Source of the DNA: Thalia democratica
Taxonomy: Eukaryota
Reading direction: 5' to 3'
NCBI GenBank assembly: GCA_965202585.1
Contig: OZ241826.1
Location: 30,566,001-30,630,000 of the forward strand
Length of the DNA: 64,000 nt
Below are positions 1 to 64,000 of the stretch, piece after piece. The position numbers were made by a program, and so were the translations under genes. How positions within the stretch are numbered: position 1 is the first letter of the stretch; the number at the start of each line of letters is the position of its first letter. The notes under the pieces were generated by a model. It searched no databases. It saw nothing but the letters and a program-made list of their open reading frames with translations, and was not told the DNA's origin.

Positions 1-1462
1 TGAATAGAACAGATATCGGAAAACTGCGGCCCGCGAAGCGCTACAAACATACTAATCAAAAACTAAAACATAAAATTCATGTAATAAAAACTTACAACCA
101 TGTTCTATAATCACTAGCCAAAATTGCTCTAATATTAGTTGCTTTAAAACATTCTTGACTTAAAATAGCAGTTTTATTCTGATTATTACAATATATTTTA
201 TAAAATTTAATTTAACTGTAAAAACATTCGCAACTTCATATATTGTTTCAGTAAGATAAAATTAGTTTTCTCCATTGTTGAAATTTACTTTATTGTAAGA
301 TATTAAGGGTAGAAAAGTTTTTAGCCGGATTGCCGGACTTACTTGAAAATTTATTTATCAAACTGTAGAAAAACCTTTGCGGGCTTCGTAATTTTAAAAA
401 TAAAATAAGTTAATGTCTTAGAACAAAGTAAGTTTAACAGTAGTAAATATATTGAATTAAAAAAAAATAAGGTTTAAAATGTTTAGTCTAAGTATATTTT
501 TGTACAAAAAGACCTATTGGGCATCCAATAGTACACCATATTTAAATTAGAACTATAACAGTTTTAGATCCACCATGTCTTAATTATTACAGTCTTACAA
601 CTAAATCTATAAATAAGTAAGTTCCTGAGAGTTTTAAATAAATTTTGTTATATTTTTGGAATCGTTCTGTTTATCTAAGAATTCGTATAAAATATATATC
701 AAAGTAGGTTGTTTTTAGATAGATATCTTTAAATAGTTACAAATAAACAGCTTTAAATTTGTAACAAGTATTCAGTTATTAAAACTAACTGCTTTTGCTT
801 TTTATAACAATTCTATCTTTAAAATCTAAATACAAACACTTAAAGTTTTTAAAACTTTGTTACGTAAAAATAATTTTGTAACTCAGGTTTTATAAAACTA
901 TAAAGCTGTACATTTTTTAATATTTTTAAAATAAGATTCAAAGTTTTCAACTTTTATCCAAAGAGAAGATTACAAGTTTTTTTAATTTATAAATATATAA
1001 AAAAATTAGTAATATAAAAATTACACATACTATTATAAATTTTTACTTATAACGAATCTTTTAATCGAATAAAATTTTAAAATAAACAAACTTTTAACTA
1101 TCATTTTTAAAATTTTTAAGAAGACCTTAGGTATAAAAGTTTATGAAGTGATAAAGCATGCTTTTTAAATTTATACTTTAAATTCATTATTTTAGTTGTT
1201 GATAAATTAATTATCATTTGAAAGTTTTTACTGCAATGAAATCTCTAAGTACACAAGTTGATCTTTAATTTAAATTAAACAACAAGACAATATATAAACT
1301 ACATAACCTTAAAACCACATTTGCACAATTAATGGCTTCAACAGTTTGGAATTATAAATAAATAGTTATTTATTTTTATTTTTGCAAGCTCATTTCATAT
1401 GTTATTTTGACTGGAGGAATCATATTTGTCTTGGCTATACTAAGCAGCACACATGACTTTGT

Positions 1463-1472
1463 ATCATTAAAA
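1463..1472 (+). other. Target-site duplication ATCATTAAAA (partners at 9731-9740 and 11733-11742)
   Basis: Exact 10-bp direct repeat immediately outside both TIR ends. Confidence 0.85.
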
Positions 1473-3186
1473 ATTAGCGTCTTTTTGGATCACATTTTTC
1501 GAGATCACAATTTGTTGAAAACAATTTTCTAGACAACATTTTTTAAGTGTTCCGTGATTGGCTTACTAAAAGGTTACTAAAGGTTAAAGTTAAATTTATT
1601 TTATACTTACAAACAAATATATGATATGTAAGCAAGTTAAAATAAATATTACAATTTTAACGTTAATAGAAAAGTAAACAAAACAAAATTTAGATAATCA
1701 GCAAAAGATATTTTATTAAATAAAAATTACAAAAAAAAAAATTAAAAATGAGAATAATAAATAAAAAAAACAAATAAATAAATTAAAATACACCTTCAGA
1801 AAAGAAAAAAAAATCAATAGAAAATATTGAAACATAAGTTTTATAAAAACCTGAAAAATATTTTAATAAAATAGTAACAAGTTTAAGAATAGTTATTAAA
1901 ACCAAAATACTAAATAATAAAAAATTATGTTAATGATATAAAAGTTTAAAACCAATCTTTTATAAGTTTAGGTAATAAACCAATTTATATCAATCTAAAA
2001 ATTTATTAACAAATAAAAAGAAAATATAATCATATTAAAATTTTATGCCATTTAATTAAAAAACTATATATATCTGCATAAAAAAAAAATTATTCGTGTA
2101 ATGTATAGAAGTTATGTTTAAAACGTAACGTGTATCATTTACTAATCGACCGTTTGAAACTTATCATCAAAAACATTCATTTGGTTGTAATAAACAGTCT
2201 AGTACCAGTACAAATCTGACTGACTCATTTCTCAATATAAATAACTGAAACTTTGCAAATATGTAATTTAGGGGTATTTCTTGGTACCGCTATATTTTTA
2301 TGCATCTAGCTTAAATATTTTTGAAGCTGTGACCGCCTGAAATTTACCTTAAATAAACACAGTCGGTTGACTTTTAAAAAGACAACTTAGTACTGCTGGA
2401 CCTCTAACTCCTTTATTTGTCAATAAAAACATATAAAACTTTGCTAATATGTTCTCTTATGTTTTCACTTGGTAAAAATTAATTATCTCATTTCTAACAT
2501 GTTCGGTTTTGAAAATATGATTTGACCAAATAAATCAGCAAAATTGTTGTAAATTCCGTATGAAAACACGTTCATTTTATTAAAAACAAAACAACGTAGT
2601 ACCAGTACAAATCTGACTGACTCATTTCTCAATATAAATAACTGAAACTTTGCAAATATGTAATTTAGGGGTATCTCTTGGTACCGCTATAATTTTATGC
2701 ATCTAGCTTAAATATTTTTGAAGCTGTGACCGCCTGAAATTTACCTTAAATAAACACAGTCGGTTGACTTTTAAAAAGACAACTTAGTACTGCTGGACCT
2801 CTAACTCCTTTATTTGTCAATAAAAACATATTAAACCTTGCCAATATGTTCTCTTATGTTTTCACTTGGTTAAAATTAATTATCTCATTTCTAACATGTT
2901 CGGTTTTGAAAATATGATTTGACCAAATAAATCAGCAAAATTGTTGTAAGTTCCGTATAAAAACACGTTCATTTTATTAAAAACAAAACAACGTAGTACC
3001 AGTACAAATCTGACTGACTCATTTCTCAATATAAATAACTGAAACTTTGCAAATATGTAATTTAGGGGTATCTCTTGGTACCGCTATATTTTTGTGCATC
3101 TAGCTTAAATATTTTTGAAGCAGTGACCGCCTGAAATTTACCTTAAATAAACACAGTCGGTTGACTTTTAAAAAGACAACTTAGTC
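1473..3186 (+). repeat. Left terminal inverted repeat (about 730 bp unique outer part + 2.5 copies of a 397-bp unit)
   Basis: Near-identical reverse complement of the right arm. The array is cut off at 3186, where it abuts transposase coding sequence. Confidence 0.9.
2201..3186 (+). repeat. 397-bp tandem array (2.5 copies)
   Basis: Unit start AGTACCAGTACAAATCTGAC recurs at 2201, 2598 and 2995. Confidence 0.95.
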
Positions 3187-4759
3187 CTGATATTTTTTTG
3201 AAGTCTCTTTTTAAAAGAGACATCCAGCACTTGTAGTTATGTTTGTCTGTGTGTACAGAAATCATATCACTTACTACAAGACATGGTGTGTTTTTCGTTT
3301 AACCGTCTTTTCTTTGGATTTTTCGGAACCTGTAAAATATATACTTATTTATTTTCATAAAAAATATAAAAGTATATAACAGCTTACCTCTTAAGCATGC
3401 GGCTGAGTAACATATATTGCTGTCATCCAGTTTATCAAAAAAACCGCTGGTTGAGTCAATATGAAGCGTCTCATAGATACTTTTTTTTAACTTTTCCTTG
3501 GCTACTCTCATTTGGCCTTCTTCATGTGTTATTATCCTTAGTGGTTTTGAACAAAATTCTTGTATTACTCCTTTAATTATCTGTAAAATTTTAAATGTAA
3601 CAATGCTGCGTAACATTTTAAAATGATTAACATACCTTGTTGTTACGGTAGCGTTCGTTTGATTCTAGCGAGGTTATTGCCTTTTTTATTCTCTCATCAA
3701 AGCTTCCTTCGTGTTTTTTACGTTGTTCACTAGCTTGATATTTTATATTACGTACACTCTTGGGTCTAACAAGGCGGTTCAAGTTTCCTGTCGCAGTTTA
3801 AAGTTAGTTGTGTAACAATTTGTAATTAAAACAATATTTGTTTCTTAAGATGAAATTATTCAACAAAAAAGTTAAAATTTGATATGTTTAAAATACTAAG
3901 GATCTGTTACAAGAAAATAATATAGTTGAGTTATCAAAAATACAAAAGTGACTGTATGTTTACCGTGAAGAAAATCATCTCTTTCAAAACTTTGAGACAT
4001 TTTCTTTGCAACAAAATTGATGTTACAATTCTTATCCAGCTCGTTTACAATACGCTCTGCAAAAGTATTACTATGGTTGAAAAATTACAAATTTAATTGA
4101 ATTATAAAATAGACTAAAGTAAATACATTGTACAATAACAACTTCTAAAACCAATGTACATCTACAGACCGGTTAAAGACAGTTCTTTAAAAAATGTATA
4201 ATATAAACATTTTAGCCTAAAAGTGTAACAATTTTACCGCTGTCACTGCGACCAATTCTTGTTCTCCTATTTGCATCGGCATTTTGATGATTTCTCTGTC
4301 CCGTTCTTGATAACTCAATTTTATCTTTGTTGATGTAACCCTTCCATATAACGTTACATTCCTTGACCGAGCATTTTAAGGTAAGCGCGAATGATTTGGT
4401 TTTAAGCTTATAGTACGTACCTTTAAATGCGTAACAATGACAGTGCTTTATTTCAGGGTGCAACTTTTTGCGTAACATCTGTAATACAAAAAACATGATT
4501 TTTTTAAGGTTTATGTACATTGTATGATTATAATTAATTATAATTTAGAAGTTTTTTTCAAAATGAATAAATTTATTATGTTGAAACATTGTAGTGTTTG
4601 AAGCTTAAATACATAATACCAATAAAAAGTAACTACTACATCAGTCCAACCTAACTTAGTCATTTTGTATCTTTGATCATTTGGTTTTAGATATTCCTTG
4701 GTTTCATCATACATCTTTTCCCATTCATCTTTAGAAACTGTTAATGATATGCGTGTATT

Positions 4760-5168
4760 TTCTTCTTCTTCTAATTCTTCATTCCTCTCTTCATTTGAAT
4801 AATGCGCTGGTTGTGGAGTTTTTCTAAAAAAATCATTTGCTTCATCATTTTGAAATGGCGATTGAGAACTATCACTCAACACTGGTAGTAGTATCTCTTC
4901 ATCATCATTTCTTAGTTCTTCATCTGAATTCTCTAAATATGCTCTGCATGCATTTTCTTCTTCTTCTTCTATTTCTTCCTCATCTTCATTTCTTTCTTCA
5001 TCAAAATAATGCGCTGGTGGTGGAGTTTTTCTAAAAAAATCATTTGCTTCATCATTTTGAAATGGCGATTGAGAACTATCACTCAACACTGGTAGTAGTA
5101 TCTCTTCATCATCATTTCTTAGTTCTTCATCTGAATTCTCTAAATATTCTCTGCATGCATTTTCTTCA
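4760..5168 (-). repeat. Two copies of a ~69-aa acidic coding repeat (ENACR.YLENSDEELRNDDEEILLPVLSDSSQSPFQNDEANDFFRKTP)
   Basis: Seen directly in ORF 4538..6340. Confidence 0.9.
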
Positions 5169-5184
5169 TCAGAAATAGGAGGAG

Positions 5185-6017
5185 TTTCATCACCTAATTC
5201 TTGGTTTATGTTGTGCTCATTTTCTCCTGAAGTTTCAGGTTTTTTCTCTTCGCCCTTTTCCTCTTGAGGAACTTCTTCAACTATTTCTTGGTTTATTTTG
5301 TACTCATTTTCTCTTGAAGTTTCAGGTCTTTCCTCTTCGCCCTTTTCCTCTTGAGGAATTTCATCACCTAATTCTTGGTTTATGTTGTACTCATTTTCTC
5401 TTGAAGTTTCAGGTCTTTCCTCTTCGCCCTTTTCCTCTTTAGGAACTTCTTCAACTATTTCTTGGTTTATGTTGTACTCATTTTCTCCTGAAGTTTCAGG
5501 TCTTTCCTCTTCGCCCTTTTCCTCTTGAGGAGCTTCTTCAACTATTTCTTGGTTTATGTTGTGCTCATTTTCTCCTGAAGTTTCAGGTCTTTCCTCTTCG
5601 CCCTTTTCCTCCTGAGGAATTTCATCACCTAATTCTTGGTTTATGTTGTGCTCATTTTCTTCTGAAGTTTCAGGTTTGTCCTCTTCGCCCTTTTCCACTT
5701 GAGGAGTTTCATCAACTATTTCTTGGTTTATGTTGTGCTCATTTTCTCCTGAAGTTTCAGGTCTTTCCTCTTCGCCCTTTTCCTCTTGAGGAGCTTCTTC
5801 AACTATTTCTTGGTTTATGTTGTGCTCATTTTCTCCTGAAGTTTCAGGTCTTTCCTCTTCGCCCTTTTCCTCTTGAGGAGCTTCTTCAACTATTTCTTGG
5901 TTTATGTTGTGCTCATTTTCTCCTGAAGTTTCAGGTCTTTCCTCTTCGCCCTTTTCCACTTGAGGAGTTTCATCAACTATTTCTTGGTTTATGTTGTGCT
6001 CATTTTCTCCTGAAGTT
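5185..6017 (-). repeat. 87-bp (29-aa) coding tandem repeat, about 10 copies (GEEERPETSGENEHNINQEIVEEAPQEEK)
   Basis: Seen directly in ORF 4538..6340. Confidence 0.95.
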
Positions 6018-7425
6018 CTAAGTTTGTCCTTGTGACCCTTTTCTTGAGTTTGAATAAACTCTATTGCTGCTCTTTTACTAAGTAACATAGATTTGTACTT
6101 GTAAACCTTTGAAACAATTATTTGTTTCATTCTTGAAGTTAAAGTAAAAGTGCGCTTTGTCTTAAGATACTTAAGGCAAATTTTTTTCATAATAATACTT
6201 CTGTTCTTTTTTTCTTCAAAAAATCTGAAAAAATTTTCAGGATCATTTTCAACCTTTCTAAACTCAGTTGGAGAACTGAAAAATTGTTCCATTTTCTCGG
6301 TGAATTCTTTTAAAGTAACACGCATTTTGACATTAAACACAATCTATAAATTATTAATTATGTTAATAGCATAAGAAATATGAAACTGCGACCTTACTTT
6401 AATGGCTAAATATCATAGACAAAATAACTAATGAAATAAAACTAATTAAAATCATTATCTGAAAGAAAACTAACTTATGTTTAGTAGAGACTATCTAAGA
6501 AAAAAATACAATTTTAAAATGGTGTTTACAATAAAGAAGTTTGCTTAATATTTAACACCTAAAAAAACTAAAGTTAACCCAAATTCAATACTATCTGTGA
6601 CTTGACTAAAAAATAAAAGTGAAAAAACAAATCAAATTTTCATTCAATAATATGTTTAAAACCTTAACATTGTTTTTAGTTCAGGCAGTTTTTAAACTAT
6701 TAAATTAAAAAAAATTACACAAGTATTTTTTTAAAACTTTTTAAGTCTAAAAAATTAAAATTTTCTCAAATAAAGAAAATTCTGTGACCTTACTTCACAT
6801 TTAAAAATTAAAACTGAAAATTTAATAGTTGTGCATAAAACCTTTATATCATTTTTAGTTCTAAACTGTTGTGTTATTTTTGAAAAATTTATGCATTCTA
6901 CTATGCTTGATATAAAATTATAAAAGAATTTAAAACTAATTTCAATTAATTATATCTTTTTATCTTACTAAAACAAAAAGAAAACAAACTTTTATTACTC
7001 TGTAAAAGGATATCAAATATTATTTGAATTATTTATAAATTCAGTGTAAATCTTCGAGCCTAAATCCATGTTTATCCGAGCGTTTAAGAGAAAGCTCGAA
7101 AGATCATGTGTTATACTGATGCAAGTTAACATAATGAGAAAATAAAATGCAGACAAGATATTACTGATGTAATGTTGCAAAAGTTTAAAACGCTGCTTTA
7201 CAAACCAGCCATAGAAAGTATTGGGAGAATCTAGCCACAGCCTGCTGCAGTAAACATGTTATTCATGTTAAATAGACACTTTTAATATTAAATTGTGAAA
7301 TTTAAAGTAAAGTTTTAACAATGTTACTTTTTATGTTCACTTTTAAATAAGTCCTAAGTATTTGAATGTTAATTTATTTTATACATACTTAAGTATATTG
7401 CTGTTAGAATGATTACTAAGTAAAG

Positions 7426-9730
7426 TTTAATAAAATGAACGTGTTTTTATACGGAACTTACAACAATTTTGCTGATTTATTTGGTCAAATCATATTTTCA
7501 AAACCGAACATGTTAGAAATGAGATAATTAATTTCAACCAAGTGAAACCATAAGAGAACATATTGGCAAGGTTTAATATGTTTTTATTGACAAATAAAGG
7601 AGTTAGAGGTCCAGCAGTACTAAGTTGTCTTTTTAAAAGTCAACCGACTGTGTTTATTTAAGGTAAATTTCAGGCGGTCACAGCTTCAAAAATATTTAAG
7701 CTAGATGCATAAAATTATAGCGGTACCAAGAGATATCCCTAAATTACATATTTGCAAAGTTTCAGTTATTTATATTGAGAAATGAGTCAGTCAGATTTGT
7801 ACTGGTACAACGTTGTTTTGTTTTTAATAAAATGAACGTGTTTTTATACGGAACTTACAACAATTTTGCTGATTTATTTGGTCAAATCATATTTTCAAAA
7901 CCGAACATGTTAGAAATGAGATAATTAATTTTAACCAAGTGAAAACATAAGAGAACATATTAGCAAAGTTTTATATGTTTTTATTGACAAATAAAGGAGT
8001 TAGAGGTCCAGCAGTACTAAGTTGTCTTTTTAAAAGTCAACCGACTGTGTTTATTTAAGGTAAATTTCAGGCGGTCACTGCTTCAAAAATATTTAAGCTA
8101 GATGCACAAAAATATAGCGGTACCAAGAGATACCCCTAAATTACATATTTGCAAAGTTTCAGTTATTTATATTGAGAAATGAGTCAGTCAGATTTGTACT
8201 GGTACTACGTTGTTTTGTTTTTAATAAAATGAACGTGTTTTTATATGGAACTTACAACAATTTTGCTGATTTATTTGGTCAAATCATATTTTCAAAACCG
8301 AACATGTTAGAAATGAGATAATTAATTTCAACCAAGTGAAAACATAAGAGAACATATTGGCAAGGTTTAATATGTTTTTATTGACAAATAAAGGAGTTAG
8401 AGGTCCAGCAGTACTAAGTTGTCTTTTTAAAAGTCAACCGACTGTGTTTATTTAAGGTAAATTTCAGGCGGTCACAGCTTCAAAAATATTTAAGCTAGAT
8501 GCATAAAATTATAGCGGTACCAAGAGATACCCCTAAATTACATATTTGCAAAGTTTCAGTTATTTATATTGAGAAATGAGTCAGTCAGATTTGTACTGGT
8601 ACTACGTTGTTTTGTTTTTAATAAAATGAACGTGTTTTTATACGGAATTTACAACAATTTTGCTGATTTATTTGGTCAAATCATATTTTCAAAACCGAAC
8701 ATGTTAGAAATGAGATAATTAATTTTAACCAAGTGAAAACATAAGAGAACATATTAGCAAAGTTTAATATTTTTTTATTGACAAAAAAAGGAGTTAGAGG
8801 TCCAGCAGTACTAAGTTGTCTTTTTAAAAGTCAACCGACTGTGTTTATTTAAGGTAAATTTCAGGCGGTCACTGCTTCAAAAATATTTAAGCTAGATGCA
8901 TAAAAATATAGCGGTACCAAGAAATACCCCTAAATTACATATTTGCAAAGTTTCTGTTATTTATATTGAGAAATGAGTCAGTCAGATTTGTACTGGTACT
9001 AGACTGTTTATTACAACCAAATGAATGTTTTTGATGATAAGTTTCAAACGGTCGATTAGTAAATGATACACGTTACGTTTTAAACATAACTTCTATACAT
9101 TACACGAATAATTTTTTTTTTATGCAGATATATATAGTTTTTTAATTAAATGGCATAAAATTTTAATATGATTATATTTTCTTTTTATTTGTTAATAAAT
9201 TTTTAGATTGATATAAATTGGTTTATTACCTAAACTTATAAAAGAATGGTTTTAAACTTTTATATCATTAACATAATTTTTTATTATTTAGTATTTTGGT
9301 TTTAATAACTATTCTTAAACTTGTTACTATTTTATTAAAATATTTTTCAGGTTTTTATAAAACTTATGTTTCAATATTTTCTATTGATTTTTTTTTCTTT
9401 TCTGAAGGTGTATTTTAATTTATTTATTTGTTTTTTTTATTTATTATTCTCATTTTTAATTTTTTTTTTTTGTAATTTTTATTTAATAAAATATCTTTTG
9501 CTGATTATCTAAATTTTGTTTTGTTTACTTTTCTATTAACGTTAAAATTGAAATATTTATTTTAACTTGCTTACATATCATATATTTGTTTGTAAGTATA
9601 AAATAAATTTAACTTTAACCTTTAGTAACCTTTTAGTAAGCTAATCACGGAACACTTAAAAAATGTTGTCTAGAAAATTGTTTTCAACAAAAATGTGATC
9701 TCGAAAAATGTGATCCAAAAAGACGCTAAT
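7426..9730 (-). repeat. Right terminal inverted repeat (about 4 copies of the 397-bp unit + outer part)
   Basis: Reverse complement of the left arm; unit ends at about 7808, 8206, 8603 and 9000. Confidence 0.9.
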
Positions 9731-9813
9731 ATCATTAAAATAAGAAAAAAAATTAGAATAGTTTTAGCCAGCTCTTTACCTGAATTTTATAAAACACCCT
9801 TGCTTTTATCTAA

Positions 9814-11815
9814 ACGTTGTTTTGTTTTTAATAAAATGAACGTGTTTTTATACGGAACTTACAACAATTTTGCTGATTTATTTGGTCAAATCATATTTTC
9901 AAAACCGAACATGTTAGAAATGAGATAATTAATTTTAACCAAGTGAAAACATAAGAGAACATATTAGCAAAGTTTTATATGTTTTTATTGACAAATAAAG
10001 GAGTTAGAGGTCCAGCAGTACTAAGTTGTCTTTTTAAAAGTCAACCGACTGTGTTTATTTAAGGTAAATTTCAGGCGGTCACTGCTTCAAAAATATTTAA
10101 GCTAGATGCATAAAAATATAGCGGTACCAAGAGATACCCCTAAATTACATATTTGCAAAGTTTCAGTTATTTATATTGAGAAATGAGTCAGTCAGATTTG
10201 TACTGGTACTACGTTGTTTTGTTTTTAATAAAATGAACATGTTTTTATACGGAACTTACAACAATTTTGCTGATTTATTTGGTCAAATCATATTTTCAAA
10301 ACCGAACATGTTAGAAATGAGATAATTAATTTCAACCAAGTGAAAACATAAGAGAACATATTGGCAAGGTTTAATATGTTTTTATTGACAAATAAAGGAG
10401 TTAGAGGTCCAGCAGTACTAAGTTGTCTTTTTAAAAGTCAACCGACTGTGTTTATTTAAGGTAAATTTCAGGCGGTCACAGCTTCAAAAATATTTAAGCT
10501 AGATGCATAAAATTATAGCGGTACCAAGAGATACCCCTAAATTACATATTTGCAAAGTTTCAGTTATTTATATTGAGAAATGAGTCAGTCAGATTTGTAC
10601 TGGTACTACGTTGTTTTGTTTTTAATAAAATGAACGTGTTTTTATACGGAATTTACAACAATTTTGCTGATTTATTTGGTCAAATCATATTTTCAAAACC
10701 GAACATGTTAGAAATGAGATAATTAATTTTAACCAAGTGAAAACATAAGAGAACATATTAGCAAAGTTTAATATGTTTTTATTGACAAATAAAGGAGTTA
10801 GAGGTCCAGCAGTACTAAGTTGTCTTTTTAAAAGTCAACCGACTGTGTTTATTTAAGGTAAATTTCAGGCGGTCACTGCTTCAAAAATATTTAAGCTAGA
10901 TGCATAAAAGTATAGCGGTACCAAGAAATACCCCTAAATTACATATTTGCAAAGTTTCAGTTATTTATATTGAGAAATGAGTCAGTCAGATTTGTACTGG
11001 TACTAGACTGTTTATTACAACCAAATGAATGTTTTTGATGATAAGTTTCAAACGGTCGATTAGTAAATGATACACGTTACGTTTTAAACATAACTTCTAT
11101 ACATTACACGAATAATTTTTTTTTTATGCAGATATATATAGTTTTTTAATTAAATGGCATAAAATTTTAATATGATTATATTTTCTTTTTATTTGTTAAT
11201 AAATTTTTAGATTGATATAAATTGGTTTATTACCTAAACTTATAAAAGAATGGTTTTAAACTTTTATATCATTAACATAATTTTTTATTATTTAGTATTT
11301 TGGTTTTAATAACTATTCTTAAACTTGTTACTATTTTATTAAAATATTTTTCAGGTTTTTATAAAACTTATGTTTCAATATTTTCTATTGATTTTTTTTT
11401 TTTCTGAAGGTGTATTTTAATTTATTTATTTGTTTTTTTTATTTATTATTCTCATTTTTAATTTTTTTTTTTTGTAATTTTTATTTAATAAAATATCTTT
11501 TGCTGATTATCTAAATTTTGTTTTGTTTACTTTTCTATTAACGTTAAAATTGAAATATTTATTTTAACTTGCTTACATATCATATATTTGTTTGTAAGTA
11601 TAAAATAAATTTAACTTTAACCTTTAGTAACCTTTTAGTAAGCTAATCACGGAACACTTAAAAAATGTTGTCTAGAAAATTGTTTTCAACAAAAATGTGA
11701 TCTCGAAAAATGTGATCCAAAAAGACGCTAATATCATTAAAATAAGAAAAAAAATTAGAATAGTTTTAGCCAACTCTTTACCTGAATTTTATAAAACACC
11801 CTTGCTTTTATCTAA
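9814..11815. repeat. Tandem duplicate of the right TIR (3 x 397-bp units + outer TIR + TSD + ~75 bp flank)
   Basis: Nearly identical to ~7810-9813, including the host flank up to TTTTATCTAA; junction at 9813/9814. Confidence 0.9.
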
Positions 11816-11954
11816 TTTTTGCTAAATTTTACTACTTTTTACCATAACTGTAAGATAAAACTTTAGCACCATAAACTGATTAAATTTTTTGATTTCAATA
11901 ACTACTGTGACTACACTGCATATTAAACAGCTTAATTACACTACAAAATTATAC

Positions 11955-12378
11955 CAGGGTTGCCACTAATTTTTAAGTAATTTCTTTATGGTTTTCTAAA
12001 TTTCCTCCAGTTTATTCAAGGTACACATTTTTGGTCTTTTTTTAGTTTAAGGTTAGGTTGAAAGTAAAAGTACTGTGTAAAAAAGTATTACAACATTGAA
12101 AATATAATATAAAGCTACTTTAAGAGTGTTTTTAAAAATAAAAACATTTTTATTTAGGACAAAACGTAGTTATCTAAATGATAGATTTTTCGCCTCAAAT
12201 CAAAGTTTTACTGCTTGTTTTGTACAAATTGCTTAAAATTCCAGGCTTTTCTAGATTTTTTAGTGATGTTTGTTAAAAATTCTAGGTTTTTCTAGATTTT
12301 TTCAAAATTTCTAGGTCTTTTTAGCATAAATTGTCAAATTCTAGGTTTGTTTAAACTTCCAGGTTTTTAAAAACCCTG
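11955..12378. mobile_element. Possible degenerate MITE (CAGGGTT...AACCCTG ends, internal AATTCYAGGTTTTTCTAG repeats)
   Basis: 7-bp inverted ends and 4-5 short subterminal repeats at 12235-12370; no TSD found. Confidence 0.35.
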
Positions 12379-15319
12379 TTTAACTAACAGTAATGTTAAA
12401 ACAAAAAAAATAAAGTGTTCATGATTTTTTGAACAGAAATATCCTATTATTTTGAAAACATTTAAATATCTACAGCTCTAAGTGCTACCTACACTTTCCA
12501 CAACTAACACTGCTTATGGTTTAATTACCTATTATATTTTCTACCTGGATTAGTTAACTATTATCTACTAAATTCTATGCTGTAATACAGTGTTCAGTAA
12601 ACATTTAGTGATTTGCTCATAAAGGCTTTAAAAATTTACACTTGGCTGAGCAATTTCTATGATTCGAAATTTTAAATAAGCAGGGCTATAAATTTATTTT
12701 TGTAAAAAACATTAAATAACTCGTATTTCTTGAAAGTAGTTGCAGTGAATTAGTGGTTTAAACTTAAACTACGTTATTAAATTTCAAGAAAATGTTCAAT
12801 TAAACCAAAGTGAACTAACATCTTTGTGAATTCAGGTTATATATTTTTACAAATAACAAATTATTAAAAATTATCAAAATTTAGTTCATAAGAACCTAAA
12901 ACTCCATGCTCGAGTAATCAAGCAGCAAGGAAACTATGTGTAATTAAAAAAACTACAAAAAAAAAGAACTAAAATCTAACAAAAAATGTAAAAAAAACTA
13001 ATTGATAATATAGACAAATAATAAAATTGTTGTAAATCACTTACAATATTTAAATTATTAACATGTTTTAAAAACTAATTTATCTATACGTGAACTTAAT
13101 TACAACAAAAAAAACTAAAGTAAAAATTATGAATTGATAATTTTTCTAATAAGCATTTTTCTATTACAGTTCATTTTTTATTGGTTTTTAAGTTTAAACT
13201 TTAAAATTTTTAAGTACAAAAATGTCTATACCAGTAATTTCACTTATTATTTTCTTTGTTTAGCAGTGTTATTATTTTTTTCACTATCACATCAATCATC
13301 AAACAAATTCACAAAACAGTAATCATCACAATAGTTAAAAACCTTTTAACATTTTACAAACTAGCTAAAGATTATAAATAAACAAGCAAAAACCTCTTAT
13401 GATTAAGAATTTCTTTTTGCAAAACAGTTAATTAAAAATAACTATATTCTATCGTTTGATAAGCAGTATATATAAACGGGTGTTTTGAAGAATATAACTA
13501 AAAATATATAACTAAATTGTCTCCGATTACAATTTGGAAATTTATCCACAAAATATTTTTTTCAACGTAGCTTCTTGGTTAAATACATTATAAAAACTTT
13601 TAGTATTATTTTCCTAAACTAACAGGGTTGCCAGAACGCTGTTATTTCTTTGTTAACTGAATAGTGAGCACTTTAAAAAGCCTTGCTTTTTTAACTTTTA
13701 ATGTCAAGCTTGAATTAATCTTTTTTAACAAAAAAATCCAATGTTGATCTTACTGTAATAGCACTACTGAATTCTGCACAAAAAGTAGGTAAGTAGTAAG
13801 CTAATTAAAAAAATATGTACACTTTTTAAAATTTAAGCAAGTGTTTGATGGAAGTTTAAAAGCTACACATACTGTCAGTTTTCTAATTATTAAATATTGG
13901 TTTTATATTATAGTACATTAGGAAAGAGTTTTACTAGCTATGTACACTAGTGGTTTAAGATGTAATCGATAAAAATGTTCGAGCTTAAACTTTTTGATGG
14001 GTTCTTTATAAAAAAAAGTTTAAATGTAGAATAAATTTTGTAAACTTCGATACGCTTAATTTTTTATTGAATACTCTTAGATTTTTGAATGTGTTTAAAT
14101 TTGCAAACCGTCGAAAAACTATTAACTGGTTTTAATTGTTTTTCTGTTTAATAATGTTGAAACGAAAAACTATGAAAATTATGTTGAAGCTGAACAAGCT
14201 ACTAAAGTTATATTACAAAATTTGTTAACGACTGTTTACTTCACAAACTGTGTGAAATACATACAATACAGATTATATATTAAATAAACAGGTTTTAAAT
14301 TTTTTAAAAAGGTAGCTGTAAACATAAATACTAAATTATTAGAGTAATGTTTATAAAGCAGTTATTATTTATCTCAAATAAACCACAAGTAAACTAAATT
14401 AAACTGTTTACTCTAAATACATACAATAAAGTATATCATTACAAGAAAAACAACTTAAACTAATTTCATAACGTAGCTTAAAAAGTTTACGATAAATTGA
14501 CAAAAAAATAAGGAAAGTATTGATAAACAAATTAACCACTTGTTTTGAATAAATACACAAAAATGGTTATTAGTATAAAATTCAAACTATTTCGTATAAA
14601 AACTAATTTAGTTACAGTTTTTTCAAGTTTAAGAAAAAAATCTAAAATTAAAGAGTATTTTTATACATATATTTTACAGATTTTAATCATTGTTTATAAT
14701 TTGATGTTAGTATTAAACAAATACTACTCACACACATAGTGAGTCTACTAACATAGTAAAACTTACTAAAAAAAGTAAAAGATTAAGATATTAATCGAAC
14801 AAAAGAAAAGTTCATCACGTTTAAAGCTTTTTGTTTTTTTTAAACGTAATAACTTAAAATAGCTTATGCAGCAGTTGTTTGGTTAGAGTTACTTATTTTA
14901 CAGTTTTAAAATAAAGTTTTTGAAAAATTTAATAAACTACTTGAATAAAAAGGTTACAGATAAAACTTGAAATTAGTTTTTGTTTGTCAAGTTTTGTGCA
15001 TCATCTTATTTAAAATAGATTAATAGAAACAAGTTTGACTAAATGCTTCCTAGCTTTTAAATGTACATTACAAACGCGTACGGTGAAAAATCAAGTAAAA
15101 ACCTCATGTATAATGATAAACTTTTAAGCACCAGTGTTCGGCAAAATCTAAGAGAAGCAAAAATTTTACGCTGTTTTAGTTGTAGTTCGTTGCTTACTTA
15201 AACATTTAAAAGTGTTAACTAAACTTTACTTTTATATACAATTGAAATTGTATTCTAACTACTTTATGCAACTTTTATTAACTACTCTTAAACAACTAAA
15301 ACCATGTTGTAATTAAAAA

Positions 15320-15882
15320 CTAAAAAAAAAGTATTTTAGAATAAAAACTTATTTCAATAGAACTGTTGTTGTTGTTTCTTCTTCTTTTAAGAACATACAA
15401 GGTAAGAATTGTTATTAACACCATAAGAAACAGTACCGCTAAAACTACTAGACAAATAACAAGTGTTTTGTTGTTTGATGTGTTCATGATTTGTGTTATG
15501 GCAGTCATTGTAGTATAATTATCACTTAAATTTTTTTTCTCACACAGACTTTCAGTTTTCAATGCATAATACATATTGCTTTCACATATTTCTTGAATAA
15601 TCACAGAATTGAAAGGTTTCCTTAGCAATTCATAGCATTCAGATGTTGAATTTAGTTTAACTTTGTTATTAAAAAGCTTGAGATTACTAAAATTAAAATC
15701 AAAATACTTTTTTTTCACAAAATCAACTTCTTTTTCTGACAAAATAGCTAGTTTGTAACCTTGGTCTAAATAAGAAACTTTAGCTTCATTTAAGTGTTTC
15801 TTTTCTTTTAATCACAAGATAGGCTTTCGAGCCATATTTAAATTTAATGAAATCCGACATACTTGTAGCTCTTACTATGTTC
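15320..15882 (-). pseudogene. Degenerate C-type lectin-like domain + C-terminal transmembrane helix (type I receptor-like exon), frameshifted
   Basis: Acceptor TAACAG at 15883-15888. The exon reads FKYGSKAYLVIKRKETL, then after a 1-nt frameshift near 15790 NEAKVSYLDQGYKLAILSEKEVDFV (CTL helix-1 Cys replaced by Tyr), ECY...EICE, and TM segment LVICLVVLAVLFLMVLITILTLYVL followed by KRRR. Confidence 0.5.
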
Positions 15883-18235
15883 CTGTTATAAAAATTTAAT
15901 TCTTTACTCAAGCTTTTGATTTTAATTATCAATACTTAGAACTTATATAGCAGGGTAATTTATTTTAAACCTTGAGTAAGTTACTAAAGTGCAATAAAAC
16001 AACAGTCAAAATTGCACTTTTATTCTACAATATTAAAAGGCTAATACAACTAGTGTAGCTAAACTTCTATATTATAATTTTTGTCTTAATATTAAAAAGT
16101 ATTGGCAATAATTGCCTAAACTTTGAATTAATTGTTAGTTAAAGAATAAAAATAAAATTTATTGTGACTATTACACAAAGCTATATGTTGTGTTAAAACT
16201 TAAAAAAAATTCAACTCAAACAATTTTTTAGCACTTTTTTATCTTACGCTTTTCTTAATAACAATAAATATTTTGTGTTGTTTATAGAAAACAAAGTTGC
16301 GATGTTAAAGTATTATACACTAACTTTTTAAAACGATTTTTTTTTAATTTCAAAATACATTAACCAAAAATATGATTTAAATATTAATTAAAAATATAAC
16401 TACATAATAATCTTAAACATAAAACAGCAACTAAATAAGTAATTATTTTTAATAATAAAGAAAATCAGCAATAAACTGTTATACTTAATTAAAAAGTTTC
16501 TGTGAGTTTTTTTGTTAAAATTATAATTAATGTTAAATATGTAGCGTCATTTAGCGGTTATAGAAAAAATTTCAAGTTTTCATACCTATTTTGATGTACA
16601 TTTTTTAAAATATTAAAATGCATAACAACTTAAAATATATATAAAAAATAAATGTTGATAGTAATTCTTTTGTTAGATTAAATTTTAATTTAATTTTTTT
16701 ATTATAAAATAGTAAAATATAAAACACCCTTCAACGATAGCTGTGGTTTACAAAATTATTTTTCTTTACAATTTTTATTCTCAATTACAATTGCTAACTA
16801 TATATGTTTATTACTTAATTTATACTTAAAGTATTTCTTATTTATTTCCGTTTAAAATCATTAAAAACACTTGCTATTTTAATTCTTCAATTTTTAATTT
16901 TTAAATTTTCAAAACGTGCGAGTATATATTCAAAAAAAAAACCTGAACTAATTAATTAAATCTAGTTGTTTAGCAACCTTAGTCTAAGCAAAAAACCAGT
17001 AGACATTCTCTTAAATCATAAACTATTTCAAAACACAATTCAATGTTTTAGTTACAAGTACTCGAAATTTGTTTCAAATTTGTGTTTAATGTTAACAAAA
17101 CCTTAAGCAATAAATTAATCTTACTATTTACATATCAAAAAACCTAGTCATAGTTTTTTTTACTTTGTGTTAGATAAAAAGATACATATAAGGTTAACAT
17201 TTGCTGTGAATACCAACTACTTCTTATAAAAAGTTTACATATATACAATTCTAATATATTTTTAGTTTATAATAGCAATGATATTTTTAGTAAACAAACT
17301 GTTAAAGTTAGTGGCAGCTTTCCGACTTTTCAGCTTTTTTGATACATAAAACAAATTTTTTTATACTTTTACATATTAAACTATTTGTATATGAACTAGA
17401 TAAAAAATGTTTGTATATTCTAGTTTACATGCAACTGCTAATAAAAGTTAAATTTAGCTTTTAAAAAGAAAGTAGCCAAGGTTTTGAATTTATAACTTAA
17501 AACAAAATGAATGAAACTGGCAAATACAAAACATAGAGCAAACTAAATGGTTATTGTTTGAATTATACTTCAATATACATAATAAAATAAAATTGATGAT
17601 AAACAAATAACATTAAATAACTTGTTCAGCTTTTAAGCATTTTAATACATTTTACAACTATAGTAATATATTTAAAAAACTTGTTAGTTAAGTTTTTTTA
17701 GGATTAGAAATTCAACTATTTTAGATATATTTATTTTATTCTTGCAAAATATAATCTCTATTCTTAACCACAATTACATATGAATATAGTATAAACACGT
17801 ATAAACCTTAGATTTAGCAACTAGTAAATAAGATATTTACTTTTTTTAGTAATTTTATTGATAAACTTATATGATTAAAAGCTTAAGTACATGGCTGATA
17901 AGTTTTGTTCCAAACAAATATTTTAACAGGTATGAATATTTTGATAAATTCTTAGGGGATTCTTTAAAGTTTTGGTTTTTAAATAATAGCATTCATTTTT
18001 GCTTTGAAACATTTATATCAAAACAATCTTAAACCTATTTTAGTGTGATTTGTGACCAGTGTGTATTTTTGATGAGATTTAGAAAAAAAAAATTAATGTA
18101 GTTAATAAATTTATTTTTTAAAACAAAAAATACCTTGCTTAATTGGTGAATAACGTTTTAGTTTAACTAGTTTGATTATTTTAATTTAAGACAACTTTTG
18201 TGACAGGAAGTTTATTACACAACTGTAAATAATAT

Positions 18236-18729
18236 TTAGTTACAAGTTGTATTGTTAGTAGACGGGTTTAAACAAATAAACTCATTTACTATTGGATAGC
18301 AAGGTCCGTTGTAGTTAGTGTGCATTCCTCTTACGCTTTCTGGATAAGTACCAAAGTAAGTATTCCAGCAAGCAGGTAGTTTACCTTTGCTATTGAAAAC
18401 GTAATGAAATGAACCGTGAACTTCTTCGTCATAAACAACACCGTTTGTGAACCATCTCGTTTCGGGATCGATCATTTCCAATCCAACAAAATAGCTTCTT
18501 CCAATTCCAATATTTGTACAACCGCTGGCAAACTTGTGCAGGGCTTCCAAGTCAGCCCTGTTCGTTATTGGAGCTAAAATTCCGCCTTCCTTTTTGCAAA
18601 ACTTTTTTGCTTCTTTTCTTGTCACCATCTTTTCCGGGTAAAAAGTAAACTTACCACTAGTAGTTGTAACTGATGTGTCATCACAGTGTTTGTTTGCAGT
18701 CCATTTAATACGAACACCCATTCTTATTG
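18236..18729 (-). CDS. C-type lectin domain protein (single CTLD exon; upstream exon or trans-splice leader not located)
   Basis: ORF 18236-18721 has EAKKFC..GGILAPI, YFVGL, PAC and GPC..EFIC, matching the CTLD cysteine pattern. Acceptor TTTTTCAG lies 8 nt before the ATG. No EPN/QPD sugar motif is visible. Confidence 0.85.
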
Positions 18730-21700
18730 CTGAAAAAAATTATAGGTACTAAATTTTTTGTAGTAAAATTTTTTTATTTAGTGAATATTTTCGTGTTTAT
18801 AATTTTGTTTTAAGCTTTTTAATATTTTACTTCAATGTTTAATATTTTGTTCTATAAATGAAAAACAATATATAAAGTTTGTTTAACTTAAGCAACAACA
18901 CTTTTATTAAACAAATATACAAACTAAACAAACTAGTTAAGCATTATTATGATACTTATCAATTTTTACTGTCCGTTGTTTTTTATACATTATACAATTT
19001 ATTTTCTAAACTTTTTCTAAGTTCTAAATTTCTAAGCCAGCAAAATATTTCCAAATCAATTATATTTAATTTGAAGATATAATTTTTAAAGTTAAAAAAC
19101 TATTTTAAATAGTTTTAAATTTGGCAATTTAACGTGTATTACGATTAAATAAAGACCATAGCAGTTAAACAAAAGTCTAATGTAAAAAATAAAAAAAAAT
19201 TCAGTAACAAAGTTACTAACATTAAAGTTAAGGATTTACTACAATAAATTGACCATAGACAAGTTTATGTTATTAAATATGTTTTTTTGTAACTTAACTT
19301 GTTGAGAAACAAAATAGAAAGTTTTTCTTTTTAATCAGGCGGTTATAACTTTACTGATTTTATGTTAAAAACCGGTGTTTTTCAAAGTTTGCGCATAATC
19401 TTAGTTTATTTTGTATTTTGTTTTAAAGATTGATATTGCTAATTAAGTTTGTTTTTAATTATTTTTTCGAGTGCCTAAATAGCACCAATGTATTTTCTAG
19501 TTAATTTAATAGTTACTATTTATTATATTTTTAAAGTAAATTTAAGAAAAAAATGTTTAACCTATAAAACTAAGTTTTATGGTACTTGCTGTAGAATACT
19601 GAAACCTTCGTAATACTAATGTACTAAATCATTTGTATAAACAGTCTAATATTTGTCTTAACATTCCATTTTTTTATACAAATAATTAATTTAAAAATTT
19701 TACAATATTTAAAGCTTTCTTATCACATATAACTTTTTTATGAAAAGCTGATTATATCAAACATATTTAAAAAGGTAAAAGTTCTTTGTTTTAAGTTTTC
19801 TTTCGTTAGAATGAAAACAACTAACTTTAAAAAATAGTTAGTAACATACATTTGTTTTTAGGTTAAACTCAAAGTTTTTTTTTCACCAGTTGTCTAATAG
19901 TTGCCAAATAGCCTACGTTTGTGCTAAGCGGCTAAATTTTCGTTTTTTAAAAAATGGACAAAGTAATTTATATCAAAAAATTTAAGTCAAGTTATTTTTT
20001 AAGTACACAGTCTAAAAAAAATTATAGTAACATAAAATTTTTATGTATACAGCACATAAATACAGCTTAATAAATATTCTCACCCTTTTTCAAAAATTCT
20101 CAATTAACATATAAATAGTTTGTATTTTTGTTTAACATACTCAACAAGTATTTCTTACATAATAAATTAAACTCTATGCACAATATATCCGATTAACTTA
20201 ACACTCTAATCACTTGATAAAGTTAAAAGCATTTGGAACTATATATATATTACTTTTGACAGTGAAAGACAATGAATTTAATCCTTTTTTATTAAAATTA
20301 ACGTAAAAAAAAATTAAACAAAGGACCGGATTAAGGTTAATCTTGAGCTTTTTTTGATACAGTTGTATTAAAATAAAAAGTTTTGTGTTAAAGCTAAATC
20401 CTTGAGTGGTAAAAAGTGACACTAAGATTATGAGCAATTAGTATTATTACTTGAAATGCTGTTCAAATACTTAATACACTAAATAAAATAAATTAATATG
20501 AGTTACTAAGATTAGTTTATTATTTTTTAGTAAGTAGTTAGTTTATAATGATATAATCAAAAATGAACTTACTGTTTTAAAGATTTAGTTTAATAAAAAT
20601 GTAATTAACGTTAAAATATATTTAAAAAGTTTTTATTAGTTTTGTTTTGAAATATTTAGTATAAACTAGGTTTGTGTAAAACAACTTGTATTTTATTATA
20701 ATTTCTATTAAGCAAACTTTAAAAGATAGTTCAGTATAAAAGTTTTTGATAAATAGTTGTACTTCTTTCAAACAGCAATCAAATATTGTTTAAAAAGTTT
20801 GTACTTTCATTTTAAAATAAGTTTTAATCTTTTTTCTTCGGTTGTTACTCATTTATAGTTGATTGATTAAATCAATAATTTTTAACTTTAATTTTGTATT
20901 TGAAACATTTGTAGTAAACCTTTAAAATTATAAACAGAAATAAATTGAAAATTTTCTCAAGTTGTATCTACATTAAAAAAAACTAAAACAAACATCAAAT
21001 TTTAAAAACGTTACTTTGAAGAAAAAATTATAAAAGTAGTCTAAATTTTATTTTAGGTTTATTTAATGAACATTTTAAATATAATTTTTCAGCAACAGTT
21101 GAAAAAAAAGCTTTGCAAATTAAATAGTTCTGCAAATGTTTTTATTTTTAGTTTATACTGCCCTAAAAGTTATTTCTTGTAAACCTGGCTTAACAACTAG
21201 AAAATTCCCGACAAAGTTAATGCAATACTCTTGAATAACAAGCAACTTGAAGTTTTTAATCTTCAAATCAATAATTTTTCATTTAAACAAATTAGTTTAT
21301 CGTTTATATGCAGTAAAGCTTCGTGAAAAAAAAAGTTTTAATACACACAGCAGGCACGTAGCTTGCTACTTTTTGCATATCTACAGAAACGTAAACATTT
21401 TTATTAATTGTTTTTTTAAATTATACCAACACTTTTACTCCTAACCCTTACCTCATTATCGTCATTAAGTTATTATTGATTTCTGAAAATGTTTACAAAG
21501 TCGGTTGTTATAATTTGCCTATATATCATACTCTTTGTATATTTAATTAAACATTTATACCTTCAAAGATAAATTTTATATGCTTAGGTTTTTTATATTA
21601 AAGTGATTTAAGAGATATAAAAAAGAACAGATGTAAGAAGTATGAATTTAATTATTTATTATAATTATTAATTATAAATTAAATTACCTATTTGATTTTG

Positions 21701-23126
21701 TTTATTTTTTCGGTTTGTTTAATATAAATATATAAAAAACATGTATATTTTAGTTTTTCTTTTTACAATTTAAATAAATTTTACGTTTCCGATATATTAA
21801 AGTACCACGAAAACACTCTGCTACTATTTACACTTATCTAAGTTTAACCTAAAAAACCATTTAATAATCAAGGTACTTTGCGAACAAGCACGGGATATAT
21901 ATTTTAAAAGCATATATTTAGTAATTATTATACTCAATAAAGGTAATAAATTATTTTGCACAAATTAGCATACAATATTAAAAAAATATTTTTTTGCCGA
22001 AAAATACATTAAAATTACCCTAAAAATCTTATTTCTTAAATGTTTATTAACTAAATTCAACTAAAAAAAGTTCGTTTGAAAAAAGTATCTATTTAAAATT
22101 TAAAATCAATTGTACCACATAAAAGATAGTTTGTCTAATATGAAAGTCAAATCTTTAAAAATATCGGCGAAAGCCTGCAGAGCAGAAGCTTGGACTTTCG
22201 TATGCCGTGAGACAAGCTCAAGTTTAACAAAAGGGTTGATTATACCAATTCGATTATCTGACCACAAGCTTAAATTAAACCTTAAAAAATATTTATATAT
22301 ATTTATAAAAAAACCTAAAAGAAAAATTTTTAAATTTAAATTACTTTAAGTCTATTTTTGCCCAGAAAATACTAAAAATATTAAAAAAAAAATAGTTTAA
22401 AAAAAGTTTCCGTGGAATTAAAATATTCAAAATTCTTATTTCAAACTGAAAAAAAAGACATTGGGTACACTGCACTGTACAGTACCACAAATATTGAAAT
22501 ACCTGTACAAAACAAAAACCATAATCAAAGTGCAACTTATACTAAAAATGTAGAATTACAAAAACTTATAAATATTCTTATAAAACAAATATCAACAAAC
22601 TGCGGCTCGCGAGGTACTTTTCAGCATAAAACAAAGCCTTTAAAAACAATAATAAGAACGTTTTTTCTAGAACAACTAAGTTTTTAATTTAAGTTTTTTA
22701 ATTACAAGTCATCTACTGGCAGCTATGTTTTATGTTACTAAATACAACTTTATACTTAAAGTTTTACTTCAAAACTCACCAAGTTTAAAACCATAAGTAA
22801 AAAGTTTTCAAGTACTATAGCAAGAACATTTCTAAATATCAAAGTTTCAAACTATATATAATAGTTTTTATGACTTGTGAAAACTTACAATTTATATCAA
22901 GAATATTTCTTTAAAAAAAAAATTTAAACAGTATGTAAATGCTATATCTAGTATACAATATTTCTAGTCAATTTCTAGTAAACTTGAATAATATTTTACT
23001 CTATTTTATCTGAAAAGTCTTTTTTTTAAATTTATCTCAATATATCTATGTAAGTTTCTATGTAAAATTAAAAATAAAACTTTTAGGAATTAAAAAAATA
23101 TGTTAGAAATTTATAGTTTTTTACTT

Positions 23127-23148
23127 TATCAGCTCAATTGACGTAAAC
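23127..23148 (-). promoter_or_regulatory. Conserved 22-nt element 3' of EYA genes (plus-strand TATCAGCTYAATTGACGTAAAC; also 39019-39040 and 53110-53131)
   Basis: Only one mismatch among the three copies, within otherwise strongly diverged 3' sequence. Confidence 0.45.
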
Positions 23149-23411
23149 TTTGAAGAAATAAAGGCAGTTTTTACATCTAGAAAAGAAAGTCAAGGAAAAA
23201 GATCAAGTACATTTATTAATTTAACTTGAAACAGGCAAATAATAATAAGAACTTTAGATCAACGAATTTTTCGAATATAAAAACGCAGTGTTTATATGAG
23301 GAGGTTTAAACAATAAAATAAAGAGCAGCATTCAACTGGAATGTTTTATATTTATTAAGAAAAAATAAGACAATATACTAAAAGCAATTAATAGATCGTT
23401 AATAAAATAAT

Positions 23412-23489
23412 CTAATAAATGTCGTTTTCCACAAAATTTTTGAAAAGCTTCAAGTGCTCAATCTTTAATTTTTATTCCTAAGTTATGCT
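23412..23489 (-). pseudogene. Dead duplicate terminal exon downstream of EYA-A, orthologous to the last exon used by B/C
   Basis: Reads SIT*E*KLKIEHLKLFKNFVENDIY* vs SITTFVPIHKMGDLKLFKSFLETNIY* in B; the acceptor AG is lost and there are two stops. Confidence 0.75.
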
Positions 23490-23760
23490 TTAATTTAAAT
23501 ACTGTAACAAATCACAAATAAAAATGATAAAGCTAAAGTGACAAACCATGAAACAGTTTCAGATATAAAAATATAAAAGTCATAAAACGTCATAAAAAGA
23601 ATCTTCCGTCAACGAATTTTACAATTATTAAGACATACTATTTTCAAATTATGTTTTGGAAATAGAGCTTTTTATTTGACTAACTAAACTAACAAATTTC
23701 AGAAAATTTCAAAGTAATAATTGGAAGATAGAGGGTGTTTTTCAAAGAAAGTAAAATATT

Positions 23761-26700
23761 TTACAAGCAATCGGATTCCAAGCACTGTTTGGCCAAACTC
23801 AAGTGTGACATCTTATTAACTTCGAACATACTTATGTTGCTCTGTAAAAAAAATAAAAGTGATTATTTTGTTTATACACAATACACATATATAACTTAAG
23901 AAAATGTAGTATTATGTAAATTAAAATGTAATTTGATTGTTGTTTATGAAAGACTATCTTATAATAACATAATTATTCTATTTTTTTAGAAGATAAATTG
24001 ATGAAAAAAACTTTAGATTTACAAGTTTTGTTAGTATGTAAGTATGCATTATTTTTAGCTTTTACTAATCGAATAAGACATATTTTATAGTAATATTTAG
24101 TAATAAAATTTATAAAACAAGTACTTTAATGACTTAGTTATTAAGTATAAACAGCTCTAATTATGCAATTTCTAAAAATATACTTTTGTATTCTAAAGTA
24201 AGCATTAATTTTACAACCTTGTAAAACTTTTTTAGCTTATATACCTTTAAAGTTATTTTGAGGTGTTAGCTAAAAACAAGTAGACGTGTTTTAATGTACA
24301 CTTATTTCCATTATGTATACTTATAGATATACTTGTAACAACATTAGGTTTTTATATAATAAATAAACTAACCGCATGGGCATGCTGCCGAGTATCACCG
24401 CATCCAATCACGACGTACGAGGTGTTTTTGTTTCCGTACTTCCCCTTAATACGGTCGTACAGCGAGCTCTTACCCACCTTGTGAGAGCTGTACACGTCCG
24501 CAATGTCCACGTACCGGTCCAGACCAAACACCACAAGCTTGGACGCTGCCTCCACCAATTTGCTGTTCGTACAAATCACTATCTTGGCTCCGGGCCTGAT
24601 TGATTTATAACAAGTTTTAGTTTTCGCAATAGCTTAAACACTTTTATTGTTAAATATTTACTTTTAACAAAGTTTTAAAGTTTATTTTTTTGATAGAAAT
24701 TTTACTCATTTGAAAAATTAAAACTTACAACTTTTATTTCCTAATGTTTTTTAAACGTAAAAAGCTACTTTAAATACGACCACATAACAAGCTTACATTC
24801 TAGTCTACAAATGAGTTTTTGAAATTAATTTTAAGGAATTGTAGTAAAATTTTTATTTCAAAACAAAATAAAACTTATAAAACAAATTAAAAACGAAATA
24901 CAGAAAATAATAATTTGTAAGTTTAAACAGTAGAAATTCAAACTCACTTCGAAACAAGTATGTCCAATAATGCTGCGGACATCTTCAACCACGTCTTGCT
25001 CGGACCGGTCATCTTCTGGTTGTTCTTCTCAAGAGTCCTCTTGGCCGTCAGCACCCCGTCCCTTTCCCCCTGTCGGCCCTTGAAGTTGTTGTAAGTGTCC
25101 CGGATGTGACGGTATCTGTGTTGGTGGTTTTAAAATGAATGCCTGCGCTAAACACTGAAAACTTAAAAAGTGCGCGTGAAATATCTGCTGAAAGTGTTCA
25201 TGAAACTAAATTTCAAAGTGTTTTTTGTTTGAAGTTTAAAACCCATAAAAAATGAGTAGGTAAGGAAACTCAAAACCACAAAACAACCTTTAACGTCAGC
25301 TTATATGTTTTAGTATCAGTTTTAAAACTTTTGCCGAGCATACTATATTCATAAAGCTTTTGTTACTTTTTAATTGAACTTACTTTTATTTAAAGTACCA
25401 CCAGTAAGTCAATCAAAAAAAATATACAAATAGCTACCAGTTTTTACCTAAAAGCCATTTTTTTCCTCCAGTCGACGGACCCCCTCACGTGGTGGTGGTA
25501 CCCCATATCGTGGGGCACGAACCCGTCCTGGGAGAAATTGTACATGGACAGGTCCTGACCGTTGTCGTCGCTCGAAGCGTCTTCCACGTTCGACTGGTCG
25601 TAGTGCTGGTAGAAAAAAAGTTTAAATAAAAAAATTTCAGAACAATAATACTTTCTTAGAAAAGCAAGCATCGGCTGACTTCAAACGAAACGAAATTGCG
25701 CGTCCTCTACATTCGACTGGTTGTAGTGCTATTAAAAAACATCAAATTATAAATGAAAAAAAAATGTGTCGCTTCCTTTAAAAAGAAAAGCAGGCATTGA
25801 TAAATTACAAAGAACAGGCTAAATTTTGCGCATCTATATGATGTGCTGGCCAGTGGCATGCCTTTTATTAATCCAAATTTAACTTTTGCTATAAAGCAAT
25901 GTTTAAATGCATCCCCTAAGTTTAATTGTTTGCAACTAATATCATTAGTATTATATATGATTTTGCCTTTAAAAAGTTTTTATATTAGTATAGTTTTTAT
26001 GTTATATAGATCTGCAAAGTTTTTCTAGTAAATGTTTCCCATTACTTTTAAATAGCTACTAGCTTTTACACTTGGAATGAATTTTTAAAGAGTTAAAGTA
26101 TTTCAAACTACAGATTATAAAATAGTTAAGAAACATGAGACTTTTAGAAATTAATTTATATTTTTGCATAGTAGTTGTATTACGTTTTACAAAATTAGTA
26201 CAACTGTAAATAAAGCAATATTATGTTTCTAAAATATTATTTTTTAAAGGTTTTTGGTAGGACATTTTTTAGCTAAATTAACTTCAGTGTAATTTAAACA
26301 TTGGTAAATCTATACTTTATAAAACTTAAAAGCTTAGTTTTGGTTTTCCCTGTTAAAAAGTACATAATAAATACTCTAAAACTATTATTCTATACATATC
26401 TTCACACAACTCTAAAGTTACTAAATATTTAACAGTAAGGTAATATTAGCCAAAATATTTTTTTTATAAAAATAGTGTTTAAAAAGTTATAACTGCTTTT
26501 ATATATTTACATTAAATTAAGATTTTTTTATACCCTGGGAAAATTCTTTCATAGCACTTTTAAATTGGAATTTGATACTTGTTTTTTTGTTTATTCACAA
26601 AAAACTTTTTCATGGTAGATTATTTCTGCTGATTAGCCGAGCAAAGGGTGAAAACTAAGTGTTACCGTAAACAACATTTTACTGATAGCTTTTGGAATAG

Positions 26701-29700
26701 TTTCAACAAATTTATTTTACCTTGTCTCTAACGTTTTGTCTTATACTATCCAATAAAAACATTGTTATACTTCACAATATACTAAACTTAAGTAGAATTT
26801 TTTAAACTATTTATAGCTTACTTTATTGAAGACCTTTTTGAGAAATAAAAAAAGATTAGATTTGTTAACATCTCTTTAAAAGCATAGTATATCTAAAAGA
26901 TTTAACACTGCCTACTAAGTTCTTGATGCAATAAAGATTAAATGTGTAATTTATAAACAACAATAAATATAAAAAGTTCTTAAATGCATAGTATTTTGAA
27001 ACGTGTAATTACTAAACAGATAAAAAAGTGAAATTAATTGATTAATAAAACTAGAAAACGATAATAATTTTACTTCAAACCTCTTATTTATTATATAAAT
27101 CGTCATTCTTAACAATAAACTTTACAAATGTAAAGAAAAATTTGAATTTAAAGAATATTTTTCTACAAAACTTCACCAGCACTTCTATAATATTAAAAAG
27201 AAAACCGACTTTGCAGTTGTTTTTAAACAAAAAAATCGGTCCAGTTATATTTCGTATACTTTACTACATAAAAAACCATTATCAACGTTGAACTTTAATT
27301 ATGTAATTAAAAAAATAATTTTAGACAATACTTTTACAAAAAATATTTTACTAGTACTTCCATTATATTTAAAACAAAACAAACTTCGAGGTCGTTTTTG
27401 AAGAAGAATGTTTGTCCGATGTATGTGATCATGTCCATGGACCACAACTGCTGTGCCCGGGCTCGCATTTTATCCGCTTCATTGAACGCGAGTATTCTGG
27501 CGTGTCCAAACACTTTGATGTCAGGTATGAGTACATCGTTCAAATCGAAAATGTACACTCTCTGTGAATGTTGTTTTGAATAAAATGTTATATTGCTTCA
27601 AGTTTGAATAAATAAGCTAGTAGTGTTTTAATTATACTGTTTCAAATCGTGATAAAACTATAAACTGAGAAAATCTTTTGGTATTGTAACTGACAATCAG
27701 TGCAATTAACTAACAGTTTAAACTGGAAGCTCATTGCAGTCGTTGTTTAAACAAAAACAAATGGTTTCACTTAATAAAACAACAAACCATCTATTTAGCA
27801 AGTTGTTTTTAACATTTTCAAAAAAAGCTTTTGTTTCTTTTCCATTTCGACTGCGTAAACTAAACAAAATAACAAACAACAATATAAAGTTTCGTTTGAA
27901 AATAATTAAACAATTAAAAACTATGGTTCACAAGCAATTTGTACAAAAGTTTGGAAAATAATTGAATATTTCCAAAATTGCACAACAATTTAAGCATATC
28001 GCCATAAAAACTGGTATTGTAACTATTTCACAGTAAATTTTTCCCAAGCATTCTCAATTAAATTTTAAAAAGTCATACGCTTAAAAACGCATGTAAGAAA
28101 TTTCCATACAAATAATTGTCTCGCTAAAGTTGCAACCGAATAAAAACTTTTGTTTTGAACTCGCTATGTCCTTTACACCTCTCATCGCTCAATTGCACTC
28201 ACCTGAGAATGACGCGCAGGTTTTCATGGGGGCGAAGCGAAACTTGAAGCAATCAAGCCCATCACTCATCGCCACATAACAGCAGTTATAAATCACTTAC
28301 GCGGTTCGCTTCAAACAAAAACTTCACGCTTTCTCGCGATTTTCACTCTCCGCTTCCGAAACGTCAATTTTATATGACGTCACAATGAGAAAGTTTTTTG
28401 TGTGACATCGAGATTGTTATCTCAGTGATCGGTTGCACTTGTAAACTTGCGGCGGTCGAAACTGTGTCATTGAACTTTTCCGTTTTTAAAGGGGAGTAGT
28501 GCCAACTTATTGTGACGTCATAAGTGTTTGGGCAAGGAGTAATTAACTCGTTGCTCCAAGTTGTTTTGTTGCTTAAATTAATAACAACAAGTGCATTTGA
28601 AATTTTGTTTTGCTTTATTTTGTTAATCTAGTTTTCTTTGTAACTTTAACGAAAAATACTAAAAAATACTAAAGCGAAGGTAAAACAAGCTTTATAAAAA
28701 GCTTATGAAAGTTTTTATTTTAAATTTTATATTTAATGTGTTTAATACACTTGAAAATTTTACTTTATTTTCTTTTATTAAACTAACGTTGCTTGTTACT
28801 AAATTAAAAAAATTTACTACTATAAAAATCGAAAATAAACTTGAAAAAAAATTTCGAAAAAACTTATGTAAGCTTTTGTTTTAGTTTTTATACTAAATAT
28901 GTTTAATGCACTGCACAATAACAAAAAAACTTTAAAATATCGTTTTTAATAAATTTTAAGATAATTAGAAGTCTAGGTTGTGTACTTATTAATCTTTTTT
29001 ATCAAGTTTAAGGAGTTTAGACAAATGTTTTAAAGTAAATATCGAAATACTTTATTTTTTAGCAAGTAAAGTTTTATCACCTTTTGCTAAATCTTAGTTT
29101 CTTGCCTATCAAGCTAATTCGTCATTTATTCTCTAATTTTGTCTCAACCATAATTTTATGTTTTGCAATACATGCATCGTATTTTCAATTTGTAATACTC
29201 CAGTATACTCAAATTTTACAAAGATAAACATTACAAAAACTAACAGTTTTGATGTTGGGGGAAACTTCGGCGCCAAACTCAGTTTTCAGACCTGACTTGA
29301 TGGCCGCCAGCTCCTGACCACTAGGTGGCGCCTGAGACATCTCCGAGGCCTTCCGCTTCTTCCCTCCCGACTTCTTCTTGTCGAAGTAGGTAGACGGGTA
29401 CTTCATCTGGAAGTTCACCACTTTCGGATCTGTCAGTTGTGATTGGATTATAAGGTGGTTGAGAGGTTAATTAAAGTTGAACAGTTTTCAATGCTAAATC
29501 GTTTGATAAGATTAAAATTAGTGATTTCATTTGAAAGTAGTGAGCTTGTCTATAAATTCAAAAACTCAAACATACCGTTTTTAGCTGCAGTTTTCAAAAG
29601 ATTTCAGTTTCAATTTGTTTCAAATCCAAGATGAACATGAAAAAAAAAGAAGTAAGTTACAAACTTGAGTCATAAATTCTCATATAAAAAACTAACAAGT

Positions 29701-32148
29701 AATAGGAATTTTTTCATACAACTTTACTATAGTAATACAATATAAAAGCTTTTTTGTTTATGAGGACTGGGTAAAACTTTTAAAATTTGCAGTGCTTTTA
29801 CTTTACTTAAAAAAAGCAATATTTTCTATGTGTTTAAAAATTTATATTAAAAAATAACAAAAAACATTTATAAAGACTATAAAACCAACGATCATCAACA
29901 ATAGTTAAAATAAACTTCAAATTCAAACCTTCGGAAAGTGGTAAAAGCGAATAGACTTTCTGGTTGATCGGTTTCAAGTCTGCTGATTGGTTAATCTGGA
30001 AGTTGTTGCTTATCTGGTGGTGGGGGGTCGGATAATAGGGGTTGTAGTAACTTGGGTGACGGTTGCCGTAGTAACTGGCATGGTCCTGTGTAAACAAGTG
30101 AAGTCATTGTAAACAAATGGTTTTGTTGTAAAAATAAAAACTTGAATGCTTTCTGTCAAAGCTTTCTTAAGCTGTTTGAAAAAGCAACAATTATTGTGTT
30201 TCGGCGCGTTAGAGATAATTGCTTAAGAGAGGCAATTAAACGAAACGCGATTTTCGGCAGGTTGTGCAAATTAAGTGATTTTCCTTTCAATGTTGTCAGC
30301 TTAAGTTCGGCTTTAGTTTTGCAACTTTAAAAACTTTTCTTATATTTTTAATTTGTTAAAGTAATTTGAAGTTTAAAATTTTATCTACAGCTAAACATAC
30401 AAAACTTAATAACTGTTTATAATAAACTTAATATAAAGTTACCAAAATGACATGAATTTGTAATAAAAACAATACCTTCAAAGAAATTTTATGCTTTAAA
30501 GTTGTTCATAACTGCTTGCATAACTTACTTTAGAGCTTAATTATATGTTTTTACATTTTTATAGTTTGAAAAAAATATGTTTAAAGTTTTTGATGAATTA
30601 TTGAAAAATAAGCTCAAAATAAGCTGCATTTCAAAAATATTTTAAAACCCTTACAAAAATATAAAAAAGAACTAATACAAAGAAAAGCAAAAATTTTTAA
30701 GCATTTAGTATAAAATAAATATTTAACAAGTTATATTTTATTTTAATATCAAGTTTTTAACTGGATTTAATTAGCTAAAACTAACCTCTTTATTTGCATT
30801 TGTTATAACTTTAAGGTTAATGTTAAGATAGTGATTGTTTTTCATATTGTCATAAATACAAAGGTAAATTTTAAATATTAGCTTATTTAGTCCTTCTATA
30901 AAAGTACTAGTAACTTAACTTATTTTCTAAAATTAGATGAGTATATTGAAATTCTAGCTTTAATTTTTAAACAAATAAATTTGATAAGATACTCAACAAA
31001 AAGTTTAAGGTATAAAATGATAAGAGAACTAGATAAAATCCAGTAACAAAATAACATGGCATAACGTAAACCTGTCAGACATTTTAAATTAACATCAAAA
31101 GTTAAAAAAAGTATGATTGACACATAAAATGTTTTATAACTAACTATTTCAACATAATAAAAAAAAAATCTATTAACTAATAAAAACTTACATTAATAGC
31201 ATGGTGTGATACACCTCTATTATGATGGTAAACAAAATAAAATAACTAATAATAAAACTCACATTAATAGCATGGTGTGATACAGCTCAATTTTGATGGT
31301 AAACAAAATAAAACAAATAAATAATAAAACTCACATTAATAGCATGGTGAGGTGCTCCTCTATGTTGATGATGTTGAAATCCGTGCAATGGTAAGAAACT
31401 GCCTCCTATGAAAACATATAGTTATTAGTATTTATTTAGTTACTAGGTTTCATAGGATTCTACATAGATTTACATCAAACAGCACGCCATGAATACATAT
31501 GTTCTTATTTTATGTCAAAAACTAACTTTTAAATATTAAAGAAGTTGGTTGCTAAACAGAAAACATTATGCTTTACACGTTTTGAAACTAGTTTTTTTTT
31601 TTCAAAAATTAGTAAAAAGTTTTTTTTTTTCAAATTCAAAAGATAAACTTTAGTAGCAGAAACGGACAATTAACCAAAGTATGTAAAAGTTGTAGCAAAT
31701 ATTCCCTTGTGAATATAATAAGATTGTTTGTAGCTATATAAAATTATTTGTTTCTCAATTTTGGAAATTTAAAACTATTATGTAAAAGTTAAAAATTTAT
31801 TAAAATTAAGTTTCATCAAAAATTTATAAGGTTTAAAATAAAATGAAACTATATAACGGAATAAAATAACTTATTACAAGTCATATAATTTAAAGGTGCT
31901 TGCAGTTTTAAAACCATTTTTTTAATTTTAGGAAGTCTTTATTTATTTTTTTCACCCTAAATAAACAAAGTTATTGATGAATAGTATGCTTTAAATTCTA
32001 TATTTATCTTACAATAAAACATCTGAGCTGCAGTTGAAAAATAGTTTAGACCAAAAAAAATCTACGATAATACAAAAACTCTTCTAGACTAACTACCGAA
32101 AATAAACGCTTGTATTTCTTCCTTAGTAAAAGTTCGAAAAGGATTCAT
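23761..32148 (-). CDS. eya: EYA-like protein copy A (~427 aa), predicted pseudophosphatase
   Basis: Exons 32148-32094 (first exon tentative), 31405-31335, 30085-29929, 29584-29576, 29429-29245, 27561-27385, 25605-25448, 25115-24948, 24595-24373 and 23841-23761 are all GT-AG, phase-consistent and total 1284 nt. EYA-domain hallmarks: [63 protein letters not shown]. Confidence 0.9.
25681..25728 (-). other. Partial duplicate of exon start plus acceptor in an EYA-A intron ([10 protein letters not shown]..stop)
   Basis: TTAATAG|CACTACAACCAGTCGAATGTAGAGGACGCG copies the true exon start CACTACGACCAGTCGAACGTGGAAGACGCT 123 nt downstream; in-frame TGA at 25681-25683. Confidence 0.75.
28195..28525 (-). 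promoter_or_regulatory. CpG-rich promoter-like island inside an EYA-A intron
   Basis: Two inverted TATGACGTCACAA (CRE) sites at 28373-28385 and 28510-28522; strong minus-strand donors CAG|GTGAGT (~28201) and CGC|GTAAGT (~28300). Confidence 0.45.
29576..29584 (-). CDS. eya: 9-nt microexon of EYA-A (CTAAAAACG)
   Basis: ACTGCAG|CTAAAAACG|GTATGT, phase 1-1; same position and length in B and C. Confidence 0.75.
31182..31375 (-). repeat. 71-72-bp tandem triplication of an exon 3' end + 5' splice site in EYA-A
   Basis: CACCATGCTATTAAT|GTRAG occurs three times, with intron-start G at 31334, 31262 and 31191. Confidence 0.9.
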
Positions 32149-32169
32149 GCTACAAAGAAGCCTACAATC

Positions 32170-32340
32170 TACTGTAATTGAATTTTAACTGGTGTGTTTG
32201 GAAGTTGCCGCGGTGTAGCGATGAGACAATTAAAAGAAGGAGGATTGCATCCAACCGTGTAATCAAGTAGAGCGCGGAGATAAAAGACAATTAGCGGGCG
32301 CTTGTGGATCTGCTTAATTCTCCCCTCGTGTTTAGAGTTG
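32170..32340 (-). promoter_or_regulatory. GC/CpG-richer stretch immediately 5' of the EYA-A start (5'UTR/promoter candidate)
   Basis: Compositional island directly upstream of the tentative ATG at 32148. Confidence 0.35.
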
Positions 32341-35300
32341 AATAAATTTTACTTTTTTTTTGGAAAAATTTAAAAAAGACTTGTCTTTGACTTTCGATTT
32401 TATAAGATCAAATTGATAAAAAAGATTCGAATGTTTTTAAAAGTTTTTTTTTTGTTTTGTTCGACCCTCACTTTAGTTTTTAAAAGTTGAAAATTTAGTT
32501 TTATTCCAAATTATAATCAAGGTTAATTATAAAGTATAATTGTTTGTATTGTAAATAAATAAACAAATCTTATGTTTACCATCAAACAAAATATAAAAAG
32601 TCATTTAGAAAACCATTTTAAAAATCTTAACCTTAAACCTAACACTCGCAAATCCTTAAATAATTTGAATAAAATACCTTAACTCAAATATTGATGAGAA
32701 TTTTTTTAAATGTATCGCGTTTCGCACTTAACATATGAAATTACACACCCCTGATACGCACGAGAATATTTTCATTTCGCGTTTGGCAGCATTAAAACGA
32801 TACTTTTCACAGCACGGTGTGGGGTTTGTTTGTTTTCAAATAACTCAAATAATTTTGACACTTTCGCGCATGAGTGGTTAAGATGTGGGGTGTAAAGTGG
32901 GGGCAGTTAAATCCAAACGCCAAGTGTTGTTTAGTAAACACATTATTGTAATTAGATTAAAATTTTAAGATAGTTTTTGTTTTAACTAAAAATATTAATA
33001 AAACGTTATAAAATGCAAAAACAAAGTACCTCAGTTTCGCTTAATTTAAAGTTGTTTTAATTAAAAAAAAAAAAAATCCAAGAAAGCGGTTTTTTTAGAC
33101 GAAAGAACGAGATATTTATAACTAATCAAGCTTTTTGTAAAGACACATAAATTACATTACTTCTATAACTCATAAAATAATAGCTAATATTTAGCACAAA
33201 AAAACTAACGCTTTTTTATTGGAAATACGCAATTATTAAAATAAAAAGCGGCCAGCTTGAGCTAGAAGTAATTATTTTGCAACACTTTTATAGCGGATAT
33301 TGTTAAGATTTAACGACTAAAATGTCATTTGAAAAAAAAGAGTATGTATTGAAGCCATAGTGAAGTAGCTTTTTCTAAAGCTGAATGAAAATTCACTAAA
33401 GTTAAAACTTTGATCAAGTAAAACTTTTTAAAATAAGTACATTGTTTATAACAAATTAAAACCTCTTAATTAATAAAAACTTGTAGTCTAGTAACAATGA
33501 TAAATATTTCAAATTGGATTTTTTTTTTTAATTTTAATTTACATTATCGTTTATTAATGTAATGGTTACCAAACTTTTTTGTAAAAATCAATATTTCATT
33601 ATTAAGAAAATTCTGCGAAACAATTGATAATTGTTATGCTAAATTATTAGTTAATTATTTAGTCTGCATAGTGCTTAGTCATATAAGTTAATCTATTTAA
33701 TCAATTATTAGTCAATAAAATGCTTTTCGTTAAGTTGTATGTGATACTTGTGTGTTTTATCGTTTATCGATTTTTTTTTGAATAAATATTACAAACTTCG
33801 AAGTTTTTTATATTTTTATCTGTTAAAATATACCGAAACTAATATGTAATACGTTTTATGACAACTATAAACCAAACGTTTTCTTATTTCAATAACATTC
33901 AAGCATTTACAGATTAAAATGACGTGTATAGTGTTTAAAAAATCATAACTGTAACAGAATTATTAGTAAACACAACACCTTAATAAAATTACAAAATATA
34001 ACTTTGTATTAAATTTTTAGATTTTGCATAATAAAAATAAATAAACTTTTAAGATACACCCATTTTCGGACTTTGTCTAATTTCGAGTAAACTATTTTTA
34101 AAAACAAGATATTAAAATATTTTTAAAACTTTACTAAGGTTGAAATTTTACACTTTTAATAAATATAATATCGCACTGTTTATTTTTAGTACGTATAAAT
34201 TTTGAAACTAGCCTGCAATTTTTGCTTTATTTCGGTAAAAAAAAAACTACTTACTAGGTAAATTAAAGTATTATATTGGTAATAAAACTCCTGTGATTTT
34301 TAAATTTAGTATTTAAATGACGCAGTGAAATCATTAAAATATAAAGTTCTGTTATCAAACAGGTTTTTTTTACAATTTTAAACTTAGATTTTGTATTTTT
34401 AGTTTGCATTGTTTATCTAGTATTTTCAAAAATATCTTTCCGTTTGGGTTGAATTTCAACACATTAGGCAATTATAATGTTATTTAAATGTCAATAAGCA
34501 TTTAACAGTTTGTAAAATATTTAAAAAATATTTATTTTCACTAAATTTTGCTCGTAACAAAACAAGTTCGTTTGAATATAGTAACAACAACTTGAAAAGT
34601 ACTCACATAACTAAAAGCTAAAAATGTTTAACATGTTAAAGTAACATATACTCTAACTTAGTTTAAAAAAATCAGTTAAAATAAAACAAAGTTTTAAAAC
34701 TGCAATTGTAAAAAAAAGTTCTAACTAAAGTTGAACTCAGTTTATTAGAAACCAAAGCATAAATAAAAACTAAACTAAAACAACATTCATAAGCTGAAAA
34801 TACACAATACTATAACTCTATTGTAAGACTTTATCTAAGTAAAGTTTAGTTAATTATTTTGTTTAAAATACCAGCTATTACAATAAACTCACAAAGCAGT
34901 TTTTGCGTCAAACTAAATATATTTGTCAGCTATAATTTTTTATTCAAAGAGAACCAAGTAAAAGTTTATTATTTATGGCACTTCTGCTTAAGTAACTTTT
35001 ATACTATTTAGAACATCATTCAAGTCAAGGTTTATAATATTTGTGTTTCTAATATATTTTAAAAACAAACTTTTAAGTATGATGGTAAGTTTGTATGATA
35101 TTTGAAACTAAGTTACTGATTTTTATACTTCGTACATAAACTACCGAATTAAAATTAACTAAATTGTAACTAAAACTGTAAAACGTAGCGAGTTTCAAAG
35201 TAAATCAGTTGAATTTTTGTCTGCTTTCAATACTAAATAATCCTATATTGTATTAGTTTTGAGCAAATAGTTAAACATGACTTTTGACTCAATCTGTTTT

Positions 35301-37832
35301 AAAGTATAAAAACAACTCAAATAAATGCTTTAGTATGAATCTCACTGAAAAATAATAAAAAGTCGTTAGGAGTGATTAGCTTCTAATGAGCGTCTTTTCA
35401 AAAATGAACATCTCCCAATCACCTCAGCTTACTAAATAAATTTTATAAAAATAAAGTTTTAACATTAGGAGTTTTAGCTTCTTTTTAACAATTCACAACT
35501 CCTTACTCTGAGAACACGAATCGTTTATTTATAAATTGAAAATATTTTGATATTTCATTTAAACTGTTTAATGCAGACTGCGACTAACCGTAGAGCTGAA
35601 AAAAACCGACTGCCGACTGAAAGGTCATTTTAAAAGTTCCTGTTTTTTCAAAATTCTCAAATGTCTAGATGGGAACCGAATGAATGATGAAATGTTTTTG
35701 ACAATTTGCTTATGAATAATTTGAAGGCTCGCGAGCGAAGAATTAGAAAAAATGAGTTCAGAAAAATGTTACGACAGCTAGCGGTTAAAATTTTATTATT
35801 GACATGATGTCTGCGCAGTTTTTTGTAGTTTAGTTCGCAATGTTTATAAACTTGAATGTTTTATTCAACTTTAAGCTTAAGTTATTTTACTAACCTGTAA
35901 GCTTAGGATAAGTCTAACAAAAAAGACGGTAAAATTGAGCTTTGAATTTTAACAAAAAAGTTATTAAAATGGTAATGAGTTTAGAAATACTTTTTGTATA
36001 ACCACCTTCTTTATAAAATAAATATAAATCACTATATATAACATTTAAATAAAACTGATAATAAAATTCTAATAACAACATGTTCACAAATTTTTTTTTG
36101 CCATAAAAACAATTTACATCTTGAAATCGGATGTTTAGTTAGCAGTATTTAAAAGTAAGTCATACACAGTATTTATTTTTTTAAACTTAGACAATGAGCA
36201 TTTCGAAAACTGCCTTAAATTGATCAAAAATGTTTTAAGTAAAAAAAATAAAGAAAGCTTAAATATTATAAAACTATAACATTATCAATTACCAAATGTA
36301 GGCTTACTTGTGCATTCAAGCTAACAATTAGTCATGATTTTATTGAAACTTGTACCTACTTAAACAAAAGTGATTTAAAACAATAATCATTGTAATCTTT
36401 GTATACAAGAACTTCAAAAATCATTTCATGGCTTTAATGAAATACTTGATTATTTTTAATGTTAGTTATTTATAGTTTAAATCGATTAGATATATGAAAG
36501 TATAAACTTAGTAAATTTTCATTTATTTAAAAAGAAATAAAATAAAACTTTGTAGTACTTAACCTACAGTATACATTTAATTTCAAGTAAAACTTAAAAC
36601 TTTTTTAAGTTATATACTCTACCGTTAAAAACATAAATGTAAGTAAAAAAATTGTGGTTTTTAAGGGTGGAGTAAAACACTGCAACAAGTCACTACTTCC
36701 TGAGCTAAAGACTAAATAGAAGAAAAAAAATATCAAACTAATTCTTCTTAATACGCTTTAAAATAATAATACAACTAAAAAACAAAGAATAAAATAATAG
36801 TAACATGGTTTTGTAGCATGAACAATGTAGTAACAAAAATCATACCATGTAGTACCAATTATAATATAAAACAAAAGTTATTTCTTATAAATCTAAAACA
36901 AAAAAAAAGAAATGACCTACCGTTGTAGTATTTGTCCATAAAATATTGTTTGAATTTTAAAACAGTTGTCGAAGAAATTATGTCTTCTTTTAAAAAAATA
37001 CTTTAAATGTTACTTTTATTAAATTAACAGCAAGTATTATAAAAATCATAACAAGTTTTAGTGGTAGCTGTAGAAGTTAATTTATTTATGTTTAATTGTA
37101 GCTTGGTACCATTGTATTCCTTACTTTTACTTATTTTTATCTAAGAATAGATTATAAATAATAAGTGTGTATAGGTAATATAAAATGTCGTTTAATTAGA
37201 TTAAGGTTCAAGGTAACATATAAACCATGAAGCCTGATACTAATGAAGATTTAAATTAAAATAAATTCGATTCTAACAAGTTTAGAAGTTTATTTGTAGT
37301 TACATTCATTAGCATTAAAAAAATTGCGGTTAGTATTAAACAGTACGGCTTTAGTATCAAAATTTACGAGTTTCTAGAATTAACAAGCAAAAACTATAAA
37401 TGTTTTAAAAACATTCTAATTTCAACTAATTCAAACAGTCTACAGCTGGAATCCTATATTACAGATATTAAGAAAAAACGCTTCATATATGTTACAGTTT
37501 AAGAATATTACAGTTTATTACCAGTAAACTACATATTTACTTTTTCGCCCCTTGCTAGTTGTTGACTTTTGATTGGTAAAATCACTCACAAGATGGCGAC
37601 ATCCGGGCCATAGTTACTGCAAAGTTTTTGTAGTGAGCAGTATAGAAATATTATTTTATACCAAAGTTTTGATAGAACAAAGAAAAGCAAAGCACTAGTA
37701 ATCTGTAATCATTAAATTAAGAGCCTAACTGTAAACTTTTACTACGAACACTTTTCACATTAATGTTTTTAAAAGATACGTTTTGAGCTGAAAGTACCTC
37801 GTGTGCCGTAGGTTTTAGCTATCAAGGCCGAA

Positions 37833-37858
37833 TTCGGGCCGCAGTTTGCCGACCCCTG
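37833..37858 (-). mobile_element. hAT (Charlie/MER1-like) MITE terminus
   Basis: Reverse complement reads CAGGGGTCGGCAAACTGCGGCCCG. Related degenerate ends occur at 10-35, 22596-22613 and ~51943-51965; partner end and TSD were not found. Confidence 0.5.
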
Positions 37859-39267
37859 CTTTGAGCTAAAATATTTTAAACAACACTTAAGTTCTGTATA
37901 AAATAAACAAACTTAAAATGTTTGTTCCATAAATAAAAAGTTCTAAAACAAATATACATTTAAAGTAAAATCTAGCTTGTTAAAAACATGAAAACAAAAT
38001 TAAAATATCTAGTTTCAAATGTAGCTCAGCTTTAAAGTTGTTAGTTTAATCTATTCTTTTACAAAAAATATTGAAAATATTTTTGTTAACTAACACGTTT
38101 TGTAAGATCTACAGCAGAAAACGACTGACCAAACAATAAACCGTTTTCATGACAAATGAAATTACTGATGGTTTTATTTTTAATGTGCTGGTACGACCCA
38201 TTAACGTCTCGTAGATGATTTTACTCAAATACAAAACTGTAGATGTCCAAGGCTAATGTCTTTTGAATTTTTTTGTTGATGTTAGTATTGTTAGAACTAC
38301 TGTTAAAATGTTTTCAAGCTCGAGTTTGCGTTAACAACAGCCTATGTTTTCTAAAGTTGTTAAAAGTCGTAAAAGATTGAAAGGCCATTCACTTTTTATT
38401 TCATTAGAAATATTATTTGATACAAGCTATAAATAAAGAATAAAATTCATTCTGCGTTCCGAACCTTTGTTTAGTAATAGAACAATTTACCGAATTCAAC
38501 TAAGTTGTCAATTAGCTTGTTGTACTTATTAGAAATAGTATGCTTCAGGTATATTACATTGCTAGTTACACTTTTTTTTATGCTTTTTACTTACTTGCAA
38601 TTTAAATTACCAAATTATTGATAGTTGTGTTTTGTGTTATTATATAAAACTCTATATGTTTTCAAAGTTTTAGTTCAAAACTTACTTTATTTGAAACCAT
38701 AAGTTAAAAATTTAGAACACAACAGTAAGTATATTTATATTATATTCTGTAATATTAAACTAGTTAACTTCTACATATAAAGTATTTTATAAATTGTACA
38801 AATAGACAATGTATATCCAGAATATTTATTATAGAATAAATCTTTAAATAGTATGCAACTGCCACATCTAGTAAACAATATTGTTTGAATTATTCTTAAA
38901 ACTTGAGAAATAATTGTTATCATATTTTCTCTAAATCTTTTTTTAAATTGATTATTATCTATCTGTGTAAGTCTCTATGGAAAAAACCTTCTAGAAATTA
39001 AAAAAACTTTTGTTTTTTTATCAGCTTAATTGACGTAAACCTTAAAGTAATGAAGGCAGTTTTTAAGTTTATAACAAAAATCAATAAAAAACAAGAACCT
39101 TAATAAATAAATTTAAAATAGGCTTATCGTAATAAAAACTAAAGTTCAACGAATTTTTCTAATTTAAAAACGCAAAATTTTTATGCAAATGTTTAAATTA
39201 TAAAATAAAAAACAGCGTAGTTAATGTTTTATATTTATTAGTAAAAATGAAGCATATAGATCATGTA

Positions 39268-42200
39268 CTAGAAGATAATAATAGATCGAGAAGCAAATAA
39301 TAGATCGAGAGGCAAATAATCTAATAAATGTTGGTTTCCAAAAAACTTTTGAATAACTTCAAGTCTCCCATCTTGTGTATTGGAACGAAAGTTGTGATGC
39401 TCTGTAAAAAGTAAGTAAATGTTAATTTTAATCAGACTACTGAATAAAAAATGTTTCAATCTGTTTCAAAATAAACGTACAACACTTTTTCGGTTTACAT
39501 ATTAAACTAATAAATTGTATTTTTTCTAGTAACGTTTCACTTTAACTTGAGTTAGGTGTCATCTAAGTAAGAACAAATATTTTATACACTAAAAAGGTTT
39601 TTTAGAAATTAAATTATGAAATAAAAATTTGAGTACCTTTACTTTTAGCCTGTTAAGAACACATCAGTGTGTAACAAACTTGAAATACTTCGAATTTAGA
39701 AAATGCTTCTAACTATAATTTTCAGATTTAATGGGAAATTAATATGAAAATCTGACCTGTTGGGAGTGCTCTTTGCTGTTCACAGTCCCAATAACCACAT
39801 ACAAGTTCTTGTCTCCGTACTCTTTCTTGATACGGGCTTACACGGAGCTCTTGCCCACCACTTGAGAGCTGTACACGTCTGCAATGTCCACGTACCGGTC
39901 CAGACCGAACACCACAAGTTTGGACGCCGCATCCGACAATTCGCTGTTCGTACAAATCACTATCTTGGCTCCTGGTTTTTTTAGAAAAAATACATTATCT
40001 TGGTGTCTGATCTAATCAATGAGTTATAACTTTATTTCAAACTTAAACTACTTGTTAAACCAAGACATATAGAATAGGAAAAAAAAATAGTTAATAAAAG
40101 CAAAGTTTATAAGCAAATTGTTTAAATAAAAAAAATTATTATAAAAATTAATAGTTTATGATTGATTTTAGTTAGTAAGAAGAAGATCAAACTTGCTATG
40201 TTTAACGTCGAGAACGGCTGTGGACGCATCCAACCACATCTTAGCCGGTCCGGCCATCATCCGTTCCTTGTTTCTTGCACATCTCTCCTTGGCGTCTCCC
40301 ACCTCGTTCTGTTCTCCTTGCCAGCTCTGGAACTTCTGGTAGGTGTCACGGATCATGCGGTACCTAAAATGTTGTGTGGATTATTTTTATAAAAGTCAGA
40401 AGTTTTTTTTCCAAAACTTACTTAAGAATGGTAGAATAAAATTTTCTTCTTATATAACATATCGTAACACCTGATTTCAATTTTTTTTTTAAATAAAGAC
40501 AACAGTAAAAGCTAAGTATGAAATGAAAACTTTTCATACTTTTAATCAAAACAAAAGAAGACCATACAAACCTGATAGCAAGCTTTTTTAGAAAACCAAT
40601 TGAGTTTTTTTCTACATGGGTTCCAGAGGCATGGAGCGCAACATTGCAAAATCCATCTTGGGAGAAATCGTAAGTGGACAAGTCTATGTTAAAGTTGTCG
40701 TCTTCCGAAACATCTTCAACATTGGGCTGGCCGTAATTCTGATTAAATAGTTAAAAATGTGTTTTTATCATTAAACTTTTATCTTGTCGAACATTCAAAG
40801 TTTTAAAAAAGTTTTGTTTAATATATTTTGACCTATATTTACACGGTTTAAAAACTATGAGGTCATGCAATTGATATTGAACAATGTGGTTGTATTTAGT
40901 TTTATTTAATTATAACAAAACAGATGCATAAATATGAAGCTAATGTTTATTTATTAGCGCTCTATAGAAATTATTGCACTTGTTTTTGTTAAACAGTTCT
41001 TTGATTTATCTAATTAAGTTCAAACTTAAAATGTTACTTTCAAGTTTATTCCATCCAATAATAACATGGTAATAAAATCTAAATATAATATAACTATGAT
41101 AGTAGTTAAATTAAAAAAAAAATCTTTTCTTACACTTAATGACACTTGGAATGGTTTATATGTAATAGTAAGTATTTATTTACAGGATTTAAATATATTA
41201 GGTAAACAATATTTATGTTTTAATCAATATTTCACGGTTACTTTAAAAAAAAATTGGTCCAGAAAACGTTTATAGATTGTTTTGTTAAAAAGCATACTAA
41301 ACATTTATGTTTAGTATAACATTATATAGTTTCAGTTCACAGTTGGTTTGAACATGCGAAGTAGCAGTCATGACACAGATTACTATTTTTACATGTAATT
41401 TACAACTATGTGCTTAGATAACTATATAAATTCAATGTATTAGTTTAAGATAAAATTATTTAAATTAATTGACGTCTTATTTAATAAGTTCTTTAAAAAG
41501 TTTGCGCGTTAAAAAACGTTTAGACGTTGCAATTAAACTATACGAACAAAAATAATTGAACTGACTAACTATGTTAACAATACTAAAAATCTAAACAAAA
41601 CAAACTTCAAGATCTTTCTTGAAGAAGAAGTTGTGTCCGATGTGATCTATCATGTCAACGGACCACTCCAACAGCATTTTGGTGTCATTCTGTTCCTCAT
41701 AATTTGATGCAAGCGTTATTGCTGCTCCAAACACTTTGATGTTCGGTATAAGTACGTCATTTAAGTCGAATATGTACACTCGCTGTAATTAATGTTAGTT
41801 TTTATACAACTAGTGAATATGTAAAACGTTATGTATTAAGGTATGTTATGTGTATAGGTTGAGGTTGCCTAATGTATAAATAATAATTTTTTGGTTTAGT
41901 AAAATGCAATGGTCAACTGTAAATAATCGAATTATAAGTATTAAGTTAATCTTAGCAAAAATGAATTCGATGAATTCAGCTGTTTTTTGAAGTTAGATAT
42001 AAAAAAAAAATATAACTTGTATTAGACATTAGTTTAGAAGTTTAAAATAATTGTATTAGTGTAACGTTTAAAAAAAATGTCTGAAGAAGATTTCCATGCC
42101 CCCGTGCTTAAAGTTTAAAAATTAAAAGTTTGCACAAAAATAACTTTCAGCGCAAGTTGCTACTTGATTAATATTATTTCTGATGCAACTCAAAGCTTAA

Positions 42201-44397
42201 TCACTTAATAGTGAACAAACAACCAGCCAGTTGCCATTCTCTTTTACTCTTTCCGCTAACTTTAACGGTTAGTTTGACAACTACGTTCATATTTATATTT
42301 TCTCATTTGTTTTTTTTTCTTTTCCATTATTGGTACAACATAAACTATCACCCATTTTAGTTTAACGACAATTTTTGTTTTTTATTTTAACTTTTTAGAT
42401 CAATCAAATACAATTTTACAATAAAAATTTTGCAAAATTTAAAAGTACAACATTACAGGCGTTTGGAGTGGAGTGATACACTTTAGTAATTACTTCAAAC
42501 TACTAATAACACTTATAAGCAAAATTATTTTTTTCCGCAAACTTTATCAACTAAACAGCTCGTAAAAACCTTCTAATAAATTTTGAGTAATGAAATAAAC
42601 TTAACTTAACACTTATGTTTGAAACAAACCTTTTTAGGGGGAGGTACTATAATTTTCTTGGTTCCATTTCTTCGTTTTCTTGGTGGCATGTTGAAATAGT
42701 TTGCCGGGTACTTCATCTCAAAATTCTTAAAAGTTGGAGCTGAAAATGATTGATTGTATAAAATTCATTGTTTACTTTCCATTGTTATACTTAAAGCAAA
42801 TTACAACATTATGTAATGTTTATAATGAAAAATAAAAACTTACTATTTCGTGCTGCAATTTCAAAGATTTTGTTTTTATTTCGTTTAAATTCCATGGTAA
42901 TCGTAAAAAAATTAATATAAATTAAGTTTACATACTTTATAAAAAAAAAAGAAATTTTGCAACACATTGATTATAAATTGTACTTTAAATTTATTATAAC
43001 TAACGTAACCTCTCTGGCATTTATATATACAATAAAAATAAGCTAAATGAATGCTACATACTTTTATTAGAAAACTAAATTAATTTTGTTATTTAAAGTA
43101 TAACGATTGAAACTTAGACAAGAAATATTATTTGCAAACTAAAATAATGCAAAGTTACTGATTGTTAAACATTTAAAAGCCGAAGTTTACAAATTTAATT
43201 ACAAACCTTCAGCTATTGGCAGGAATGTATACGTTTTCATTTGTTGTGGTACCAAATTATTCCCATCATTAAAAGTAGCCGTTTGTTTTGAAACAGCTGG
43301 CTGAATAGAGTTTGCTTGGTCAACACTAGATTGATTGTTAACACTGGCTTGATTGTTAACCACTGAACTGTTGCTTGCTTGGGGTTGATTGGCATTCACA
43401 TTGGCCATCAGGTTGTAACTGGATGTACTCGCTTGAGATTGAGTGGGAATTCTTGCCTGGGGGCTACAAAGGGCGCTTCTCTGAGCGTTGTTTGTCATCG
43501 AGGTGTTATATAGGAGAGGTGTCAGGGGTAGAGGAGCCCGAAACTGATTAGGACAAGGGTATGGAGGATGAAGAGGAGGAAACTGCATGTGGTTGCCATA
43601 GTAACCTGCTGGAATCTGTAAAATATCTTTTGTAAATTTAAATGTATAAGCCTTAATAATGCAAAATGCTACATAAGTTTTCAGACAATCATTAGTTTGA
43701 AAACAACAAACTTGTTTAGTACTGTTCAAATTTATAAAGTCATTAGGATTTTTAATAAAAATTCTTATTTATTATAGTGGCTTGTTTAAAAACTCCTGTT
43801 TTTTTTCAATTGTTATTAGTATATACTAGTAAGTTGACTGTTCACTTATCAATCATTGTTTTTATGTAATAAAAATATTACATAAGTACTAATTATGCAT
43901 AAATATTACAAACTAAACTACAAATCCTAATGTATTTGGTAAGAGATTGAAAATCATTTTGTTTAGCTAAACTTATGTATATATTAAGTTCAACTATATA
44001 TCAGACTAATCTAATCTTAATTTGAGGCGAATAGTTATTATTACAGTTGATTTCAATCTAACGTTGCCAAAAGAAAATATATAATAATAAAAACCTTCAC
44101 GTCATTTGTTATCTCAGTTTGATCTTTTACCGCCAGTGAGCTCAATTGAATAAGATTTTTGCTTAATATTTTGTGGATCGAATTTGATAAAGGTGGCGCA
44201 AATTTCCTTATCACTGTAAATATCCTCATGCCTTTGTAAGCATCTTTCTGAGTTTCTATGTACAAATTGCAATGGGCTTTCAATTCCAACAATACTTTTA
44301 TATTCATTTTTGATCTTAAAACACTTAGTTGGATTTGGCATGTAAATAAAAACTGGCTGTTCGTGGAGTGCTTCGTTGATGATTGTAAACATTTCAT
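39268..44397 (-). pseudogene. eya: EYA-like copy B: disrupted in the canonical frame, possibly rescued as a frameshifted isoform
   Basis: Exons 44397-44095, 43615-43207, 42852-42844, 42739-42630, 41782-41606, 40738-40572, 40363-40193, (40006 or 39971)-39757 and 39401-39321. The homologous acceptor at 39977-39978 is mutated (AAACAGA->AAAAAAA), and TAC->TAA at 39838-39840. The alternative frame is open to a TAG at 39268-39270. Confidence 0.7.
42844..42852 (-). CDS. eya: 9-nt microexon of EYA-B (CACGAAATA)
   Basis: ATTGCAG|CACGAAATA|GTAAGT, phase 1-1. Confidence 0.75.
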
Positions 44398-46454
44398 TTA
44401 AAGTAAGGTTACCTGCAAAATTTAGTAGAACTTTTATATTATAATCACATTCTTAGGTTTATATACAAATGTATTTACTAAATAATGATTGAAACACCTA
44501 ATACATAATAATTATTTTAGATTCAATTATTCCTAAGTACTAGACTTTTAATTAACAAAATAAAGTATACAAAATGCACTTTTAATGTTGTATCTAAGTA
44601 TAAATTCACATACAAAAGTAGCGATGTTTACTTACACAAAATACACAAACAATAGGCTTGAATGTTACTTTTAAAGTCTTATATTGAATAAAATACGATT
44701 AAAAAAAGTACTGGCTACAAAAGTATCTAAAGACTTTAATATAATACTTAGTTATACTCTTTTGATAATATAAATAAACTTACGATAATATGTAATTTAG
44801 TTTTGTAACGGTTTTATTTTTGTTAAAAATCTCAAACTGTCTGAAAAGCTTGACAGTCAAAACTAAAATAAAAATTGAAAAAAAAAAGGTTTTATTGTTT
44901 AATGAGGGTAACTCTTCTAGTCGGCAGGTTTTATAGAAAAATTCTACTTCGGGTCGGACTTGTTAATAAAATAACTCTTTTTAAAATTCTTGTATAAAAA
45001 TAAAACAAAAACTTTTAAGAGCTAATTGAAATTATATATTCAATTAATAAACATTATTACTGCGTACGAAAAAAAAAAAGAAGCAAGTCTTTATAAAGTA
45101 TTCTTTGAGTTTTTAATTTAGTTTCTTTTTAGTTTTAAACCATTCAACTATATTGTTAAAAGAGTAAAAAAGAATTAATTTGTAAGAGATTTTTAGTCTT
45201 ATTGCTGCACAAACTAGCACAAAAATCAATATAAACCAGGGGCGTATCGTAGAGTGTAACAAAAGAATTTTAGCAGTTAAGAAAAGTAAAACTTTTTTTT
45301 TAGTTTATAGAGTACTAAGTTTCTGTGCTTTATAAGTAAAAAGAAAATTATAATAAAAAAATATTTTAAAAAGGAAACGAAAAAGTGAAGAAAAAAAATC
45401 ACAAGATAATAAAAACTTTCTAGAGGCAACATTTTAACTTTCCATATACAGAGACTACTTTCTACTGTAGAAAAGCGATCAAATTTGCATAAAACTTGAA
45501 GTTTCAATGAACAAAGTTGACAAAAATATGCAGGCTTAGTTTGTTAAAGTTACTTAATTTATTTTCTAATATTATAACACCTTTGGTAAGCTTAAGTTTA
45601 GCTAACCATTTTTGTTACATATATTTTATTGAAATGATACTATAAAAACAATTTTTAAACAGTATTTTTTGTAACAACATTAATTTTGTTGAAAAAGGTT
45701 TGATTTAAACTATGATACTTAACAACAAACACAATACTAATATAAGTATAAAAGCAAAAAATATATCATTATTTAAACGAAACAGTTTTTATTATTTAAG
45801 CCGTAAATGTGTCATACAATTATTACTATACAATGATTTGCTATAAATGCTTTATACTATAATTTCCGTTATTTAAACTCGTAATTTTAAGCTATTGACT
45901 TTTTTTTTTTGATTCAAACATTAATTTGACACCTATTTTGATTAAAAGAATTAAAACATAAAAGTTTAAGTAAGATAATTGACCTAGAATGTTTTTTAAA
46001 TATTTGTACTTTAGTATTGAAAAGAAAATTAATAAAAACATTTATTGTAACTAGATTTCAAGTATTACGAATGTTCTTATTTACTTGTCGCTCAAATAAA
46101 TAATAAGTGTATTTATCAACGCACCGTCTAATTTTCTTTTTGTTTTCTATGCACAAGTTAATTTGCTAGAATAACTGACTAGAAAGTGTAGGGCTTCACA
46201 CAAAGAAATTTAAAATGATAAAGCTAAGTATTAACTATTTATATAAAGATTTTTTTCGAAGCATTAATATTATGAAAAAATAATAACAAATTGTTTTGAG
46301 TTTGTTTAGTGGTTTTGTTTGTATAGACTTAAAGAATAGATAGCAAACTCATGATAGTTATAATTTTGTCTCTAGAATATAGACAAACAGATATATATGT
46401 ATATAAATATTTGACTAGACTTCTTACAGTTCGTTGGCTAATAGATATGTTATA

Positions 46455-46879
46455 CGGGAACGGGTTAAAAATGCACGAAGGGACACTTTTGTAGAAGACA
46501 CTTTTCAACGAAGGGACTTTTTTGCACGAGGACACTTTTGCATATAACACTATTCCACGAAGACACTTTTGCACGAAGAATCAAGTTAATTCAAGGGTCA
46601 TTTTTGCACGAGAGTAAAATAATAATATATAAATAAATAAAAACCAATTAAAAAAAAATAATAAGATACCGACCGAGAGTTAGAGCTAGGAATAACAATT
46701 GTAGTTAAAAAAATAAATAGTATAAAAAAAAAACAAAAAAAAAAAACTTTCCGACCGAGGGTAAGGGTGAGGAGTAACAGTAATAGTAAAAATAAAAATA
46801 AAATAACAAAACTTTTATTAATAAGTCATCTAAAAATATACCCGTTTAAAAGTGTCTTCGTGCATAATTTGCACCTACC
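46455..46879. mobile_element. MITE-like element with GACACTTTTGCACGAA subterminal repeats
   Basis: Imperfect inverted ends around ATGCACGAAG(G)GACACTTTT / AAAAGTGTCTTCGTGCAT, flanked by TATA on both sides; A-rich interior. Confidence 0.6.
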
Positions 46880-47399
46880 TATATTAAAAATGTCTTAATA
46901 GTTATTTAGAATGTGTTACATATAAAAAGGGAACAATATGATTATAGAATGTTATATATGATAAAAATTTAAATGTTTTTAACGAAATACAAGCAATACA
47001 CGAAATTGCATATAAGAAATAAGTTAAGGTCCTGTCACACAGTTTTTAATTAATACGGGTTTTAAGTGTTCACTTAAACAAAATAGAAATATATTGTTGT
47101 AAACTTTTTTTATTTATTAAAAACTCTCTATGTTGTAAAGTCTTTCAGTATAACATTTTATTTGAAAAAGTAAGATACTTTTAATAATAAATAAAAATAT
47201 GTTATTTGTACATACTGCTTCTTTGTAAATAAAAATTATCAAAATTAAAACGAAATTGACCGCAGCTTTTGAATATTTATTCATACAAATAAGAAAAACG
47301 TTTAGAAAGAAAAAAACTATTTTTATTCGCATTATTAGCGACAAAAATATGACGAGAAAAGAGTTAGCAACAAAACACTTGGGTAACTTATCAAGACCG

Positions 47400-47470
47400 G
47401 CTCGACTACTTTATTCACAACTGCACTATGACGTCACAAAGCAACACGTCATCGACGTAATCAGCTAATC
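47400..47470. promoter_or_regulatory. CRE-rich CpG island (candidate bidirectional promoter), unit 1
   Basis: TATGACGTCACAA at 47427-47439 plus CACGTCA and GACGTAA half-sites; lies between EYA-B (minus) and the orphan exon (plus). Confidence 0.4.
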
Positions 47471-48216
47471 ACAACTCGAACAAAATAGTGGTGAGGTGTT
47501 TGCTAAAGTACAGTAACGCCATCAAGTTAGTTTTTGTTGATTAATGCGATCAAACACAAACTTCATTCAATGCATGGTTGTTTTAATTATTTAGAAAAAC
47601 TGTTTAATTGTGCTGCAAAAAAAATAAAGTAGTTTTATGTTTATTACAAAGAAAACGAAGTATTAAAAATATATAGAAAAAATGTTTTACTACTATTCAA
47701 CTTTTAACTAAAAATATGAATTTAGAATAAATTTAAAACTTATTTTAATACCTGCTGGATAAACATCATTGAGTAGTTTAAAATAGTATAACTTCCGTTA
47801 TAACTAGTTTTTATTAGTCTATAAATTAAACATTAATGCTTGTAATTAAGTACCATTTTACTGCAAGACAAACAATTTTTTTCATTATAAACTTTATTAA
47901 ACTTTAGCGCTTTCGAAATTTCCAGACTGCCAATATTAATGCTTGTTTTTGCTGGTAATTAATTTCTTTAATTAATGAGATACAGCAAGGTGTTTTGATG
48001 TTAGGAAAACAAAGAAGAAATCGCCGAGTTGCAAATGACGAAAGAATTGAAATAAGTCTTGTCATCTCTTATAAGTTTGATAGTAATTATAAAAAATATA
48101 GTCTTACTCAAAAATATAGTCTTCTTTTCGGTTTGATTAATTGTTCTAGATAGTTATTAAACTTTGTCGAAATCAAGTACAAGTTTAATAAAACTTTAAA
48201 GTTTTCATTAAAACAG

Positions 48217-48384
48217 GTTTATAACAACAAGAGCCCGTCCATGGTAAGCTGCAAGCAACTCGTCGGGTTGAGGAGACAGTTGCGGTGCAAGGACTTTACC
48301 GTGGGGTTTTCCCACAACAGCAACTACGCGAACGGCAGGGCGCTAATCAACCTCCATAGAAACAACATAAAACTTAAAGTTTGA
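48217..48384 (+). CDS. Unidentified terminal coding exon (VYNNKSPSMVSCKQLVGLRRQLRCKDFTVGFSHNSNYANGRALINLHRNNIKLKV*)
   Basis: GC3-rich codons like the EYA exons; AAAACAG acceptor. Versus the unit-2 copy, the last 45 codons differ by four synonymous codons and one K/R change. Upstream in-frame TAG at 48151-48153. Confidence 0.55.
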   Translation, partial: VYNNKSPSMVSCKQLVGLRRQLRCKDFTVGFSHNSNYANGRALINLHRNNIKLKV

Positions 48385-49472
48385 CTTGTGAGCATATTGT
48401 TATGTTGTGTTAATTTTACTTGTTCGTTAGGAATTAAAAAGTTGCCTCAATTTGGTTTGAAACTATTCAAAATTTTAAAGTTTATTGAAAACTGGAGACT
48501 GTGTCAAATAGTTCTTTGTTATATACAAATAAACTTTGACGGCTAATAATTAAAGATAAGCAATTAAACTGTTGAGTAGTATAAGACAAGAACCAGCCAT
48601 TTAGATCAAATAAAATAACATTTAATTATAGTTTAAAACAGGCGGGGTGCGATAAAACGAGGGAAATTCGCGTCAAAATCGACCCCTACACGCTCCACAG
48701 CACCCAATATCTGCTAGTATGCGACAGAGGGTTAGTGGTAGACCACTGGGTACAAGTTTCAACACGGGGAATTTTCGCGATTGTGACGTGAGTCAGCTGC
48801 AGAGGACTCTAAAGAAACTTAATTGTTTGTTTTTTGAAACAATGCAGTAAGGATTTCACTCAGTTTAAATGCATGCTACTATATTACGAATATCTGTATT
48901 TAATTTTTTGACAAGCTCAGAAACAGTAAGCAAGCTTTTACTCACAGTAAGGCAGAAGAAAATTTACAAGTTTAACATATATTGTATACAGTTTATTTTA
49001 TGTATGCTTTAACCTAAACTTAATTTAAAATTTCATATATTTTTATCATAATTTTGCCATGGAATAAAATAATATTCTAAACAATTGCTGAAGAGCTCGA
49101 GATCAAGAAGTAATTCAAAGAAGAAAAGTGAACAGTAGAATGAAGAAACGAAACAAATTAAAAAACACAATACAATGCCCAAACCCAACTTCAATGTCAA
49201 GTGTGTGAATAGATTTGGTTTAGATTTAAAAAGGTTACTATTAACTTACTATGTATAACTATAGTTTAATATTAATTAAAGCATTCAAGAAATTATTATT
49301 TCAAAACTAGTCAACTTTGAAAAACAATAACAAGAAAAATGGTTGAAAATACCAATTTTCATTCAAACAAAAAATACCTGAACAACAAATTTTAGAATAC
49401 AGCAAAGTACTAAAACACCAATAAATAGACAGGAGGTGGTCAATTTGTTACTTAGAAGCGTCAAGTGGTAGC

Positions 49473-49486
49473 GTTGCCATGAAAAC
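49473..49486. promoter_or_regulatory. RFX X-box-like motif GTTGCCATGAAAAC (also 63692-63705)
   Basis: Near match to GTTGCCATGGCAAC inside a locally GC-richer island; motif match only. Confidence 0.25.
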
Positions 49487-52400
49487 TGGGAAGGGTTCTC
49501 GGTAAAATCGAACAATGGGGGGGACAAGTTGCAATTAATAGGTTGAGCAACAATAACAATAATAAGAATGATAAGAATATAATTATAATAATTATAACAA
49601 TAATATTCAATTATTATTAACAATAATTAATATACTGAAATGAATATTTACTTAAGAAACTAAACAAATCAAATTTTAATATTAAGACTGAGTTTTAGTA
49701 GAAGTTTAAATTTTTAGCTAAGTTTTAAAATCAATATAACAACAATAATAATAATAATCAAAGCTGTATGTAGCTTTCTTTTTCTTCTAAATAATTTACA
49801 GAGTAAACATTGCTTAAGCAAAAGTGTAATTAATGAAATGAGCTTAAAATTTAATTGAATTTGGTGTAGCTTATTTTAATTGTGACAAAATTATTGATAA
49901 TTTGAAGAATCTTGTGCTTTTAATCGTTATTAAAATTAAAATTTCTTCTCAAATGCTTTATATGAAAGCTTATAATTAAAATAAATTTTTACCTAAAAAC
50001 AAAACAAGTTAAATTATGGTACTAAGTTTGAATTTTTGGCAAAGTTTAAAATAGTAGTTAAATTTAAAAATCAAAGAACAACACAAACAAATAATAATAA
50101 GTGGGCTTAAGTTAAGATGCATTTTAATCAAGCTAAATTTTATTGTGACTTAAATATTGCAAAGTTAAGTAATTTTGTGCTTGTAATAGTTACCAAAGTT
50201 TGAAAATTTTGCTTGAATAATTTAGAAAAAAAAAATCTTTTAACTTTAAGAAAATTATAGTTACAAAAATTAAAAAGCATGCATAAAACCTGCATTACGA
50301 GTAATTTAAGTTTTAAAGTGGAGTTTTCGGAAGTGCGGGCAGGAATAAAAAAGTTCGTACCGTTTGTTTACCATATTATTATTTATTTATGTTGTTCTTT
50401 GATTTTTAAATTTAACTACAATTTAAACTTTGCCAAAAATTCAAACTTCACCAAAGTGATTTAAAACAATAATCATTGTAATTTTTGTATACAAAAGTTT
50501 TAAAAATCATTTCATATCATTAATGAAATATTTAATTATTTTAAATTTTGGTTATTTATAATTTAAATCTATTAAACATATAAAAGTAGAAACTCAGTAA
50601 AGTTCCATTTATTTAAATAGAAATAAGAGAAAATTTTATAGTACTTAACCTACAGTATACATTCAATTTAAACTAAAACTTAAAACTTTTAAAAGTTTTT
50701 TACTCTACCCTTAAAAATATAACAGTAAGTACAAAAATGGTGCTTTTTAAGGGTGGAGTAAAACACTGCAACAAGTAACTACTTCCTGAGCTAAAGACTA
50801 AACTAAATAGAAAAAATTATCAAACTAATGCTTCTTAATATGCTTTAAAATAATAATATAAATAGAAAACAATTAATAAATAATAACAATATGCTTTGTA
50901 GCATGAATAATGTAGTAACAAAAATCATACCATGTAGTACCAATTATAAAAAAAAACTTGTTTCTTATAGATCTAAAATAAAATAAAATGAAATGAATTA
51001 CCGTTGTAGTACTTGTCCATAACATAAATATTGTTATCTATATCCATATCGTTTGGATTTTAAAATATTTGTCGACAAATTTATGTCTTCATTTAGAAAA
51101 TATCTTAAATGTTACTTTTATTAAATTAACAGCAAATATTATCAAAATCATAAAAAGTTTTAGTGATAGCTGTAGAAGTTAATTTAATTACTTTTAATTG
51201 TAGCTTGATACCATTGTATTCCTTATTTTTACCTTAGAATATATTATCCATAATAAGTCTGTCTAAGTATTATTAAAACATATATTAATTAGATTAAGGT
51301 TCAAGGTAACATTAATGCAAATGGACATTGAAACCTGATACCAATGAAGATTTAAATTAAAATAAATTCGATTTTAAGAAGTTTAGAAGTTTATTTATAG
51401 TTACATTCATTAGCATTAAAATAATTGCGGTTATTATTAAACAGTACAGATTTAGTATCAAACTTTACGAGTTTCTAAAATAAACAAGCAAAAACTTTAA
51501 ATGTTTTAAAAAAATTCTAACTTCAACTAATTCAAACAGTCTACAGCTGGAATCCTATATTACAGATATTAAGAATAAACGCTTCATATATGTAATAGTT
51601 TAAGCATATTACAATTTTTTACCAGTAAGCTACCTATTTATTTTTTCGCCTCTTGCTAGGTATTGACTTTTGATAGGTAAAATCGCTCACAAGGTGGCGA
51701 CATCCGGGCCATAGTTACTAAAAAGTTTTTGTAGTAACCAATATAAAAATAAAATTTTAAACCAAAGTTTTTAATACAATAAACAAAAGCAAATCACTAG
51801 TAACGTGCAATAATTAAATTAAGAGCCTAGTTGTAAACTTTTACTACATAAACTTTTCTTATTACTGTTTTTTAAAGAGGTACGTTTTTAGTTGAAAAGT
51901 ACCCCGTGTGCCGCAGGTTTTAGCTATCAAGGCCGAATTTAAACCGCAGTTTGCCGACTCCGGTTTTAAGCTAAAATAATTCAAGCAATATTTTAATTTT
52001 GTATAAAATAAACAAATTTAAAAACATGAAAATAATTAAAAAATATCTAGCTTCGAAGGTATCTCAGTTAAGACGTTATAAATTTAATTTATCTTTTTTT
52101 GAAAAATGTTAAACATACTATTTTTAACTAACATGTCTTGTAAGAACTGGAGCAGAAGGTAACTGACCAAACAACAAAGCTGTTTTCATTAAAAGTAAAA
52201 TAATTGATTATTGTATTTTAATGTGCTGGTACGACCGATTAACGTCTCGTAGATGATGTTACTTAAATACGAAACTGTAGTTTCCAAAGCTAATGTTTTT
52301 TGAGTTTTTTTTTGATGTTTGTATTATTAAAACTACTATTAATATGTTTTCAAGTTCGAGTTGGCATTAACAACAGTCTATCTTTTCTAAAGTTGTTAAA

Positions 52401-53411
52401 AGTCAAGTCGTGAAAGATTGAAAGACCATCCAGCTTTTTATTTTCTTAGAAATACTATTTATTACAACTTATGTATAAGGAATAAAATTCATTCTGCATT
52501 TCGAACCTTTGTTTTGTAATAGTTTAAGATAAAACAAATAAAAGGTTTCCTCGTACAAAGAACAATTTACCGAATTGAATTAAGTTGTCAATTAGCTTGT
52601 TGTATTTATTAGAAATAGTAGGCTTCAGGTATATTAAATTGCTTGTTACACTATTTTTTTTAATGCTATTTAATAGTCTTCAATTTAAGTTACCAAATTA
52701 TTGACAGTTGTGTTTTATGTTATTATATACAACTCTATATTTAAAGTTTTAGTTCGAAGCTTATTATATTTAAATCCAGAAGTAAAAAATGTAGAATACA
52801 ATAGAAAGCATATTGTTAAACATCGATATTTTAAATATTAAGCTACTTAACTTCTACAAATAAAATATATTATAAATTATACAAATAAACAATGTCTATC
52901 CAGGATATTTATTACAGAATAAATCTTTAAATAGTATGCAACTACTACATCTAGTAAACAATATTGTTTGAACTATTTTTAAAACTTGAGAAATAATTGT
53001 TATTATATGTTCTTTAATTCTTTTTTTAAATTGATTATTATCTATCTGTGTAAGTCTTTATGGGAAAAAACCAAATAGAAAATAAAAAACTCCTAATTAT
53101 TTTGTTCTTTATCAGCTTAATTGACGTAAACCTTAAAGTAATGAAGGTAGTTTTAAAGTTTATGACAAAAATCAATAAAAAACAAGTACCTTTATAAATA
53201 AATATAAATTAGGCTTATTATAATAAAAACTTAAGTTCAACGACTTTTTCTAATTTAAGAACGCAAAATTTTTATGCAAATGTTTAAATTATAAAATAAA
53301 AAACAGCGTAGTTAATGTTTTATATTTATTAGTAAAAATGAAGCATATAGATTATGTACTAGAAGATAATAATAGATCGAGAAGCAAACAATAGATCGAG
53401 AGGCAAATAAT

Positions 53412-56400
53412 CTAATAAATGTTGGTTTCCGAAAAACTTTTGAATAACTTCAAGTCTCCCATCTTGCGTATTGGAACGAAAGTTGTGATGCTCTGTAAAA
53501 AGTAAGTAAATGTTAATATTAATAAGACTTCTGAATAAATACGTTTTAAAATATTACAAAATAAACGTACAACACTTTTTGGGTTTACATTTAAACTAAT
53601 AAATTGTATTTTTTCTAGTAACGTTTTACTTTAACTTGAGTTAGGTGTCATCTAAGCAAGAACAAATATGTTATGCACTAAAAAGGTTTTTTAGAAATTA
53701 AGTTATGAAATAAAAATTTGAGTACCTTTACTTTTAGCCTGTTAAGAACACATCAGTATATAACAAACTTGAAAAATTTCGGATTTAGAAAATGCTTCTA
53801 ACTATAATTTTCAGGTTTAATGGAAATTAATATGAAAATCTAACCTGTTGGGCGTGCTCTTTGCTGTTCACAGTCCCAATAACCACATACGAGTTGTTGT
53901 CTCCGTACTCTTTCTTGATGCGTGCGTACACGGAGCTCTTGCCCACCACTTGAGAGCTGTACACGTCTGCAATGTCCACGTACCGGTCCAGACCGAACAC
54001 CACAAGTTTGGACGCCGCATCCGACAATTCGCTGTTCGTACAAATCAAGTTCTTGGCTCCTGGTCTGTTTAGAAAAAATACATTATCTTGGTGTCTGATC
54101 TAACCAATGAGTTATAACTTTATTTCTAACTTAAACTACTTGTTAGACCAAGACATATAGAATAGGAAAAAAAATAGTTAATAAAAGCAACGTTTATAAG
54201 CAAAATGTTTAAATAAAAAAATCTATTATAAAAATTAATAGTTTATGATTGATTTTAGTTAGTAAGAAGAAGATCAAACTTGCTATGTTTAACGTCGAGA
54301 ACGGCTGTGGACGCATCCAACCACATCTTAGCGGATCCGGTCATCAACCGTTCCTTGTTTCTTGCACATCTCTCCTTGGCGTCTCCCACCTCGTTCCGTT
54401 CTCCTTGCCAGCTCTGGAACTTCTTGTAGGTGTCACGGATCATGCGGTACCTGAAATGTTGTGTAGATTATTTTATAAAAGCTCAAAAGTTTATTTTTTT
54501 CAAAAGTTACCTAAGAATGATATTAATAAAAATTTTCTCAATGCTCAACTGTTAGCATACATGATTTCAGTTGTTATTTAAAATTAATACAACGGTAAAA
54601 ACTAAATATAAAATGAAAACTTTTGATACTTTTAATCAAAACAAAATAAAAACACCATACAAACCTGAACGCCAGCTTTTGTAGAAAACCAATTGAGTTT
54701 TTTTCTTGGTGCGTTCCAGAGGCATGGAAAGCAATATTGCAAAATCCATCTTGGGAGAAATCGTAAGTGGACAAGTCTATGTTTAAGTTGTCGTCTTCCG
54801 AAACATCTTCAACATTGGGCTGGCCGTAATTCTGATTAAATAGTTAAAAAATATGTTTTTATCATTAAAATTTTATCTTGTCGAACATTCAAAGTTTTAA
54901 AAAAGTTTTGTTTAATACATTTTGACCTATATTTACACGGTTTAAAAACTATGAGGTCATGCAATTGATATTGAACAATGTGGTTGTGTTTAGTTTTATT
55001 TAATTATAACAAAACAGATGCATAGATATGAAGCTAATGTTTATTTATTAGCGCTCTATAGAAATTATTGCACTTGTTTTTGTTAAACAGTTCTTTGATT
55101 TATCTAATTAAGTTCAAACTTAAAATGTTACTTTCAAGTTTATTCCATCCAATAATAACATGGTAATAAAATCTAAATATAATATAACTATGATAGTAGT
55201 TAAATTAAAAAAAAAATCTTTTCTTACACTTAATGACACTTGGAATGGTTTATATGTAATAGTAAGTATTTATTTACAGGATTTAAATATATTAGGTAAA
55301 CGATATTTATGTTTTTATCAATATTTCACGGTTGCTTTAAAAAAAAAAATGGTCCAGAAAACGTTTATAGACTGTTTTGTTAAAAAGCATACTAAACATT
55401 TATGTTTAGTATAACATTATATAGTTTCAGTTCACAGTTGGTTTGAATATGCGAAGTAGCAGTCATGACACAGATTACTATTTTTACATGTAATTTACAA
55501 CTATGTGCTTAGATAACTATATAAATTCAATGTATTAGTTTAAGATAAATTTATTTAAATTAATTGACGTCTTATTTAATAAGTTCTTTAAAAAGTTTGC
55601 GCGTTAAAAAACGTTTAGACGTTGCAATTAAACTATACGAACAAAAATAATTGAACTGACTAACTATGTTAACAATACTAAAAATCTAAACAAAACAAAC
55701 TTCAAGATCTTTCTTGAAGAAGAAGTTGTGTCCGATGTGATCTATCATGTTAACGGACCACTCCAACAGCATTTTGGTGTCATTCTGTTCCTCATAATTT
55801 GATGCAAGCGTTATTGCTGCTCCAAACACTTTAGTGTCCGGTATAAGTACGTCATTTAAGTCGAATATGTACACTCGCTATAAATAATGTTAGTTTTAAT
55901 ACAACTAGTGAATATGTAAAACGTTATGTATTAAGGTATGTTATGTGTATAGGTTGAGGTTGCCTAATGTATTCATTATAATTTCTGGTTAAGCAAAATG
56001 CAATGGTCAACTGTAAATAATCGAATTAAAAGTATTAACTTAATTTTAGGAAAAATGAATTCGATGAATTCAGCTGTTTTTTGAAGTTAGATATAAAAAA
56101 GAAAATATAACTTGTATTAGACATTAGTTTAGAAGTTTAAAATAATTGTATTAGTGTAACGTTTAAAAAAAATGTCTGAAGAAGATTTCCATGCCCCCGT
56201 GCTTAAAGTTTAAAAATTAAAAGTTTGCACAAAAATAACTTTCAGCGCAAGTTGCTACTTGATTAATATTATTTCTGATGCAACTCAAAGCTTAATCACT
56301 TAATAGTGAACAAACAACCAGCCAGTTGCCATTCTCTTTTACTCTTTCCGCTAACTTTAACGGTTAGTTTGACAACTACGTTCATATTTATATTTTCTCA

Positions 56401-58494
56401 TTTGTTTTTTTTTTCTTTTCCATTATTGGTACAACATAAACTATCACCCATTTTAGTTTAACGACAATTTTTGTTTTTTATTTTAACTTTTTAGATCAAT
56501 CAAATACAATTTTACAATAAAAATTTTGCAAAATTTAAAAGTACAACATTACAGGCGTTTGGAGTGGAGTGATACACTTTAGTAATTACTTCAAACTACT
56601 AATAACACTTATAAGCAAAATTATTTTTTTCCGCAAACTTTATCAACTAAACAGCTCGTAAAAACCTTCTAATAAATTTTGAGTAATGAAATACACTTAG
56701 CTTAACACTTATGTTTGAAACAAACCTTTTTAGGGGGAGGTACTATAATTTTCTGGGTTCCATTTCTTCGTTTTCTTGGTGGCATGTTGAAATAGTTTGC
56801 CGGGTACTTCATCTCAACATTCTTAAAAGTTGGAGCTGAAAATGATTGATTGTATAAAATTCATTGTTTACTTTCCATTGTTAAACTTAAAGCAAATTAC
56901 AACATTATGTAATGTTTATAATGAAAAATAAAAACTTACTACTTTGTGCTGTAGTTTCAAAGATTTTGTTTTTATTTCGTTTAAATTCCATAGTAATCGT
57001 GAAAAAAATTAATATAAATTAAGTTTACATACTTTATAAAAAAAAAGAAATTTTGCAACACATTGATTATAAATTGTACTTTAAATTCATTATAACTAAC
57101 GTAACCTCTCTGGCATTTATATATACAATAAAAATAAGCTAAATGAATGCTACATACTTTTATTAGAAAACTAAATTAATTTTGTTATTTAAAGTATAAC
57201 GATTGAAACTTAGACAAGAAATATTATTTGCAAACTAAAATAATGCAAAGTTACTGATTGTTAAACATTTAAAAGCCGAAGTTTACAAATTTAATTACAA
57301 ACCTTCAGCTATCGGCAGAAATGTATACGTTTTCATTTGTTGTGGTACCAAATTATTCCCATCATTAAAAGTAGCCGTTTGTTTTGAAACAGCTGGCTGA
57401 ATAGAGTTTGCTTGGTCCACACTAGCTTGATTGTTAACACTGGCTTGATTGTTAACCACTGAACTGTTGCTTGCTTGGGGTTGATTGGCATTCACATTGG
57501 CCATCAGGTTGTAACTGGATGTACTCGCTTGAGATTGAGAGGGAATTCTTGCCTGGGAGCTACAAAGGGCGCTTCTCTGAGCGTTGTTTGGCATCGAGGT
57601 GTTATATGGGAGAGGTGTCAGGGGTAGAGGAGCCCGAAACTGATTAGGACAAGGGTATGGAGGATGAAGAGGAGGAAACTGCATGTGGTTGCCATAGTAA
57701 CCTGCTAGAATCTGTAAAATATCTTTTGTAAATTTAAATGTATAAGACTTAATAATGCAAAATGCTACATAAGTTTTCAGACAATCATTAGTTTGAAAAT
57801 AACAAACTTGTTTAGTACTGTTCAAATTTATAAATTCATTAGGATTTTTAATAAAAATTCTTATTTATTATAGTGGCTTGTTTAAAAACTCCTGTTTTTT
57901 TTTCAATTGTTATTAGTATATACTAGTAAGTTGACTGTTCACTTATCAATCATTGTTTTTATGTAATAAAAATATTACATAAGTACTAATTATGCATAAA
58001 TATTACAAACTAAACTACAAATCCTAATGTATTTGGTAAGAGATTGAAAATCATTTTGTTTAGCTAAACTTATGTATATATTAAGTTCAACTATATATCA
58101 GACTAATCTAATCTTAATTTGAGGCGAATAGTTATTATTACAGTTGATTTCAATCTAACGTTGCCAAAAGAAAATATATAATAATAAAAACCTTCACGTC
58201 ATTTGTTATCTCAGTTTGATCCTTTACCGCCAGTGAGCCCAATTGAATAAGATTTTTGCCTAATATCTTGTGGATCGAATTTGATAAAGGTGGCGCAAAT
58301 TTCCTTATCACTGTAAATATCCTCATGCCTTTGTAAGCATCTTTCTGAGTTTCTATGTACAAATTGCAATGGGCTTTCAATTCCAACAATACTTTTATAT
58401 TCATTTTTGATCTTAAAACACTTAGTTGGATTTGGCATGTAAATAAAAACTGGCTGTTCGTGGAGTGCTTCGTTGATGATTGTAAACATTTCAT
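53412..58494 (-). CDS. eya: EYA-like protein copy C (~548 aa), predicted pseudophosphatase, intact frame
   Basis: Exons 58494-58192, 57711-57303, 56948-56940, 56835-56726, 55877-55701, 54831-54665, 54450-54280, 54064-53845 and 53492-53412; all GT-AG, 1647 nt, no internal stop. The first exon assignment is less certain. Confidence 0.85.
56940..56948 (-). CDS. eya: 9-nt microexon of EYA-C (CACAAAGTA)
   Basis: ACTACAG|CACAAAGTA|GTAAGT, phase 1-1. Confidence 0.75.
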
Positions 58495-60532
58495 TTAAAG
58501 TAAGGTTACCTGCAAAATTTAGTAGAACTTTTATATTATAATCACATTCTTAGGTTTATATACAAATGTATTTACTAAATAATGATTGAAACACCTAATA
58601 CATAATAATTATTTTAGATTCAATTATTCCTAAGTACTAGACTTTTAATTAACAAAATAAAGTATACAAAATGCACTTTTAATGTTGTATCTAAGTATAA
58701 ATTCACATACAAAAGGAGCGATGTTTACTTACACAAAATACACAAACAATAGGCTTGAATGTTACTTTTAAAGTCTTATATTGAATAAAATACGATTAAA
58801 AAAAGTACTGGCTACAAAAGTATCTAAAGACTTTAATATAATACTTAGTTATACTCTTTTGATAATATAAATAAACTTACGATAATATGTATTTTAGTTT
58901 TGTAACGGTTTTATTTTTGTTAAAAATCTCAAACTGTCTGAAAAGCTTGACAGTCAAAACTAAAATAAAAATTGAAAAAAAAAAAGGTTTTATTGTTTAA
59001 TGAGGGTAACTCTTCTAGTCGGCAGGTTTTATAGAAAAATTCTACTTCGGGCCGGACTTGTTAAAAAATAACTCTTTTTAAAATTCTTGTATAAAAATAA
59101 AACAAAAACTTTTAAGAGCTAATTGAAATTATATATTCAATTAATAAACATTATTACTGCGTACGAAAAAAAAAGAAGCAAGTCTTTATAACGTATTCTT
59201 TGAGTTTTTAATTTAGTTTCTTTTTAGTTTTAAACCATTCAACTATATTGTTAAAAGAGTAAAAAAAAATAAATTGTAAGAGATTTTTAGTCCTATTGCT
59301 GCACAAACTAGCATAAAAATCAATATAAACCAGGGGCGTATCGTAGAGTGTAACAAAAGAATTTTAGCAGTTAAGAAAAGTAAAACTTTTTTTTTAGTTT
59401 ATTGAGTACTAAGTTTCTGTGCTTTATAAGTGAAAAGAAAATTATAATAAAAGTTTATTTTAAAAAGAAAGCGAAAAAGTGAAGAAAAAAAAAAAAAAAC
59501 TTTCTAGAAGCAACATTTTACCCTTCCATATACAGAGACTACTTTCTACTGTAGAAAAGCGATCAAATTTGCATAAAACTTAAAGTTTCAATGCAAAAAG
59601 TTGACAAAATTATGCAAGTTAACTTTGTTCAAGTTATTTAATTTATTTTCTAATATTATAACACCTTTGGTAAGCTTAAGTTTAGCTAACCATTTTTGTT
59701 ACATATATTTTATTGAAATGATACTATAAAAACAATTTTTAAACAGTATTTTTTGTAACAACATTAATTTTGTTGAAAAAGGTTTGATTTAAACTATGAT
59801 ACTTAACAACAAACACAATTCTAATATAAGTGTAATAGCAAAAAATATATCATTATTTTATTATTTAAGCCGTAAATGTGTCTTACAATTATTACTATAC
59901 AATGATTTGCTAAAAATGCTTTATATAATATTTTTCGTTTTGTTTTTAAAAGGTTAAACTCGTACTTTTAAGTTATTGATTTTTTTTTGATTCAAACATT
60001 AATTTGACACCTATTTTGATTAAAAGAATTAAAACATAAAAGTTTAAGTAAGGAAATTGACCTTGAATGTTTTTAACTATTTGTACTTTAGTATTGAAAA
60101 GAAAATTAACAAAAACATTTATTATAACTAGATTTCAAGTATTACGAATGTTCTTATTTACTTGTCGCTCAAATAAATAATAAATGTATTTATCAACGCA
60201 CCGTCTAATTTTCTTTTTGTTTTCTATGCACAAGTTAATTTGCTAGAATAACTGACTAGAAAGTGTAGAGCTTCACACAAAGAAATTTAAAATGATAAAG
60301 CTAAGTATTAACTATTTATATAAAGAATTTTTTTCGAAGCATTAATACCATGAAAAAATAATAACAAATTGTTTTGAGTGTATTTAGTGGTTTTGTTGGT
60401 ACAGACTTTAAGAATAGATAGCAAACTCATGATAGTTATAATTTGGTCTCTAGAAAATAGACAAACAGATATATATGTATATAAATATTTGAGTACACTT
60501 CTTACAGTTCGTTGGCTAATAGGTATGTTATA

Positions 60533-60973
60533 CGGGAACGGGTTAAAAATGCACGAAGGGACAATTTTGTAGATGAAACTTTTCCACGAAGGGAATTTTT
60601 TGCACGAGGACACTTTTGCATATAACACTTTTCCACGAAGACACTTTTGCACGAAGAATCAAGTTATTTGAAGAATCATTTTTGCACGAGAGTAAAAAAA
60701 AATAAAAAAATAATATAAAAATAAATAAAAAACAATTAAATAAAAAAAAAACAAAAAGATACCGACCGAGAGTTAGAGCTAGGAGTAACCATGGTAGTTA
60801 AAGAAATAAATAATATAAAAAAAAAACAAAAAAATAAATAGTTTCCGACCGAGGGTAAGGGTAAAGAGTAACAGTAATAGTAAAAATAAAAAGAAAATAA
60901 CAAAACTTTTATAAAAAAGAAATCTAAAAATAAACCCGTTTAAAAGTGTCTTCGTGCATAATTTGCACCTACC
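60533..60973. mobile_element. MITE-like element, unit-2 copy of 46455-46879
   Basis: Same structure; the right flank is TAGA instead of TATA. Confidence 0.6.
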
Positions 60974-61479
60974 TAGATTGAAAATGTCTTAATAGTTATT
61001 GAGAATGTGTTACATATAAAAAGGGAACAATATGATTATAGATTGTTATATATAATAAAAGTTTAAATATTTTTAACGAAAATGCATACAAGTAATAAGT
61101 TAAGGTCCTGTCACACAGTTTTTAATTAATACGGTTTTTAAGTGTTCACTGAAACAAATTAGAAATATATTGTTGTAAACTTTTTTTTTTATTTATTAAA
61201 ATCTCTCTATTTTGTAAAGTCTTTTTGTATAACATTTTATTTGAAAAAGTAAAATACTTTTAATAATAAATAAAAATATGTTATTTTTACATACTGCTTC
61301 TTTGTAAATGAAAATTATCAAAATTAAAACGATATTGACCGCAGCTTTTGAATATTTATTCATACAAATAAGAAAAAAGTTTAGAAACAAAAAAACTATT
61401 TTTATACGCATTATTAGCGACAAAAATATGACGAGAAAAGAGTTAGCAACAAAACACTTGGGTAAGTTATCAAGACCGG

Positions 61480-61550
61480 CTCGACTACTTTATTCACAAC
61501 TGCACTATGACGTCACAAAGCGACACGTCATCGACGTAATCAGCTAATCA
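61480..61550. promoter_or_regulatory. CRE-rich CpG island, unit 2
   Basis: TATGACGTCACAA at 61506-61518. Confidence 0.4.
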
Positions 61551-61801
61551 CAACTCGAACAAAATAGTAGTGAGGTGTTTGCTAAAGTACAGTAACGACA
61601 TCAAGTTAGTTTTTGTTGATTAATGCGGTCAAACACAAACTTCATTCAATGCATGGTTGTTTTAATTATTTAGAAAAACTGTTTAATTGTGCTGCAAAAA
61701 AAATAAAGTAGTTTTATGTTTATAACAAAGAAAACGAAGTATTAAAAATATATAGAAAAAATATTTTACTAATATTCAACTTTTAACCAAAAATATTAAT
61801 T

Positions 61802-62070
61802 TAGAATAAATTTAAAACTTCTTTTAATACCTACAGGATAAACATCGTTGAGTAGTTTAAAATAGTATAACTTTCGTTATAACTAGTCTTTATTAGTCTA
61901 TAAATTAAACATTAATGCTTGTAATTAAGTGAATAAATAAAGTAGAATAAATTTAAAACTTCTGTTAATACCTACAGGATAAACATCATTGAGTAGTTTA
62001 AATAGTATAACTTTCGTTATAACTAGTCTTTATTAGTCTATAAATTAAACATTAATGCTTGTAATTAAGT
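61802..62070 (+). repeat. ~129-bp tandem duplication (period 141) specific to unit 2
   Basis: 61802-61930 is repeated at 61943-62070; single copy in unit 1 (~47722-47850). Confidence 0.9.
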
Positions 62071-62436
62071 ACCATTTTACTGCAAGACAAACCATTTTTT
62101 TCATTATAAACTTTATTAAAAACTTAAGCGCTTCCGAAATTTCAAGACTCCCAATATTAATGCTTTTGCTAATAATTTATTTTTTAATCAATGAGTTTCA
62201 GCAAGGTGTTTTGATGTTAGAAAAACAAAACAGAAATCGCCGAATTGCAAATGACGAAAAAATTGAAATAAGTCCTATCATCTCACATCAGTTTGATAGT
62301 AATTATGAAAAAAATATCTGTCTTACTCAAAAATGTACGTCTTCTTTTTGGTTTGATTAATTATTCTAGATACTTATCAAACTTTGTCGAAATCAAGTAC
62401 AAGTTTAATAAAACATTAAAGTTGTCATTAAAACAG

Positions 62437-62604
62437 GTGTTTGTCAACAAGAGCCTGTCCATTGGCAGCTGCAAACAACTCGTCGGGTTGAGGAGACAGT
62501 TGCGATGCAGGGACTTTACCGTGGGGTTTTCCCACAACAGCAACTACGCAAACGGCAGGGCGTTGATCAACCTCCATAGAAACAACATAAAACTTAAAGT
62601 TTGA
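62437..62604 (+). CDS. Unidentified terminal coding exon, unit-2 copy
   Basis: Paralog of 48217-48384; the upstream region has a +1 frameshift near 62335 relative to unit 1. Confidence 0.55.
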   Translation: MFVNKSLSIGSCKQLVGLRRQLRCRDFTVGFSHNSNYANGRALINLHRNNIKLKV

Positions 62605-64000
62605 ATTGTGAGCATATTGTTATGTTGTGTTTATTTTACTTGTTTGTTAGGAGTTAAAAAGTTGTCTTAATTTGGTTTGAAACTATTCAAACTTTTAAAG
62701 TTTATTGAAAACTGGAGACTGTGTCAAATAGTTCTTTATTGTATACAAATAAACTTTGACGGCTAATAATTAAAGATAAGCAACTAAACTGTTGAGTAGT
62801 ATAAGACAAGAACCAGCCATTTAGATCAAATAAAATAACATTTAATTCTAGTTTAAAACAGGCGGGGTGCGATAAACGAGGGAAATTCGCGTCAAAATCG
62901 ACCCCTACACGCTCCACAGCACCCAATATCTGCTAGTATGCGACAGAGGGTTAGTGGTAGACCACTGGGTACAAGTTTCAACACGGGGAATTTTCGCGAT
63001 TGTGACGTGAGTCAGCTGCAGAGGACTCTAAAGAAACTTAATTGTTTGTTTTTTGAAACAATGCAGTAAGGATTTCACTCAGTTTATATGCATGCTACTA
63101 TATTACGAATATCTGTATTTAATTTTTTGACAAGCTCAGAAACAGTAAGCAAGCTTTTACTCACAGTAAGGCAGAAGAAAATTTACAAGTTTAACATATA
63201 TTGTATACAGTTTATTTTATGTATGCTTTAACCTTAACTTAATTTAAAATTTCATATATTTTTATCATAATTTTGCCATGGAATAAAATAATATTCTAAA
63301 CAATTGCTGAAGAGCTCGAGATCAAGAAGTAATTCAAAGAAGAAAAGTGAACAGTAGAATGAAGAAACGAAACAAATTAAAAAACACAATACAATGCCCA
63401 AACCCAACTTCAATGTCAAGTGTGTGAATAGATTTGGTTTAGATTTAAAAAGGTTACTATTAACTTACTATGTATAACTATAGTTTAATATTAATTAAAG
63501 CATTCAAGAAATTATTATTTCAAAACTAGTCAACTTTGAAAAACAATAACAAGAAAAATGGTTGAAAATACCAATTTTCATTCAAACAAAAAATACCTGA
63601 ACAACAAATTTTAGAATACAGCAAAGTACTAAAACACCAATAAATAGACAGGAGGTGGTCAATTTGTTACTTAGAAGCGTCAAGTGGTAGCGTTGCCATG
63701 AAAACTGGGAAGGGTTCTCGGTAAAATCGAACAATGGGGAGGACAAGTTGCAATTAAAGGTTGAGAAACAATAACAATAATAAGAATGATAAGAATATAA
63801 TTATAATAATTATAACAATAATATTCAACTATTATTAACAATAATTAATATACTGAAATGAATATTTACTTAAGAAACTAAACAAATCAAATTTTAATAT
63901 TAAGACTGAGTTTTAGTAGAAGTTTAAATTTTTAGCTAAGTTTTAAAATCAATATAACAACAATAATAATAATAATCAAAGCTGTATGTAGCTTTCTTTT

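Follow-up and report, generated by a model that had tools for sequence, protein, structure and literature searches.

The 64,000-nt stretch of DNA analysed here (the window) contains three EYA-domain genes, A, B and C, arranged in tandem on the minus strand; A is a real gene and B is a pseudogene. On sequence comparison, the best explanation is that they belong to an EYA paralogue family of a marine planktonic animal, which is strongly diverged, lineage-specific and growing by tandem duplication. The reading we favour, to which we give, jointly with the existence of this family, a probability of roughly 0.6, is that the encoded domains fold like EYA, do not turn over phosphotyrosine and act through binding.

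Gene models and transcription of A

The coordinates of the genes, of their exons and of the active-site motifs are collected in Table 1. The 5' exon(s) of A, B and C are absent from the gene models. A and C are open over all eight definable exons, the concatenated exons of A amounting to 1158 nt. The only other clear gene in the window is a C-type lectin, and an Rfam search of the window returned nothing.

Table 1. Features of the EYA cluster, in window positions. Domain exons are numbered from the motif I exon (exon 1) to the exon with motifs II-IV (exon 4).
Feature	Position	Strand	Basis or remark
Downstream block of A	22714..23503	-	self-BLAST; comparison with B/C and metagenome contig L003
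EYA-A, eight exons defined	23761..30085	-	reading frames and GT/AG sites; start-codon exon not found
EYA-A exons, 5' part	30085-29929; 29584-29576 (9-nt microexon); 29429-29245	-	
EYA-A exon with motif I	27561-27385	-	
EYA-A middle exons	25605-25448; 25115-24948	-	
EYA-A exon with motifs II-IV	24595-24373	-	
EYA-A last exon	23841-23761	-	stop TAA
A motif I FDLNDV (canonical WDLDET)	27532..27549	-	nucleophile Asp kept, D+2 = Asn, Thr to Val
A motif IV region VVIGCGD (canonical VVIGDGx)	24394..24414	-	Mg-binding Asp to Cys, EE to RQ
Motif I DLNDV, preceded by F	A 27532-27546; B 41753-41767; C 55848-55862	-	
Motif III GKSS	A 24463-24474; B 39844-39855; C 53932-53943	-	Lys kept
Motif IV	A 24397-24405; B 39781-39789; C 53869-53877	-	GCG in A, GTV in B and C
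Duplication unit, ~14.1 kb, two tandem copies	36364-49782 and 50450-64000	.	self-BLAST
EYA-B, pseudogene	39321..43615	-	lost exon-4 acceptor and in-frame TAA
EYA-B exons	43615-43207; 42852-42844; 42739-42630; 41782-41606; 40738-40572; 40363-40193; 39976-39757; 39401-39321	-	
EYA-C, open frame, 447 codons	53412..57711	-	AG/GT at all junctions; 5' end not found
EYA-C exons	57711-57303; 56948-56940; 56835-56726; 55877-55701; 54831-54665; 54450-54280; 54064-53845; 53492-53412	-	

The RNA evidence for A consists of contigs assembled from one environmental sample, not of the sequenced animal's own RNA. In the marine metatranscriptome runs X1 and X2 the exons of A are covered, and the depth over its introns is zero. 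Modelled exon ends coincide with four GT..AG joints: 23841/24373, 25118/25451, 25605/27385 and 27560/29245, the second being the modelled junction displaced by 3 nt owing to a synonymous SNP. Of the loose contig ends, the one at 24595 fits the junction of exons 3 and 4, and the one at 29430 fits the microexon. All of the listed differences between RNA and genome in the A exons (12/12) are synonymous. A is thus a transcribed, correctly spliced and working gene under purifying selection. C was looked for in the metatranscriptome RNA runs and was present in none.

In B the exon-4 acceptor (39978-39977) reads AA instead of AG, and exon 4 contains an in-frame TAA at 39840-39838 where C has TAC. The last exons of B and C are intact and are not position-homologous to that of A. 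A DNA alignment with the last exon of A had placed them at 39649-39614 and 53738-53703, which implied a truncated C-terminus; this placement was ruled out by the metagenome contig L003, which puts the actual last exon at a more downstream site, intact in both genes. Downstream of A itself there is a decayed second copy of the last exon (E5b relic, approximately 23503-23415) with in-frame stops, and beyond it a non-coding stretch, 60-80% conserved with the regions that follow B and C and with the same contig.

EYA homology and the altered active site

Exon 4 of A matches the structures of human EYA3 and EYA2 in a PDB search (E ~2e-9), and the EYA-domain model TIGR01658 matches exon 4 at 8e-15 and exon 2 at 1e-7. 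Exon 1 alone found no EYA match in PDB, and a word-index protein search with it gave no candidate. Aligned end to end with a canonical EYA profile, the spliced domains score 166 bits for A (positions 1-267 of 270) and 128 bits for C; this profile was built here from 133 canonical domains, and the curated TIGR01658 cut-off (195 bits) belongs to another profile. The domains are only ~25-33% identical to canonical EYA domains, which among themselves reach 50-63% across distant phyla. The exons upstream of the domain encode low-complexity sequence rich in Tyr, Pro, Ser, Asn and Gln, in models that lack the 5' end, with a basic cluster ahead of the domain.

Eight further distinct exon-4 variants were found on ocean metagenome contigs, all of them open and with AG/GT borders. 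Their motif IV reads GSG, GEGEE, GTV, GTL or GTA, and GDG in none of the eight. Scans of the JGI metagenome contigs with an exon-4 profile and with a degenerate FDLNDV pattern both came back empty. Two canonical-type EYA exons on AT-rich contigs (P0005 and P0007) were considered as the missing canonical copy and rejected because they are spread over many unrelated runs. In a tree with cnidarian and bilaterian EYAs the clade of the window sits outside the cnidarians on a branch of ~3.5 substitutions/site, at a position without resolution. A likeness between A and Hydra (YDQS...DAS) was dropped as a clue to affinity, as it is not common to other hydrozoans.

The initial annotation had read FDLNDV at motif I in all three genes, GCG (A) or GTV (B and C) at motif IV, and a kept nucleophile Asp, motif III Lys and cap-domain segments. 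These readings hold in all three genes, motif I with exact coordinates on the minus strand and motif IV exact to the base. It had also described the EE after motif IV as missing; this is right for A (GCGDTRQ, no E), but B and C retain one E (GTVNSKE). The motif II Thr (ICTNS) is likewise kept in A, B and C, and ICT(N)S and VGKSS are found in all eight metagenomic variants. The cap segment is exact in A, while in B and C this block is longer by one residue; the second segment reads FLKKLAIRYR in B and FLQKLAFRYR in C and has a counterpart in A. Relative to canonical EYA there is a four-residue insertion after motif I. The Asn at D+2 and the Cys or Thr in place of the motif IV Asp are agreed by three independent alignments.

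In HAD phosphatases the D+2 residue is the general acid/base. The change from Thr to Val in motif I fits the normal HAD consensus DxDx(T/V), and is therefore uninformative on activity. The acids of HAD motif IV can be spaced in several ways, so that metal binding may survive. In this respect an acidic residue stands two positions past the lost motif IV Asp in 9 of the 11 family sequences, all but B and C: it is D in A, L001, L003 and L005-L008, and E in L002 and L004. With this +2 acid, some residual or altered chemistry may be possible.

Conservation in the family is highest in the active-site blocks (motifs I-III), and within exon 1 it is highest in the motif I block. A and B/C share one block of 13 residues without any difference, at an overall domain identity of only ~56-60% and with dS above 1. 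Constrained motifs I-III fit a pocket in use, by binding or modified catalysis, as well as they fit maintenance of the fold.

Selection, duplication and the fate of B and C

Purifying selection is shown for A and for the family as a whole: dN/dS is 0.05 between A and its closest metagenomic relative (L001), 0.27 (bootstrap 0.16-0.40) between A and C, and mostly 0.1-0.4 for exon-4 pairs across the family. Between C and B it is 0.69 (0.38-1.44), their exons diverge by 3.4% and their introns by 3.7%. Derived residue changes number 8 in C and 7 in B, some of those in C at family-invariant positions. Thus, despite its open frame, C diverges from B in a neutral-like manner; it is probably a young duplicate of the ancestor of B, drifting towards loss, and B is dead.

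B and C lie in two copies of the duplication unit, which are 94-96% identical overall, and several of their introns are only 1-2% different. Such values are within marine invertebrate heterozygosity, and B and C could be two haplotypes of one locus that the assembler laid in tandem, one of them a null allele, in which case the window would hold two EYA genes. This is quite improbable in view of the sequence itself: a scan of the window for N runs or gaps found none, the copies run head to tail with 668 unique bases between them, and identity along the unit is uneven, from 85% to 96%, with one intron differing by 21%. Tandem duplication is the simpler reading. That the whole cluster is decaying, as three pseudogenes or as expressed relics without function, is in turn a very remote prospect. 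It agrees with the broken B, with a C that is neutral-like and without RNA support, and with A and C domain scores far under those of canonical EYA. But for A it is already contradicted by correct splicing at all junctions, by RNA variants that are synonymous without exception and by dN/dS of 0.05-0.27, and it does not account for the eight further exon-4 variants that are open with intact splice sites.

The family that was initially proposed, a lineage-specific tandem expansion of EYA-domain genes with the general acid/base Asp and the motif IV Asp replaced, therefore stands, together with the deep divergence of A from B/C and the intact frames of A and C; the lost acceptor and TAA of B are consistent with only A and C having been named as intact. 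The retention claimed for the family has to be divided. It applies to A, with its spliced RNA, synonymous RNA variants and a dN/dS against C that is not near 1, and to a family whose dN/dS lies at 0.05-0.4. It does not apply to B, and for C the value against B and the absence from every RNA run point the other way. Within the window A alone is demonstrably functional, and only A combines expression with maintenance by selection, which B fails to do.

Function and comparison with known systems

The three proteins would keep the architecture of EYA: an N-terminal part rich in Tyr, Pro and Ser, then a basic cluster, then an EYA domain of HAD fold that is complete. This domain retains the nucleophile Asp, the Thr of motif II and the Lys of motif III, Asn stands in place of the general acid/base Asp, and neither the motif IV Asp nor the Glu pair is preserved. 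Most probably, such a protein would take up the EYA fold without being able to turn over phosphotyrosine substrates. It might then act by binding, either to SIX-type partners, as transcription cofactor or competitor, or to phospho-ligands. We infer the loss of catalysis, the nuclear role and the partner binding alike. At ~30% identity to canonical domains the surface for SIX partners may itself be altered. On the residues, A, B and C would be pseudophosphatases in the sense of lacking essential positions (D+2, motif IV Asp and Glu pair), and phosphatase activity has presumably been lost.

The family could instead consist of HAD phosphatases that are still active with a rearranged active site, the +2 Asp/Glu serving as metal ligand and the general acid being dispensable, either because the leaving groups are good ones, as in acyl or phosphoramidate phosphates, or because of a stable phospho-Asp state. 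P-type ATPases, which belong to the HAD superfamily, have no Asp at D+2, and the nucleophile Asp and the Thr and Lys of motifs II and III, which do not vary among A, B and C (nor do the Thr and Lys in any exon-4 variant), the +2 acid in 9/11 sequences and the conservation of the motif I block all suit this possibility. We nevertheless regard it as unlikely, since D+2 is the acid/base position of HAD phosphatases, and in A it is altered together with the motif IV Asp and both Glu. We know of no EYA with such a site that has been shown active. The Glu after motif IV is moreover needed in EYA, according to work on Eya3 E478Q and fly E728Q cited in PMC3595212. The binding role without turnover remains our preferred reading. 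A more far-reaching one, which we put forward tentatively and hold to be less likely than not, is a sizeable expressed lineage-specific EYA family in which the general acid and canonical metal ligands are gone and the phosphate-binding Asp/Thr/Lys triad and a relocated acid are strongly constrained, making phospho-substrate traps or sensors, or a new HAD catalytic variant, beside or instead of canonical EYA.

With canonical EYA (Drosophila Eya, vertebrate EYA1-4; TIGR01658; PDB 3GEB, 4EGC, 9N0Y) the genes share homology over the full domain, the cap-domain blocks, the nucleophile Asp, the Thr and Lys of motifs II and III, the basic cluster and, apparently, the low-complexity N-terminal part. 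Canonical EYA differs by WDLDET, GDGxxEE, the absence of the four-residue insertion after motif I and its single copy, whereas A, B and C are multi-copy and in tandem.

Naturally degenerate EYAs already exist in databases, in hydrozoans (Hydra, Clytia, Cladonema and three transcript assemblies), the tardigrade Ramazzottius, the orthonectid Intoshia and the acanthocephalan Neoechinorhynchus. The motif IV Asp is replaced in 6/6 hydrozoans (GSG, GNG or GNR), in the tardigrade (GNG), in Intoshia (GSQ) and in the acanthocephalan (GRG); motif I is also altered in Hydra (DLDDV), the tardigrade (WNLDET) and Intoshia (WNVDNT). Unlike A, B and C, these are mostly otherwise ordinary EYAs that keep the EE pair, and the hydrozoans keep D+2; with the canonical profile the domains of the hydrozoans and the tardigrade reach 380-445 bits. 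To our knowledge none of them is a tandem family, and our literature search found no paper terming them pseudophosphatases. Degenerate EYAs as such are thus present, unremarked, in databases; the present family is a new form of a kind already known.

The engineered phosphatase-dead fly Eya (D493N, E728Q) is also an EYA without catalytic acids that works as a cofactor without enzyme (PMC3595212). It fully rescues eye development and viability (PMC3595212), so that an EYA without phosphatase activity can still carry developmental function; in vitro, activity is lost in fly D493N and E728Q and in Eya3 E478Q, which is homologous to fly E728Q, in work as cited in PMC3595212. D493N removes the nucleophile in an experiment, whereas A, B and C are natural genes that keep the nucleophile and lose the general acid. 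Since this rescue of the null, the need for EYA phosphatase in development has been disputed (PMC3595212). A natural EYA paralogue family without catalytic acids, kept by selection, is an evolutionary experiment on this question, and the hydrozoan EYAs, all of those sampled being without the motif IV Asp, are another. A-type genes offer ready-made separation-of-function proteins for roles of the EYA domain besides catalysis, and in some lineages an automatically assigned name like "protein phosphatase EYA" may be incorrect. Myotubularin-related dead paralogues and STYX are pseudophosphatases with the Cys-based PTP fold. They illustrate the same concept, catalytic residues being lost and the proteins kept as binders or regulators, but on a fold unrelated to the HAD fold of A, B and C.

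Structure and catalytic motifs of the three EYA-domain genes

Three genes encoding an EYA domain, EYA-A, EYA-B and EYA-C (hereafter A, B and C), lie head to tail on the minus strand (23761–58494) with a spacing of about 14 kb. With the spliced domains as queries, tblastn detects exactly these three copies in the window and no relics besides decayed copies of the last exon. The 64-kb sequence has no runs of N and is AT-rich (G+C 21–34% in 2-kb windows, about 25% in most). B and C are carried by the two units of a tandem duplication (see table), while the similarity of A to B/C is confined to exons (72–84%) and one downstream block. The divergence along the B/C unit is very uneven: the two copies differ by 21% in the intron that separates exons 3 and 4 (54065–54279 vs 39977–40192) and by 1–2% in the first four introns. 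Gene conversion or replacement may lie behind this pattern.

Eight exons per copy were set from reading frames and GT/AG sites. The models of A and C are open; B is built like C apart from two lesions, and is a pseudogene. The first defined exon contains no in-frame ATG in any of the three models, and each therefore lacks one or more 5' exons. All three have at the same place a 9-nt microexon that keeps the frame and differs in sequence (A CTAAAAACG, B CACGAAATA, C CACAAAGTA). Two overlapping ORFs upstream of B and C form part of the duplicated unit; neither matches Pfam, and A has no counterpart upstream. Position 58494, the end of the cluster in the initial annotation, is the ATG of one of these ORFs, at most a candidate EYA exon.

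Features of the locus (L003 is an ocean metagenome contig)
Feature	Position	Strand	Remarks
Tandem duplication, 14.1 kb	36364-49782 and 50450-64000		units 94-96% identical; one holds B, the other C
A exons	30085-29929, 29584-29576, 29429-29245, 27561-27385, 25605-25448, 25115-24948, 24595-24373, 23841-23761	minus	1158 nt, open
C exons	57711-57303, 56948-56940, 56835-56726, 55877-55701, 54831-54665, 54450-54280, 54064-53845, 53492-53412	minus	1344 nt, open
B lesion 1	39978-39977	minus	exon-4 acceptor AA in place of AG
B lesion 2	39840-39838	minus	TAC to TAA
Motif I, DLNDV after F	A 27532-27546; B 41753-41767; C 55848-55862	minus	
Motif IV	A 24397-24405; B 39781-39789; C 53869-53877	minus	GCG in A; GTV in B and C
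Microexon	A 29576-29584; B 42844-42852; C 56940-56948	minus	9 nt
Last exon, upstream version	A 23761-23841	minus	used by A; RNA-backed
Last exon, second version	B 39321-39401; C 53412-53492; L003 759-845	minus in B and C	used by B, C and L003
Decayed second version	A 23415-23503		in-frame stops
Non-coding block after last exon	A 22714-23455; B 38628-39364; C 52699-53455; L003 795-1509		850 nt
Overlapping ORFs	44056-44452 and 58153-58549		112-114 residues
Single-exon ORF	18236-18721	minus	161 residues; C-type lectin domain-like (protein atlas features score 0.95)
Direct and inverted repeats	1473-11815 and 4538-6340		large; ~2-kb unit, 400-bp sub-repeats, 96-99% identical; 600-residue ORF of acidic tandem repeats, period ~29 residues

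Exon 4 of A (exons being numbered within the domain; exon 4 carries motifs II–IV) matches the human EYA3 and EYA2 structures with E ~2e-9, VGKSS lying opposite IGKES and GCGD opposite GDGR. The EYA-domain model TIGR01658 matches exons 4 and 2 (8e-15 and 1e-7, respectively). Together with the alignment to canonical EYAs, these matches establish the homology. The motif coordinates of the initial annotation all translate as it had read them, on the minus strand, and GKSS and ICTNS are found in 3/3 copies. Relative to canonical EYAs (WDLDET, GDGxxEE), the nucleophile Asp is unchanged in A, B and C, as are the Thr of motif II and the Lys of motif III; in all three the Asp two residues after the nucleophile (D+2) is Asn, the motif I Thr is Val, and four additional residues follow motif I. 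The motif IV Asp is Cys in A and Thr in B and C, and the following Glu pair is RQ in A and KE in B and C. On a profile of length 270 built from 133 canonical EYA domains, the spliced A domain covers positions 1–267 with 166 bits and C reaches 128 bits, against 380–490 bits for canonical, hydrozoan and tardigrade domains. Identity to canonical EYAs is about 25–33%, and in a tree the clade sits on a very long branch, at a position without resolution. The A and C domains are complete yet extremely divergent EYA domains.

Transcription of A and selection on the copies

Part of A is present in two metatranscriptome runs (X1 and X2) of one marine sample. Over 23700–29699 their contigs have depth only in exon bins, intron bins being at zero except for a trace of 1.6 (26300–26499); two DNA runs of the window's organism (X3 and X4) cover the interval throughout. 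The RNA joints 23841/24373, 25605/27385 and 27560/29245 coincide exactly with modelled exon ends and carry CT..AC on the plus strand (TC..AC with one letter between at 27560/29245), which is GT..AG in gene orientation. The joint 25118/25451 is the exon 2/3 junction offset three bases by a synonymous SNP. A loose end at 24595 spells the exon 3/4 junction, and another at 29430 the microexon followed by the upstream exon. The listed RNA differences from the window in A exons are all synonymous (12/12), 11 of them at third codon positions (P ~5e-5 for the positions). Thus A, or a near-identical ocean allele, is transcribed, spliced and under purifying selection. For C, the look-up of 53830–54830, over half of it exon, gave DNA runs only, which is weak negative evidence.

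In X3 and X4 the summed contig depth over A exons 4 and 1 (24300–24699, 27300–27699) is ~660–1500 against ~100–330 in neighbouring introns, and a variant at 27523 is seen in five distinct contigs. This several-fold excess and the variant suggest further paralogues of at least 90% identity elsewhere in the genome.

Between the A and C domains dN is 0.35 and dS 1.28, a ratio of 0.27 (bootstrap 0.16–0.40). Between B and C, over 446 codons, dN is 0.032 and dS 0.046 (ratio 0.69, 0.38–1.44), and exons diverge by 3.4%, introns by 3.7%. When A is used to polarise the changes, 7 derived residues fall to B and 8 to C. Among those of C, I-V has become N-L in the strand that precedes the motif II Thr, and a K ahead of motif IV has become N; the remaining family members are invariant at both positions. 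C therefore shows no visible constraint since the duplication. The initial annotation had taken all three genes as a retained pseudophosphatase family, to be checked by A-versus-C dN/dS and by RNA. The motif changes and the constraint on A and the wider family support this in part, as do the ratio of 0.27 and the spliced RNA of A; the support does not extend to B, given its lesions, nor to C, which shows no visible constraint relative to B and gave no RNA run in the stretch searched.

Relatives in ocean metagenomes and the 3' end

Exon 4 as query in an exhaustive, profile-free search returned 104 proteins, of which four are close (71–91%) and all others are canonical EYAs (32–48%). With a word-index search added, we obtained seven short single-exon predictions on eight ocean metagenome contigs, several of them from Tara Oceans. 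All eight exon-4 variants are open and flanked by intact AG acceptor and GT donor sites, and have in common one 23-residue block and VGKS. Their motif IV reads GSG, GEGEE, GTV, GTL or GTA. For exon-4 pairs excluding B and C, dN/dS is mostly 0.05–0.37.

The last exon exists in two versions. L003 has an intact one farther downstream, conserved in B and C, of which A retains a decayed copy; in B and C, decayed remains of the version used by A may lie near 39614–39649 and 53703–53738. The two versions and their decayed copies point to an ancient event in which the terminal exon was duplicated in tandem, with alternate loss afterwards. The non-coding block after it is 60–80% identical among A, B/C and the metagenomic relative, with introns unalignable and dS >1. 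It lacks an ORF, gives no match in Rfam and may be a constrained 3' UTR.

Predicted function and comparison with other EYAs

The D+2 Asp of HAD phosphatases serves both to protonate the leaving group and to activate water, and Mg is held by the acids of motif IV. From this chemistry, a domain deprived of both should not turn over phosphotyrosine substrates, and we infer a loss of catalysis in the EYAs of the window. The claim of a dead site is nevertheless tempered by an acidic residue two positions past the lost motif IV Asp, kept in every family member except B and C. It could sustain an altered but real catalysis; we consider this unlikely. Constraint has preserved the nucleophile, Thr and Lys, the cap blocks, a basic cluster preceding the domain and the low-complexity N-terminal part. 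The simplest role for these putative pseudophosphatases would therefore be one based on binding, as a cofactor or competitor of the EYA type, with holding of a phospho-ligand possibly added.

The mouse Eya3 E478Q change severely lowers activity in vitro (PMC3595212), thus the Glu lost in the window matters for catalysis. Flies given genomic rescue constructs with D493N and E728Q regain full eye formation and viability (PMC3595212), so EYA can fulfil its developmental role without catalysis.

Changed catalytic residues also occur in full-length database EYAs of other animals: that of Hydra has WDLDDV and GSG, that of Ramazzottius WNLDET and GNG, of Intoshia WNVDNT and GSQ, and of Neoechinorhynchus WDLDGV and GRG. 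Two further metagenomic or transcript EYAs read WDLEDT/GNA and WDVDEV/GES; these two and the three non-hydrozoan ones are P0023, P0098, P0066, P0043 and P0101. A search seeded with the Hydra EYA shows the motif IV Asp absent (GNG, GNR or GSG) from 6/6 hydrozoan EYAs (P0053, P0120–P0124; Hydra, Cladonema, Clytia and three transcript assemblies), unlike those of scyphozoans and anthozoans, which keep GDG. The precomputed HAD Pfam match, present in nearly all other EYAs, is missing from the hydrozoan entries. This genome is therefore not alone in having lost EYA catalytic residues. No description of an EYA pseudophosphatase came up in a full-text literature search. What is new here is the combination of Asn at D+2, loss of the motif IV Asp together with the Glu pair, an extremely divergent sequence and expansion in tandem.
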